From an uncultured Lentisphaerales bacterium (GTDB lineage Bacteria > Verrucomicrobiota > Lentisphaeria > JABSQK01 > UBA12247), in NCBI GenBank assembly GCA_943788985.1, contig CALSSJ010000005.1, positions 32,001-96,000 on the forward strand: DNA of 64,000 nucleotides, written 5' to 3'. The position numbers were made by a program, and so were the translations under genes. Below, one piece after another: positions 1-64,000 of this stretch. How positions within the stretch are numbered: position 1 is the first letter of the stretch; each line of letters opens with the position of its first letter. Below the pieces are notes generated by a model that had not been told where the DNA came from, did no database searches, and was given only the letters and a program-made list of their open reading frames with translations.

Positions 1-868
1 ATGAAGAATTGATCCGTGCTGCGATCGACATGTTGGTCGAGCTCCAGCAAGTTCCCGTGATGGTTGTGAAACCATTGAGTGATCGTCGCGACCAATCCAG
101 TTCGGTCCGCGCATTGCGCGACCAGTATGGCACGGGAGTCCGGCAAAGCTACGCGCTGTTGCGCTCTACTCTTCGCCTTCGTCTTCTTCTTCCAATTCCG
201 CCACAATCCGGGCGCGTTGGAGAGTGCGTTCGGCGCTAGTGAGGCCACGCCACCAACGCTTTAGGTCGCTGGGCTTTTGGTCCGAATATTCGGCCCACTG
301 ATTTAAAAGACGTGCAGTCCGTTCGTTCATCGTGCTATTACCTAAAAATAATGCTGGATAATGCCTGGCCTGCCGTTGGCTCGCACGGCTGCTCTGGCGA
401 AAAACAAGCGCGTAAGGTAGTCGCAGGCCATGTTCCCGTCAAGCGCAGCCTCGACTGAGACTACAGACGCACTGTTGTCGGGCAGTTAGGGGTGCCTATT
501 CTATCGCGATTGTGACGCTTTCGCTGTCCTCCGGCAGGGGCACGTACGAGGCTCCGCCTTCAGCGAGGTGGTGAGGGTAGTAGGTGCGGAGCTTCGCCAA
601 GGCGCTGTTCTTATCGCTGCCCGGGGTGAATTTGATGTGGACACTACGCGGGCCCGGGGCGCAAGGCCCTTGCAGTGGCCTGGGTCATTACGATGCTGCA
701 CAGCAGCTCCAGGACGCGATCGAAGAGCGCGAGCAAAACGCCTGAATCTCCAACAGCCAACAGCCGAAGGCAGCTGGGATGCATGCTCCACGGTCTTGAT
801 TTGGCAATTGGACATTCCGTATCGACAGTTGGATATTGTCTCCATCCTCACCGAACTACGAGTGCACC

Positions 869-2260
869 ATGTCCCAGCCGAATATCCTTCTAATTAACTG
901 CGACGATCTTGGCTATGGCGACCTTGGCTGCTATGGCTCGACGCGAAATAAGACGCCCCATCTCGACAACATGGCCGAGCAGGGCCTACGGTTGACCGAT
1001 TTCTACGTGGCCAGCCCGATCTGCTCGCCATCGCGCGGTGCCATGATGACCGGCTGCTATCCGCCGCGCATCGGTTTCGGCGACTTCGATGGCGCTGGCG
1101 TCCTCTTTCCCGGCGCCGCCATCGGCCTGCATCAGGACGAGCACACCCTGCCTCAACTACTGCGCGATGCTGGCTACCGCACCAAGCTGGTCGGCAAGTG
1201 GCATTGTGGCGACCAGCCCGAGTTCCTCCCTTGCGAACGCGGCTTCGATGAATACTACGGCATCCCCTTCAGTAACGACATGGGCCGGCAGGTCGGCCAT
1301 GAGCACCGCCCCCCGCTACCGCTAGTGCGCGACTCCAAAGTCATCCAGGAGCAGCCCGCCCAAGCCGGGCTCACGGAGCGCTACACCGAAGAATGCGTCC
1401 GTTTTATTCGCGACAATCAGGACGGTCCCTTCTTCCTTTACCTCGCACACATGTACGTCCATGTCCCGCTCTTTGTCCCCCGACAATTCCTCGCGGCGTC
1501 GGAGAATGGTGGCTATGGCGGTGCTGTCGCTCACATCGACTGGACCACCGGCGTGTTGTTGGACGAGCTGCGTGAACTCGGGATCGACGACAACTCCATC
1601 ATCATCTTCACCAGTGACAACGGCTCTCGGGCCCGTGATGAGGGCGGCAGTAATGCCCCCTGCCGTGGTACCAAGGGCACCACTTGGGAAGGCGGCCAGC
1701 GCGTGCCTTGCATCATCCGCTGGCCCGATAAGATCACCGCTGGGCAGACCAGTGACGCCATCACCTCAGCCATCGACTTCCTGCCGACCCTCGCCACGCT
1801 TGCTGGGGCCATACATCCCACTGACCGCCAGATCGACGGTCTGGACCAATCCGCCCAGTGGTTGGGCCAGTCAGCTGAATCAGTCAGAGACACATTTGTC
1901 TACTATTTCATGGATCGTCTCGAGGCTGTGCGCCAGGGAGACTGGAAGCTACATCTCGGAACCACGCGCAGCTGGGGAAAGAACCTCACCTGTGAAGAAC
2001 CCGCCCTGTTCAACCTCCGCGAAGACGTGGGCGAGCAGACCAATCTTTATGCCGATCACCCGGACATCGTCGCCACCCTCCAGGACGTTGCGGACTCCGT
2101 ACGCGCCGACCTTGGCGACTCATTCCAGGGCGTCGAAGGCGCTGGGCGTCGGCCGCACGGCCGCATCGAGAATCCGCAGCCGTTGACCACGTACGATCCC
2201 GATCACCCGTACATGGTCGCGATGTACGACTCTGCCGACAGTAAAGTCATGGCTGGCTAG
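869..2260 (+). CDS. Sulfatase (arylsulfatase A-like, Cys-type)
   Basis: PNILLINCDDLGYGDLG N-terminus, CSPSR formylglycine motif, GKWH and FTSDNG motifs. ATG at 869 is preferred over the track start at 836. Confidence 0.95.
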   Translation: MSQPNILLINCDDLGYGDLGCYGSTRNKTPHLDNMAEQGLRLTDFYVASPICSPSRGAMMTGCYPPRIGFGDFDGAGVLFPGAAIGLHQDEHTLPQLLRDAGYRTKLVGKWHCGDQPEFLPCERGFDEYYGIPFSNDMGRQVGHEHRPPLPLVRDSKVIQEQPAQAGLTERYTEECVRFIRDNQDGPFFLYLAHMYVHVPLFVPRQFLAASENGGYGGAVAHIDWTTGVLLDELRELGIDDNSIIIFTSDNGSRARDEGGSNAPCRGTKGTTWEGGQRVPCIIRWPDKITAGQTSDAITSAIDFLPTLATLAGAIHPTDRQIDGLDQSAQWLGQSAESVRDTFVYYFMDRLEAVRQGDWKLHLGTTRSWGKNLTCEEPALFNLREDVGEQTNLYADHPDIVATLQDVADSVRADLGDSFQGVEGAGRRPHGRIENPQPLTTYDPDHPYMVAMYDSADSKVMAG

Positions 2261-2361
2261 ATGGTGCGACGTGTCTCCATGCACGCCGGGAGTTTCGGGA
2301 GAAACGCGCAGAACCGTTTGGCATAGGGCGGATATAGCGTAGCATACTCCCGTTGAGGAAA

Positions 2362-2512
2362 CCGGTGCGGGAGAGAGGTGGCTTGCCACCCGCCGAAGGT
2401 GAAAGAACTCCCCGTAAGCTCTCAGGCAAAAGGACCGTGCCGGCATCTCAATCTCTGGAGAGCAGCCATGCGCTCACCGAAGGAGTTTACACTCTCAGGT
2501 ATCTGGACAGAG
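2362..2512 (+). ncRNA. Tandem glycine riboswitch
   Basis: Two aptamers, each with GGAGAG...CCGAAGG...CTCTCAGG. P1 stems ccggtgcgg/ccgtgccgg and ctctg/cagag. Directly upstream of glycine dehydrogenase. Confidence 0.93.
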
Positions 2513-2545
2513 CGGGGTAATTGAAACTCTCCTCGGAGAACACCT

Positions 2546-5393
2546 GTGCCTTCTGCTTCCATCTCTTCCGACTCCGCGACCACCCCATCCTGGTATGGCG
2601 AATTAGCGCCGCCTCACTTTGTCCACCGCCATCTGGGGGTCGACGCCGATACCTGTCAAGGCATGCTCCAGACCCTCGGCCTCGAGTCCGCGCAGGATTT
2701 GGTCGATGAAATCGTACCTGGTCACCTCAAGCGCCGCAGCAAGCTCGACCTGCCAGCGCCTTGTACCGAAGAAGAGGCCCTAGCTGAGCTTTGGGAGATC
2801 GCAGACCGAAACGTGCGCACTCGCTGCTGGATCGGACAGGGCTTTTACGGCAGTCATCTGCCGCCCGTGCTGCTGCGAAACCTGCTCGAGAACCCCGGTT
2901 GGTACACCCAATACACGCCCTACCAGGCCGAGATTTCACAGGGCCGCCTCGAGCTGCTCTTTGCCTTTCAGACCCTGATCACCGAGCTCACCGGCCTCCC
3001 GGTCGCAAATGCTAGCCTGCTCGACGAAGCCAGCGCCGTTGGCGAGGGCGTTTCGCTCGCCTTTGGCCAGCTTCGCAGACGTCGGCGCACCGTCGTTGCG
3101 GACTGCGCACTGCATCCGCAATCCTTGGCCGTGCTTCGCACGCGGACCGAGGCACTTGGCATCACCCTGCTCGTGCAGGACGCCTTTAGCGCCGAGCTAC
3201 CGCAGGATGACCTGTGCGCCGTGGTCGTGCAGACGCCCGACACATTTGGCCGACTTCGTGACGGTCTCGCAGCACTTGCGGACTCCGCACATGCCGCCGG
3301 TGCCTTGGTGGTTGCCGCCGTCGACCCTCTCGCACAATGCCTGCTGCACACCCCCGCTTCGTGGGGCGCAGATATCGCCGTGGGCGTAACCCAGCGATTT
3401 GGCCTGCCCGTGGGCTTCGGCGGCCCACATGCCGGCTTCATCGCCGTCACTGACAAGCTCAAGCGCAAGCTTCCCGGCCGCATCGTCGGCCTATCCGTCG
3501 ATCGCAACGGCAAGCCCGCCTATCGCCTAGCGCTGCAGACCCGCGAGCAACACATCCGGCGCGAAACCGCCACCTCAAACATTTGTACTGCTCAGGTCCT
3601 CCCCGCACTGCTCGCTACTGCCTACGCCGCTTGGCACGGCCCGCAGGGCCTCAGACGCATCGCTCAACGCGTGCAGTCACTTACCGCTTGGCTACAAGCC
3701 TCCTTGCAGAAAGCGGGCATTGCCGTCGAAACCGACGCCGTCTTCGGCACGCTTACCGCCGAGGCACCAGCCGGACTCTTTGCTGCTGCGGACTCGGCAG
3801 GAATCAGCGTTCGCTCGCTCGCGGGTAGCCGCGTTGGCCTCAGCCTGGATGAAACCACCACCGTGGCCGACATCCACGCCATTCTGGGCCTGTTTGGCGC
3901 ATCAGCCTCCAGCCAGGTCCCTGCGAACCTCGCAACGCCGTGGCTGCGAACCAGCGAATTGCTGCCGCAAGAGGTCTTTGGCAGCTATCATAGCGAGCAC
4001 GAAATGCTGCGCTTTCTGACCCCGCCTGCAGCATCGCGATCTTTCCCTCGCGCAATCCATGATCCCGCTTGGCTCCTGCACCATGAAGCTCAATGCCGCT
4101 GCCGAGATGATCCCGCTGACCTGGCCCTCCATCGGCCAGATGCATCCCTACGTGCCAGCCACGCACGCTCGGGGCTATGCCGAGATCTGCACAGATCTCG
4201 AAAACTGGCTCTCCACCATCACCGAGCTGCCCGGCTGCAGCTTGCAGCCGAACGCTGGCTCCCAAGGCGAATATGCTGGCCTGATCGCTATTCGCGCCTA
4301 TCTGCAGGCGCAGGGCCAGGCTGGTCGCGATGTCTGCCTCATCCCGGCCTCGGCGCACGGCACCAACCCTGCCTCGGCGGTACTAGCCGGGTTCCGGGTC
4401 GTCACCGTCGCCTGTAGCGACAATGGCGACATCGACCTTCGCGACCTCCACCTGAAAGTAGCCGAGCACGCCGAGACTCTCGGTGCCCTCATGATCACCT
4501 ACCCGTCTACCCACGGCGTTTTTGAGGAAGCCGTAGCCGAGGTCTGCGCCATTGTTCATCAAGCAGGCGGCCAAGTCTATATGGATGGGGCGAACATGAA
4601 CGCCCAGGTTGGCCTTACCTCGCCCGGCGCGATCGGTGCCGATGTCTGCCATGTCAATCTGCACAAGACCTTCTGCATTCCTCACGGCGGCGGTGGTCCT
4701 GGCATGGGGCCTATTTGCGTCGTCGAGCATCTGTGTCCCTATCTGCCGACCGATCCGGCGTCAGCCATCGATCCGCCGATTGCGATCTCCGCAACCCACT
4801 ATGGCAGTGCCAGCATCCTGACCATATCTTGGATGTATGTCCGGATGATGGGGGCCTCTGGGCTCACCAGCGCCACGCGGGTGGCGTTGCTCAACGCCAA
4901 CTACATGGCGACCCGCCTGGCCGACCACTTTCCGGTCCTGTACACTGGGCGCAACGATCGCGTCGCCCACGAGTTCATTCTCGATCTGCGGCCCTTGCTC
5001 GGCGAAAGCGGTCTCACGGTCGAGGACGTCGCCAAGCGTCTGATGGACTACGGCTTTCATGCACCCACCGTCTCCTGGCCCGTGGCCGGCACCATCATGA
5101 TCGAACCGACCGAGAGCGAGTCACGAGAGGAACTGGATCGTTACTGCGAAGCGTTGATCGAGATAGCCAGCGAGCTCGACGCCATCCGTAGCGGCGCAAT
5201 CAGCGCCGCTGACAGCCCATTGCACTACGCGCCCCACACCCAGGCGGACCTGCTTGGCAGCTGGGATCGCGCCTACACACGAGAGCAGGCTGCCTTTCCG
5301 CTACCATGGGTTGCCGGTCGCAAATTCTGGCCATTTGTCGCCAGGATCGACAACGCCTATGGCGACCGCAATCTCGTCTGCGCTTGTAGCTGA
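2546..5393 (+). CDS. gcvP: Glycine dehydrogenase (glycine cleavage P protein), single-chain type, with a frameshift near 4020
   Basis: [50 protein letters not shown] and [16 protein letters not shown] motifs. Removing one C from the C-run at 4020-4023 restores [18 protein letters not shown]. Confidence 0.93.
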
Positions 5394-5591
5394 GCTGTTT
5401 AAAGCGCCAAATATGTCTCCGGAAACGCCCTCTGGCCCCCTCCAGAGCGCCGGGAATGACGCTGAACAGGGAGCCTGATATTCTTGCCATCTCGAGTGGA
5501 TGATCGAGCGTAGCCGATGGTAAAACGACCGGACTGGGAAAGCCCAACTATTACGCCCTGGAAGGGGGACAGAAGGAGGGTAAGCACCCAC

Positions 5592-6600
5592 TCAAGGACT
5601 GGAAATGCGGCGACTGGTGCTTGAGCTCAGGTCAGAACGGAAGGTCATCATCCAACTGATGGGAGTCGGTGCCGCCCTGCTCGCTCTGGCCCGCGCAGAA
5701 ATAACGTTACATTTTGCTGCTGGTCGGGGCGGCGAACGGCCATCTGCGGCGTTAATTCGGCGCGGGCCCCAAGCTGGCAGCAAATCGTTGAGATAGACCG
5801 TCCCGGCACCATAGGGGGAAGTAAGGGTTCCAGAGCCCGAGACTTCGGGATCGTCGAAAGCGAAGGCTTTGGGGTGCTCGTCCGCGAACAGGTAGTTCAC
5901 CCGTCCCCTGTGGAGTGTCAAGGTTATGGTGCTGGGAGCCAAGTCGGCACGGATTTGCACGCCGACGCTGTTGGTATCGATTTGATAAGGAGCGATGTTG
6001 TTGACCACAGTCGTGGTCCCGGACTGTCTGTTCTAATCCTGAGCCAGTTCAGTGAGCAAGGCGGTTTCGGCCCGATGCCGCGGCTGTATGGAGTGGGGTT
6101 GCATTGCTCGAATTTCGCCGCGCTGGCAGGGCTCCCTTGTTTAACAACCAGCTGATTAATTCCACTTGCTCAGCCTCCAATATCAGGCACCAGTAGCGGT
6201 CGTAACGAGTGCTATTGACAACAGAATGCAGTGCCATTTCTCTCCACCATGCGAGGGTTAAAGCTGGCCGCCGCTTTATGCAGCCGGGTTTCGCGCGAAG
6301 CATTGCGAGCGTGAATATTTGCCCCCTATTCAAGATCGCTGTAGCGACTGATATTTCGGCCATTCGACAAGCCACATGTAACGGAGTGTGAGGGTCGTCT
6401 GGACTGGTTGCTGTAAGATCAGCCCCGTGTTCAATCAGCAGCAAAGCCGCCTTTTGCTTGCGCTAGACCCAAGCCGCGTGCCATGGCCGCCAGCCATCGT
6501 CCTCGTCGCGCAGATTAACTCAGTGTCGCCTTGGGATGCTGCACGGTGAATCTCTTCAGAAACAGCAGTCGCCCCAATTAGGAATCGCCCAACGACATGA
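5592..6600 (-). pseudogene. Fragmented ankyrin-repeat protein
   Basis: Ankyrin motifs scattered over different frames (IHRAASQGDTE, LIEHGAD, TPLHVAC, LLNKGA, TPLHTAAASG), followed by a protein-like ORF at 5592-6008. Boundaries are approximate. Confidence 0.55.
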
Positions 6601-6627
6601 ATTATAATAAATTTTCTGCTTACCCCA

Positions 6628-7765
6628 TCAGCACCTGATAGGCGAACCCCAGGCCCCATCCGTCTGATAGGTCCTGACCACACGGTTGCCAAAGGAGCAG
6701 ATCACGTCGTAGGAGATGGTGCCGCGGGCTTCTGCCCATTCGGCGATCGGGATGTTCTCGCCGAGGCACTCGACTTCGTCGCCAGCCGTGGCTTCCGGTA
6801 GGGCGCTGACATCGACTGTGACGTAGTCCATTGAGACCCGGCCCAGCACAGGGCAGGGCACGCCGCGGATGATCACGCGGCCGCGGTTGGAAAGGGCGAT
6901 CGGGAAGCCATCGGCATAGCCGACGGCAGCGGTGCCGACCCTCGTGTCACGGGCCAAGGTGTGCGTGCAGCCATAGCCGATCGTGGCCCCGGCAGTCATT
7001 TCACGAACCTGGACTAAGCGTGTCTTTAGGGTCAGCACGGTCTCGATCGCGAGGCGGCGCTCGCCTGCGAGGTCGAAGGCGCCGTAGAGATTGATCCCAG
7101 TGCGGACCATGGTGAAGGGGGCATGGCATGACTTGGGCTGGTTGTTTACGCCATCGCTGTTGGCCATGTGCACGTGGTCGAAGCGGATTCCAGCGGCCGC
7201 CAGCTGCTGGAGCAGGGCCGTGAATTCGCGCACTTGTTGGCGGGAGCGTTGGGGATCGCCATAGGCATGGGGGAAATGTGAGTAGATGCCCTCGCAATGT
7301 AGGCCCGGTAGCCGATCGATGTCTTGGATTACGGCGAAGGCGGTGGCGATTGGTAGGCCCAGGCGGCCCATCCCGCTGTCCACCAGTATGTGGCAGGTAG
7401 CGGTGGTTGCTTGCGCGACCGCGGCGGCACTTAGCTCTTTTGCGATCTCCGCATCGCCGATGGGGGCGACCAGGCCACTGCGAACCGCAAGCGGCGCTTC
7501 ATCGGGTAGCAATGCGCCCAAGATGTGAACCGGGCGGTCAAGCTCGAGCAGTGGCAGTGCTTCGCGAACTTCGGCGACGCCAAAGCGGCTGGCGCCAGCC
7601 TTTGCGAGCGCGGCAGCGACGGGGCCACAGCCAATCCCCGTAGGCGTCTGCTTTGAGCACCGGCATGACGTGCAGCGGTGCCACGGTGCGGCAGATCGTG
7701 CGGTAGTTCCGCACCAGCGCCGTCAGGTTTACCTCTAACCAGACGCGTGGCGCGGCGTCGCTCAT
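6628..7765 (-). CDS. alr: Alanine racemase, frameshifted near 7635
   Basis: N-terminal VLKADAYG PLP-lysine motif in the 7538-7798 frame. DSGMGRLG, SHF, VGYADG and GRVSMD in the 6628-7521 frame. Start overlaps the upstream stop (ATGA). Confidence 0.9.
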
Positions 7766-8463
7766 GCGGTTTCGCTCAACGGCACGACGTAGCTGCATTC
7801 CGGGAAGTTTCGGCAGCCCCAGAATTCATGCGAGTCTTGATCGCCGACGCTGGAACGACAGCGCGCCATGGCGACGCCACATTGCGGGCACAGTGGTGCC
7901 GCAGACACGGGCACGCCTGCTTCGTGCGCGTCGCCCGGCAGCTTGGTCGAGTCATCGGCATACTCTCCTAGCGCCAGCCCGCGAAACACTTCCTCCCGAA
8001 GCTCTTCCTCGTCATACTCATCTTGGGCATCGATTCGCAAGAGTGGAATGTCCGCCGATGCCAGTACGTCCTCGACAAAGCCACTGCGGATATAGCGTTG
8101 CCGGCGTGGATCTTCCAGGTCCTCGAGTTCGATGGCGCCGCACACCGTGAGGTCCGAGGCCTGACAGACCACGATCCCGACCCGCCGCCGTTCCGAGCGC
8201 CCGCGAACCCGCCGCCGCACGTCGTCTGCCAGGTTTTGGTCCGGCGTCACCATATCGGCGAGTCTGACCTTGCCGAATACGCGAAACTGCGGGCCCAGGC
8301 AGCGGGTCAGCACCAGCACAAAGTCGCGCTCCGAGGGGCTAAAAAAAGAGCGAAGGCCGACGAAAGGCGCGGTTGCATCCTCGGCACGCGAGCTAGTAGG
8401 CTCGCGCCGTAAGTAGGCTAGGACCACGCCCACCAAAACAGCAGATGCGGCGGACAGCAACAC
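7762..8463 (-). CDS. DUF2726 domain protein with C-terminal topoisomerase-type C4 zinc ribbon
   Basis: SERDF...VFGKVRLAD...AIELED pattern and C-terminal CPQCG...FWGCRNFPEC. Confidence 0.8.
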   Translation of the reverse strand: MLLSAASAVLVGVVLAYLRREPTSSRAEDATAPFVGLRSFFSPSERDFVLVLTRCLGPQFRVFGKVRLADMVTPDQNLADDVRRRVRGRSERRRVGIVVCQASDLTVCGAIELEDLEDPRRQRYIRSGFVEDVLASADIPLLRIDAQDEYDEEELREEVFRGLALGEYADDSTKLPGDAHEAGVPVSAAPLCPQCGVAMARCRSSVGDQDSHEFWGCRNFPECSYVVPLSETA

Positions 8464-8493
8464 TCGCCACCGCCAACGCAGCGTGAACAGAAA

Positions 8494-9180
8494 TCAAAGG
8501 ACTAAGACCGGTCGGAATCCGAAATTAAGCAACCGCGTCGAGGGCTCTCGCGGATAGCGATTGTTGATGCGCAGATATTCTTTCTGACAGGTGGTCCACG
8601 ACCCACCGCGGAGTTCGCAACTGGTGCCGCCTGCCTGAAACGTCCATTCATAGACATTTCCGCCTACGCCCCAGAGGCCCCACTCGTTCGCGCCAGATTC
8701 CTCCACCGGGCAAGTCACCGTGGCATGATCGTCATAGCCAGCAATGTGCTCCCAGTCCCGGTACTTCCGGCGAGCGGTTTCATCCGCGTAATTTCCATAT
8801 ATCGGGGGCCATTCATCGCCCCAAGGAAATTCCTTCTGCTTACCGCAACTGGCAAACACTGTCCATTCTTGGTGAGATGGCAGGCGCAGGAACTGGCCAT
8901 TCTGGATGGCGTTTCTGTCGCGCAGTCGCTCGGTGAACCAGCCACAGTATGCCATTGCATCCTCGTAGCTCACCTGGACTACGGGTTGCCGGTCCCCGTT
9001 TAAAGTCTCTCCCTCGTATTCGCCGCTGTCATGCGCGGCGTTGAAGGCCCGATACTCAGCATTGGTCGTGACATGCTTGCCCACCCAAAACTCCAAGGCA
9101 GGGAGCCAGATAAACTCAACGTTCAAAACCGGGTCTTTCCAATTCTCGCCGCGTACGATGCGGGTGCTGTTCTTGGTCAT
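8494..9180 (-). CDS. Formylglycine-generating enzyme (SUMF1/FGE-sulfatase) family protein
   Basis: PVVQVSYEDAMAYC, RLPS..EW, NEWGL..VGGNVYEW, RGGSW and FGFR motifs. Confidence 0.85.
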   Translation of the reverse strand: MTKNSTRIVRGENWKDPVLNVEFIWLPALEFWVGKHVTTNAEYRAFNAAHDSGEYEGETLNGDRQPVVQVSYEDAMAYCGWFTERLRDRNAIQNGQFLRLPSHQEWTVFASCGKQKEFPWGDEWPPIYGNYADETARRKYRDWEHIAGYDDHATVTCPVEESGANEWGLWGVGGNVYEWTFQAGGTSCELRGGSWTTCQKEYLRINNRYPREPSTRLLNFGFRPVLVL

Positions 9181-9496
9181 GATGACTCTTCTCTCTCGAC
9201 GGGACTCGCTATCAGCCTGTCGGACTTGGGATGATCGGCTGCAAACCTGAGCGACTTCAATTTTTTCTTGCGTAATTTTGGTTGGGTATCTTCAATACTC
9301 GTCCTTTGAATGCGCAACTCTAATCGATTCGCTCCGATTTTCGCCAAGATCCCCGTTAGACAGACAGACTGCTAGCTACTATAACGATTCATGCGGCAAT
9401 AAACAGGTTGGTATCGGCAGTTTGTCCACAGTTTCTGCCACGTGCCGTGCGATGGGGCCAGCTCTCCTCTGCAGATGCGGCACTCGAACCTAGCGA

Positions 9497-10165
9497 CTAC
9501 TCGAGAAGGGAGCGGAATTCCTTGAACTCGGCCTGGAGGGCGGCGAGCTGGGACTCGAGGGTCTCGACGCGGTCGCTGAGGGCTTCGATGGCCTCCTGGC
9601 GGGCACGAACTGCGGTGGTTGCGGACTCCGCAACTGCGGCGGGGGCGACGGTGTCGATTTCAGGAGCGCCAGCGAGAAGGTGGGCGTGCCGAGGCTCTTT
9701 GCGCCCCGGTTGTACGAGCAGGGTCATCATGAGCGGCGGTTCGTTCTCGGCGAGCCGATGCACGGTGGCCTCGGCTTCGGTGGGGGAGGCAAAGGGGTGG
9801 AGTCTGGCGGTGCGGCCTTTGAGTTCGCCTGCGGTTTGCGGACCTCGCAACATGGCGACGCAAAGAACGGCTAGTTCGGCGTCGTCAAGGTCCAAGACGC
9901 GGGGCATGGTATGGGCGTATTTCGGCACGCGGCTTCCGGCGGTGGTGACTTGCTCGGCAAGCCCTTTGTGCCGCAAGCCATCGAGGGCCACTACGACGTC
10001 TTCGTCGGTGAAGTGCATGACCGGATCACGGTTCGACTTCTGGCTGGCCGCGGTGCTCAGAGCGTTGAGTGTGAGCGGATAGTAATCCGGGGTTGTGACC
10101 TGCTTCTCGATCAGGCAACCGAGCATGCGTACTTCATCGTGGGTAAGCTGTGAAAGTTCTGGCAT
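9497..10165 (-). CDS. YceH/DUF480 (UPF0502) family protein
   Basis: RMLGCLIEKQVTTPDYYPLTLNAL...QKSNRDPVM and LRGPQTAGEL motifs. Confidence 0.9.
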   Translation of the reverse strand: MPELSQLTHDEVRMLGCLIEKQVTTPDYYPLTLNALSTAASQKSNRDPVMHFTDEDVVVALDGLRHKGLAEQVTTAGSRVPKYAHTMPRVLDLDDAELAVLCVAMLRGPQTAGELKGRTARLHPFASPTEAEATVHRLAENEPPLMMTLLVQPGRKEPRHAHLLAGAPEIDTVAPAAVAESATTAVRARQEAIEALSDRVETLESQLAALQAEFKEFRSLLE

Positions 10166-10269
10166 TGAGGCTTCCGTGTTGTGACGCGTTATACAGTGCG
10201 CGCGCGGCGTTAGTACAAGTGCTCGGGAATATCTAGGTACACATCCGCCATACTTTAACAGGGTACACG

Positions 10270-10731
10270 ATGAACGACAACTACACGAAATTTACCCTTC
10301 CTACCGTTCTGGTTTTGGCACTGGCCGCAGGCATGTTTTTGGGCGTGACAGGACTGGCTGAGGACGAACCGGCAGTTCCGGCAGAGCGCACTGTGGAGCA
10401 GCTTTCTGCGGACCAACTCGAGATCACCCGGCAGTTGCGAGCGCGTGCGGATGAGATCGATAAGGCCAAGGATGCCGTGGTACTGCGCAGTAAAATTACG
10501 GAGCTGACCCAGGAGCTGCGGGCGGCCCGGGCGGCGCTCACGCAGCTGGTCCACGATGATAAGGAGTATGCGAAATTGCTGGAGAAGCGCGACGCGCTCC
10601 GCGATGAGATGCGGCGGGTCCGGACCTTGCGCTCTAGGAGAACCCTGACCAGAACCACGCCACAGCCCCCGGCTGATGCGGATACTACGCAACCGGATGC
10701 AGCGACTCCTACCCCGGCCCCGCAGGACTGA
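10270..10731 (+). CDS. Exported coiled-coil hypothetical protein, first gene of the secretion operon
   Basis: Signal peptide, helical charged core and Pro/Thr-rich tail. Ends 9 nt before the pseudopilin start. Confidence 0.7.
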   Translation: MNDNYTKFTLPTVLVLALAAGMFLGVTGLAEDEPAVPAERTVEQLSADQLEITRQLRARADEIDKAKDAVVLRSKITELTQELRAARAALTQLVHDDKEYAKLLEKRDALRDEMRRVRTLRSRRTLTRTTPQPPADADTTQPDAATPTPAPQD

Positions 10732-10740
10732 GCAACCACG

Positions 10741-11450
10741 ATGTCTGCAAAAACTGGTCGACGTAGCCGGTTCACTCTGATTGAACTGCTTGTTGTAATC
10801 GTCATTATTATGATTCTTATTGGCCTGTTGCTCCCAGCATTTCAGCAGGCTAGGGCGCAGGCACGGGCCACTAGCTGCACGAGCCAAATGCGCCAGTTTG
10901 GGATGGGGACGCTGTCGTATCGGGAAGACCATGATACGCTGATGCCGCCGTGGCTGTCTTCAATCAGCGAGGATTACTTGGGTGGTCCGGAGTTGCTGGT
11001 GTGCCCGCAAGACCCCTCGGCTGGTGCGGCAGGTGGGCGCCCTGGAGGTACTGATGGGCTTGAGCAGATCGATCCGCTTATCGAGCGATGACTTCGAGGA
11101 GACGGATGACATCGCGACCAATCCCTGATCGCCCCGGCACGGGTGCCGACGAGGATGTGGAGAAGTGCAGCTACATGTATGAGTTTGCCAACGTCGAAGT
11201 GCTCGTGGTGAGCGATTGCGAAATACGTGGTGGGCAGCGAAAACGAGTACAGATGGCCGACGGGCTTGGGCGAGATCGCGATCCGGCCCGCTTCAGCATC
11301 GTTGGGCGGGCGTGGGAGCCGGATCTATTTCCATCGGCTCGCTGCGTCTGGCACTTTGCCGTGCTTGTGGGGGAAGACAGGAGCTAGTGTTGAATACTTC
11401 GTTCGCCGGGGGCTTCTTTAAGAGCCGGCTCCACATGGGAAGATGGAGTT
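10741..11450 (+). CDS. Type II secretion pseudopilin-like protein (prepilin N-terminal methylation motif), multiply frameshifted
   Basis: [24 protein letters not shown]-terminus. Protein-like sequence continues in other frames ([15 protein letters not shown]). The 3' end is approximate. Confidence 0.7.
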
Positions 11451-11455
11451 TACTG

Positions 11456-13342
11456 ATGAATCGATTCGCAGCGGCTAGTGTGCCGATCGTCGTGCTGTGC
11501 CTGGCTGGGCTGCTCAGCTCCTGCACGCATTTTGATATGCCCCAATTCAAAGTGGGGGGACAGGGCGAGGCGATCGCGTCGATGTCGCCCGAGAGTGCAG
11601 CGGTAGCCGGGCGGATTGAGTTGGCGCGCGAGTTGATTGAGGACAACGAGTTCTCGGCCGCGGAGCGGACGTTGCTACCGGTGATGGATGTGCCGGAGTT
11701 CTCGGAGGAGATCGCGGGTTTGTTGCAGACGATCAACCAAGGAAAAGCGTACGCGGCCCGGCAGCTGGCGAAGGAGCATTCCAAGGCTGTGGCGCTGGGA
11801 GAAGTGGATCAACGATTGGTGCTTCCGGAGAATTACGGCCGGACGATCCTGATCACGCCGAACATGGATCCGCAATCGATCCCGGTGGGGCGGATGGAGG
11901 AGCTGTTTCACAAGCCGATCGACCTGTCGGTTTATGGCGCTGATGTGCGCACACTGGTGATCGCCTTGAGCGAGATTGATGGGTTGAATATTCTGGCAGA
12001 TCAGGCGCTCAGCTCGGAAAAGACGCTGGACGTGAATGTGAAGGGCGTGCCGCTGGGTGAATTGCTGGCGTACATCGCTGCCAACCTGGATGTGTCGTTT
12101 CACTTGGGGGAGCACATGATCTGGGTGACTGAGGCTGAGCCAGGAGCTGGCGCTGGGCCAGAACTGGAGACGCGTGTGTACCGGCTGAATCGCGGCTACA
12201 TCCCGGGCTTTGCCGAGCAAGAGGAGGAAGAGCAAGGTGGCGGCGGATTTGGCGGCGGGCGCAATGGCGACCGGAATCAGGTCGGAAACATTGAGGGGCG
12301 TAATGTGAAGCTGGAGGCGCAGGATGAACTGCTCGATGCGCTAACTGATTTTCTGGAGACTAATCCAAACAGCCCGGACGAGGCAGCATACACACTGTTC
12401 CGCAACAACAACGTGCTGATGATCCGCAACAACCGCAAGAATCTGCGGCTGGCTGAAGAAATCATGCGTGCCTTCGATGTGATCCCGCCGCAGATTCTAA
12501 TTGAAGCGCGCTTCGTGACCTTGGGACAGTCTGATTTGTTTCAGCTTGGGGTCGGCCTGGAAGATGTGCAGTATGAGCGTGTTGATGAGAACGGGGTGCC
12601 GACCTTTCGGCTGGGCGGAGTGGGCGCAAATATACCGTTCGCCAGCGATGCCGGTGGCGCACCGGGCCGCTTGCAGCTGGCTGGTGTGTTGGATGAGGTG
12701 TCTTACAGCGCGGTGATTGAGGCAGTGGAGCGGGCTCGCAGTAGCGAGATGCTGAGTGCACCGCGGATCACGGTGCTGAATAATCAGCAGGCCAGTCTGC
12801 GGAAAGAGACGACCGAGTTTTACTACGAAGAGTTCGAGCGGGGCGATACGCTCTCTTCGAATACCAACACCAGCACTTCGCTCAATGGCAGCGGTGCCTT
12901 GGTCCCGACTGGTCAACCTACGCAGTTAGACACGGGCTTGGCATTGAATGTGAAACCCAGCATTGGCCACGACCAACGCGGCATTCTGCTGGCGATTCAG
13001 GCGACGATTTCGGAACTGGTGGAATTCAGGCCCGTTGAGATTCAAGAAGGAGACACCACCACAGAGTTTACCAAGCTGCCGGTGATCGACAAGAACACGC
13101 TTACGACCGTGGCCACGGTAAATAGTGGTGAGACCGTAGTCTTGGGCGGGATGTTGGAGACGACTCAGACAGAGACCGAGAGCCAGGTCCCGTTTCTTGG
13201 CGATTTGCCCTTGGTCGGGAATCTGTTCAAACGGCGCGACAATACGACAGACCCCAAGCATCTGCTGATCTTCCTGACGGCGACGATCGTGGATCAAGAC
13301 GGGCGATTTAACACGGCCAATCCGCGACGGAGTGTACCGTGA
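11456..13342 (+). CDS. Secretin (GspD/PilQ family), lipoprotein type
   Basis: Lipobox LSS-C, QILIEARFV, LSAPRITVLNNQQA, ETVVLGG, VPFLGDLPLVGNLFK and LLIFLTATI motifs. Confidence 0.92.
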   Translation: MNRFAAASVPIVVLCLAGLLSSCTHFDMPQFKVGGQGEAIASMSPESAAVAGRIELARELIEDNEFSAAERTLLPVMDVPEFSEEIAGLLQTINQGKAYAARQLAKEHSKAVALGEVDQRLVLPENYGRTILITPNMDPQSIPVGRMEELFHKPIDLSVYGADVRTLVIALSEIDGLNILADQALSSEKTLDVNVKGVPLGELLAYIAANLDVSFHLGEHMIWVTEAEPGAGAGPELETRVYRLNRGYIPGFAEQEEEEQGGGGFGGGRNGDRNQVGNIEGRNVKLEAQDELLDALTDFLETNPNSPDEAAYTLFRNNNVLMIRNNRKNLRLAEEIMRAFDVIPPQILIEARFVTLGQSDLFQLGVGLEDVQYERVDENGVPTFRLGGVGANIPFASDAGGAPGRLQLAGVLDEVSYSAVIEAVERARSSEMLSAPRITVLNNQQASLRKETTEFYYEEFERGDTLSSNTNTSTSLNGSGALVPTGQPTQLDTGLALNVKPSIGHDQRGILLAIQATISELVEFRPVEIQEGDTTTEFTKLPVIDKNTLTTVATVNSGETVVLGGMLETTQTETESQVPFLGDLPLVGNLFKRRDNTTDPKHLLIFLTATIVDQDGRFNTANPRRSVP

Positions 13343-16300
13343 ATACGCAAGTTAAGCTCCTACTTCTGGCGGTCTTGGTGGCTTGCCCGCTGTTTGGCGG
13401 GCTGCCCCATGCGGGCGACGACTTCGTGGTAGTCGATGAAGATTCCTCCGTCACCTTCAATCCACTGGGCAATGACTTCGATCTGGATGTGAGCACTCAA
13501 GATCCTTCGACTACTGTTTCGGAAGATGGCAGCCCGGCTGAGAGACTGACGATTACGAATTATCGTTCGCCACAGAACGGCTATGTCACCCGGACCGCCG
13601 AGATGCTTACCTATACGCCGATCGCAGATTTCAACGGGACGGATTTCTTCTACTACACGATTACCGACGGCAGCGGGCATTTTGACGTGGGCAAGGTCAC
13701 GGTGATCGTGCAGTCGCAAGGAGATGACGTGATCGCGATCAATGACAACGCGCAGTTGGCGGAGGACGCAACGGCCGTCATTGATGTACTGGCCAATGAC
13801 AATAATCCGGACGATGACGATCTGATCGTCGCGGGCTTTACGCAGCCGTCTGCCGGGACCGTAGAGCTGTTGAACGATCAGACCATGCGCTATACACCCG
13901 GTTTGGATTTCAACGGGCAGGATTCGTTCAGCTACGTGGTCCAGGATCCGGACGGAAACACGGACACGGGGACCGTGCTGCTGGTGGTCTCGGCCGTGAA
14001 TGACGCACCGCGCACCAGCGGGATTGCGAACATCGCAGCAAAGTCGAACGATCCAAACTTTACGATTGATCTGACTGACGTGTTTTCCGATCCTGAGGAC
14101 GGTCTCCCGAGCGTGGAACTGGTCGGCATCTCGAGCACTTCGGTGTTTGACAGTGTGCTGGTAAATGGTGAAGAGGCGTTGCCCGTGGGCGGCGGGCGAG
14201 TCCAAGACGGATCCGACAGCAATCCTGGCGCTTGGCCGTTTATGGCGGCGTTGGTGCAGGCAGATGCAACAATTGCTGCCGATGGCTTGTTCTGTGGTGG
14301 CGTCTTGATTCACCCGGAATGGGTATTGACGGCGGCCCACTGTCTGCCAGATACCAGCGCTGAAGACGTGCATGTGGTGCTGGGGCGCCACGACCTGCGT
14401 ACCGCGGGCGGCGAACGAATTCAAGCCGCCGAGCTGATCGTGCATCCTGGGTATAAGGATGATACGCTAGAGAACGATGTCGCGCTGATTCGTCTGACCC
14501 GCGCCTCGAACCAGCCTACGATTCGCATGACCGTCGAGGCGGAGGCCGCCCGGTTCGCACCGGGCGTGAGCGCCACAGTGGTGGGCTGGGGGATTACAGA
14601 CCCGGACGGCACCGAGGCGTCAGTGATTCAGCAACAGGCTGTGTTGCCGATCGTAGCGATCCAGACTGCGGCGGCCAGCGGGCTCGGCCCATTTACGGAC
14701 ACGATGCTCGCTGCTGGCTTCGCAGACAGTACGACTTCGCCGTGTCCCGGGGATAGCGGCGGTCCGCTGTTGGTCTCTGATGGGGCTGGTGGTGAACTGG
14801 TGGCTGGAATGATCAGCTTTGTCACACCCGGCTGCATCAACTACAGCGGCTATACGCGTGCAGCGAGCTTTGTGGACTGGGTGACGGCGCGCACTGGGAT
14901 TCAGATCGCGGCAAGCTCCCTGATCCTTAATTACAAGCCGGGCTCAAGTGGGACGTCGGTGATTACGCTGCGGGCGACCGATGCGCAAGGGCTGCATGCG
15001 GACACGAATTTCACTGTTGCGGTGACGCATGAAAACGATTTGCCGCTGTTGACATTACCGAGCCTTGCTATGGTCGAGGATGCCGGGGCCCAGTCTCTGT
15101 CGCTTTACTCGCTGGCAGCAGATCTAGAGGACGAGGATGAGGATTTGGCGTTCACGGTGGTGAGCGTCGCCAACGGCGATCTTTTCGCGACAGGACCGGA
15201 GATTACGGGCGAGCCTGACTTGCTGGCTTTTGAGACCGTGGAGAATGCATTCGGCAGCGCTGAGATTGTGGTGCGGGTGACCGATAGCGAGGCAGGCAGC
15301 ACGTCTGCGATTCTGGTGTTAAGTGTCAGCCCGGTGAACGACGCGCCCGAGGGCACGGCAGCAAGCTGGGCCGTTAATGCGGACGCCGGCTCGACGACGC
15401 TGGACCTGTTCAGTCTGGTCAGCGATCTAGAATCTGCCGATGACCAGCTGGATTTTGAGATTGTGGGGAACACCAATCCGGATGTGCTGAGCGGCATCCT
15501 GATCGACGGGAATCCGCGGCAACTGCTGCGCATCTCGCCAGCCACGAGCCTTGCGACTGGCGACCATGTGACCACGGTGACGGTGCGCGCTACGGATCCC
15601 GGTGGCTTGAGCAGTGACCTTGTGATCACAATTACGGTGACTCAGGATAATCACGCGCCGACAGTGGTCGATGATTTCGCGTTTGTGGACGAGGACACGA
15701 CGCTCGACTTGACCGTGATGGCCAACGACAGCGATAGCGATGGCGATTCGCTGACAATTCGCGCCTTCTCCCAGCCTACACAGGGCTCGGTGGTGCGTCG
15801 GGACAGCCAGACGCTGCAGTATCGACCGAATCGCGACGCGACCGGAAATGACGCCTTCACCTACACCGTGAGCGATGGCACCGATCTGGCGACGGCCACG
15901 GTGACGCTGACGATCGTGGCGCTGAATGATGCGCCGGACGCGTTTCCGATGTTTGTCGTGGTGCCCGAAGACGCCCAGCAGTTTGAGATCGATCCGTTTG
16001 AGAATGCCGAAGATCCGGATGGGGACGAGCTGCAACTGGTCGACCAGAGCACGCCCGAGAACGGGATTGTGGCCTTTGACGGTGCCAAGATTCTGTACAC
16101 GCCAAATGCGGACTTCGCCGGGACTGATTCGTTTGTCTTCACCGTTTCCGATCCTGCTGGAGCCGTGGCCTCTGCAGCGGTCATGGTGATTGTCGAAGGT
16201 GCACCCGATGCACCGGTTGCGGCGGCTGACTTCGTGGTGGTTCCAGAAGATCAGCAGACGCAAATAGACGTGTTGGCTAACGACCTAGATGTCGATATTG

Positions 16301-19300
16301 GTGACGTCCTGACGCTGGTCGATATCTCAGATCCGAATGGCGCTTCTGCTTGGATTCAGGAAGGGCAGATTACGTTTGAGCCGGTCGCCGACTTTACGGG
16401 GACGAGCCTGCTGACCTACACCGTTCATGACCGTGACGGGCTGACTGACTCTGGTGTCTTGACGGTTGAAGTGACGGCCCAGCCCGACGCGCCGGAGCTT
16501 GCGGACTCCGCAATTGCCACGGATGAGGACGTCACGCTGAGCGGTGTGCTCACCGCGGTAGACGCTGATGGCGACACGACCACACTCGAGCTGCTCACGC
16601 AGCCTGCTCTCGGCGTGCTAACCCTGGCGGCCGATGGCTCCTTTACCTTTACGCCTACTGCGGATGCGAATGGATCGGCAGTTGCTTTGGTGCGGGTCAC
16701 GGATGCCACGGGGCGCTCGAGTTCCTCGAACCTGACGATCGAGATCGCCCCGGTGAATGATGCGCCGGAGATCGCCTCCCGGCAGTTCAACGTGAATGAG
16801 GACGGGTCGCTTACCATCGAGCTGCTCGCCGGTGCCACCGATCCAGACGGCGACACGCCGATTCTTGGTGCGATCCAAACCTTCCCCGCCACGGGCTCAT
16901 TGACTCTAGCTGGGACACAGGCAACCTATTCTCCAAACGCCGACAGCACGGCTGACGACTCGTTCGTATATCAGATCATTGATGGCAACGGTGGCTCGAC
17001 AACCGCTGAAATCTCACTCACGGTGATCCCCCAAAACGATGCCCCCAAGGCGGCTGATGATGTCTTCGTGACCCAAGAGGACGTTGCGATCTCAGGAAAT
17101 GTGTTAACCAACGACAGCGACCCTGATTTGGATACCTTGACCGCCAGCGGCATAAGCGGCCCCGGGGCTGGGCAGATCACGCTGTTGCCCGACGGCAGTT
17201 TTACCTATGTTCCGGATCCGGATGCGACCGGCGCAGATAGCTTCACCTACGCAGCCTCCGACGGCGTATTGGCAACCACGGCTACGGTGACGGTTCTGGT
17301 TCACGGGGCTAATGACGATCCGACGACTCCGGTAACGCTCGCGGCTGTGACCGAAGAGGATACCCCGATCACGCTGGATCTGGTGGGCCCGATCAGTGAT
17401 GTCGATAACGATCCGGTGCGCGTGGTGCAGTTCATCAGCACGCCAGCGCTCGGCGGGCTCACAGCGGCTGGAACTGGCACCTATCTCTACACGCCAGCTG
17501 CGAATGTTTCTGGACCCGATTCGTTCAGATATCTGGTGGTGGATGGCCAGGGCGGCAGTCTGACGGTGACGATGGAGATCTCGATCACCCCGGTCGACGA
17601 TGCGCCTGTTGCCAACCCAGACGTCTACAGCGTGCAGGTTGGGAGCGTGCTGACCGTCTCGGCCCCCGGCGTGTTGAGCAATGACTCGGATGTCGACAGT
17701 AACACGCAAACTACCTCGCTGTTGGTTCCGGCTGCTAACGGCACGGTCACAGTCAGTGCCGAAGGCTCCTTCTCCTACCAGTCTGACGTGGTCGGTAGCG
17801 ACAGTTTTACCTACCAAGTAAGTGGCGGCATTTCCAGCGCGATCGGCTTGGTCACGATCACCGTAACCGCGGAGCCGGTGGTCGCGCCGGTTGCGAACTC
17901 CGCAACCTACACTGTGGCTGAGGATGAGTCTGTGAGTGCCGAACTCACGACCGCTGCGGTCTCCGCAAGTATTATCGCAGCCCCGTCGCGCGGCACAGTG
18001 ACGCTGGTCGATCGTACCTTCAGCTATGTCCCTGACGGCGATGAAAATGGCAGCGACAGCTTTGTGTTTGTGCTGGACAATGGCTCTGCGACTGCGAGCG
18101 GCACCATTACGATTGAGATTCAGCCGGTCAACGATGACCCGGTACTGGACCGGAATGTGCCGGTGTTCACGGCCGAGGATACGGCGGTGGTGATTGATCT
18201 GCTGGAAGATGTGAGTGATGCGGACGGTGATGTGTTGTTCGTGGGTGAGATCACCGCGCCAAGCTCGGGGACGTTGTCTGGGCTATCGGGCAGCAGTGTG
18301 ACCTTTACCCCGCAGTCTGACTTTTCTGGAGATGTCGAGCTGGCACACACAGTCGTAGACGGCGCGGGTGGTTCCGTGGCGATCACGCGCACGATTCGCG
18401 TGCAACCGACAAATGACCGGCCGATCGCCGAGGCGGATCAGTACAGCATTGCCTTTGGCCACGTGCTGGAGGTGCGCGTGCAGGATGGCGTGCTGCTGAA
18501 TGATTTCGACGGGGAAGGCCAGCCGCTGACTGTGGATCCGCTAACGGGCCCAGAGAACGGCAGTCTGACACTGAATGCCGGTGGCGCCTTTACCTATGTG
18601 CCAGCGGTGACATTTTTCGGCGAGGATTCATTCACTTACCGAGTGGGCGATGGCGAGGCCTTCTCGAATAGCGGTGTGGTTAGTCTGTCGGTCGAGATCG
18701 ACTCGTTGGCAGGTGACTTCGATAGCAGTGGTGCTGCGGACGAGGAAGATGTAAACGCGTTGCTGTTGGCGTTTGGTACAAACAATCTGTTGTATGACCT
18801 GGTCCAAGATGGGATCATCGACTTCCGTGATCTGACGGTTCTGGTAAGCCTGGTCGAGCAGGGTGGGGCCCGCTACCTGGCGCATCCGTATCCTGCGGGA
18901 ATTGAGCTGGCACTGCTGGCGCCGCATCAGGTGGCTCCGAACGAAGTGTTCTCGGTAAACATTCTGATGCGAGATGCAAGCGGTGCTTACGGCGTGCGCG
19001 GCGGCGCTCTAGATTTGCATGTGGCGAACGCGACGCCAATCGGGTTTCACCCGACGACCGCGGTTTCTGCGGAGTTCGCGCAGCTGGCTACGCATGGGCA
19101 GGTCACGCCTTGGGGCATCTCCGGGCTCGGTGGGGTGACGCTGGCGCATGGCGTCGGTACGGCTGCACCTGCGACATTTGCCACGGTTGAGTTCCAGGCT
19201 CCGGCGACGCCTGGGACGGTGAGCGTGGGACTGGGGCTTGGAAACTGGCACCTCGGCCTGGGAGCTCCTGCCGGGCTGCAAGCGATCGGCAATATTGGGA

Positions 19301-20239
19301 TCCCAAGCCCGCAAGTTGTGCACGTTGTCGCGCCCACGGTGCCTGGCCTTCGGCTTACGCCTACGGCGGTGACCCTGCCGGTGAATTCGCCGGTGACGAA
19401 TCTGCTGGCTGGCGTGACTGCCGACCGGCTGGTCTCCGTGAATGGGTACGTGGATTGGCGTCAGCCGGGCGTTTACGCGGTGGATTACAGCTACAACGGC
19501 CTTACGCAGACTCGGAACTATACGATTACGCCAGACTGGAGAATGAAGTTTGTCACCGGCAACACGCACTACACCATCGGGATGGCAACGAGCGGCCTTG
19601 GGGCAGGAATGTTGGCGTTTGCGGATTCCGCAACCTGGACGCTGGTGCCAGGGCCGGGTGGGCTAAGCTGGGACCCGTTGACGGTTCCGCCAGGGGCGTT
19701 GTACCTTGAACCGCGGGATGCGCACGGCGTGAGCTTGGGCTATGCCTTGGACGCTGCAGCCTACGGCACTGCGCCGTTCGCGGCGAGCTATCTCGTGCGC
19801 TACGAGCACGCGATCGAAACCGTGGATGTGGCGCTGGTCCCCGGGTGGAACCTAGTGGGTGTGCCACTGAATTTGCTGGATTCGACACTAGGCGTGCTTG
19901 GGGCCACGGTGACTGGGCCTGTTTGGACCTATGAGCACGGCGAGCAATCGCAGGCCGATCGATTGCGGGCTGGGCGTGCTTACTGGGTGAACAGCACGGC
20001 TGCGACCATGCTGCGGCTCCGTGGCACGCGAGCTGGATACCCGACTGTCGGTTTGTCCGCTGGCTGGAATCTGATTGCGCTGCCAACGACGGATCGCCGG
20101 GCGCAGATCTCTGTGCCGGAAGGATCGCGGGGTCTATGCCTGGGATGAGTTTATGTACCAGCCTGTGAGCGAAGGTCTGCACCCCGGTGTGGGCTATTGG
20201 ATCTGGAGCCCGACTGCGCACGAATTGCCGGTGCAATAA
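13339..20239 (+). CDS. Giant exported protein: cadherin/Ig-like (NDAP) repeats, S1 serine protease, dockerin-like and cohesin-like domains, C-terminal GWNL module; frameshift near 20125
   Basis: Signal peptide, many VNDAP/D.F.Y...DG repeats and the LTAAHC / DVALI / GDSGGP triad. The track ORF stops at 20148, but a shifted frame continues VYAWDE...GVGYWIW to a stop at 20239. Confidence 0.88.
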
Positions 20240-20251
20240 GGGAGCCGACTG

Positions 20252-21977
20252 ATGGCCAGACAGCAGGTAATCGGGCTGGATATTGGTGCCGCTAGCACCA
20301 AACTAGCGATCGTGGAGCGGCATCGATCCGGAGCGCGGCTGGTGCATACTGCCCGGCTGGACCAGCGAGATGAGGGAATCGACGGTTTTGAGCTGGCCGA
20401 GGTGCTGACGGACTGGCTGCGCCAGGAGTGCCCGCAGGTGTTGGAGACCACGGCGGCGATTCCGCAGACCTTTGTCAACATGCGCGTGGCGGAGTTCCCG
20501 CCAGCGGACGGTAAGCGCTTGGCTGAGATGGCTGCCTACGAGGTGCAACAGTTTTCCGGCTTGTCAGATGAGAGTTTTCTGCATGCGTTTCACCCCTTGG
20601 ACAAGGCAGGTGGAAAAGGGAAGCAGCCGGTGTTGCTGGCGATTTGCCCGGAAACAGCAGCGCAGGAACGGGCCGATTTGGTGTCTGAACTTCCGGTGCA
20701 GTTGTGCAATTTAGCACCGTCTGGGGCAGCGTTGGCCGCGGCGTTTCGGCAGTTACACCCGAAGCAGTCGGGGCAGCATGGGGTGACCTTGGTCTTAGAC
20801 CTGGGCGCATCGAGTACGACGTTCCTGATCTTTGATGCCGGTCATTTTTCCTACGCCGGATCAGTGCCGTATGGCGCGGAGCTGTTTACGGACGCAATGG
20901 CTCACGCGATGGGGATCCGCGAGGACGAAGCCGAGAGACTGAAGCGCGCACAGGGGCTCAAACCGGCCGACAAGCTGACGCCCCCGCAGTTGATTGGCTG
21001 TTGTAGCGAGTTCGTGAGCGAGCTGTTCGCTGCCCTTGAGTCTTGGAAGTTTGATGGCGAGGCGGCGGTGCGGCCAACCTTTGACCACGTCTATCTGTGC
21101 GGAGGGGGGGCAAGACTACAGGGATTCGACGACTATCTGGCGGCAGAATTGAATTGCCCGGTAGAGCTTTTGCGAAGTTCGCAAGACGCAGAACAGGATG
21201 ACTACCTGGTGGCGTTTGGGCTCGGGATGCAGGGCCTCGGGGTGAGCACGGTCCCAATGCCGTTGACAGCCACAAAACGTGTGCTGGCAGACTTTGCGCC
21301 GCCGACGTCATGTGTTTCTGGCTGCAGCCATGTTTCTGATTCCCATGCTGCTGGCCGCGATTGTGGCTGTGGAGTACTTCAATGTGCGCAAAGAACAACA
21401 GAGTCTGGATCGCAAGGGCCGTACGCTTGATGAGTGCGGCAGCTTGATTCCCGGGCTAGAGAAGCAGCGCGCTGAGCTGGCGAATGCGGAGACCATGCTG
21501 AAGCCATTTGTCGCGCGTGGGAATCGTAATCGGGTGGTGATCAAGGCGATCGATGTGCTGACAGATTTTCAGCAGGAGGAGGACTGGCTGGTGTTGCTGG
21601 CAGACCCAGAGAGCTATCATGGCGATCCAGAAGAGCGGGAGGAGGAGGTCAGGCGCCCGCGTGGGCTGGGTGCCCATGCGATGCTGGTACGGAAGTCGGA
21701 GAAACGGACAATTCTGTGCGAGGATGTGGCACCTTGGGATGCCTTGTACTGCTCGGGCTTTATTCCCAAACAGAAGATTAGCCCGCTCGAGCATATTCGG
21801 TCGCTGCGCGAGAAGCTGAACAGCGAGCCTGGCTCGATTTTTACCGGCGCGGATGTGGTGACGAGCGATCGCTCGACCAAGGACTATCGAGTGAGCGCCT
21901 ACTGGCTAACCCGCTACATCGCGCGGCCGTTCGCCTTACGCCTGCCGTTGAAGGATCTGGAGTTCAAAAGCCAATGA
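20252..21977 (+). CDS. pilM: PilM-like actin-fold pilus assembly protein fused to a TM helix and PilN-like domain; frameshift near 21275
   Basis: IGLDIG, LVLDLGASST and VYLCGGGARL motifs. The overlapping ORF 21279-21977 supplies a TM helix, coiled coil and periplasmic domain. Confidence 0.75.
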
Positions 21978-22894
21978 TCCCGCAGACGCATATTCGTACG
22001 ATTGTGGCCGGCGCGATCGCCTCGGTGCTGGTTATGGCGGTCTACTTGTTGGTGGTGTTTCCGATGCAGAAGTCGGTAAAGGTCACGGCTGCGAACCAGA
22101 AGCAGCAGAGCGAGAACCTGCGCCGCAGTGGCTTTCCCCTGGATCCGCAGAAGTTGCGCCAGCTGGATGCGGTGTTGGCGAAGGATAAGAAAAAGATTTA
22201 TAAGAAGTTTAGTGCGGTCTACCAGCAGGTGCAGAGGCCGTTGGCGCGGGAGATTGACCGCTATGATACGGTGGAGAACTTCTGCAACAGCATCCAGCGT
22301 TTCGACTATCAAGAATATTACGTGCAGACCACAGACGAGCTTGCGAAGCACGACGTGCACTTGTATGGACGAGTGCTGAAGCTGTCCGAAAACAGCGGGG
22401 CGGAAAAGGACTATCATCTGCTGTGCCACATCTGGACGGTTCGGAGCTTGGCACTTCTGGCTCGTAAGCATGATCTCAAACTGGCGGATGAAGCCCTAGT
22501 GGCTCCGCCTCCGCCTGAGGATGCGTCGGTGGAGGACCAGCAGGCCTGGCAACGCGAGCAGCAACTGCCTCCGGCCAATATCGAAGCATTGGAGGTGCGT
22601 AGCTATGCCACCAAAGCCGACGCTGATGCCTATGTGGAGGAGTTTCCAGTCCGCATGACCATGATGGGGACTGTGACTGACTTGACGCGGTTTCTGCACG
22701 ACTTGTCGGGCCCGACCACCTTCTTACCCCTGCAGCAGATCGAGATCGAAAAGATCGGTCGGCGCGCGCAGGATGACACGGTTAAGGTGACTGTGGTCTG
22801 TAGCCTGTTTCTGTTGCTGCGCAGTCAGGATAAGCTTGTGGAGCTGGGAGATGGTGTCTTGATTACTAAGCCACGGTGGAGGCCGGGAACGTGA
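21974..22894 (+). CDS. PilO/GspM-like membrane-anchored protein (positional analogue of Akkermansia Amuc_1100)
   Basis: N-terminal TM, coiled coil and C-terminal EFPVRMTMMG...LTRFLHDL ferredoxin-like pattern. ATGA overlap with the upstream gene. Confidence 0.6.
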   Translation: MIPQTHIRTIVAGAIASVLVMAVYLLVVFPMQKSVKVTAANQKQQSENLRRSGFPLDPQKLRQLDAVLAKDKKKIYKKFSAVYQQVQRPLAREIDRYDTVENFCNSIQRFDYQEYYVQTTDELAKHDVHLYGRVLKLSENSGAEKDYHLLCHIWTVRSLALLARKHDLKLADEALVAPPPPEDASVEDQQAWQREQQLPPANIEALEVRSYATKADADAYVEEFPVRMTMMGTVTDLTRFLHDLSGPTTFLPLQQIEIEKIGRRAQDDTVKVTVVCSLFLLLRSQDKLVELGDGVLITKPRWRPGT

Positions 22895-23611
22895 TGGCGA
22901 GCGTGATTAAGGAATGGGAGCGTACGGCTTTCGGGGTGGTGATCGTACTGGTTCTGATCGGCGGCGGCTACTGCACTGTGCGTATCGCACAGCTCTTCGG
23001 GCGCGTCCCGAGTAACCCGGTCCGGCACACACCTGGTACTCCTGTGTTCTCGGAGTCGGCTTTTGCCTTTTTGACCGAGAAGCCGCTTCCCGAGGTCTCC
23101 AACAACAATGCTTTCAACACTCCGTACGGAATCCGAAATCCAGAATTTCGTGAGACCCCGGCCGTGGTCCGGGAACCTAAGCGAACGCCTGAGGAGAAGC
23201 CGGCCTGGAAGCCTGCGTGGTTTAAGAAGAATCCCGACAAGCAGGCAAACGTGCCCAAAGTCCGTAAGCCGAAGGAAGTGGCCCCCAGTGCCGGCGAAGC
23301 CTGTGGAGCTGAATGTCGCCAAGAAACCGCCGGAACCGAAACCACCGCCGGGGCCGAAGGTTCAGGAGTTCATCGAATACATGGGGGTGATGAAGTCCCC
23401 GGGCGGGCACGAGTTTGCTTTTATCAACCTGATCAAGGTGACTGACGGAGTAAAGGAAGTGAGACCACAGTATCTCCAGACGGGGCGTCCGGTGAAGGGC
23501 TTTAAGATCGAAGCGTACGACGCAAAGTCCGTGACGCTGAACGGCAAGGGAGATCCGCCGACAAAGTTGCGCATCGGTCGTCAGTTAGAGGTCGGTGCCG
23601 TCACGCCATGA
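22894..23611 (+). CDS. PilP/GspC-like membrane-anchored Pro/Lys-rich protein; frameshift near 23280
   Basis: N-terminal TM and Pro/Lys linker. The C-terminal beta-rich domain (EYMGVM...AFINL...GFKIEAYDAKSVTL) lies in the 23108-23611 frame. Confidence 0.55.
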
Positions 23612-23656
23612 TCGTGAATTCATACCCCGTATTCCTCATTATTCATAGGCTCTGTC

Positions 23657-25375
23657 ATGGCTCGTGATCTTTTAGAGCTCCTGGAGCAGCAGGGCGAACT
23701 CGACCCTGCAGAAGTAGACCAGATTAAGAAGCGGCAGCGTCGCGGAAATGTCAGCGTGCCGCAGGCCCTCATTGGTCACGGCAAACTCTCGCAGTCCATT
23801 ATTTACAAAGCGCTGGCGGATGCCAATAAGCTTCCGTTTGTCGAGCTGTCAAAGGGCGGTGTTACGGAGGAGGCGGTAAAAAAGGTGAGCGCAAAGGTCG
23901 CGTTTCACTACAAGATTATGCCCATTTCGATCGAAGGCGGCGTGCTTACTTTGGCGTTTAGCGAGCCGCCTGATGTGCGCCAGAGGGAGAACCTGAGGAT
24001 GCTGCTGAGCATGCGGATCCGGCCAGCGATCGCAGCACCTAACGATATCTCGCACTCTGCCAAAAAGCACTATGGCCTAGGCGCGGATACGGTGCTGGCT
24101 ATTCGCAGCGATCGCGCGACTTTCAGTCGGTTCGACGATGGCGGCTATGATCGCGATACTGCGCAGGACATCGAACTGGAAGAAGGCGATGCTTCGATCA
24201 CCAGCCTGGTCAATCAGATTCTGGCTGAAGCTCTCGAGATGAAGGCGACAGATGTGCATATCGAGCCCTTCGAAGATACCGTGCGACTGCGCTACCGGAT
24301 CGACGGATTTCTGCGTGAAATCGCGCTGCCACCGGGGTTGCGGGAGCTGCATGCGTCGATTATTTCGCGGATGAAAATCATGGCGGATCTTAACATCGCC
24401 GAGAAGCGCTTGCCTCACGACGGGCGAATTAAGCTGGTGATCGCCGAGAACGAGTTCGACCTTCGTGTTTCGATCCTACCGACGCGCTTTGGCGAGACGC
24501 TCAACCTTCGTATCCTGAACCGTGACAACATCTTCTTCGACTTGGAGCGCCTTGGCCTGGAGAAGGAGCAATACCAGCTACTCCTGAAGCTGCTGGATCT
24601 ACCCCATGGCATGATTCTGGTGACGGGCCCGACCGGCAGTGGGAAGACGACCACGCTGTATGCGTCGCTCGCAAAGACGGATAAGGACACTCGCAAAGTG
24701 ATCACGGTCGAAGATCCGGTGGAATACCAGTTGTATGGCATTAGTCAAATTCAGATCCACGAGAGTATTGGGCTAACGTTTGCGAGCTGTCTGCGCTCCA
24801 TCCTGCGGCATGACCCTGACATTGTGCTGGTGGGCGAGATGCGCGATAGCGAGACCGCCGAAATCGGGATCCGCGCGGCGCTGACGGGGCATTTGGTCCT
24901 TAGCACGCTGCATACAAATGACTCGGTGGGCGCGATTAATCGGTTGATCGACATGGGCGTCGAGCCGTTTCTGGTAGCATCCTCACTGTCCGCATCGTTG
25001 GCCCAGCGTCTGGTACGACGAATCTGCCCGTATTGTAAGGTCCCGCAGACGGACATCCCGGATGCAGTGGCGCTGGAGATGGGTGATGCGCTGGATTGTG
25101 ACGCTGATGACGTACAGGCTTGGATCGGAGAAGGCTGCAATGAATGCACTGGCATTGGCTACGTGGGCCGGGTCGCGATCTACGAGTTCTTCTTGATGGA
25201 CGAGGATCTGCGTGACATGGTGAGCCGCCACGCGAATACCAATGAGCTACGATCTGCTGGCATTCGCAGTGGGATGCACACGCTGCGGGATGACGGCTGG
25301 CGAAAAGTTGCCAAGGGCGACACCAGTATTGAAGAAGTGCAGCGGATCACGACCGCTGCTCAGCTGCGCTACTGA
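23657..25375 (+). CDS. GspE/PilB family secretion ATPase
   Basis: ATDVHIEP, IAEKRLPHDGR, GPTGSGKTT (Walker A), TVEDPVEY, LRHDPD, ALTGHLVLSTLHTND and a CPYC...CNEC zinc motif. Confidence 0.95.
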   Translation: MARDLLELLEQQGELDPAEVDQIKKRQRRGNVSVPQALIGHGKLSQSIIYKALADANKLPFVELSKGGVTEEAVKKVSAKVAFHYKIMPISIEGGVLTLAFSEPPDVRQRENLRMLLSMRIRPAIAAPNDISHSAKKHYGLGADTVLAIRSDRATFSRFDDGGYDRDTAQDIELEEGDASITSLVNQILAEALEMKATDVHIEPFEDTVRLRYRIDGFLREIALPPGLRELHASIISRMKIMADLNIAEKRLPHDGRIKLVIAENEFDLRVSILPTRFGETLNLRILNRDNIFFDLERLGLEKEQYQLLLKLLDLPHGMILVTGPTGSGKTTTLYASLAKTDKDTRKVITVEDPVEYQLYGISQIQIHESIGLTFASCLRSILRHDPDIVLVGEMRDSETAEIGIRAALTGHLVLSTLHTNDSVGAINRLIDMGVEPFLVASSLSASLAQRLVRRICPYCKVPQTDIPDAVALEMGDALDCDADDVQAWIGEGCNECTGIGYVGRVAIYEFFLMDEDLRDMVSRHANTNELRSAGIRSGMHTLRDDGWRKVAKGDTSIEEVQRITTAAQLRY

Positions 25376-25378
25376 CAC

Positions 25379-25430
25379 AAAAAAGCCGGTACCCAAGCCG
25401 CTCAGAGAGCGATTCAGATACCGGCTTTTT
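25379..25430. terminator. Probable bidirectional intrinsic terminator
   Basis: aaaaagccggta ... taccggcttttt inverted repeat between convergent genes. Confidence 0.75.
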
Positions 25431-25446
25431 GAGCAGCGTGGTGCTG

Positions 25447-25806
25447 CTATCTGCAGGAACTCACCCAGGTCCAGCATCCGGGACGAACGATTGTACGCAC
25501 GGAGCAGCCGGTGTAGCTGCGACGGTAGCCGTAGACCGGAGCGGTCCACTGCCAGCGCCCGGCTGATGCCGAGTAGTAGCTGTAGCTGTGGCTCTGGCGT
25601 GGGGAGCTATAGCTGTAGCTGTGGCGGGGGGAGCTGTAGCTGTGTGACCGATGCGAACGATGCCGATCGTAGCCAGACGAGTGATGGCTGTTTCCGCGAT
25701 ACGAGTCGTATCGCGAACGGCTGTCGCAGGATCGGTCTCCGGCGTGAGCAGCGGCGGTGGACAGAATCAGGGCGAAAAGCAGGACGAGTTGGGTGGAAAC
25801 CTTCAT
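25447..25806 (-). CDS. Small exported Ser/Tyr/Arg/His-rich protein
   Basis: Signal peptide ending AHA, HSYSYSSPR-type repeats and a Trp-rich C-terminus. Confidence 0.7.
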   Translation of the reverse strand: MKVSTQLVLLFALILSTAAAHAGDRSCDSRSRYDSYRGNSHHSSGYDRHRSHRSHSYSSPRHSYSYSSPRQSHSYSYYSASAGRWQWTAPVYGYRRSYTGCSVRTIVRPGCWTWVSSCR

Positions 25807-25946
25807 GGCGGATTCTCGTTTGTTGTGGGTGCGTGTCAACACCCTCCGACGGCCCGTCATCGCACTTTATTCAACGTTTTTGGCGCTTTGCTCCCTTCGC
25901 TGCGCTCGGGCTCTGCCTGCGGCGGTGCGAACTTCGCAAATTTCGG

Positions 25947-26740
25947 TCAGAAATCGAGACGCAGCCCGACGCGGGCCGTGCGGCCGGGAACTGTGTAGCC
26001 ATTTACTTCCCGATAGTCGACATCGCCGATGTTCTCGACGCGGCCAAAGAGGGACAGATTTTCGCGAATCGGCAGTGAGCCGGCGAGGTCCACGCGCGCG
26101 TACGAATCTAGGGTGGTGGTGTTTGCCCGGTCGTTGAACCGCGGCCCGACGTACTGCACGGTGGCGTTGAGGTGAGCACCACTTTCCCAGAGGTAGGTGG
26201 CGCCGAGTTTCGCACTACGTTTTGCCCAGCGAGCCAGCTTTTTGCCGGTCGAGCGAACGACAAGATCCTGCCAGGTGGCATCGGCGTGAAGGGTCAGGGC
26301 CGTGCTGAGCCGAAGCTCCGTGGCTAGCTCAATACCTTGCAGGCGAGCCTCCGGAATATTCTCGGGGGCCCAAAATGAGAATGGATCAGTGGGGTCGACT
26401 GGGCGCCATTCGATAAAGTCCTCAACTTCAGAATGTAAGTACGTGGCACTTACCTCGAGCTCGTCCCTCAAGAGATTCTGGCTGACGCCTGCGTCCCAGC
26501 CGTGGTGCTTTCTGGTCTACGATTCGGGTTGCCGCCGAATGGTTGGTAGAGGTCGTTGAAGTTTGGTGCTTTGAAGCCGGTGCCTATTGCACCACGAAAG
26601 GTAGTGGCGGCTGCGTCGCAGGTGCGGGTGCCGGCAAGCCGCTAGGTTGTGATGCCCGCGTGGTGCGAGCCCCAATGGGATTGGGCAAAGATTGCGCGGC
26701 GATCGCAATGAGGATGAATCGTGGATTCGTAGCTTCGCGC
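25947..26740 (-). pseudogene. Truncated TonB-dependent receptor (BtuB-like), C-terminal barrel strands only
   Basis: GTGFKAPNFNDLY...GGNPN in a broken frame, then LFGRVENI.D..Y.EV.GY..PGR ending in Phe. Plug domain and most of the barrel are absent. Confidence 0.75.
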
Positions 26741-26839
26741 CTATGAGGATAGACCACGCTTCTGAGCCCAGCTGATGCTCGGCTCACGTCGAGATAGCTT
26801 TTAGGGCTAAGCAACTCAGGCGCGAAGTGGATTGTATGT

Positions 26840-26925
26840 CAAGGTTTTTGACTCACGAGCTTTTGCTTGTTTACAGTGGTGCGACCGCTCCGAATTCTCA
26901 CCGGATTCCGTTGACGTGCAGATGA
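26840..26925 (-). ncRNA. Cobalamin riboswitch (short, possibly degenerate)
   Basis: Minus strand reads aacGGAAtccGGTGagAAttcggagCGGtcgcacCACTGTaa...GAGTCA..aACC, upstream of the BtuB-like remnant. Confidence 0.75.
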
Positions 26926-27015
26926 TCCCCCGCGGTGTCGCGAGCCTTTCGCAAGGCGGATCCTAGGATTAGTTATCCGCCGGTGGCGGCCGCCGCGAGT
27001 CAGGCTCCAGAGGGG

Positions 27016-28788
27016 CTATTGGTTGATTTTAATCCTCAACCTATCTGCTTCTTTCAGATCTCCGCCGAGGCGAATAAACTGCTGGAGCGAATTGTTTGCC
27101 GATTCCAAGTCCCGGAGCTGCCAGTGGGCCTTTGCTTCCCAGTAGTAAGAGCGCGGATCTTCGCGTTGAACGCGGGCGCCCTCGCGGGCCCAATCAAGGC
27201 AAAGCTGATAGTCTCCGCCATCATAGGCCGCTTCCGCCTGAATGAGAAGTGCCCGGATGTAGTCGGAGTCCTGCTCAAGAATCAGCGCTGCAACCCGAGT
27301 GCGCAGGAGTTGATTCTCCATGACCAGCGGGAGAAGCAGTTTGAATGCGTGCGTGCGATCAGCCCCATCCTTTACTTGACGGGCCTGAAGAGACAGGATC
27401 TGCTCAGTCAGCCAGGAGATCGGTTGTGTGGCTCCGGGTGATTCAATAGGCTTCCACATGCTATATTTTGTGGCTATTTCTAGCCCTCGCTGCGGATTGC
27501 CTGCCAAGGCGTGGGCTTCGGTCGCGATTAGCATCGCCGGTCGATAGCTGGGGTGTGATTCAAGTACCTGATCAATTGAGCGAACGGCGCGGGGAAAGTC
27601 TTCGACAATCATGGCCTGATCGGCGTCGGCCATGAGTTGCTGTGTCTTCCAGCCGGAATGACCGGCCACTCCCCCGACTACGAGGGCCATGCCAAGGGCG
27701 GCCACGATAAGGACGGAGAGCACGAGCTGAAATACCCCCAGGGCGAGGCGGAATGTTCCTCGGCTATTGTCGGTATGTTGGTGTCTGAGGTGCTGGAAAA
27801 CGTGCAGGGGGAGGTGGCCCCAGCGGGCGACGGGAAGAATGACTAGGTACCAATACAGCTTGGTCTCGAGTAGGAGCATTGCCACAAAGGCCAGGCCCGT
27901 GGCCCCAGCGGCAATGAGAGACTGTGGCGCGGCGATGACAGCCGGAATGGCAAGCATGAGGAACACATAGGGGCCAGCCCCGGAAATCATGCCGATGAAA
28001 CACACGGCGGCTGCCAGAATCAGCCAGGTGGAAGCGCCGCCGAATAGTAGCGCCACGGCGACTATCAGGCCGAGCAATATCCCTTTCAGGCCACGTACGA
28101 GACAGTACATGCTGAGCAGGTTGAATACGCCAGGATCAACCGGTGTTGCCTCCCCGGCTTCGCCGCTTGACGAGGGAGGTGGGATGGTCACGACAGTTTC
28201 GGTGGCGCGGCTGTGCCCATAGGTGTGGAGCAGTTGCATGGCAAAGAGGAAGATCGAAAATTGGAACAGGAGAAAGAAGCGGTGTTGGTTAGAAATGTGC
28301 GCCTGCTCCGCAAAGCGATTAGGCAGCTCTGCGGTGACTGAACCGTAGGAATCGGTGTCGCTTTCGAGGATGCCATCAAGCTTGCCACGGATGCTGTCAG
28401 GTTTTCCCTTCACCTCTTCTTCCTCGTCATCGTCCCCGAGCACGGTATTGGCCAGGTTGGCGGTTCCTTGGAGCGTCCGTTGTCCCAGATCGGTAACCTG
28501 CCCGACGTAGACTGCGGCACTGTGGTGAAAAGATGGATAGGCAATGAAAACCAGCCCAGTGGTGGCGAGAATGGTGGTCAGGTAGACAGCAATGGCTGCC
28601 GAGCAGCGTCCCCGGCGAGGTGTCAAGCGCTGGGCGAGGGGGAGGGTGCAAGCACTGCAGACGACGGCTAGGAGAAATAATGGCAGGGAGGCAAGCGGCT
28701 TAAGCAGCGCTCCGACTGCTACCAGCCCGAAACTCACGGTAACCACAACCCAGTTGGTCTTTTCTCCTCCGGCTTCTTCGTCACTCAT
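27016..28788 (-). CDS. AI-2E (PerM-like) family membrane protein with C-terminal TPR region
   Basis: Multi-TM layout resembling AI-2E transporters, followed by helical TPR-like repeats (YYWEAKAHWQL..LESA). Confidence 0.6.
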   Translation of the reverse strand: MSDEEAGGEKTNWVVVTVSFGLVAVGALLKPLASLPLFLLAVVCSACTLPLAQRLTPRRGRCSAAIAVYLTTILATTGLVFIAYPSFHHSAAVYVGQVTDLGQRTLQGTANLANTVLGDDDEEEEVKGKPDSIRGKLDGILESDTDSYGSVTAELPNRFAEQAHISNQHRFFLLFQFSIFLFAMQLLHTYGHSRATETVVTIPPPSSSGEAGEATPVDPGVFNLLSMYCLVRGLKGILLGLIVAVALLFGGASTWLILAAAVCFIGMISGAGPYVFLMLAIPAVIAAPQSLIAAGATGLAFVAMLLLETKLYWYLVILPVARWGHLPLHVFQHLRHQHTDNSRGTFRLALGVFQLVLSVLIVAALGMALVVGGVAGHSGWKTQQLMADADQAMIVEDFPRAVRSIDQVLESHPSYRPAMLIATEAHALAGNPQRGLEIATKYSMWKPIESPGATQPISWLTEQILSLQARQVKDGADRTHAFKLLLPLVMENQLLRTRVAALILEQDSDYIRALLIQAEAAYDGGDYQLCLDWAREGARVQREDPRSYYWEAKAHWQLRDLESANNSLQQFIRLGGDLKEADRLRIKINQ

Positions 28789-29097
28789 ACCAACCCCGCT
28801 CGCTGAATGTTTATCCGCAGGCTGCTAAAGTAGATTCAACATCGTGCCGCGTCCATTGCTAGGATCCGGACGGGCGATGATAGCACCGTTTAGATCAACT
28901 CATCCTCAGCTGGCCACGCCTCGCAGGCGCACGCGAACACTAAAAGCCGCCGGCGCTGTTTCCGCGTCTGCGCATTGATGGATAAGCACGGGGCGGTACT
29001 GTCTGTATGACTTACGTATGTTCATACGAAGTCCCTCGCGTGGTGCCGCGGCTTCGCGCGACCGTTTTTGTGTCTGGATTTTAAGATGGTGATTAAT

Positions 29098-32000
29098 ATG
29101 TTTCGATTTATTCGACCGTTGCTGGTGATGCTCGCCGCCGGCTCCCTATCGGCTCAACAAGCTGATTTGAGTCTGGGCAGTACGTCTTTGTTGGGGGCGG
29201 CTAGTGGAGACAATCTTGGGGCTGATGGTGCTGTGGCGGTGGGAGATTTTAACGGGGACGGTGCTGTCGATTTGGCAATCGCCAGTCCGGGTGCGGATGC
29301 ACCGGGAGGTACTCGGCCGGACGCTGGTTCCGTGGCCATCGTGTTTGGTGGCGCCGCGTTCCCAGCTGTGACCGATTTAGCCGGAACGTTTGGCGCGGTT
29401 GCCGACGTGTTGATTTACGGTGCTGGGGCGTTTGATCGTCTCGGTAGCGATGGTGGGTTGCTGTTTGCAGATTTGAATGGCGATGGGCGCGATGAGTTGG
29501 TGATCACAGCGTCGGAAGCAGATGGGCCTGGGAACGGGCGTCCTGGCTGTGGCGAGGTGTACATCATCGCTGGCCAGGTCGCTCCCCCTGTAACGATCGA
29601 TCTGGCGGTGGATCCACAAGTTACCACGGTCTATGGTGCTGAGCCGGATGACCGCATCGGCATTCATGGCGCTTTAGCGGCAGGCGACTGGAACGATCAG
29701 GGGCCGGTGGATCTGGCGATTGGCGCTTACCTGGCGGATGGGCCCGGTAACAGCAGGAATGCTGCTGGCGAGGTGTATATCCTGTTCGGACGCGTTGCCT
29801 TTGACTGGCCAGCATCGCTGGATTTGGCGACGCAGGCAAGCATGAGAATTGCCGGCCATCGGGCGGGAGATTCGCTGAGCCGTGATGGGGCGCTTGTCAG
29901 TGGCGACTTGAATCATGACGGTGTCGCGGATCTCGTCGTCGGGGCGGAACACGCCGATGGACCTGATGAGCGTCGCCAACAGGCCGGCCATGTGTATGTC
30001 CTCTATGGAAGTGCGAGCTGGGGCGGACTCTACGATTTGGCAGCGACACCCGCCGATGTGACCATTCATGGGGCCAATGCAGGCGATAATCTATCAGACG
30101 GTAACGCAATTTTAGTCGGCGATTTTGACGGCGATGGTGTGGGCCCAGATAGCGGGCATGATCTGATTATCGGTGCCTCTTTTTCGGACGGCCTGTGGGA
30201 GGGCCGCAGTGATTCTGGAGCAATCTTCTTCCTACGGGGAGGAAGCCTAGCACCTGTGATCGACTTAGATTTGAACCAGGCCGATGTGGTGATTTACGGT
30301 GCCGACGCTGGCGACCGTCTGAGCGGCGATGGGAGCATGCTGCTGGCAGATTTTGATGGCGACGGCATTCTTGATTTGGCGATGGCTGCAATTTTTGGCG
30401 ATGGTCCCGGTGAGGACCGCCCCGAGGCTGGCGAAGCATACGTAATTCGTGGTGGCCCAGGCTTGCCCTGGCTCCTCGATTTGGCGGTTGGTGATGCGGA
30501 CTCCGTGGTCTACGGGGCGGATGCCGGTGACTTTGTCGGGCGTGGAAACGGGATCGGCGCTGGCGACTTCAATAATGACGGTTTTGCAGATTTGATTTTG
30601 GTGGGTTTTGGTGCGGATGGCCCCGGCGAGTTGCGTGACTCTGCGGGTGAGGCCTATATCCTTCGCGGCAATGTCCTGTTGCCGCCAGCACGGGACCTGC
30701 GCCGGCACGAAGAGGATTTTATCGTCTACGGCGCTTCGGCTGGGGATACGCTGGGGATCGATGGTAGCGTCATCGCCGGTGACTTTAACGGGGACGACTT
30801 TGATGACTTGCTCATAGGGGCCCCGTTTGCTGATGGACCGGGCGGAAGAAGCGGCTCCGGGCAGGCTGGCCTGATTTCCGGCTCGGAGTTTCCGCCGGCA
30901 ATCAAAGTGACAAACGGGCCGCTGCCGACCGAAGTACGAATCGGTGAAACCCACACGTTCTCCTTTGATATCTTTTCGAAGGATGGGCAGCTTGCAGATT
31001 TCGTAATCACCGACCTGATTCCTGACGGCTTTCAGTTTGTGCCGGGCACCTTTGCCATCTCCACGAGCAATGCTGGCATATCCATTGATTACGTGGATGA
31101 AGCCACGAACCTCACAGATGCCCCGGGGCTTTTGACAATCGAAGTTGGAATTAATAATACCGCAGATGGCGACTTTACAAACGACCTGTTTGCGATCTCG
31201 TTTGACGTGCTGATTGCCAATGATGCGGTGAACCAGAACGAAGACGTGCGGAGCAATGTGATTAACGCGCACAACGGTCTGTTCGCCGCATTCGTCGCTC
31301 ACGATATTACGATTATCGAGCCAGTGCTACAGATTCTGAAATCGGTCATTGAACCCGATCCGCTGTCCGATCTTGACGCTGGCGACCCGTTGACCTATGA
31401 ATTGACGATCCAACATGCGCCGGCGAGCCTGTCGAACGCGTATGAGGTCCAAGTAGATGACGTCCTAGTGAACGCCACCGATGTCATGCTGGTCACGCAG
31501 ATTCGTTCGGTCACGAACAATGGCGCCGCGATTATTCTGGACTTTGGGATCGGCGGCAACCAGCAGAGCATCAACGGTCTGTTCGATCTCCCCTTGGATG
31601 CGAGCATTGTCCTCGTGTACGACGCGGTAATCCAAAATTCGGTAGCTCCTGGTCAAGCGATTCCCAATGCCGCCCACATGACTTGGTCTAGCCTGGCTGG
31701 CTTTCAGCCAAATGAGCGTACTGGGACAATGGTCGGTGCCAATGACCACGTGGCCAGTGCCCAGGTATACCTTGAAATCACGGACCGGCCGCACGTGGAC
31801 CATTTGTTTGCGCCGGCGTCCTTGACCATCGGCGAAGTGGGGCGCATGCAGCTTCGGATAGATCTCATTGAGGGGATCACGGCCAATACGGTGGTCACGA
31901 ACGACCTGCCTACTGGGTTTGCATACCTGCCGGACAGCGTGGATGTCACGGTTCCGGGACCGCCGCAACTCGAGCAGACTGTGGTAAGCATTAATGGTAC

Positions 32001-35000
32001 TGAATTAACGATCGACCTCGGCACCGTCACTAACGTTTCCGACAACGATTCCAGCAATGACTACCTGCTAGTGGATTTCGACATTCAGGTACTGAACCAC
32101 CCGTCGAACGAGAATGGTGCCCAGCGGTCGAACATTGCGCGCGTGGCCAGCGGCGGATTGCTCAATGAGCAGATTCAGGACATCAAAATCCTTGAGCCAT
32201 TGCTGGATGTCACTGGCGAAATTCTATTTCCAAAACCAGCTGCAGATGTGGATGCGGGTGACTTGATTCAGTATCGTGTTGTGATCGAGCATACTGCGGA
32301 TAGCAGTTCCGATGCCTTCGATGTCTCCTTTGCAAGCCTATTGAATGCGGCGGGGCCGGAACTGACCGTCGAGACGGTGCAAAGTTTTACGGCGAGTGCG
32401 GGCGTCATTATTCTCGCTCCACTCAGCGTCGCCGTCGATGACACGAGCCTTTCGGCATCCTTTGACCTGCCGCTTGGTGAATCTGTAGAAGTGATCTTTG
32501 ATGTGTTGGTTTCTGGCGTGATCGCACCCGGGCAGTCGCTGCTGAATGAGGCGACTGCAGATTGGGTTTCCTTGAAAGATAGCCCGCCGCAGTCCCGCGA
32601 TGGCAGCGATGGGGTTGGGGGCTTGAACGACTATGTGGCAATGGCAACCCCGACGATCAACGTAGAGCCGCTTATGCAGCCCGTCGTACAGGCTGCGCCA
32701 GGCACGTTGCGCATTGGTGAAACCGGCCATTTTTACGTGCGGGTCTGGCTCATTGAGGGGCCCACCGATCCGCTGGTCGTCACGCATCAGTTCACTGACC
32801 AGACCTTTGTGCCGGGGACTCTTAGCATCGCTTACGGAACTTCCGGGATTGTCTCAGACTATCAGAATGAGCAAACAAGTGCAAGCAGCGCAACAAACAG
32901 CCTCTCCGTATTGTTCGGTCGTGTGGTGAACCCACCCGATAACGACCCGTCCAACGACTACATTGACCTTGAGTACGATGCTGTTCTTGATAATGCTCCC
33001 GGAAACCAGAACGGTGTGGACCGAATCAGTACCATTATTGCGACAGATACCGTAATCCAGCAGCAGGCTGACACCACAGTGCGGGTGCTTGAGCCCGTCC
33101 TGGAACTTGCTGCGATCGTGACCCCAGATCCCGGCACTGTCGATGCCGGTGACGTGATTACCTTCCAGGCCACCATCTCCCATACAGTCGGCAGCGGATC
33201 TGATGCCCACGAGGTCGTGTTAGCCGCGAATGTCGACACCCGCATCGGTCGCATGGCCGTGACGAACATTGTCAATACAATCGTTACAGGCGGAGCCACA
33301 GTCACCGTGCCCACAGACATTGATCTCGATACTTACGGCCTGACTGGGCTCTATGAAATTCCCGTGGGGGGGGCGATTGAAGTGACCTTTCAGGCGGTTG
33401 TCAACGAAAACGTAAAGCCAGCGGATCTGCTGACTTCCTCCAGTGTCGCCACTTGGACGTCCTTGCCTGGCACCGTCACTGGTGAGCGTACCGGTGATGA
33501 CTCTGGCGGCGTGGATGATCATTTCCTCGAGGCGTCGATTGTCACGCCCGTTCGCGATGAATTGAATGCGGAGTTCGCAAGTATCCCGGATGGGATTTCG
33601 ATCGGCGAGGTGGTGACGATCGAAACTTCCGCACTTCCTATTGAGGGGGTAATCCCGAACGGCAGCGTCGAGATCGACATCCCGGACGGCCTCACCTTCC
33701 AGCCTGGAAGTATTACGGTGACTCCTGCATTTGCTGCTCCGATAGTGCCATTTGACGAAGGAACTGTTGGGATCAATGGGAATACGCTCACCATCCCACT
33801 GGGTCCACTCTTCAACCCGGGAGATAACAACGTTGCCAATGATCGGATCACGATCGGCTTGGATGTCGTCGCTGTGAATCTCCCGGCTAACCAGGACGGC
33901 CGCGCCTTGACCGTCGCCGCCCGGACTTTCTTGGACGGAGCCTTGCGCGGCCAGTTGAGCCACGATATTCTGGTGACAGAGCCCGAGCTTGAGGCAGTGA
34001 TTCAGACCATCGGAGCGCCCGATGCCCCGGACGCTGCGGATATAATCGGCTACGAAGTGATCGTCCGCCATGCCACATCGAGTACAGCGGCTGCATTTGA
34101 TGCAGACCTTCTAGTCACAGTGGATCCAACGCTCGGTCGCCTGGTTGCCACTCAAATCACATCCATCACACCCGAGGGCGATGCCACGATTGACACGCAG
34201 CCTGTGATTGGCGGCAGCGGAAGCATTCTGCAGGGATCCTTCGATATCCCATTGGGTGGCCAGATCGCTATTCGCTACGATGCCGTGATCCAGCAGTCCG
34301 TAGCCCGTGCCGACGCCCTGCAGACCGATGCTGCGTTAGATTGGTCGTCGCTCAACAGTGCACCACCCGGCGAAAGAACTGGCGACGACGGGGAAGTCGG
34401 TCTTAACGATTACGTCTCTTCATCGCAGCACATCCTGACAGCTTCAGGCCTGCCGCGTATCGACCACATTAACCCGCCGCTGACCGGACTGGTGGGGCAG
34501 ATTCTGCACTACGAGCTGCGCATTGATGTGATGGAAGGTAACACGCCGGCGGTTGAACTGCGCAACATCTTACCGACCGCACTGGCCTTTCAGCCCGGCA
34601 GTCTTGAAGTTCAAACCGGCTCGCTTGGCCTGCTGACTGGTTATGTGGACGAGGCTCAGCACCTGAGCCTGACAGGACAGGATCTCTTTGTGAATCTCGG
34701 GAATGTGTCCAATAATGCGGACAACAATCCCAACAATGATTTCATTACGGTTGAGTGGGATGTCATTGTTCTGAATAACATCTTCAATGATGACGGCACA
34801 GAGAAAACGAACATCGCCGCTGCGCACGTCGAAACGGTGCTGATCGACGTGGATGAGTTCGAGAATCTGGTGATTATTGAGCCGGATCTTACCCTGACTC
34901 ATACCAAGCTCAGCCCAGCGTCAAACATAAAGCTTAACAACGGCACAGCGGTGACCTATGAGCTAGAGATCAAACACACCGCAGACAGTAAGAACTCTGC

Positions 35001-38000
35001 CTATGATGTGCTCATTGAGGATGTCCTCGACGGTGCCTCCGGTTTCCTGTTGGTGGACAGCATTCTGAGCACCGGCATCAGCCCCGGAGTCGTGACCATC
35101 GTGCCTACAGGAGGAGAAGGAACCGGTACCTTGACTGGTACCTACAACATTCCGCTCGGTGGTTCCGTCACGATCGTGTTCACAGCCACCGTGCAGGATG
35201 GATTTACGCCCGGGCAGTCCTTCGACTCGGTCGCCACGCTTACCTGGAGCAGCTTGCCCGGGACCCCAGTCGGTGAACGTACCGGTGCAGGTGTACCTGA
35301 TCCCAACAACATTGACGACTATTTTGAGATCAGGACTGTATTCAGTGAGGGGGCCGAACCGGAAATCGGAGTCCTCGGCGGCGCGAACACCGGGCTGGCA
35401 CTGTTCGCAGGGCAGCAGACTGTCAGCCTTGCTGACAACACGGACTTTGGGCAGGTTCGGCGCGGTCAAGCGGGGCCTGTTCGATCCTATACCGTCCAGA
35501 ACCTCGGAGAAGGTCGCCTGGATACCACGCTTACCTTGCCAGCTGGCTATATGATCATTGATCCGTTGGCTGCGAACATCGCAGGCGGGGCCTCTGATGT
35601 CTTTACCATCCAGCTCGATTCTTCAGTCGCCGGCCAATTCAACGGCGACATCGTCATTGGCAACAACGATCTTGACGAGTCCCCTTTCCACTTTGCGGTT
35701 GCTGGGCTGGTTGTCGCCCCAAATATCACGGTGATCGGCAACGGCGAATCTATTGAAGATGGCTCGGTGGACTATTCGGTGGACGATCATACCGACTTTG
35801 GTGCGATTCGTCTGCACGAGACTCCGGTAACGCGTGTGTTCACGGTGCGCAACGATGGTGACGATCCACTCGCACTGGGGGCCGTAGGTGTGCCGCCGGG
35901 ATTCGAGCTACTCAGTGACCTGTCTGGCACGCTCCAGCCTGGCGGACTGACCACGTTCTCCGTGCGCGTGGACACGGGGAGCTTGGCCGAATACACCGGT
36001 ACAGTGACTTTCACCCATAGCGACGAGGATGAGAGTCCGTTCGACTTTGTCATTCATGGCCTGGTTTCGCAGCCGGAGATTGCAATCCTCGGTGGAGACA
36101 CTGGGCTGGAGCTGACGAGCGGTCAGCTCACGACTGCTGCTGCCGACGGCACCGATTTGGGGTTGGGCGTGCAGGAAGGTACCCGTGTATCTAGCATATT
36201 TACGATTCGAAACGATGGCGGTACGCCGCTTACGTTGGGCCCGTTCCCGGTTACGGCACCCTTTACCGTCACGACCACTCCGCCCCCATTCCTGGGGGCA
36301 GGTGAGACTGCCGAGTTGACCATTGAGCTAACAACTGATACGCCAGGCACCTATGGCGGCACCGTCACTGTCGCAAACGACGACCCAGACGAGAACCCCT
36401 TTACGTTCAGCGTAGCCGGTATTGTTGAGCCAGCGCCCTTTGTGTTCCTGAGCGTGGTCGGATCGCCAGTGTCTGAAAACCGCGGCACCGCGACCGTAAC
36501 TGCCAGCTTGTCGCAGGCAACTGGTGTAGCGGTAACCATCAACCTCAGCGTCGGCGGAACCGCGACCCCGGCGGACTACCTCATCACGGGCACCACAATC
36601 ATTGTCGAAGCTGGGCAAATCAGCAACAGCGTAGATATCGTGACTACGCGTGACACGGTCACCGATCCGGGTGAAACCGTGATCCTGGCGATCGATTCGA
36701 TGATGAATGGTCGTGAATCCTCACCGCAGCAGGTGACGATCACGATCACAGACGAGTTTCCTGCGGCTGTCACTTTGTATGTGGATCAAGGTGCCACAGG
36801 CAACAACACCGGTACCTCCTGGGCCAACGCATACCTCGAGCTGCAGTCTGCTCTAGACATCGCGCGTGCTGGTGACCAGATCTGGATGGCTGACGGCACA
36901 TACACGCCGGGCGCCACCCGCAGCGATAGCTTTGTGCTCATGGATGAGGTACGCATCCTCGGCGGTTTCGCAGGCAGCGAGAGTTCGCCAGATCAACGCA
37001 TCGCTGGCGCGCCCACCATTCTTTCTGGGGACATCGGCGCTCCGGGAGATTTCTCAGACAACGTCTATCACGTGGTGACAGCAACCGGCCCAGGGGATGA
37101 CTATATCTTGGACAGCCTCACGATTCGAGATGGGAATGCCAATGGTCCTGATTCAGCGGAGCAGATTGGCGGCGGTGTCTACCTTAATAACGCAAACCTC
37201 ACGATCACTAACTCTATCCTGACAGACTCGCGGGCTCTCGTCGACGGTGGTAATGGCTGGTTCGGTGCGCTGTCTCCTGTCCTGCTCAGCGACAGTACCG
37301 TCAGCAATGGTCAGGCCAACCGTGGTGCCGGTATTTTTGTCGCTGCAAATGTTCTGCGGGGCACCAATGTCACGTTCCTTGCCAACGTCGCTATTGGGGA
37401 TGGTGGCGGCCTCTATAACGGCAGTGGCACCGAACTGACCGGCGGTTCTTTCTCCGGCGACCAAGCAGCCAACGGCGGCGGAATTTTCACGGTGAACTCT
37501 GCGGCGACTCCGGATCTTTTGGTGGATGGCGTAAGCTTTTCTGGGACGTCCGTCAGTGGTGGTGGTGGCGGCATTTTCATTGCTGGCGGCACAGTCGTTG
37601 TCGATAACTCTAGCTTCGATGGCTGCTCCGCGGGCAGTGGGGCAGGGATCCAGACTAGTAGCGGTGTGCTGACGTTGATCCGCAGTTCCTTCACCAACGG
37701 CGGCGCGGTATCTGGCGGCGGTGTGCAGCTCTCAGGTGGCACTGCAACTCTCGATTCGATCTCCTTCGACGGCAACACCGCGACCCAAGGTGGCGCCTTG
37801 GCTCTGTCCGGCGGCAGCGCAACCATAAAGAACACGCTCATGACCAACAACACCGCTGCCAACGGTGGCGCGATCTATGCAGGGGCTACGCTGGCGGTCG
37901 ACAACGCAACTTTCGCTTCGAACTCAGCAACAGACAGCGGTGGTGCCCTCTACATTAGCGCCGGTAACACGACTGTCGAAAACAGCATTCTCTGGTCTAA

Positions 38001-41000
38001 TACTGGCACCGCTCCTGCCGCTACACTCGTAAGCGGCAGTCTCTCCTTCGCCTACAGCGCAGTTCAGGGCTCTGGAGGTTCCGGCTCTTGGGCGGGCCCC
38101 GGTACTGACCTCGGCGGAAACATCTCTGCGGACCCGCAGTTCATCGATGCTGCGAACGGGAATTATGAGCTTACTCCCGTGGGCCCGGCCGTCGATGCTG
38201 GTAACAACGCGCTGGTCCCGGCCGCGACACTGACCGACCTAGCGGGTGCTCCGCGCTTTGTCGACGACTTGAACACGCCTGATACCGGTGCTGGAAGCGC
38301 GCCGATTGTAGACATGGGCGCACTTGAAATGCCGCAGTCTCCATTGGCGTCCATTGGTGACTTTGTCTGGTTGGATGAGAATGCCGATGGCATTCAGCAG
38401 CCCGCCGAGTTTGGTGTGAAGGGGATTCCCCTAGATCTACTGAATAGTCTAGGGCAGGTGATCGACACGACCCTCTCAGGGAATGAGGGTGAGTACCTGT
38501 TCGAGGATCTAATCGCTGGGTCATACCAGGTCCGTGTGCAGAACAACGATCGCCCAATCTCCAATCCGGGTGAGGGCAGCGATGATGCTCTGGACAGTGA
38601 CTTTGACCTTGACACCGGTCTGAGCCCGTTCCTCGTCATCACGCCAGGGCTAGAACTGCACTCGGTGGACGTTGGGCTGCGGGTTGGGCCGATTCCGGTC
38701 GCTTGGCGCCTGCCACAAAATGTGAATATCGTTGATAACAGCTTGGACACCTTTGGCCATACACCGCCAGGCTGGGACGCCGGTGCCAACTCCCAGAGTT
38801 ACCTCCGCGGTGATGGCTACGCCCAGACGCTTGTTCAAGAGACCAATACGACCCGTGCCATTGGCCTGGGCCTCCCCAACCATATTCAAAGTCGGTCACA
38901 GATCCAGTATGCTGCCGTGCTCGACAGCACTGGTAAGTTCATCGTCTATGAAGGCACTGCCTTCCGCGGCGAGTTCGGTACGTATGAATCAGGAGATATT
39001 ATTCGTGTGCAAGTCGCTGGCCAGGTTGTTACCTACTGGGTAAACTCCGATCTGCGCTACACGTCCAACGTGCCTGTCGGAGTGCCTGAATTTGGCCTGG
39101 TGGTTGAGGCCGCATTCACATCGCCCAACGCGACACTGTTTGACGTGCGCCGTAGCGCGCCACAGCCGATTATCGACGAATACTTTGTCGAAGACGATGA
39201 TTCCAGTGATCCAAGCTTTTCTAACGGCGATACCCTTACCATCCAATTCAGCGGCAATACCAACAAGCCAGGCGGTGATGGGGTTCAGGACCGAACAGCA
39301 GTCGACCTCATGTTTGCGTTCAGTGAGCCGCTGGGGGCCAGCTACTCCGGGCAGTGGGTAACTGCAGATGCCTTCCGCATTACGATTCTGGACATTACAG
39401 GAGGCAGCATCAATCTCGGCAGCGCCACGGTCACCCCGACTGCAATCGTCCCCATCCTCGACGAGTCAGAAGGCTCCCGCCGTGCCCAGCACGAATCCGA
39501 TGCACTTACGGGAAGTTTTGGTTCGCGCGCCGGCATTCTCATGCCGATCGAGTGGGTTGAGTATGACCCCGAAATCGCGGTGAATGGCACGGATATCACG
39601 CGGACAGATGACACTCGCAAGGGGTTCATCGAAGCACTCTCCGCGCATTGGATGCCGGGCCCGCAGACATTCGTAGAGACCACAGTTCTGCAGATGGACG
39701 AAACACGGGCTCTGGGATTGAACTCAAGTAATTCGCTAGGCTCTGCCCTGAACGACATCGATTACGCTCTGTACCTTCGACCGGCTAACGGTGAGTACCG
39801 CCTGATGAAGCGCAGCACTGTCGAATACATTAGCACCTACTTCCCGGGAGATCGGTTCCGGCTTGAAACGGATGGAGATACCATCTCTCTAATTCAGAAC
39901 GGTGTGTTTCAGCACAGCTTCACCGATGACGTCACCTACCCGCTGTTCGTCGATGGCGTGCTGTTGGAAACCGGGGCGACTATTGCGGACGTCACCATGA
40001 TGCCCGTAGCTCCCAATATCATACAGGTTTTGTGCTCGGATCCGGATGAGTCTTCCCCTGCTGTCGACGTGGGTGATCTCATCACGATTTCCTTCGACGG
40101 CGACACCAATCAGGTCCTCGGCCCCGGCACCCTCAGCAAAGACCAGGTGGACTCGATCCTGACGAGTTCTGCCGTTCTTGGTGCTGACTACACCGGCCAG
40201 TGGCTCGACGGCAAGAACCTACAAATCACAGTGACCAACGCCTCTGGCAGCACGGTGGCCTTGGGCACCGTGTTTACGCCAACCGGTCTTCCGCCTATCA
40301 CCCATGAAGCAGGTTCGCCAGCGTCGCTGGTCTCTGGCGCGCTGATTGGAAATTTCGGCCTGCAGTATCCGCTGGGGATTCCTGTAACTTGGCAGAGCCC
40401 GATCAATGTGGAAGTTGACGGGACCACTCTCGTCAAGACCTCCGCCAACAACAACTTCGATGCCGGAGCCACCGGTACACAGTTGTTTACGCAGGGAAAT
40501 CACTTTGTTTCCGCCACAATCAACGACGCCACGCAGATGCGCGCTATTGGCTTTGGTGATGCCACAGACTCCGGTGCTGCCATCACTGACATTCTTTGGG
40601 GCCTGCGCGTTCGTAGTGATTTCGGGGCGATCGTCGAGAATGGCCTGATCGTCGGTAACATCGGTGCAGTCGCCGATGGCGCGGTGATCAAGGTCGAGAT
40701 TCGCGGCAGTCAGGTGATCTACGTGGTGGATGGTGTGGACCGAGGCGTTTCACCGACCGCGATCGGCGCCGGAGACTTTCCATTGCGTGTTGAATCCTCG
40801 CTGCAGGCTTTTGCCGCCACCTTGATCGATGTCCGTCGCAGCCTAGTCAACGGCTCTCGTACGACATCTTCCGACAGCGCGGTCAGCTTTGCTGGGCAAG
40901 GAGCGGTTGCGAACTCCGCAAATGTTTACTACCTGCCGTTGCAACCAGGCTGGAACCTAGTTTCGTTGCCACTGGAGCCTGCCGTTTCCACAGCAAGCGA

Positions 41001-41349
41001 GTTGTTTGCGAACTCCGCAATCAGCGGCGCTGTCTTCTCTGTGGCCGAGGATGGCAGTTACGTGCCAGCAGAGGACATTGCTGGCGGCGAAGGCTATTGG
41101 GTGTTTGTCGGTGGCGAGAGCCCAGTGGTAGTTACAGTTGATGGCGCACCGTTTGCGCTCTCTAGCTTCGTCGACGGCTGGAATCTTAAAGGCGTGCCTT
41201 ATGAGACAGCGGTGCCGGCATCACTGCAGGTGGATGCGATCCATTCGTTCGAAGCCGGTCGCTATTACGAGCACGCGGCAGAGAGCATTCTCACGATTGG
41301 TCTAGGGTATTGGATCTTTACGCCGGAGGGTGGCCAGGTCGTTTGGTAG
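29098..41349 (+). CDS. Giant (~4080 aa) surface adhesin: FG-GAP repeats, fimbrial isopeptide/DUF11-like repeats, Ig-like and Calx-beta-like domains, beta-helix, SdrD-B-like domain, C-terminal GWNL module
   Basis: Signal peptide, GDFNGDG..DL..GA..AD repeats, repeated DAGD...Y...I.H / W.SL.G...ERTG units, GGA/GGG beta-helix repeats and IGDFVWLDENADGIQ. Start assumed at ATG 29098. Confidence 0.88.
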   Translation: MFRFIRPLLVMLAAGSLSAQQADLSLGSTSLLGAASGDNLGADGAVAVGDFNGDGAVDLAIASPGADAPGGTRPDAGSVAIVFGGAAFPAVTDLAGTFGAVADVLIYGAGAFDRLGSDGGLLFADLNGDGRDELVITASEADGPGNGRPGCGEVYIIAGQVAPPVTIDLAVDPQVTTVYGAEPDDRIGIHGALAAGDWNDQGPVDLAIGAYLADGPGNSRNAAGEVYILFGRVAFDWPASLDLATQASMRIAGHRAGDSLSRDGALVSGDLNHDGVADLVVGAEHADGPDERRQQAGHVYVLYGSASWGGLYDLAATPADVTIHGANAGDNLSDGNAILVGDFDGDGVGPDSGHDLIIGASFSDGLWEGRSDSGAIFFLRGGSLAPVIDLDLNQADVVIYGADAGDRLSGDGSMLLADFDGDGILDLAMAAIFGDGPGEDRPEAGEAYVIRGGPGLPWLLDLAVGDADSVVYGADAGDFVGRGNGIGAGDFNNDGFADLILVGFGADGPGELRDSAGEAYILRGNVLLPPARDLRRHEEDFIVYGASAGDTLGIDGSVIAGDFNGDDFDDLLIGAPFADGPGGRSGSGQAGLISGSEFPPAIKVTNGPLPTEVRIGETHTFSFDIFSKDGQLADFVITDLIPDGFQFVPGTFAISTSNAGISIDYVDEATNLTDAPGLLTIEVGINNTADGDFTNDLFAISFDVLIANDAVNQNEDVRSNVINAHNGLFAAFVAHDITIIEPVLQILKSVIEPDPLSDLDAGDPLTYELTIQHAPASLSNAYEVQVDDVLVNATDVMLVTQIRSVTNNGAAIILDFGIGGNQQSINGLFDLPLDASIVLVYDAVIQNSVAPGQAIPNAAHMTWSSLAGFQPNERTGTMVGANDHVASAQVYLEITDRPHVDHLFAPASLTIGEVGRMQLRIDLIEGITANTVVTNDLPTGFAYLPDSVDVTVPGPPQLEQTVVSINGTELTIDLGTVTNVSDNDSSNDYLLVDFDIQVLNHPSNENGAQRSNIARVASGGLLNEQIQDIKILEPLLDVTGEILFPKPAADVDAGDLIQYRVVIEHTADSSSDAFDVSFASLLNAAGPELTVETVQSFTASAGVIILAPLSVAVDDTSLSASFDLPLGESVEVIFDVLVSGVIAPGQSLLNEATADWVSLKDSPPQSRDGSDGVGGLNDYVAMATPTINVEPLMQPVVQAAPGTLRIGETGHFYVRVWLIEGPTDPLVVTHQFTDQTFVPGTLSIAYGTSGIVSDYQNEQTSASSATNSLSVLFGRVVNPPDNDPSNDYIDLEYDAVLDNAPGNQNGVDRISTIIATDTVIQQQADTTVRVLEPVLELAAIVTPDPGTVDAGDVITFQATISHTVGSGSDAHEVVLAANVDTRIGRMAVTNIVNTIVTGGATVTVPTDIDLDTYGLTGLYEIPVGGAIEVTFQAVVNENVKPADLLTSSSVATWTSLPGTVTGERTGDDSGGVDDHFLEASIVTPVRDELNAEFASIPDGISIGEVVTIETSALPIEGVIPNGSVEIDIPDGLTFQPGSITVTPAFAAPIVPFDEGTVGINGNTLTIPLGPLFNPGDNNVANDRITIGLDVVAVNLPANQDGRALTVAARTFLDGALRGQLSHDILVTEPELEAVIQTIGAPDAPDAADIIGYEVIVRHATSSTAAAFDADLLVTVDPTLGRLVATQITSITPEGDATIDTQPVIGGSGSILQGSFDIPLGGQIAIRYDAVIQQSVARADALQTDAALDWSSLNSAPPGERTGDDGEVGLNDYVSSSQHILTASGLPRIDHINPPLTGLVGQILHYELRIDVMEGNTPAVELRNILPTALAFQPGSLEVQTGSLGLLTGYVDEAQHLSLTGQDLFVNLGNVSNNADNNPNNDFITVEWDVIVLNNIFNDDGTEKTNIAAAHVETVLIDVDEFENLVIIEPDLTLTHTKLSPASNIKLNNGTAVTYELEIKHTADSKNSAYDVLIEDVLDGASGFLLVDSILSTGISPGVVTIVPTGGEGTGTLTGTYNIPLGGSVTIVFTATVQDGFTPGQSFDSVATLTWSSLPGTPVGERTGAGVPDPNNIDDYFEIRTVFSEGAEPEIGVLGGANTGLALFAGQQTVSLADNTDFGQVRRGQAGPVRSYTVQNLGEGRLDTTLTLPAGYMIIDPLAANIAGGASDVFTIQLDSSVAGQFNGDIVIGNNDLDESPFHFAVAGLVVAPNITVIGNGESIEDGSVDYSVDDHTDFGAIRLHETPVTRVFTVRNDGDDPLALGAVGVPPGFELLSDLSGTLQPGGLTTFSVRVDTGSLAEYTGTVTFTHSDEDESPFDFVIHGLVSQPEIAILGGDTGLELTSGQLTTAAADGTDLGLGVQEGTRVSSIFTIRNDGGTPLTLGPFPVTAPFTVTTTPPPFLGAGETAELTIELTTDTPGTYGGTVTVANDDPDENPFTFSVAGIVEPAPFVFLSVVGSPVSENRGTATVTASLSQATGVAVTINLSVGGTATPADYLITGTTIIVEAGQISNSVDIVTTRDTVTDPGETVILAIDSMMNGRESSPQQVTITITDEFPAAVTLYVDQGATGNNTGTSWANAYLELQSALDIARAGDQIWMADGTYTPGATRSDSFVLMDEVRILGGFAGSESSPDQRIAGAPTILSGDIGAPGDFSDNVYHVVTATGPGDDYILDSLTIRDGNANGPDSAEQIGGGVYLNNANLTITNSILTDSRALVDGGNGWFGALSPVLLSDSTVSNGQANRGAGIFVAANVLRGTNVTFLANVAIGDGGGLYNGSGTELTGGSFSGDQAANGGGIFTVNSAATPDLLVDGVSFSGTSVSGGGGGIFIAGGTVVVDNSSFDGCSAGSGAGIQTSSGVLTLIRSSFTNGGAVSGGGVQLSGGTATLDSISFDGNTATQGGALALSGGSATIKNTLMTNNTAANGGAIYAGATLAVDNATFASNSATDSGGALYISAGNTTVENSILWSNTGTAPAATLVSGSLSFAYSAVQGSGGSGSWAGPGTDLGGNISADPQFIDAANGNYELTPVGPAVDAGNNALVPAATLTDLAGAPRFVDDLNTPDTGAGSAPIVDMGALEMPQSPLASIGDFVWLDENADGIQQPAEFGVKGIPLDLLNSLGQVIDTTLSGNEGEYLFEDLIAGSYQVRVQNNDRPISNPGEGSDDALDSDFDLDTGLSPFLVITPGLELHSVDVGLRVGPIPVAWRLPQNVNIVDNSLDTFGHTPPGWDAGANSQSYLRGDGYAQTLVQETNTTRAIGLGLPNHIQSRSQIQYAAVLDSTGKFIVYEGTAFRGEFGTYESGDIIRVQVAGQVVTYWVNSDLRYTSNVPVGVPEFGLVVEAAFTSPNATLFDVRRSAPQPIIDEYFVEDDDSSDPSFSNGDTLTIQFSGNTNKPGGDGVQDRTAVDLMFAFSEPLGASYSGQWVTADAFRITILDITGGSINLGSATVTPTAIVPILDESEGSRRAQHESDALTGSFGSRAGILMPIEWVEYDPEIAVNGTDITRTDDTRKGFIEALSAHWMPGPQTFVETTVLQMDETRALGLNSSNSLGSALNDIDYALYLRPANGEYRLMKRSTVEYISTYFPGDRFRLETDGDTISLIQNGVFQHSFTDDVTYPLFVDGVLLETGATIADVTMMPVAPNIIQVLCSDPDESSPAVDVGDLITISFDGDTNQVLGPGTLSKDQVDSILTSSAVLGADYTGQWLDGKNLQITVTNASGSTVALGTVFTPTGLPPITHEAGSPASLVSGALIGNFGLQYPLGIPVTWQSPINVEVDGTTLVKTSANNNFDAGATGTQLFTQGNHFVSATINDATQMRAIGFGDATDSGAAITDILWGLRVRSDFGAIVENGLIVGNIGAVADGAVIKVEIRGSQVIYVVDGVDRGVSPTAIGAGDFPLRVESSLQAFAATLIDVRRSLVNGSRTTSSDSAVSFAGQGAVANSANVYYLPLQPGWNLVSLPLEPAVSTASELFANSAISGAVFSVAEDGSYVPAEDIAGGEGYWVFVGGESPVVVTVDGAPFALSSFVDGWNLKGVPYETAVPASLQVDAIHSFEAGRYYEHAAESILTIGLGYWIFTPEGGQVVW

Positions 41350-41397
41350 GCTGGCACTCCGCCGAAAAGCAGATAGCTGTGCGAGGCCGCTCACCGA

Positions 41398-42901
41398 ATG
41401 TTTGAGATTAAGCTGGATCGACACGCACCGCCTGTATTTGCGCTGTTTGTCGTAGCCTTCGTTTACGTCTCCGTGCCCCTAGTCCGATCAGATCTCTGGT
41501 TTGACGAGATTGTGACCCTATTCGATTGGGTGCTCCACGACGATTGGCAACGAATCTTTCGCAACTACCCGGTCGCGAATAACCACATCCTGTACTCCGC
41601 GATGCTGTGGGCGTGGATGCACTTGTTTGCCGGTAACCCCAATGCACTCACAGAGTCGGTGCTGCGCGTGCCCTCTCTGCTGTGCGCGCTGGTCGGGTTG
41701 CTAATCTGCTACCGCAGAATCTCCGCCCTCTATGGTCACAGTCGGGGGCTGGTTTTGGGTTGCATGCTCTGCACCAGCCCAATTCTGCTGACGTTCGCGA
41801 CCCAAATGCGAGGCTACGGTCTCACTTTTGCCCTGTCTGCTGCTGCAACCTGCGGCATTCTCGACATTTATCATGGGAATCATCGCCGTGGCGTAATGAT
41901 GGCCTGTCCCGCCTTGATCCTGTTACCGATGGCAATCCCGTCCAACTTATTGCTCAACGCCGGGCTCGTGGTCTTCCTGCTTCTGAGTTGGCAACAGATG
42001 CAGCGCAAGAGCATTTTGGTACTGCTTTTGGTCGTGGTTTGTGCCGGTCTCGGTGCCCTCGTCTACCTGCCAGTTCATGAGCAATTCCTCGCCGTGGTAC
42101 AGAAGACCGGAAACTTTGGCTCCTCGACAAAGCTCCTTGGTCATTTGGCACTGGCGGCCATCGCGCATTGCGGCCTCCTGGCCGCATGCGTACTGATCCT
42201 GCGCCGGGGGCGCGCGCGTGCTGAGGGTGACTCCTCCTGCCAGCATCTGCTGATGCTGGGTGCGTGCTGCCTGGTCCCGTTTCTTGCGCTCGCAATCGTG
42301 AAGGCGCCCTTTCCCCGTGTCTCTCTGATGTATCTTGTTCCCTTCTCGCTCGCCTTCCTGCCATTGGTGCCTAAAAATCTGCTGGACGATGGCCGAGATC
42401 TGCTCTACGTCCTTTTCTTCCTCATTACCAATGCCGTGCTGGTATCGGCGGTATCCCATAACGCGCGAGAGGTCGCGCTTGTTGAGGGAAAGTACCCGCA
42501 GGATTTGCTTACACAGTACTATCATGGGAGTAGGGATGTGTCGTCAGTGGCCCGTCTGCTCGCGCATCTCGAGGTCACGCCTCCTCATTCTGTGATCTAC
42601 TGTGATATCCACCTCTTCCCTGCGCTACGCTACTACTGGGTGGTCGCCGGGCGCAACGCCGCGCAGCTTCAGTGTCTGGACGGGGGCCGCCTGTTTCCGC
42701 TACGCGTTAATCCAAACGAGTTACGATTCCGGCCGCAGATCTTAATAGGCTACAGCGGCGCACAGGCTGCAAACCAGTACCTAAACAACACGGGTATCCA
42801 TGTTCGGCTGCAGGAGACGCTAACGGTGGCTGGACGGGACCTCGGGATCTTCCTCGCGTTCCCGATGCCGGATCGAGAGGACTTGATGCCAAAGAGGAAA
42901 A

Positions 42902-42915
<14 letters not shown>
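41398..42915 (+). CDS. GT-C fold membrane glycosyltransferase (PMT/ArnT-like)
   Basis: LWFDE motif after the first TM, LRVPS and QMRGY motifs, many TM helices. Confidence 0.7.
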
Positions 42916-44070
<1,155 letters not shown>

Positions 44071-44074
<4 letters not shown>

Positions 44075-44960
44075 AAGGTATTGTCCTTGCCGGCGGCCTC
44101 GGCACACGGCTTTTTCCGCTGACTCGCGTGATGAGTAAGCAACTGTTGCCGGTTTACGACAAGCCGATGATCTACTATCCCTTGTCGACGCTGATGCTGG
44201 CCGGCATCCGCGATATCCTGGTGATCACAACGCCACAGGATGCGCCGGCGTTTGAAGCGTTGCTGGGACATGCATCGGCATGGGGTATCAACCTGAGCTT
44301 TGCCCGGCAGCCTCGTCCGGATGGCCTGGCCCAGGCCTTTCTGATCGGGGAGGAGTTTATCGATGGCAATGGCTGCGCTCTCGTCCTCGGCGACAACATC
44401 TTCTACGGCCACGGGCTGAGCGTGATCCTGCTGCCGGACTGCTGACGGCGCGATGGCGATGGCGCCACCGTCTTCGGCCATGCATGTGCCCTGATCCCGA
44501 GCGTTACGGCGTGGTTGCCTTTGATGAGTGGTGGCCGCGGCTGTCATCGCATCGAAGAGAAGCCAGTGGCAAGCCGAAGTCCCACTATGCCGTGACGGGG
44601 CTTTACTTCTACGACAACCAGGTGGTCGACATTGCCAAGGCTGTGAAACCATCACCGCGCGGCGAGCTGGAGATCACCGATGTGAACCGGAAGTACATGG
44701 AATGGAATGAGCTGGATGTTGTGAGGCTGTCCCGTGGCATGGCCTGGTTGGATACCGGTACCCCGGCATCCTTGCACGACGCATCCGCCTTTATCGAGAC
44801 CATTGAGCGCAGACAAGGGCTTAAGATCTCCTGTATCGAAGAGATTGCGTACCGCATGGGCTTTATTGACTTGGAGCAGCTTGCGAAGGTTGCAGAGCCA
44901 CTTGCCAAGAGCGACTACGGGCATTACCTGCTGGAAATCATTCGCACCGAATCATGCTAA
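44071..44960 (+). CDS. rmlA: Glucose-1-phosphate thymidylyltransferase, frameshifted around 44430-44570
   Basis: [38 protein letters not shown], then [17 protein letters not shown] and WLDTGT in a second frame. Confidence 0.9.
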
Positions 44961-45511
44961 TCGAAGAGACCTCTCTCCCTGGCGTACTACACCTGACGCC
45001 GCGTGTGTTTGGCGATGACCGTGGTTATTTCGTCGAGACCTATTCGCAGAGCAAGCTGGCTGCCGCCGGCATGGATGCCACGTTCGTGCAGGATAATGAA
45101 TCCAGTTCGCAGCCGGGCGTGGTACGCGGCCTGCACTACCAACACCCGAATGATCAAGGCAAACTCGTGCGTGTGATCAGCGGTGCCATTTTAGATGTGG
45201 CCGTGGACATCCGGCCTGGCTCGCCGACCTTCGGGCAGTGGCTCGGTTACGAGCTATCCGGGACGAACAAGCAGCAGCTTTGGGTGCCGCCCGGCTTCGC
45301 CCACGGCTTTTCGGTGCTTGGCGACGAGAGCGCCGTGATCGCCTATAAATGTACTGCTTTTTACGCACCGGACTGCGAGCACACCATCGCCTGGGATGAT
45401 CCCCAGCTTGGTGTGGACTGGCGGGTGAAAACGCCGATCCTGTCGGACAAGGACCAGTCAGGGATCTGCCTGCGCGATTTACCAAAGAGTGATCTCCCCC
45501 CCTATGGCTGA
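44954..45511 (+). CDS. rmlC: dTDP-4-dehydrorhamnose 3,5-epimerase
   Basis: [28 protein letters not shown] and GFAHGF motifs. Confidence 0.95.
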
Positions 45512-46385
45512 GATTCTGCTGACCGGCGCCAACGGGCAACTCGGCTGGGAGCTGCGCCGCCTCATGACTGCAGACCAGTGCGTGGCATTTACATCCGCGG
45601 AGCTGGACATTACGGACGAGGCTGCGGTCGCCGCCATGGTCGCCGCCGTGGCACCTCGCGTGATTATAAACGCAGCGGCATACACAAACGTGGACGGGGC
45701 GGAGTCTGATGCAGAGGCCGCTAAACGCGTAAATACGAACGGGCCAGAGTATCTCGCCTGTGCCGCCGCGCGCATCAATGCCTTGCTCATTCACGTCTCC
45801 ACAGACTTCGTGTTCAACGGCGATGGCATCAGGCCGCTGCGCCCAGACGATCCGGTCGCCCCTCAGGGCGTATACGCGAGGACCAAACTGGACGGTGAGC
45901 GCCGCGTCCGTGAGTCCGGCGCGCGCTATGTCATTCTGCGTACGGCTTGGGTCTACAGCACACATGGTCGAAACTTCGTCAAGACCATGCTGCGCCTTGG
46001 CGCTGAGCGGGAGCAGCTGCGCGTGGTGGCTGATCAGCTAGGCTCGCCCACCTATGCCGCGGATCTAGCAGCAGCAATCCTGGGCGTTGCGGAGTTCGCA
46101 AATCCGCCATCAGGCGTCTGGCACTGCACCAATTCTGGGCAGGCCAGCTGGTGCGAGTTTGCCCAGGAGATCATACGGCTAGGCGGCAAGCAGCAGCCAC
46201 TAAAGGTGCGCTCGGTCGAGCCAATCTCCAGCTCGGCCTATCCGACTCCAGCAGTTCGTCCCACATATTCTGTCCTGGACTGTGCCAGCCTGGCAGCAGA
46301 TTTTGGGGTAATCATGAGACCATGGCAGGAAGCTCTCGAGGCAGCGTTCTCTTGTCAGGATGAGCCGTTTGCGAACTCGGCATAG
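45504..46385 (+). CDS. rmlD: dTDP-4-dehydrorhamnose reductase
   Basis: TGANGQLG, NAAAYTNVD.AE, STDFVF, YARTK and DQLGSPT motifs. Confidence 0.95.
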   Translation: MAEILLTGANGQLGWELRRLMTADQCVAFTSAELDITDEAAVAAMVAAVAPRVIINAAAYTNVDGAESDAEAAKRVNTNGPEYLACAAARINALLIHVSTDFVFNGDGIRPLRPDDPVAPQGVYARTKLDGERRVRESGARYVILRTAWVYSTHGRNFVKTMLRLGAEREQLRVVADQLGSPTYAADLAAAILGVAEFANPPSGVWHCTNSGQASWCEFAQEIIRLGGKQQPLKVRSVEPISSSAYPTPAVRPTYSVLDCASLAADFGVIMRPWQEALEAAFSCQDEPFANSA

Positions 46386-47217
46386 CGTCGAAATATCGGT
46401 CGTTATCCCGACGTTCAACCGTGCCCAGACATTGGGCCGTGCCCTGAAGTCGGTGCTGACCCAGGATGAGCCCGCGGATGAGCTTATCGTGGTGGACGAT
46501 GGCAGTACCGATGAGACCGCCGTGCTGCTGGCGCAGGAGTATCCGCAGGTGAGGGTGATTCGGCAAGAGAATCAAGGCGTGAGCGCGGCCCGAAACACTG
46601 GGATTGGGGCTGCGGCCCACCCTTGGCTCGCCTTCTTGGATTCCGATGATGAGTGGCTGCCGAGTAAGCTGGCGGTGCAACGTCGTGCGCTTGCGGAGCA
46701 CCCGGAGCTACGGTTCTGCCATGCCGACGAGATTTGGATCCGGAACGGAAAACGGGTAAACCCGATGAAAAAGCACGCGAAACAAGGCGGCTGGATTTAC
46801 GATCAGTGCTTGGCCCTGTGCTGCATCTCTCCGTCGGCTGTGGTGATGCACCGTAGTATTTTCGAAGAAGTCGGGTTGTTTGACGTCTCCTTGCCAGCAG
46901 CGGAGGACTACGATCTCTGGCTGCGGCTGTGCGCCAGATACGAAGTCTTGTTTGTGAGTGAGAAATTGCTGACCCGCTATGGCGGGCATCAAGATCAGCT
47001 GTCGCAGAAGTATTGGGGCATGGATCGGTTCCGCGTGGTGGCGCTTAGCAAGATGTTGCGGAGTTCGCAACTCCCGGAAACACAGCGCTGCGCGACGGTG
47101 GAGATGCTGTGTAGGAAGCTGCGGGTGTTAAACAATGGTGCCCGTAAGCGTGAGAACTGTGAGTTGGCGTCTGAGTGCCGGAAAATGGCAGCTGAGTTTG
47201 GCATTTCACTTGCGTAG
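46360..47217 (+). CDS. Family 2 glycosyltransferase
   Basis: SVVIPTFNR, VVDDGSTD, NQGVSAARN, FLDSDD and EDYDLWLR motifs. Confidence 0.92.
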   Translation: MSRLRTRHSVEISVVIPTFNRAQTLGRALKSVLTQDEPADELIVVDDGSTDETAVLLAQEYPQVRVIRQENQGVSAARNTGIGAAAHPWLAFLDSDDEWLPSKLAVQRRALAEHPELRFCHADEIWIRNGKRVNPMKKHAKQGGWIYDQCLALCCISPSAVVMHRSIFEEVGLFDVSLPAAEDYDLWLRLCARYEVLFVSEKLLTRYGGHQDQLSQKYWGMDRFRVVALSKMLRSSQLPETQRCATVEMLCRKLRVLNNGARKRENCELASECRKMAAEFGISLA

Positions 47218-47272
47218 CGCGACGCTCACGGCACAGTGCGAGTGGTCGTTACCGTTGGATAATTGAGGAACC

Positions 47273-48925
47273 ATGCGTACGCTGATTATTCTGTGGATTT
47301 CGTCCGTGCTTCCCGCCTGTGGGCTGCAGGTGGAATCTGCGCGCTGGGGATTCAATGGCAAGGTCGTTGCAGAGCGAGTAAATGTGCTCAACGTGCTGGT
47401 GTATAATGATACAGGGCAGGCCAGTAACGGGGATTTGCAGCTCGTCCAGACTAGTGGCATTGGGCGAATCGACGCGATTTTAGCTCGGGCTGACTACTTG
47501 GGGCCTGGCCAGCGCCGCTGGGTGCAATTCACTCCTTACGTAGGTACTCATTCCAGTGGCAATTGGCAGCTGCGCTGGGGCCGCGACGGCCGCGATCGCC
47601 ACCAACTGTCCGCGCCGGATGTTGGCGCTCGCGCAGTCGTGGTGCTGCAGCCACGCGCCGTGCAGCCTGGGCGACGGAAATTGCCCGGCTATGCGGAGAA
47701 TCTGTTTCCTCCGACTGTGTGTGCGACCGATGCGCTCGCTGGGGTTGTTCTTGGTCATATGCCAGAGTGGGAGCCGACGAGAGAAGCCGCCTTTCTGGAT
47801 TGGCTGTTCCGTGGCGGCGTGGTCCACCTAGCGGAGACTGATGGCGGTGTTCCGCTTCGCTTCGAAGGGGCGCTGGCCTTGCTGAATCAACCCGGCGCAC
47901 GCTTTCGGCATGGTAATGGGCACATCGTGCGACATCGAGTTCGTGTGAGTGAACTTACACCGGCATTGCTTGCCGCCTCTGGGTTCCGGATTCCCGGAAC
48001 GTCGCAGCAACCGCTAAAGCAAAACTATAGCATGAGGAACAGCTCACAAAATCTGTTCCGGCTCCTTGGCAGTTGTGTGAGCCCACAGCACAACTGGACC
48101 CTGATCTACATCTTGGCAGGGTTATACCTGATCTTGATTGCTCCGGTAAATTATCTAATTGGGCGCAAGGCGAAGCGCCATTGGTTGTCCTTGGGCTTCT
48201 TTCTTGCTGTGGTCACGGTCTTTTCGATCATCATGAGCGTGATTGGCAGGAAGGGATATGGCACGGAAAGCCGCACATTCGCCGTGGGGTACGCGCGCGA
48301 TCTGGGCAATGGTCGGGCCGACGTGACCCAGTGGGCGACCGCGTTCGTCGCCAAGCGCAATCGCTACAAGATCGTATCAGATGCCCAACAGAGCATCCTC
48401 TCCGCGGCCCAGCCGAACGAGTCGGTAGACGGGGTGATTCGCAATGGGCCTAAGGCGGAGTTTGACGTCGAGATTCCGGTATACTCCAAACGTCAGTTTC
48501 TACATCGTGGGGTCTGGGAGCTTGCGACACCTGTGGTGAGCGTTCAGGGCGGTACCTATACGGTGAAAAGCGACCTTGAGCTTCTGGACGTAATACTGTG
48601 GCAAGGGGGAAAACTGCAGAGGACCAGTAAAAATGGTAACATTTTTTCCGGCGCACGCGCGATCGATTACTACGGTCACACTCGAATCGCTAACGGCAAA
48701 GACGTGACCGAGATTCCGCACTTGGAGCTTTTAGCGGTAGCGGTGGACGGGCTTGAAATCTCTGGCCAGAGAGAGGAACTTCCGCCGCTTACGGATGGGC
48801 AGCAGCATGTATTCGTCTCGGTCCTGGCGCCTGATTCGTTGTCGCCGGCGCGGACGTTCGGGGACTATCGCGGGGTGATCACATTTCACTGTATTGCACA
48901 GGTAGCCGGGGACGTAGAGGAGTAA
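47273..48925 (+). CDS. Hypothetical membrane protein (exported N-domain plus two TMs) coupled to an ABC ATPase
   Basis: Long ORF with a signal peptide and two central TMs (YLILIAPVNY). Ends 3 nt before the ABC gene. Confidence 0.75.
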   Translation: MRTLIILWISSVLPACGLQVESARWGFNGKVVAERVNVLNVLVYNDTGQASNGDLQLVQTSGIGRIDAILARADYLGPGQRRWVQFTPYVGTHSSGNWQLRWGRDGRDRHQLSAPDVGARAVVVLQPRAVQPGRRKLPGYAENLFPPTVCATDALAGVVLGHMPEWEPTREAAFLDWLFRGGVVHLAETDGGVPLRFEGALALLNQPGARFRHGNGHIVRHRVRVSELTPALLAASGFRIPGTSQQPLKQNYSMRNSSQNLFRLLGSCVSPQHNWTLIYILAGLYLILIAPVNYLIGRKAKRHWLSLGFFLAVVTVFSIIMSVIGRKGYGTESRTFAVGYARDLGNGRADVTQWATAFVAKRNRYKIVSDAQQSILSAAQPNESVDGVIRNGPKAEFDVEIPVYSKRQFLHRGVWELATPVVSVQGGTYTVKSDLELLDVILWQGGKLQRTSKNGNIFSGARAIDYYGHTRIANGKDVTEIPHLELLAVAVDGLEISGQREELPPLTDGQQHVFVSVLAPDSLSPARTFGDYRGVITFHCIAQVAGDVEE

Positions 48926-48928
48926 CGG

Positions 48929-49894
48929 ATGACGGAAATGGGCGAAAACAGGAAACTTGCGATTGAGGTCCATGACCTTCGGCATTCCTACAAGAAGCAC
49001 CAGGCGCTCTCCGGGGTTTCCTTTCAGATCCATGAGGGCTCTGTGCATGGCTTTGTCGGGCCCAATGGCGCTGGCAAAACCACCACCCTAAAAATCTTGG
49101 CGACGCTGCTGAAACCGCAGCATGGCAGCGTGCGCGTGTTTGGGCATGACGTGGTTCAGGACTGCAAGCAGGTGCGCCGCATCATTGGCTTCATGCCCGA
49201 CCATTTTAGTATGTATCGGCAGATGACTGTGTTCGAGTACCTGGATTTTTTCGGCGCTGCGTATGGGCTGAATATGGATCAGCGTAACGCGGTGATTAAG
49301 GATGTGCTTGAGTTGACGGACATGTACGAGCGGCGGGATGATCTGATCAAGGGACTGTCTCGCGGTATGGAGCAGCGTGTGAGCCTAGCTCGCGTTCTGG
49401 TGCATGACCCGAAGGTGCTGTTTTTGGATGAGCCGGCATCTGGGCTCGATCCGCGCGCCCGGATCGAGTTGATGGACATCCTCACGACTTTGCGCGAAAT
49501 GGGGAAAACTGTCTTCATCAGTTCCCACATTCTCAGCGAGCTTGGCGACCTGTGCGACAGCTTCACGATCATTGATCGCGGTGAAACCAAGTTCTGCGGT
49601 CCTCGTGCTGGCCTGCGGGCACTCCGTGGGAATGCGACCTATATTTTGGAGGCGACAGGGCACGCCGACGAGATCAGGGAACAGCTTGAGGCACTCGAAG
49701 GGATCGATTCGGTTAAGGTCTTGGAGAACCACGCGCAGTTTCGGATTCGCTTTGACGATCGATCGGCGGACACGAATGCGATCCTGAGTACAGCGATTGC
49801 CGCTGGCGCGACCATTGTCAGCTTTGCGCCAGACGCTGCCGAACTACAACGCGCGTTTATGGACCTTACCAGCCCGGGTGTGCGCGAGAGTTGA
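48929..49894 (+). CDS. ABC transporter ATP-binding protein (ABC-2 type)
   Basis: GPNGAGKTT, LSRGMEQR, LDEPASGLDP and SSHIL motifs. Confidence 0.95.
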   Translation: MTEMGENRKLAIEVHDLRHSYKKHQALSGVSFQIHEGSVHGFVGPNGAGKTTTLKILATLLKPQHGSVRVFGHDVVQDCKQVRRIIGFMPDHFSMYRQMTVFEYLDFFGAAYGLNMDQRNAVIKDVLELTDMYERRDDLIKGLSRGMEQRVSLARVLVHDPKVLFLDEPASGLDPRARIELMDILTTLREMGKTVFISSHILSELGDLCDSFTIIDRGETKFCGPRAGLRALRGNATYILEATGHADEIREQLEALEGIDSVKVLENHAQFRIRFDDRSADTNAILSTAIAAGATIVSFAPDAAELQRAFMDLTSPGVRES

Positions 49895-50567
49895 GCCGCC
49901 GACGAATAATGGAGCGCAGCTCCTCGCCTAGTCCTCTTTGCGCACATCCAATTCGGGCGTATTTCCCACTACGGCCAGCTCTCCGTCAAAAACGCTGAGA
50001 AGCTGCTCCAGGCGATTTCGGCGCTGGACAACAGCGACTCCATCCCTACTGGCAGTATGCTTTTCTGAGTTGCGGCGACCTGCGCGAAGGCTTCGCCCGG
50101 GTGCGCTGCCCAGATTGTGGCCACAGCCTGTTCGTCGCATTTTCCTGTAAGCAGCGCGGCATCTGCCCAAGCTGCCATCAAAAACGTATGCTGGTCACCG
50201 CCATCAATATCGCAGAGAACGTCGCAGACCCTCAAACGAGATGTACCGGATCTCGGTGAAGACTGGATCTTGCTTGGAAAGAACAAGGCATTCGCCATGG
50301 ACGTCCTTGGTGATCGGGGCTTGGCTGATTTGCTAAGACATGCACCAAATGAATTCAGAATAATTGTTGGCGGACGAAGTGTGAAGGTATTGGCGGGATT
50401 TTCTTGCAGTCATGCGGAGACTGATACGCCATCGGATGTTTTCATTCTCGCTAAAGGAATCGTAACAGAAACACAGAGGTTAGCGTGGATGATCAATGTG
50501 GCGCGGGCCATATTAAATGCCTTGCACAAAGCCAACTGCATTGAGCCGTAAGAAAGTCAGGCAAGGT

Positions 50568-50660
50568 AGGTAACAATCGCATTGAGCATACTCTTCAAAC
50601 TGCGCTTCGCGCGCAAACGTGCTAGGCTCCAGTCAAAACGACTCAAGTTCGTAGTTCGGC
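50568..50660 (+). mobile_element. Degenerate integron attC-like site
   Basis: Begins aggtAAC, has inner ttgag/ctcaa arms and a central gcgc-ttc-gcgc hairpin, ends GTTcggc 7 nt before an ATG. Confidence 0.5.
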
Positions 50661-50667
50661 GAAAGAA

Positions 50668-51129
50668 ATGAAAAAAGAAACTAAGAGAATCATCTTTGCC
50701 TTCGCTCTAGCGCCGCTCGCAGTGATCTTAGTTAACACTGGCTTCTCGGTATATTTTTTCATCGAGTCCTTTTTTGAGCCTCCACCTTCTCCAGATGCTC
50801 TTGTTTGGCCAGACCCGAAAAAGCCGTGGGAGTTCGTCTTTTTGTTTTCGCTCTATGGTGTTCCGATTGCACATCTTACATTGCCCATTATCTGGTATCC
50901 GCTTTACGGGTTATTAAAAACAAGAAAGAAAGTGAATAGCATCAGCATTATCTTGCTTGCTGCCGCCTGCTCAATACCGGCCATTGTCTTCTTTGGTCGA
51001 CCACATTCGTTTGGCAGCATCGCAGTTTTTCTTATACCACACGGGCTTGCTGTCTCATTTGCATTCCTCTGGCTATCGGGCCTTAAATTAACCAATCAAG
51101 CCGAACCAGACCCAGTGGGCAACGGCTGA
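50668..51129 (+). CDS. Low-GC four-TM membrane protein, probable gene cassette
   Basis: AT-rich compared with the flanks, bracketed by attC-like sites, with the stop codon inside the downstream site. Confidence 0.75.
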   Translation: MKKETKRIIFAFALAPLAVILVNTGFSVYFFIESFFEPPPSPDALVWPDPKKPWEFVFLFSLYGVPIAHLTLPIIWYPLYGLLKTRKKVNSISIILLAAACSIPAIVFFGRPHSFGSIAVFLIPHGLAVSFAFLWLSGLKLTNQAEPDPVGNG

Positions 51130-51155
51130 GGCCGCGTCCATGCTCTACGTTCGAT
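51100..51155 (+). mobile_element. Integron attC-like site
   Basis: gccgAAC ... tgggc.acggc/gccg.gtcca ... GTTcgat; the outer cgaac/gttcg arms are complementary. Confidence 0.6.
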
Positions 51156-51495
51156 GAGATAAAGACGAAACAGATCTTCGGAAAACTACTGACGATTCTC
51201 GGGTTCAAGCGAAAGAAGCCGACGGCCAAGCCCGGACGCATTGCACGTTGCTGTGAGCATTACACCTTCCCATCCGCTATCGTATCAACATTAGGGGAAA
51301 AGGAATTTCCTATCAGTTAGTGGCAGGCGGGCCTCGAGGCTTACCGCCATACTGGCGGGGTCAACTTTTACCAGAATGTCGTCGGGCAGATACTGACGGG
51401 CGTCCCAGGCCATCATGTTGCGGATGGGGTCGTCTGTGAGCGCTTCCAAGCCCCGAAACTGGGCGTTGCGAACTCCGCAAATCAGTTATCAGTTG

Positions 51496-52317
51496 CTAAA
51501 GTCCGAATACCTTGCCCTTTTCGATCATCTCTGAGACGTTGTCTGGGGTCACCAGTAGATAGCGCGAGTCGAAGGCAGCTTGGGGATCTTTGGGAAGCTC
51601 TTCGCCGTAGGATCCGGTCGGATTCACGGCCATGGCTGCCACGATGGTCCCATTCTTGATATCGTCCCCCATTCCCACCAACATCTGGCCCAACATGACC
51701 ACCTTGGCCGGAGAATCTCCCTGCAGGCATTTCAAGGTGCGCCATTCAGCTGGGGGAGCACCGAGAAAGATGATCATCGTTGTGGTTGGGTACTTCGCCA
51801 CAGCTTCTTCGTATTGGGCGAATGAAGGTGACATCGCCGCGGCAATCTCTTCGATTGTTGGCTTCTTGTCCAGGCCTGTGGCCACGACAGTGAAGTCCTC
51901 CACATGGAGTATCTCAACCTTCCCGTCCAAGGCAGCAATCAGTACTCCTCCAGGCGCGGCTCCCAACAGAGCTTCCCTCATGCCTGCTCCTTTTACCTGC
52001 GTCATCTGGCGGATGGGACCGCTCGGGTCAAACACGACTGCTTTGCTGTCTGGATGTGTGGTTTGCAGATAGTCTGCGATATACTGGTACGCAACTGTAC
52101 GGGCTTTAGCTTCGCGTTGGGTCAATTCTTGCATTTCTTCTATTCCGGCGCTGGCTGCTCGCTTCATCCCAAAAACACCACCAATAATGAGCAACATCAT
52201 GCCCAGTCCCGCTAGGCCCAGTAGCCAGCCCCAAAGCTGCCGCTTGGCTATCGCGAAATAGAAACCAAGAATGGTACAGGCGACGCAGCCCAAGCAAAAA
52301 ATTACTGCAGCGATCAT
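51496..52317 (-). CDS. Hypothetical membrane-anchored protein
   Basis: 273-aa ORF with two N-terminal TM helices and a soluble alpha/beta domain. Confidence 0.7.
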   Translation of the reverse strand: MIAAVIFCLGCVACTILGFYFAIAKRQLWGWLLGLAGLGMMLLIIGGVFGMKRAASAGIEEMQELTQREAKARTVAYQYIADYLQTTHPDSKAVVFDPSGPIRQMTQVKGAGMREALLGAAPGGVLIAALDGKVEILHVEDFTVVATGLDKKPTIEEIAAAMSPSFAQYEEAVAKYPTTTMIIFLGAPPAEWRTLKCLQGDSPAKVVMLGQMLVGMGDDIKNGTIVAAMAVNPTGSYGEELPKDPQAAFDSRYLLVTPDNVSEMIEKGKVFGL

Positions 52318-52446
52318 GACCGCAACACTAATGCCATTGTGCCCTCCATACTAAATCCCTCTCTTGTGGTATTTTTCCTATGCCTTTCTTAAATTGACTC
52401 CGGTGTTGGAAAGCGCTACCTCAGAAAAAGAATCATGAGCGAAAAA

Positions 52447-52782
52447 TTAACCGCGCTCGTGATCGGTTAATGATTCTCGTTCCGCGGGAAAGCAGCGACG
52501 TATCGGATCGACGATGCGGTCGATGGACATCGCACCGCAGGTAAAGATATCGATCGCGGCATAGCCTTCGGCTGGCCAGGTGTGAACGCTGATGTGTGAC
52601 TCCGCCAGCATCAAAAAGCCGGTGAGGCCCTCGGGTTTAAACTCATGAAATCGGGTATGGAGGATCGTCGCACCAGCCGCTCGTGCACCTTCTTCGAGGC
52701 AGGACTTCCAGGCATCGGCATCATTGAGTGAGGCGCGGTCGGCGACCCAGATGTCGAACAGGATGTGGCGTCGCGCAGCCAT
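52447..52782 (-). CDS. speD: S-adenosylmethionine decarboxylase proenzyme (short type)
   Basis: LAESHISVHTWP..GYAAIDIFTCG with the E-S self-cleavage site. Confidence 0.92.
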   Translation of the reverse strand: MAARRHILFDIWVADRASLNDADAWKSCLEEGARAAGATILHTRFHEFKPEGLTGFLMLAESHISVHTWPAEGYAAIDIFTCGAMSIDRIVDPIRRCFPAERESLTDHERG

Positions 52783-54326
52783 CAGCGCCAGTTCCGCGAG
52801 GCGGCTTCGTAGTAACTCAAGACCGCTGGCCGATCGAGGGTCGAGATGTTCACTTCGATTTTCGCAGTATCGGCCGGAAAACTCAGGCCAGCCTGAAAGG
52901 TGGCGGCGTTCAGAAATTTCACGGGGACCGTCGGCGCATAGTTCTGTGGTTCAAGAGGTGCTTTGGCGGCCAGGACGAACCCCCAGTTGCCGAAGGAGGG
53001 CACTTGAACGTGGAACGGGGTGACCGCCAGGCCAGTCTGACGGATGGTCTCGACAATCGACCAGTAGGCGTGACGGGCAAAGAACGGCGACGTGGCCTGC
53101 ACTGCGATCACGCCGCCCGGCGCCAGACGCCGCTGCAGGAGCTGGTAGAATACGCCGCTGTAGAGTTTGCAGAGCGCTTCGTTGCGGGGATCGGGAAGAT
53201 CACTGAGAATGACGTCATAGTACTCGTTGGTCTCGGCGACATGGTTAAAGGCATCGGCGTTGATGATGGTGACACGCGGGGCTGACAGCGCGTTGTCGTT
53301 TGCCTCGCGAAGCAGATGATGGTCCTGGCCGAGGCGGGTCACGGCGGGGTCGATGTCTACCAGGGTGATCGCTTGGACCGTCTCGTGCTTGAGCACTTGG
53401 CGGACAGCCAGGCCGTCGCCGCCGCCAAGAATGAGGACGCGGCGCGGGCTGGTTGCCAGTGACATGGCCGGATGAACGAGCGCCTCGTGGTAGCGATATT
53501 CATCGAGCAGACTGAATTGGAGCGAGCCATCCAGGAATAGGCGCAGGTCGTTTTTGTAGCGGGTCATGATGATTTTCTGGTACGACGTCTGCTCTGAGTA
53601 GACGATGCGGTCGCTATAGAGGTTGCGCTCGTAGAAGCTGCTGAGACTACTGGCGCGCACCAGGCCTGCGATGAGCAGAACGGCCGCAATTCCAACCAAG
53701 CAGATTGAGCGGCGCCAAGAGGGCAGGCGATCGCGAAACACCGCGACCACCGCACCGGCAACCAGTAGATTCAACAGGCCCGTAGCAAAGGCAGTGCCCA
53801 ACAGTCCGAGCACCGGCAGCAGCACCAGGGGAAACAGCAGTGAGCCGATGAGCGCGCCGAGGTAGTCGACGCTGAGGATGTGGGCAAGGTGATCTTTGAG
53901 CGGGCCTCGCTCGCTGACCAGGCGCGTGAGCAGTGGAATCTCAAGTCCCATGCAGCCGCCAATGATCAGAATGGCTGCGAACATCGCAATGTAAAAGTAG
54001 CTGGTAAAGGCGAAGATACCCATCAGCAAAGCGGCGGCACCGCCGCCGCAGATACCGGTCACGACTTCGACCGTGACGAAGACCCCCAGCACGTCCCGTT
54101 GCACAAAGCGCGACAGGTAGCTGCCGACCCCCATCGCGAAGAGGAACGAGCCGATCGTGATCGAGAAGTGGGTGACGCTGCTCCCCAGTAGATAGGAGGA
54201 AAGCGTCCCGATGATCAGCTCATAGACCAACCCGCAGATCGAGATGACCCACACTGAGACCAGCAACAGCGAAATTTGGCGTCGACTCAGGGGCTCTGGT
54301 TTGGGAGTCTCTGACGGGGTGCTCAT
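52782..54326 (-). CDS. speE: Membrane-fused polyamine aminopropyltransferase (spermidine synthase-like)
   Basis: N-terminal multi-TM domain (GLVYEL, GLEIPLL, DYLG), then DEYRYHEALVHP, LILGGGDG and DLPDP. Confidence 0.9.
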   Translation of the reverse strand: MSTPSETPKPEPLSRRQISLLLVSVWVISICGLVYELIIGTLSSYLLGSSVTHFSITIGSFLFAMGVGSYLSRFVQRDVLGVFVTVEVVTGICGGGAAALLMGIFAFTSYFYIAMFAAILIIGGCMGLEIPLLTRLVSERGPLKDHLAHILSVDYLGALIGSLLFPLVLLPVLGLLGTAFATGLLNLLVAGAVVAVFRDRLPSWRRSICLVGIAAVLLIAGLVRASSLSSFYERNLYSDRIVYSEQTSYQKIIMTRYKNDLRLFLDGSLQFSLLDEYRYHEALVHPAMSLATSPRRVLILGGGDGLAVRQVLKHETVQAITLVDIDPAVTRLGQDHHLLREANDNALSAPRVTIINADAFNHVAETNEYYDVILSDLPDPRNEALCKLYSGVFYQLLQRRLAPGGVIAVQATSPFFARHAYWSIVETIRQTGLAVTPFHVQVPSFGNWGFVLAAKAPLEPQNYAPTVPVKFLNAATFQAGLSFPADTAKIEVNISTLDRPAVLSYYEAASRNWR

Positions 54327-54345
54327 CGCAGGGGAGCGGATGTCC

Positions 54346-54633
54346 TCATTTCATTGCGGCGGCGATGATGATGCCGATGCCAATGAATACGCCGGCCATC
54401 ATCACCCCAATTGAAGTGTTCTGGTCCACTGCCAGTTCCTTGCGTAAGTCTAGCTTCAGAACTTTGTCGAACAGCACATAGCCAGCCATAAACAGGACCA
54501 GGCCGATGAGTCCATAAATCAAGGTTGAGGCTATGGCCGCGCCCGACAGGTCGTCTGCGGCCGTGGATTGGGCTTGCATCATGGGGACTGCCAACAGGCA
54601 GAAGGCGACCCAGTTTCTTACTTGCTTGAACAT
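54346..54633 (-). CDS. DUF350 family small membrane protein
   Basis: YGLIGLVL...FDK...DLRKEL..DQN.SIG...AG pattern. Confidence 0.8.
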   Translation of the reverse strand: MFKQVRNWVAFCLLAVPMMQAQSTAADDLSGAAIASTLIYGLIGLVLFMAGYVLFDKVLKLDLRKELAVDQNTSIGVMMAGVFIGIGIIIAAAMK

Positions 54634-54679
54634 GAGGATGTCTCCGTTATGTGTTGAAAAGTTGAAGGTGCGGGGTGCA

Positions 54680-54862
54680 TTATTTTCCCCCGCGGTAGCC
54701 ACGGCCGCTGAACCACGGGCCGAAAACGCTTTGGTTCCGTACGCTCTGCTGGACGGAGCGGTCCAGTCGGTTCAAGCCGACTCCAGTCCGGGAGGCGAAG
54801 GTTGACGCGCCCAGGCCACCAGCCATCACTCCCACGGCTAGCCAACGAAATAGTGTGCTCAC
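54680..54862 (-). CDS. Small membrane-anchored peptide ending GRGYRGGK
   Basis: 60-aa ORF filling the gap between co-oriented operon genes, with a hydrophobic N-terminus and Gly/Arg-rich tail. Confidence 0.6.
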   Translation of the reverse strand: MSTLFRWLAVGVMAGGLGASTFASRTGVGLNRLDRSVQQSVRNQSVFGPWFSGRGYRGGK

Positions 54863-54874
54863 AGCATGCCCTCC

Positions 54875-56392
54875 TTAATCGCTTTCAAGTTCAATTTTGA
54901 TGCCGCCCGTGATCAGCAGGCCGAGCAAGCAGAAGATGCAGAAGATGACAAAGTAGCGAGTCATCCAGATACCGGACTTGACCGTAATCGTCACCGGCAG
55001 CTTGGCAATGCCCCGCGATGCCTCGAGCTCTGCCAGCAAAGTCAGCGGCCCATTCTCGGTTGGGACAAAATAGCAATTTCCCGAGTAGTCGGATTCGTCC
55101 CACGCTCCCTCTGAGTCGCGGCCAGACTCGTGCCATGTCTCAGCGCCGCCCAAGTAGTAGCGCGTTCCGTCTGCAGCCACTGCCTCCAGTTGGATCACAG
55201 CCCAGGCGCCGGCAGGCATTCTCCCTGACTTAATCTTGATTTGGTGCGGGCGACCGGCTGCCTTCACGTCTATCTGCGGAAACGCGTGGGCCACGCCAGT
55301 CGGGACAGTGGCTGCTTCGTGGTATATCCGCTCGCCAGCAGTCAAGCTGTAGATAGTCCCGCCGATCCCTGCGACCAGCAGGCACCAGAGCACGGCCTTG
55401 GAAAGCCAGACCGCAGCTGGCGCTGCTCCCTTTCCGCCGGGCCCGTAGCCCGTCGCGCCAGCGGCCTCCATCGCCTTGACCAGGTCCTCGTTGCCCAAGG
55501 CGCGCCAGACGTCCAGCTCTCGCAGTGGCGTGACTTTGAACAGTTCGATCTCATTGTCCGTGTATTCGACGCTGTATTGGTTGGAGCCCTTCGCGGCTTC
55601 GATGTAGCGGAATGAATCACCGAGCTTGGCCCGCCAGGTCAGTTCGCCGTCGATGCCGCTGATGCTGGCCTGGCCGCGTTCTGTGATCTTGGCTGCGCCA
55701 TCAGGCGTGGGTAATGTCCGGTCGGTCGCCGGGTCGAATCCCTCCGTGGCTGGGATCGGCTCGGACAGCGTGAAGCCTTTTTCTGGTTCGTAGCAGAGCC
55801 AGAGTACTGCCCCGTCGCTCTGGTTGACGAGCAACCATTCTTCCCAGCGGTAGACCTCGCCGTCGCTGTACTCCTTGAGCCGTAGCCAGCCGACCACCAG
55901 GTACGGCTTTCCGTCCAGGCTGGCGGTCATCCCCGGGCTGATGGGCTGGCATGGTTTGACGTTCCGCTTCTTGCCGACCACCTTGGCCTGGTCGGCACTC
56001 AGGTCCACCACGCTACCACAGAAGCGACAGACCAGCGTGTTCGAGACCTCGCATTGCAGCTTTACACCGCCCCCGCACTGCGGGCACTGCAGGACCTGAA
56101 CTTGCGCCTTTTCCTCTGGTGCGAATGGATCCACGTCGGCGGTTGCTTCGCCAGCCAGGATCGCCAGTTGATGCACTGCCCAGCGATTGTCGGTGCCGAG
56201 TGCGGCTGCCTTGCTCAGGCAGGTGCGCTTGTCCTCCTCATTGCCGCAGACCTGAGCCAGCCACATCCAGGCCAGTTCATGATCAGGATCTTTATCGACG
56301 ACCTCCTGAAGAATCCGAAATGCTGCGTCATTATGCCCCTGACGCGCAGCACGCATTCCGTTCTCGAAATTCTCTTGGAGAGCCTCATCCAT
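54875..56392 (-). CDS. DUF4178 domain protein with N-terminal TPR-like region, zinc ribbon and two TMs
   Basis: CPQCG...CRFCG, W.EWLL...WL and GELTW motifs. Confidence 0.8.
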   Translation of the reverse strand: MDEALQENFENGMRAARQGHNDAAFRILQEVVDKDPDHELAWMWLAQVCGNEEDKRTCLSKAAALGTDNRWAVHQLAILAGEATADVDPFAPEEKAQVQVLQCPQCGGGVKLQCEVSNTLVCRFCGSVVDLSADQAKVVGKKRNVKPCQPISPGMTASLDGKPYLVVGWLRLKEYSDGEVYRWEEWLLVNQSDGAVLWLCYEPEKGFTLSEPIPATEGFDPATDRTLPTPDGAAKITERGQASISGIDGELTWRAKLGDSFRYIEAAKGSNQYSVEYTDNEIELFKVTPLRELDVWRALGNEDLVKAMEAAGATGYGPGGKGAAPAAVWLSKAVLWCLLVAGIGGTIYSLTAGERIYHEAATVPTGVAHAFPQIDVKAAGRPHQIKIKSGRMPAGAWAVIQLEAVAADGTRYYLGGAETWHESGRDSEGAWDESDYSGNCYFVPTENGPLTLLAELEASRGIAKLPVTITVKSGIWMTRYFVIFCIFCLLGLLITGGIKIELESD

Positions 56393-56393
56393 C

Positions 56394-57017
56394 TTAGGAC
56401 CAGACCTCTTCTTTCACCGTCAGTTCATCACGCGACACCAAGTAGCCGACGCTTAACTCTACCTCGTAGCCAGCGTACTCAAGGCTGACCTTCTTATCGC
56501 CAGCGGTGCCGTCCACATACATGATTGGCTCGCCAGGTACGACTGGAAATCCGACTTGGCCCTGGACGCCGACAATCTGCGCTGAACCCTTCTCCGTGAC
56601 GGTCATGCTTTGCTCACCAATTTGGATCGTTGCCCCGGCTCTGGCCCTTCGGTAAGGCGGTGCGTCTGCCGTAACAGCGGTGCGGTCGAAATAGGTAAAC
56701 ACGCCTGCGTCTTCTTGGAGCCAGCCTGATTCGCCGTTCTCAAAGCTCAAGAACCACTCGTCCCACTGGCCGTCTCCGTAGCTGTAGCGCAGCCGTCCGA
56801 TGGCGCTAAAGAGGCGGCCTTTCAGGGTGCCGCGGGCATCCAGGTAGAACATGCTCGGCATGGGGGTAAGCGCCGCCACGCAGCCGCTGGCTGTAAGTGT
56901 ATCATCTACCAGTACCGAGACATTTGCGCAGAAATCACAGGCGACAACTCGCACGAAGCGGTTTTTTACTGGGAGTGGGGCACCGCAGGTCGGGCAACGA
57001 TAGTCGTCATTCCACAT
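56394..57017 (-). CDS. DUF4178 domain protein with zinc ribbon
   Basis: CPTCG...CDFC and GRLRY.Y..G.WDEWFL...GWL.ED motifs. Confidence 0.8.
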   Translation of the reverse strand: MWNDDYRCPTCGAPLPVKNRFVRVVACDFCANVSVLVDDTLTASGCVAALTPMPSMFYLDARGTLKGRLFSAIGRLRYSYGDGQWDEWFLSFENGESGWLQEDAGVFTYFDRTAVTADAPPYRRARAGATIQIGEQSMTVTEKGSAQIVGVQGQVGFPVVPGEPIMYVDGTAGDKKVSLEYAGYEVELSVGYLVSRDELTVKEEVWS

Positions 57018-57069
57018 AGGTATGTCACTCGACTGAGAGCAGCTCGCAAAAATCGCACTTGGGACGAAA

Positions 57070-57143
57070 TGGAGCGGGTAGAGGGAATCGAACCCTCACA
57101 ACCAGCTTGGAAGGCTGGGGCTCTACCGTTGAGCTACACCCGC
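57070..57143 (-). tRNA. tRNA-Gly(TCC)
   Basis: Minus strand GCGGGTGTAGCTCAACGGTAGAGC...cTTCCAAg...GGTTCGATTCC...CCCGCTCCA; cloverleaf with encoded CCA. Confidence 0.97.
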
Positions 57144-57282
57144 ATCATCAAGCGACGAAACGATACGATAGCGGATCATTTGTAAATCGCCAGCGACAAC
57201 GTCGAAGGGATCCGAAGGACTTGCAATCACCGTGCTGGAAAGCAGGTTATGACATTACGATTTAAGCGGGAGATTTCGGCCG

Positions 57283-58389
57283 ATGTCCAGACAAATCCTG
57301 ATGATAAGCTTCCTCCTTGCAGCCTTTGCTGTGGGCGCCGCAGAAATGACGCTGGAAGGCATTGCGGGGAAATGGAAGCTGCAGCAGCAGAAGCCGTCAA
57401 AAGCCCAGCTTTGGATTGAACAGCAGCGTCTACAGGGCGGCTCTGAGGAGTACTTGCAACAGTTGCAGGCACGGATCGAGGTGATCGAAGGGCAACTGAC
57501 GCGTGATGCAGAGATTATTGAGATCCAGGGCACGGAGCTGACGGTGCATCGGTTCGATAGCGCGTTTCGCTTTCCGATGAAGGAAAGCCGCCGTTTCTTC
57601 CTGCAGGAAAACGCGATGGTTTTTGCCGATGGTGGGCCGAAGCGGCTGGTGAAACTGGGCAAGACCACCATGCTGCACGTGGTCGATGCGGACTCCGCAA
57701 CCAAGACACCAAAGATTCGCTACCTGTATCGTCGCGTAGCAGGGGAGCAGCCACCTGCCCCTGAGCCGAAGCCGCAGGTTATGCCCGTCCCCGAGCCAGT
57801 TGCCGTCCCCGAGCCCGAGCCGGAACCAGTGGTATTGCCGGAGCCGATCGCTCCAGAAGACCTGAGCTTGCCGCCGGTGAAAGAAGAGTTTCAGATTCTT
57901 GCGGATGCGCCACCGGCGTTCGAAGTGCCCCCAGCCATTGTGGATGATCCGCTGCCAGATGCGGCGATCCCGAATGTGCCCGCTCAAGATGACTTTGAGC
58001 TCCCAGATCCCTTGGCCGAGCTGCCGCCGCCGGAGCCACTGGCAATCGATCGCCCAGAACCCGCAGCGCCGCCAGCCACCGCGAAAGAGCGCGAGTCCTG
58101 GACTCGCAAATCAATCAGCGCGATGGCCGAGTCGGAGTTTCCTGATGACATCGGCCTGCACTGGGAAGTGATCAACTTCTCCGAACGCGATGGCTACTCC
58201 TTTGTCGAGGTGGCACCACGTCCAGCTGTCATGTCGTATGACCGGTTCGTGTTTGCGATTTCGTTTGCCGTTGGTGTGCCGAAGAGTCCAGCTGCCACCT
58301 ACGCGTTCGAAGCAGGTGCCTACTCGCTGCTGAGCACCGCACCCAATGTAGAGGACGGGGCATTCCCCGATATCCTGCGTCTCTGGTAG
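57283..58389 (+). CDS. Exported hypothetical protein with Pro/Glu-rich linker
   Basis: Signal peptide and two globular regions joined by a PEPEP-rich spacer. Confidence 0.7.
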   Translation: MSRQILMISFLLAAFAVGAAEMTLEGIAGKWKLQQQKPSKAQLWIEQQRLQGGSEEYLQQLQARIEVIEGQLTRDAEIIEIQGTELTVHRFDSAFRFPMKESRRFFLQENAMVFADGGPKRLVKLGKTTMLHVVDADSATKTPKIRYLYRRVAGEQPPAPEPKPQVMPVPEPVAVPEPEPEPVVLPEPIAPEDLSLPPVKEEFQILADAPPAFEVPPAIVDDPLPDAAIPNVPAQDDFELPDPLAELPPPEPLAIDRPEPAAPPATAKERESWTRKSISAMAESEFPDDIGLHWEVINFSERDGYSFVEVAPRPAVMSYDRFVFAISFAVGVPKSPAATYAFEAGAYSLLSTAPNVEDGAFPDILRLW

Positions 58390-58396
58390 CCACGCG

Positions 58397-59818
58397 CTAC
58401 GCGATCTGGCCGTGCCGTAGCCAGAGGCGACCGTTGCTGAAGCCCCAGTGCACCATGCCGTTGGGAAGCTCAATGTAGGTATAGGTGCGCTGAAGTGGCT
58501 CGTGCCACCAGGCGGTCGCAAGACGCCACTGGCCCAAGATACGCCCGCGGGGTTGAACCATCGGCTGCGGAGTTGTCTCGACGCGCCGGACCAAGCAGGG
58601 GACGCCGTCTTGGGGCTTGGGGGCCTGCAGTTGAGCAAACTCCTGCCAGCATACCTGGAGCTCGGGCTGATGGCTATCTTGCGGAATTGCATGCTGGACG
58701 CAGGCCTCGCCAAACTGAGCGCGAATCTCGGCCAATGCCTCGGCTGCCTGGTCCTGATCACGGGGGCTATGCTCGGCGAAGAGTAGCAGTTGCTCTGCTT
58801 CTCGCGGGACGTCCTCGGTCTCTAGCTGCAGTGTGGTGATCGCGGTCTCGCAGGACACCGTGGCTACGCGCAGCCGCAGCAAGAGCAGCAATTGCGGCAG
58901 GCTGACGGTGGGGCCCGCAGGCTGAATCGTGACTGTCTGCTCCTCGTTGTCCTCGAACGTAAGGTGCAGGACGACCCGTCGCACGGCTAGGGACCGGCGC
59001 GTACAACGCTCGAGGTGCGAAGTCAGCATCTCCTCGCAGTTGGCCAAGATCTGCTGCTCGTTATCGATGGGCGGGCTGAAGTCGCACCGCTGCACAGTCG
59101 GCGCCATCAGCGGGACCGGCTGGAGCGGGAGATAGAGCATGTCGGCCAGGCGCTGATGCCAGCGTTGGGCATCGCGTCCGAGTCGTCGGCGCAATTCTCC
59201 GGCAGGGATCGCCAGCAACTCGGCCACAGTCCTAACCCCGAGCTTATCCAGAATGCGGGTGGCGGCTTTGCCCAAGGCCAGCGCGGACAGCGGGACCCGG
59301 CCCGTGGCGTTCTGCTCTGCCTCCACGTTGACAAAGGCAAAAGCACCAGACCAGCTATGGGCGATGGCATAGGTCCCGTAGCGGCTGAAACCAGCCACCA
59401 CTGTGGCCCGATACCCCAGCAGGTCCAGGCCGCTCTGCACCGCCCGGCTCCACTGCAGCGGCGAGTCATACAGGCGCTCAAAGCCGGCACAGCGCAGCCA
59501 GAAAACACCTGGCTCTCCAGCTGGCTCGACATCCGGACTGAACTCCTGCAGCAGCTCGATCAGCTCACGCCTCGCCTCGGTATCTTGCGAGGGATCAATC
59601 GCTCCGGCACGCAGGCCCGGCACCAATGCCAGCGCCGCTGCATAGCGCATGCCCGCCTTGAGCCCAAGTTGCCCGGCGCTCTGGTTGAGTTGCAGAATTG
59701 CCCCGGCGGCCTGCTGGCGGTCGACCACGACTACGGGATCGCCTGCCCAGCCGGGATGCCCGCGCAACAGCTGCTGTAGGGAAAAGGCAGGAAGTCTAAT
59801 GCAGGCCAGTCGATCCAT
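58397..59818 (-). CDS. imuB: ImuB-like Y-family polymerase homologue
   Basis: GL.AGM....ALAL.P.L, FSP.VE and LG...VAEL patterns, WW near the C-terminus; overlaps imuA. Confidence 0.8.
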   Translation of the reverse strand: MDRLACIRLPAFSLQQLLRGHPGWAGDPVVVVDRQQAAGAILQLNQSAGQLGLKAGMRYAAALALVPGLRAGAIDPSQDTEARRELIELLQEFSPDVEPAGEPGVFWLRCAGFERLYDSPLQWSRAVQSGLDLLGYRATVVAGFSRYGTYAIAHSWSGAFAFVNVEAEQNATGRVPLSALALGKAATRILDKLGVRTVAELLAIPAGELRRRLGRDAQRWHQRLADMLYLPLQPVPLMAPTVQRCDFSPPIDNEQQILANCEEMLTSHLERCTRRSLAVRRVVLHLTFEDNEEQTVTIQPAGPTVSLPQLLLLLRLRVATVSCETAITTLQLETEDVPREAEQLLLFAEHSPRDQDQAAEALAEIRAQFGEACVQHAIPQDSHQPELQVCWQEFAQLQAPKPQDGVPCLVRRVETTPQPMVQPRGRILGQWRLATAWWHEPLQRTYTYIELPNGMVHWGFSNGRLWLRHGQIA

Positions 59819-60413
59819 GTACCGTCACCGTATGAATCGGGCTTTCTGGGCGATCCGCGTCGCAGACTTGGATGCAAAACCTACCGTTAGGGAGTGCCTG
59901 CCGCTCGGTGCGCACTTGCACGTGGGCAAGTCGCCATCCGGGGCCACTGCCGCTGTCCTTTTGCGGAGTCAGCAACACGATCACCACCTGATGGCGTTTT
60001 GCGGAGTCCGCAAGCCGTTTTGCCGGGGCTACGGCCAGGTGCTGATCACACTCCACAATCAGCGTGCTGAAGGCTCCAGAGCAGGCCAGGGTCTCGGTCG
60101 CTTGCAGCCGGGCCAGCGGCTCGTCAAGCATCACAAATGGCAACGCCGCCGGGTCGATCCCCCAGCGGTAGAGATCAGGCGGATGCACGCCCGAAGCGGC
60201 TGGTCGAATCCAGGCGCAGAATTGATGGGCCTGCTGCGTCTCGGTGACCAACTCGGCCGCGAGCGCATAGGCAGCGGAGTGGCCACCCCAGCTTAGTTGC
60301 ACCAGGCTGCCGCACAGTGCCTTAAGTGTCCACGTGACGGCACGCGACGGCAGCTCGCTGGCCCGTCGCAGGCTGTTATGTGGCAGCAAACGCTGTAATT
60401 CGGCAATGTCCAC
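59796..60413 (-). CDS. imuA: ImuA-like (RecA-fold) mutagenesis protein
   Basis: Degenerate RecA-like pattern (CAWI...PPDL..WGID...SGAF...RL..AK) directly upstream of imuB. Confidence 0.7.
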   Translation of the reverse strand: MDIAELQRLLPHNSLRRASELPSRAVTWTLKALCGSLVQLSWGGHSAAYALAAELVTETQQAHQFCAWIRPAASGVHPPDLYRWGIDPAALPFVMLDEPLARLQATETLACSGAFSTLIVECDQHLAVAPAKRLADSAKRHQVVIVLLTPQKDSGSGPGWRLAHVQVRTERQALPNGRFCIQVCDADRPESPIHTVTVHGSTGLH

Positions 60414-60538
60414 ACGGACCCCTACGGTATTTAGTTTATACGAAATAATATTAGCATATCAGCAGCATTGCAAGCTCCTTCCGCGCGAACGACTACAGTT
60501 CTCGGATTCTGTTGAATTCACCCCTGCCTGAACAGACC

Positions 60539-62257
60539 ATGGCGAAACGTCGCAGCCGCACAAAACGAAAGACTATCGGCACCGAAGCCGAAGCGCCGGA
60601 CTGGCTTGTCGCCGGTCAGATTGCGCTGGGCTGTCTGCTGCTCTACAGCATGACGCTGTGGTTTGGGTTTTCGCCACTGGATGATTTTGACCTGATCGCG
60701 CGGCGGCTGGAGGATCTTGGGAACTGGGCCAATCTCGGGGATTCGTTCACAAATTCGATTTTCACCAAGGCGTATTATCGGCCGTTGCTGACCTTATCCT
60801 TTCGCTTTGATGCGATTGTGGGTGGGGGTAGTACCGCGATGTTTCACTTTACGAACGTCGTCCTGCACGGGGTCTGCATGGGCTTGCTCTATGCCGCATT
60901 GGTTTCGTTTGGCTTGAGCCGCAAGGCGGCGTTGCTGTGGACGGCCCTGGCGGCAGCACACCCTATTCATGTACATGCCGTGGCCTGGATTCCAGGACGA
61001 AACGACACGATGCAGGCCGCGCTGGCGCTCGGCCTCTGGCTGACTCTGAATCACTGGCGGAACAAGGGGCATGATGCGTGGCTGGTTCCGCACTTCATCC
61101 TCTTCGTGCTGGCGTTGCTGACCAAGGAAAGCGCGATTCTGCTGCCGTTTCTGCTGTTGGCTGCGGACTGGCTGGTGCATCGCGATAAACAGTCGCTGCC
61201 GTACGTGAAACTTGTGGTCGGCTGGACCGTGCTGATCGTGCTCTGGCTGCGAATGCGTGGGGCGTACGCGACGGATCCGAATTTTCAATGGGAGCTGCTG
61301 GATAAAATGCAGCTGATTCTGGCCACCCTCGAGGCATTTACGGTCTACATCGGCAAGTACTTTCTACCGTTCAACCTCGGCATCATGCCCTATCCGCAGG
61401 ATCAAACGCTGATCTTTGGTATGATCGCGATCGTGGTGCTGGCGCTGCTGCTTTGGCGTTGCGGAGTTCGCAACTGGCTGGTGGTGGGATTTGGTGTGAT
61501 CTGGGTGGGCGGGACGTTGCTGTTACCGACGGTGTCGGGGGCCTTGGGCACGACGACCGGGGGAGACATGGAGCATCGCATGTACCTGGGGACGTTGGGC
61601 ATGATCCTTATTCTGACCCAACTGAAACTGCCCGAGACCATTTCAGAGAAGCTGGTCCCGCAGGTGGCTGTAGGAGTGGCGGTATCATTTGCCATTCTGT
61701 CACTGGTGCGCATGCCCGTGTATCGCACGCAGCTGAGTTTTGCGGACTCCGCAGTCCAGACCTCGCCGGGCACGTACTTCACCTATCTGATCCGGGGGCG
61801 GGTGCATCGTCGGGAAGGCCGTCGAGAGGAGGCGCTGGGGGACTTTGAAAAGGCCGTTTCGTTATCGAAGGGCTCGGCTAGCATCTACCTGAGTATGGGC
61901 TTGCTGCACACGGAGATGAAACAGCTGGATAAGGCCATGGACGTTTACACGCGCGGGATCCAGGCGGATGCCAGACAGCAGGGAGACCACATCGTGCATT
62001 CTCTGAACGGCTGTCGGCTGGCCTTGAACCGTGGATCGCTCCACTTCCAGGCTGGAGATTATGACAAGGCCTTTGCGGACTATCAGCTTGTGGTGAGCAG
62101 CTGGCAGGATTGTGGTCCGGCCTGGTTCGGGATGGGGCTGGTGCATCAGATGCGCAAGGAAGATGCGAAAGCGCTGAAGCTCTATCGTCACGCGGCTGCA
62201 CTGGGCGATGAGTCCGCGCAGAAGAAGCTCGCCTCCATGCGGATCGTTCCGAAGTGA
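60539..62257 (+). CDS. TMTC-like GT-C glycosyltransferase with C-terminal TPR repeats
   Basis: LDD acidic loop, YYRPL, FHFTNVVLH, HP.HV.AVAWI.GR, KESA and HRMYL motifs, then TPRs. Confidence 0.8.
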   Translation: MAKRRSRTKRKTIGTEAEAPDWLVAGQIALGCLLLYSMTLWFGFSPLDDFDLIARRLEDLGNWANLGDSFTNSIFTKAYYRPLLTLSFRFDAIVGGGSTAMFHFTNVVLHGVCMGLLYAALVSFGLSRKAALLWTALAAAHPIHVHAVAWIPGRNDTMQAALALGLWLTLNHWRNKGHDAWLVPHFILFVLALLTKESAILLPFLLLAADWLVHRDKQSLPYVKLVVGWTVLIVLWLRMRGAYATDPNFQWELLDKMQLILATLEAFTVYIGKYFLPFNLGIMPYPQDQTLIFGMIAIVVLALLLWRCGVRNWLVVGFGVIWVGGTLLLPTVSGALGTTTGGDMEHRMYLGTLGMILILTQLKLPETISEKLVPQVAVGVAVSFAILSLVRMPVYRTQLSFADSAVQTSPGTYFTYLIRGRVHRREGRREEALGDFEKAVSLSKGSASIYLSMGLLHTEMKQLDKAMDVYTRGIQADARQQGDHIVHSLNGCRLALNRGSLHFQAGDYDKAFADYQLVVSSWQDCGPAWFGMGLVHQMRKEDAKALKLYRHAAALGDESAQKKLASMRIVPK

Positions 62258-63060
62258 TGGACGAGACCTACGCATATCGATTTGGCGGGATTGAGCGCTT
62301 GTATTCAGCAGAGGATTTGGCCTGGCTTGGGCAGGCGCACATCGCCGTGGTGGGCGTGGGCGGCGTGGGAGCCTGGACCGTAGAGGCGCTGGCGCGCAGC
62401 GGCGTCGGCACGCTCACCCTGATCGACTGGGACGACATCTGCATCACCAACGTGAACCGCCAGCTGCACGCGCTGGATGGCACGTTGGGAAAAGCCAAGG
62501 TGGATGTGTTGGCCGAGCGGGTTCGAGCGATAAATCCGTCCTGCACCTGCCACGCGGTACGTGCGTTTTACACGAAGGAGAATGCGGAAGAACTGCTGGG
62601 GCAGGGCTTTGATTGCGTGGTCGATGCCATCGATGGAGTTTCCGCCAAGTGTCATCTGATTGCCAGCTGCCGGCAGCGCAGAATTCGTATCGTGACCGTG
62701 GGGGGCGCAGGCGGTAGAATCGATCCGACGCGCATCGAGACCGCAGATCTCAGTCGGGCCTACAAGGACCCGCTGCTGGCCTATGTGCGTAAAAAATTAC
62801 GACAAAAGTATGAATTTCCACGTGACACCCGGAAACGGTTTCGGGTGGACTGTGTGTTTTCCCCGGAAGAGATCCGGTTGCCTCCGGCCTGTGAGCCCAG
62901 TGAGAACATGCGGCTGGACTGTGCGAGTGGCTATGGTGCCGCGACGTTCGTGACTGGGACCTTTGGCTTTGTCGCTGCGGCCCGGGCGCTGGAACGCGTG
63001 CTCACGCGAAAGCGAGCTACGAGCGAACGACAACTTGCAGCTGAGGAGAATCTCAGCTAG
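62254..63060 (+). CDS. tcdA: tRNA threonylcarbamoyladenosine dehydratase (ThiF/E1-like)
   Basis: VGVGGVG.W..EALARSG, TNVNRQ, DAID, GGAGGRIDP, DPLL..VRKKLR and FVTGTFG motifs. Confidence 0.9.
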   Translation: MMDETYAYRFGGIERLYSAEDLAWLGQAHIAVVGVGGVGAWTVEALARSGVGTLTLIDWDDICITNVNRQLHALDGTLGKAKVDVLAERVRAINPSCTCHAVRAFYTKENAEELLGQGFDCVVDAIDGVSAKCHLIASCRQRRIRIVTVGGAGGRIDPTRIETADLSRAYKDPLLAYVRKKLRQKYEFPRDTRKRFRVDCVFSPEEIRLPPACEPSENMRLDCASGYGAATFVTGTFGFVAAARALERVLTRKRATSERQLAAEENLS

Positions 63061-63114
63061 GAGTACGAGGTTGAACGCCACGCAGCACGGCTGCAATCAT
63101 CCCCGACTGATACT

Positions 63115-63939
63115 ATGATAAAAGCGGATACCTTTCCCGTGATTCGGTTACGCAGCAGATCGTTTACCCTCATTGAATTACTAGTGGTAATCACGATTAT
63201 TGCGATCCTTGCAGCACTTCTTTTGCCAGCACTCTCAAGAGCTAGAGATAGCTCCAGGAACAGTGTCTGCATGAACAATCTGAAGCAGATTGGCTTATTC
63301 GCGGCCATGTATACGGCAGATAACGTGTCTCACTATCCAACCCAGAGCAAGTACGGGGGAAGCAGCTGGGACGATAAATTCAGCGCCTATGACGGCCGCG
63401 TGCTCACAGATGCCGAGATTGCCGAGCCGGCACTGCTGGCATCGGCACTCGGCCGGGACCATGGCCGCAGCTACCGTTGCCCGTCAGACACCGCCGAGCC
63501 AAACGATGACAGGTACATTCGCAAGACCTATTCTCCTACCCAAATGTACGTGTACAACACGCATACAGAGGGACCGGGAACTACCGCTGCATTCCTAGGA
63601 ATCGTGGGCTTTGATCACAACGTAATATCCGGGCGCTACCCATGGGACAGGCTTGCCAGGCAAATGGCTGACATCAATAATCCCGCCCGCAGTATTGCTT
63701 TCACCGAGGATGTGTGGGCGAGCTCTTATTTGGGGAATTCATCCAACTGGGATATGATCAATGCCTCCGACATTTATTCTGATCAGCCTCATCATTTGAA
63801 GATGTTCAATTTTCAAATCGCTGATGGCCACGTGGAGTCAATGATGATGTTCGAAACCCTGATCCGCGATGACGGCACGAGTGCGGGCGCCCACAATGTC
63901 AGCGATACTTGGTGGGACACAAGAAGCAGCCGGCGCTAA
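63115..63939 (+). CDS. Prepilin-type N-methylation domain protein with H-X9-DG motif (PVC pseudopilin family)
   Basis: [28 protein letters not shown]...C.NNLKQIG, YRCPSD and H...[10 protein letters not shown]. Confidence 0.88.
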
Positions 63940-64000
63940 CGCCGAGTCTGGCGCAATCCGGGCCACAGCCCCCTCGGATGACGAATTGGGATAAGAAGAT

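Follow-up and report, generated by a model that had tools for sequence, protein, structure and literature searches.

What would cause one 15-bp palindrome to recur, in frame and in both orientations of transcription, through one unrelated gene after another? The window analyzed here, a 64-kb stretch of DNA, raises this question through TTGCGRASTYCGCAA (TTGCGRA-S-TYCGCAA, hereafter "the word"), of which it contains 12 perfect, 9 one-mismatch and 10 two-mismatch copies.

Architecture and Placement of the Word

The unit enriched in the 64-kb window is the full 7-1-7 inverted repeat only; half-sites and other spacings are not enriched. The arms TTGCG and CGCAA are separated by five nucleotides 16 times and by three, four or six nucleotides never, and half-sites outside the copies number 20, compared with 23.9 ± 4.0 in shuffles. 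In the perfect copies, the central base is C six times and G six times, and the R states of the half-site pairs (GG/AG/AA = 4/7/1) match independence. The invariant portion is the outer TGCG/CGCA, not the center, and the bases flanking the 15-mer show no conservation between copies. The single exact spacing and the independent choice of G or A in each half-site support a symmetric, dimer-like reading, as an earlier sequence-only reading of this DNA had supposed; a homodimeric, sequence-specific protein would then recognize the word with one TTGCGRA half-site per subunit.

All 12 perfect copies reported in that reading were recovered at the same positions, as were its eight one-mismatch copies. 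The 19 coding copies with at most one mismatch are read as x-A-[DNE]-[SF]-A-x (14), as L-R-x-x-Q-type peptides (4) or as C-G-V-R-N (1); in agreement with the earlier description, they stand in frame within intact genes of both strands and use all three frames, hence three different peptides, and further copies lie in non-coding DNA. Perfect copies in the first frame occur in the minus-strand DUF480 gene (TTGCGGACTCCGCAA, 9619..9633, V-A-E-S-A-T), twice in a 2269-aa trypsin/Ig-repeat protein (16499..16513, L-A-D-S-A-I; 17891..17905, V-A-N-S-A-T), close to the 3' end of the gene for a 4093-aa protein (40907..40921, V-A-N-S-A-N) and 99 bp past that copy with unrelated flanks (41006..41020, F-A-N-S-A-I), in an M20 peptidase gene (43359..43373, V-A-E-S-A-I), in rmlD (46087..46101, V-A-E-F-A-N) and in a minus-strand imuA-like gene (59999..60013, L-A-D-S-A-K). 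L-R-S-S-Q is encoded in a PilM-like gene (21170..21184, the sole A/A half-site pair) and in a family-2 glycosyltransferase gene (47056..47070), while the C-G-V-R-N frame is used just once, in the gene of a 581-aa TPR protein (61459..61473). The perfect non-coding copy (51466..51480) lies 15 nt past the stop of the minus-strand ORF 51496-52317, and a one-mismatch copy (25925..25939, position 1) lies 7 nt past the stop of the minus-strand ORF 25947-26471, which encodes a C-terminal piece of a TonB-dependent receptor. Both had been called intergenic and are indeed non-coding; since each falls just past a gene stop, both can be placed more precisely between convergent gene ends. Twelve perfect copies are too few to detect enrichment in non-coding DNA.

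Two-mismatch copies are found in a sulfatase gene (2088..2102), gcvPA (3096..3110 and 3921..3935), alr (7440..7454), an FGE-sulfatase-domain gene (8606..8620), the 2269-aa protein gene (14024..14038 and 17954..17968), the M20 gene (43827..43841, both arms intact, center GGGGC), the rmlD/GT2 junction (46369..46383) and a spermidine-synthase-domain gene (53975..53989). Those at 3921, 14024, 43827 and 53975 extend the set of weaker copies given previously, in which six were correctly ranked and one, at 9836, departs from the degenerate pattern at a single position. The spacing of copies along the window gives KS p = 0.17 for perfect copies and 0.58 at ≤1 mismatch (with n = 12 perfect copies, even and random spacing are indistinguishable), the largest gap has P = 0.16, and no cluster boundary is visible in the 64 kb.

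Enrichment and the Force on DNA

The word is present hundreds of times above chance in unrelated genes of the window. None of 100 dinucleotide shuffles of the window contains a single perfect copy, and TTGCG-N5-CGCAA, found 16 times, has a dinucleotide-shuffle mean of 0.11. We also performed 2000 rounds of synonymous-codon shuffling over 36 gene models, keeping every protein and its codon usage, which gave means of 1.02, 2.28 and 4.01 copies at ≤0, ≤1 and ≤2 mismatches, compared with 12, 21 and 31 observed; the "1" in 1.02 is the non-coding copy at 51466, which was held fixed, and for coding perfect copies alone the comparison is 11 observed against ~0.02. The earlier claim of a count far above chance therefore holds, including against codon-preserving shuffles. 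Its caveat that the motif had been defined after being seen can be lifted: in an unbiased k-mer count, sub-words of the palindrome rank first for every k of 9-13, and the commonest 5-nt inverted-arm pair is TTGCG/N5 (16, versus ≤4 for unrelated arms). Across 80 unrelated loci (1,245,520 bases, 354,666 of them at GC > 0.55), no perfect or one-mismatch copy was detected.

In the 36 genes, 11 of the 12 positions at which a perfect word is synonymously permitted are occupied by it, and 17 of 18 coding near-misses (1-2 mismatches) would need an amino-acid change to become perfect. Those with one mismatch are in gcvPA (3276..3290, position 15, L-A-D-S-A-H), gcvPB (4780..4794, position 7, I-A-I-S-A-T), the DUF480 gene (9836..9850, L-R-G-P-Q), the 4093-aa protein (33566..33580, position 1, N-A-E-F-A-S), a 368-aa ORF (57686..57700, position 1, D-A-D-S-A-T), imuA (59961..59975, L-L-T-P-Q, starting 38 bp ahead of the copy at 59999) and the TPR protein (61740..61754, position 15, F-A-D-S-A-V), all blocked by the protein; the sole near-miss that could be perfected synonymously is in the 2269-aa protein (19619..19633, central base T, F-A-D-S-A-T). 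The hexapeptide encoded by the word occurs 9 times, compared with 0.25 in amino-acid shuffles (~36-fold), and all nine are encoded by the word, with P(motif codons | peptide) ~0.001. The codons that it forces are rare, GTT and CTT each making up 13% of their codon family and GCA and TCC 18%. Together, the synonymous shuffles, the saturation and the hexapeptide enrichment support the proposal, already made from the sequence, that a force (selection or drive) acts on DNA and not on protein. They show copies at near-saturation through a force on double-stranded DNA, with rare codons and altered peptides as its price.

Two sites could be aligned with homologues. The rmlD copy is a substitution at a helix end into a length-variable loop, with no added length in an 81-sequence alignment and at the 11th conservation percentile, and the M20 copy at 43359 is a substitution in a variable segment, again without added length. 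Conservation lies between the 9th and 47th percentiles at 8 of 8 sites (these two and six candidate sites of a second lineage). These alignments show that copies arise through point substitution rather than insertion, in parts of the protein that can accommodate change.

Host and Phylogenetic Range

The suggestion of a PVC lineage is plausible from gene content: the window encodes DUF1559, DUF1573 and sulfatases, and for two unexplained proteins the closest clusters in the atlas come from Lentisphaerota, Verrucomicrobiota and Planctomycetota. None of its genes encodes a competence factor of the comEA/comEC/dprA type, a methyltransferase or a candidate reader; on the competence-related side there is only a type IV pilus/T2SS-like cluster. 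A 60%-identical relative of the M20 protein lacks the site at 43359, two full-length orthologues of the giant protein (9,196 aa) contain no compatible peptide where ~4.5 would be expected at the density of the window, and 148 DUF1559 representatives (38,849 aa) contain none. By the same peptide proxy, a second lineage has about 5 candidate sites in one 1.15-kb gene, and its peptide C-E-L-R-N retains the L-R typical of the family, which is what substitution at a near-match already in place should give. These comparisons suggest that the same word is present in a second, non-sister lineage and absent from nearest relatives, and its range thus looks narrow and patchy.

Comparison with Known Dispersed Words

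Literature searches returned no described equivalent of the word, in line with the earlier failure to recognize it. Like the word, HIP1 (GCGATCGC) and other cyanobacterial iterated palindromes are palindromic, over-represented by orders of magnitude and located within and between genes, and the likeness extends to an alanine-rich preferred reading (GCG...GCA in the word) and to lineage-specific variants (PMC4390886, PMC5861425). The word differs from HIP1 in its sequence, in its length (15 bp, as against 8-10 bp for HIP1-type words), its two degenerate positions and its free center, in carrying no embedded methyltransferase site common to all copies, and in its PVC-type rather than cyanobacterial host. 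Its apparently narrow range also contrasts with the family- to phylum-wide range of HIP1, USS and DUS, which counts against placing it among them. Its density, ~190 perfect copies per Mb as calculated from the window, is lower than the 300-2700 per Mb given for HIP in PMC4390886. The HIP1 literature reports its over-representation (Xu 2018, PMC5861425), a debate over its function (PMC4390886, PMC5861425) and a transformation-enhancing role (bioRxiv 10.1101/2024.09.10.611283; PMC13756078).

The uptake sequences of Pasteurellaceae, including Haemophilus (USS), and of Neisseriaceae (DUS) resemble the word in being dispersed and mostly intragenic, with frame bias, raised peptide frequency, many one-off copies and a tendency to occupy poorly conserved residues. 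USS and DUS are asymmetric, whereas the word is palindromic, a second point against the assignment; they occur about once per kb, and their peptide effect is roughly 2-fold, as against ~36-fold for the word. Findlay & Redfield 2009 (PMC2817400) describe frame bias, raised peptide frequencies and poorly conserved residues for coding-region uptake sequences, and correlate USS frames with preferred codons; the rare codons forced by the word are a third point against.

The sites of matS/MatP, SBS/SlmA, NBS/Noc, ram/RacA and parS/ParB are likewise 12-16-bp palindromes that dimers recognize and that can be tolerated within genes. Such systems have tens of sites per genome, regionally restricted, whereas the word is even and saturating. 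The sequence-only reading had led with organizing or occlusion sites of this type, an analogy that is not supported because the 64 kb hold 12 perfect and 21 near-perfect (≤1 mismatch) copies, with no boundary and at saturation. REP/BIME with RAYT transposases and the Rickettsia palindromic elements (RPEs) are also repeated palindromes dispersed through a genome, and RPEs even lie in frame inside genes; these elements are longer insertions with conserved flanks, whereas the word is a bare 15-mer derived from substitution.

The best reading is that the word is a new member of the HIP1/USS class, too dense for matS/SBS/NBS-type sites, which bends protein sequences to fit as do the USS of Haemophilus or HIP1 of cyanobacteria. 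That it is a lineage-specific, dispersed word of the HIP/USS type, recognized by a dimer, we regard as quite likely, its genome-wide spread being an assumption because only 64 kb was seen. Every free position is filled and a cloud of near-misses is blocked by the protein; directional drive predicts both features and selection for spaced sites needs neither, so that selection for a fixed number of such sites would be the less apt description. The directional force may be molecular drive via biased DNA uptake, recombination or repair, and the likeliest role of the word would be to mark "own" DNA during uptake or recombination. The uptake option, second in the earlier account, thus gains from the behavior of USS, DUS and HIP1 words, and the uptake/recombination-tag mechanism is tentative, at somewhat below even odds. 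As a whole, a hyper-abundant HIP1/USS/DUS-class word under directional force, probably an "own"-DNA tag, has a probability of roughly 0.4, the lack of a competence gene, methyltransferase or candidate reader within the window being a further point against it.

Alternative Explanations

Alternatively, an abundant nucleoid-associated or chromosome-structuring homodimer might bind the copies, which positive selection for binding would maintain; this is the lead idea of the sequence-only reading in a high-copy version. The full palindrome, fixed spacing and independent half-sites suit a dimeric binder; the copies spread evenly over 64 kb, both strands and all frames; a lineage-specific protein would explain the narrow range more easily; and Xu et al. 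2018 (PMC5861425) argue that HIP1 serves chromosome or nucleoid structure. We nevertheless consider it unlikely, as density selection does not require the 11/12 saturation or the excess of protein-blocked near-misses, and no candidate protein was found among the window genes, but the data do not strongly separate it from the HIP1/USS-class reading.

Saturation would also result from directional repair, if an orphan methyltransferase read a sub-site and mismatch or short-patch repair turned near-matches into matches, a bias that Elhai reportedly put forward for HIP1. Known repair biases, however, produce modest shifts of 4-6-mers, not 15-mers by orders of magnitude. The center GASTC, a subset of GANTC, occurs in 4 of 12 perfect copies, and PMC4390886 states that HIP sequences co-occur with methyltransferases recognizing internal sub-sites. 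GANTC is missing from the other 8 because R and Y vary, the bases that never vary are the outer TGCG/CGCA and not the center, and the window contains no methyltransferase gene; this explanation is improbable.

Distinctly poorer odds attach to the idea that the window happened to fall in a region where centromere-like or macrodomain sites cluster (of a divergent parS, matS, SBS, NBS or ram type). Such sites are palindromes of about 15 bp tolerated within genes, and parS clusters can be dense, but the window lacks a canonical parS, even with 3 mismatches allowed, as well as parAB and any other partition gene, no cluster edge is visible in 64 kb, the 21 copies (≤1 mismatch) already come close to the whole-genome count of those systems, and the second lineage has about 5 candidate sites in one 1.15-kb gene.

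An in-frame miniature mobile element or its footprint (RPE/MITE/REP-like) is hardly credible: a length of 15 bp makes exactly five codons and the word can fold as a small hairpin (DNA dG -4.1 to -5.3 kcal/mol), but conservation stops at the 15 bases, all three frames are used, rmlD and M20 show no added length, and C-E-L-R-N keeps its family's L-R, as for substitution. Finally, chance, assembly artefact and selection on a peptide or RNA motif, favored only by the post hoc definition of the motif, are refuted within the limits of the window by the shuffles and k-mer ranking, as well as by the absence of Rfam overlap, the use of both strands and three frames to encode three peptides, the non-coding copies, the in-frame copies in intact genes and the site-bearing M20 protein, which is present at 100% identity in public data as a cluster with 9 sequences on 26 contigs.

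Abundance and Anatomy of the Palindrome

We recounted the 15-bp 7-1-7 palindrome TTGCGRASTYCGCAA (the word), for which the sequence-only reading had listed 12 perfect and eight one-mismatch copies. All 12 perfect copies lie in the window at the positions reported for them and all eight one-mismatch copies are confirmed; the copy at 9836 is a ninth of this grade, and 10 two-mismatch copies are present, including four beyond the original list, which brings the cumulative counts to 21, 31, and 44 at ≤1, ≤2, and ≤3 mismatches. No perfect copy arose in 100 dinucleotide-preserving shuffles of the 64-kb window, and the looser pattern TTGCG-N5-CGCAA matches 16 times in the window versus a shuffle mean of 0.11. 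The reservation that the motif had been defined after it was seen is lifted by unbiased counting of k-mers and arm pairs: for each k in the range 9–13, the commonest k-mers of the window are sub-words of the motif, and among 5-nt inverted arm pairs with gaps of 3–7, TTGCG/N5 ranks first with 16, followed by nested sub-words of the motif, with unrelated arms reaching at most 4. Eighty control loci of unrelated bacteria (1,245,520 bases; 25 loci, or 354,666 bases, above 55% G+C) contain neither perfect nor one-mismatch copies. These loci are the RmlD homologues among the matches listed, at ≤49% identity and from other phyla, and they also supplied the RmlD alignment.

Within the 21 copies with ≤1 mismatch, TGCG at positions 2–5 is invariant in all but one half-site, and position 1 is the most tolerant of the word. 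Position 6 is G in 15 of 24 half-sites and A in the other 9, the two halves choosing independently (GG/AG/AA = 4/7/1 versus ~4.7/5.6/1.7 expected); on the plus strand, the central base of the perfect copies is C six times and G six times. Outside the 15 bases, the flanks are unconserved, save that G is somewhat preferred at −1 (in 12 of the 24 flanks when symmetrised), and the single-stranded word forms a small hairpin only (DNA ΔG −4.1 to −5.3 kcal/mol). Spacings of N3, N4, and N6 between the arms occur 0 times in the window, and lone TTGCGRA half-sites show no enrichment, numbering 20 away from copies versus 23.9 ± 4.0 in shuffles. Because only the whole palindrome is enriched, the unit that is recognized or propagated would be the complete 7-1-7 palindrome, the arrangement that a symmetric dimer on double-stranded DNA would be expected to read.

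No boundary can be seen, as the copies run all the way to either end of the window. Their positions are compatible with uniformity (KS p 0.17 with the perfect copies only, n = 12, and 0.58 with all 21 at ≤1 mismatch), and the largest gap, 19.7 kb from 21170 to 40907, has a probability of 0.16. Non-coding DNA holds one of the 12 perfect copies versus 1.6 expected. Two non-coding copies lie directly 3′ of minus-strand stop codons between convergent genes; no T-run is visible at either, which argues against a terminator role.

The Force Behind the Word Acts on DNA, at the Expense of Codons and Proteins

The sequence-only reading had proposed that selection acts on DNA rather than protein and had suggested a codon-preserving shuffle as a check. 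We ran it within 36 gene models, built on the listed ORFs and their Pfam matches and covering 86.7% of the window, with every protein and the codon usage of each gene held constant, and the word is far in excess. The means of 2,000 such shuffles per gene are 1.02, 2.28, and 4.01 at ≤0, ≤1, and ≤2 mismatches, versus 12, 21, and 31 observed; the remaining 1.0 comes from the non-coding copy, which stays in place, so the coding comparison is 11 versus ~0.02. The same 36 genes contain only 12 positions at which synonymous codons could spell a perfect copy with the protein unchanged; 11 of these are occupied, the twelfth (19619) being a single synonymous change short of perfect. Conversely, among the 18 imperfect coding copies (one or two mismatches), 17 could be perfected only through an amino-acid change. 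The codons that the word imposes are unfavoured (GTT and CTT each make up 13% of their codon family, GCA and TCC 18%), and the probability of the motif codons given the peptide is ~0.001. At the protein level, the hexapeptide [ILVF]-A-[DNE]-[SF]-A-[IMTNKSR] occurs nine times versus 0.25 in amino-acid shuffles, and all nine occurrences are encoded by the word. Both codon choice and amino-acid sequence are thus visibly overridden by the word.

It is likewise borne out that copies occur on either strand and outside coding sequence, and that the three frames in use yield three unrelated peptides. The frames are used unequally, 14 of 19 coding copies being in the A-x-x-A frame, which is probably the one whose peptide costs proteins least. 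An Rfam scan of the window returned only a tRNA (57073–57143, −) and a glycine riboswitch aptamer (2358–2447, +; 65.9 bits; immediately upstream of the split gcvPA/gcvPB), neither of them at a copy of the word. The proposal of selection on DNA is upheld by the synonymous shuffles, the saturation, the rare codons, the three unrelated peptides, and the non-coding copies: the force acts on DNA rather than on protein or RNA.

Copies Arise by Substitution at Tolerant Positions

Homologue alignment was possible for 2 of the 11 coding perfect copies. In RmlD, the site V-A-E-F-A-N (46087; residues 200–205) replaces the end of a helix entering a variable-length loop in an 81-sequence alignment; no residues are added, and the loop of the window's RmlD is among the shortest. 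The M20 peptidase site (43359) reads LVAESAI in the window versus QVTQNAL in a 60%-identical relative and RGACDGA in more distant homologues, again with no added length. The six-residue windows at the RmlD and M20 sites rank at the 11th and 26th conservation percentiles of their own proteins. Since the sites add no length and are poorly conserved, the copies, judged from these 2 of 11, are substitutions at tolerant positions rather than 15-bp insertions.

Comparison with Known Iterated Words

The closest likenesses are to the cyanobacterial palindrome HIP1 and to the uptake sequences (USS/DUS) of Pasteurellaceae and Neisseriaceae. HIPs are palindromic oligomers 15- to 300-fold or more above the expectation from composition, and the word falls under this definition within one 64-kb window. 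Palindromic form and over-representation are common to the word and to HIP1 as described by Elhai (2015, PMC4390886) and Xu et al. (2018, PMC5861425), the former of which mentions alternative HIPs of other sequence as rare. The word is neither GCGATCGC nor a derivative of it and would be a different HIP. Recent accounts propose a transformation role for HIP1 (Kamoku & Nielsen, bioRxiv 10.1101/2024.09.10.611283; Rodriguez-Cruz et al. 2026, PMC13756078, which also relates the presence of HIP1 to gene families). The word also matches coding-region uptake sequences in even spread, density, saturation, frame bias, peptide enrichment, and poorly conserved placement, as Findlay & Redfield (2009, PMC2817400) describe them. 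Frame bias, raised peptide frequency, and location at poorly conserved residues, which mark USS/DUS, are all found for the word; in contrast to the word, which is itself a palindrome, USS/DUS are asymmetric and often form inverted pairs that act as terminators.

The only potentially uptake-related genes in the window belong to a type IV pilus/T2SS-like cluster (11216–25375) with a secretin, a PilM-like protein, and a GspE/PilB ATPase. A 2,269-aa trypsin plus Ig/cadherin-repeat protein sits between the secretin and pilM in this cluster. The window holds no methyltransferase gene (the cognate orphan partner of HIP-type words, recognizing an internal sub-site), no competence gene, and no candidate reader of the word, so what we say of its function is inferred.

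Chromosome-organizing sites of the matS, SBS, NBS, or ram type, which the sequence-only reading had considered as a model, number tens per genome and are confined to, or excluded from, one region. The word looks too dense for such a system: the 64 kb of the window carry 21 copies at ≤1 mismatch and show no boundary, which, for this stretch of the chromosome, argues against this reading. Canonical parS has 0 matches in the window at up to 3 mismatches, and no ParA/ParB family hit occurs among 38 ORFs. Mobile palindromes of the REP, MITE, or RPE kind, which are longer than their core, have conserved flanks, and sit as insertions relative to homologues, are rejected by the lack of flank conservation and by the two alignable sites (RmlD and M20, of 11 coding perfect copies), where the protein gains no length. 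A polar word of the Chi or KOPS type, which would be asymmetric and skewed between strands with respect to replication, is rejected by the palindromic form, the even central base, and the 4:3 orientation of hemi-symmetric copies. The CRP/FNR-type operator, TTGCG-N4-CGCAA, has the wrong spacing.

Because the word shares traits with uptake sequences and HIP1, looks too dense for matS-type systems, and is accompanied by no canonical parS, we file it as a probable new word of the HIP/USS class, presumably read by a symmetric dimer. Copies could accumulate through a directional drive (a bias in uptake, recombination, or repair) or through selection for spaced binding sites; the drive is somewhat favoured because every free position is filled and near-misses blocked by the protein are enriched.

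Six exact variants of the word gave no match in the literature searched, from which subscription journals and supplements fall outside, so that a prior oligomer survey could list it. No joint mention of HIP1 or highly iterated palindromes with planctomycetes was found, the sole match for uptake sequences with planctomycetes and palindromes concerns gene-strand bias, and abundant-oligonucleotide surveys combined with Verrucomicrobia yielded nothing relevant by title or abstract. For a PVC-type lineage, neither natural transformation nor hyper-abundant words are reported in this literature. Such words are few (Chi, USS/DUS, HIP1), and each opened a question of how genomes mark themselves; the function of HIP1 is still debated after 30 years. 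Because a 15-mer is so long that chance copies are negligible, the word is an unusually clean handle, and a single 15-mer in a pull-down or DAP-seq experiment should identify its reader. Phylogenetic profiling of carriers against non-carriers should lead to the gene responsible. In practical use, the word can also mark the lineage during binning and help to recognize DNA that was acquired recently.

Relatives and a Candidate Second Lineage

The window's M20 protein falls in a public 100%-identity cluster (9 sequences, 26 contigs), with one 60% relative and all others below 50%; the source organism is poorly sampled in public data. We followed the word at the peptide level by an exact back-translation score, the fewest motif mismatches attainable by any synonymous coding in any frame. 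Per 10,000 aa, perfect-compatible positions number 0.00 in RmlD homologues with word-free DNA (80 proteins), 0.00 in DUF1559 representatives (148 proteins, 38,849 aa), 0.14 in M20 homologues outside the clade described next (188 proteins, 74,060 aa), 0.26 in hits to the window's giant protein (40 proteins, 192,530 aa), 6.5 in the window proteome (36 genes), and 46 in one clade of four M20 proteins (P0005, P0008, P0010, and P0023; 1,523 aa).

These four proteins are 83–84% identical to one another and 47–48% identical to the window's M20. Each (~380 aa) has four to six word-compatible positions at ≤1 mismatch, with the peptides LADSAI, ICEPRN, LCELRN, DAEFAR, [AV]AEFAT, and [LIV]AESAA; because the four are homologous, these represent about six events, not 22. 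None of the candidate sites coincides with the M20 site of the window, and they rank from the 9th to the 47th conservation percentile, so that all eight sites in aligned proteins (two of the window, six clade candidates) lie below median conservation. In a tree of 109 M20 sequences, the window pairs with the 60% relative (SH-aLRT 100); the clade falls in a different part of the tree, within a group that has a support of 95, and the branches starred in the tree force at least two label changes. The one labelled member of the clade is a Rhodothermales MAG according to NCBI, an order of the FCB group; the window looks PVC from its families and nearest protein clusters.

Several results speak against a wide range of the word. 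In the two orthologues of the giant protein that are full length (48% and 42% identity; 9,196 aa), compatible peptides number 0 versus ~4.5 expected at window density. The DUF1559 representatives, screened for paralogues with the word's peptide trace, gave 0, which appears to show that most lineages with such proteins lack the word and is silent on its genome-wide spread in the source; tblastn of plasmids with the DUF1559 protein gave no match. We rejected the IAESAT peptide of the 60% relative (P0002) as an independent gain, since one occurrence compares with a chance expectation of 1.24 among 188 family members and it lies in a conserved segment resembling the family consensus (70th percentile).

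These observations raise the unlikely reading that the same word was written independently into two unrelated lineages, one PVC-type and the other the Rhodothermales-labelled clade, and is missing from their nearest sampled relatives, in which case the determinant that reads and drives it would be horizontally mobile and would re-code the genomes of its recipients. All of this is at the peptide level and draws on one gene family, on MAG labels that can be wrong, and on a gene tree, which is not a species tree. The determinant might be a receptor for DNA uptake, a methyltransferase/repair module, or some other system that binds DNA sequence-specifically, and a portable system that overwrites protein-coding sequence would be of a kind not described before. 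If the compatible-peptide load is typical of the clade's genomes, word density there would be several-fold above that of the window.

Other Features of the Window

The rmlA gene (glucose-1-phosphate thymidylyltransferase; 44044–44960, +) is split by a frameshift, with the N-terminal 133 aa in frame 44044–44445 and the C-terminal part in frame 44256–44960. At the DNA level the gene aligns without a break to rfbA in plasmid records, and the split reflects either a pseudogene or an indel in the assembly; megablast of 40000–64000 against plasmids found this rfbA similarity only (72–74%, in Azospirillum and others). Two large ORFs flanking the rml and GT2 genes (41398–42915, +, and 47273–48925, +) have no Pfam or NCBIfam hits, and their nearest atlas clusters are from PVC phyla. 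The atlas features of the former resemble membrane glycosyltransferases of the GT39/PMT_2 type (32% of members, one nearby cluster).

The ORF at 25947–26471 (−) corresponds to just the C-terminal end of a TonB-dependent receptor (~170 residues; profile positions 457–610 of 614), and the 590-aa ORF upstream of it (27016–28788, −) matches no family; together they may be a fragmented receptor gene. In the alanine racemase ORF (6628–7521, −), the N-terminal domain is missing about 77 profile positions at its start. Genes resembling imuA and imuB form a pair (58397–60413, −) with no adjacent dnaE2, and two copies of the word, with starts 38 bp apart, lie in imuA. Finally, a DUF2726 domain is fused to a topoisomerase-I-type zinc ribbon at 7762–8463 (−); no link to the word is seen, and the product is possibly a DNA-acting protein.
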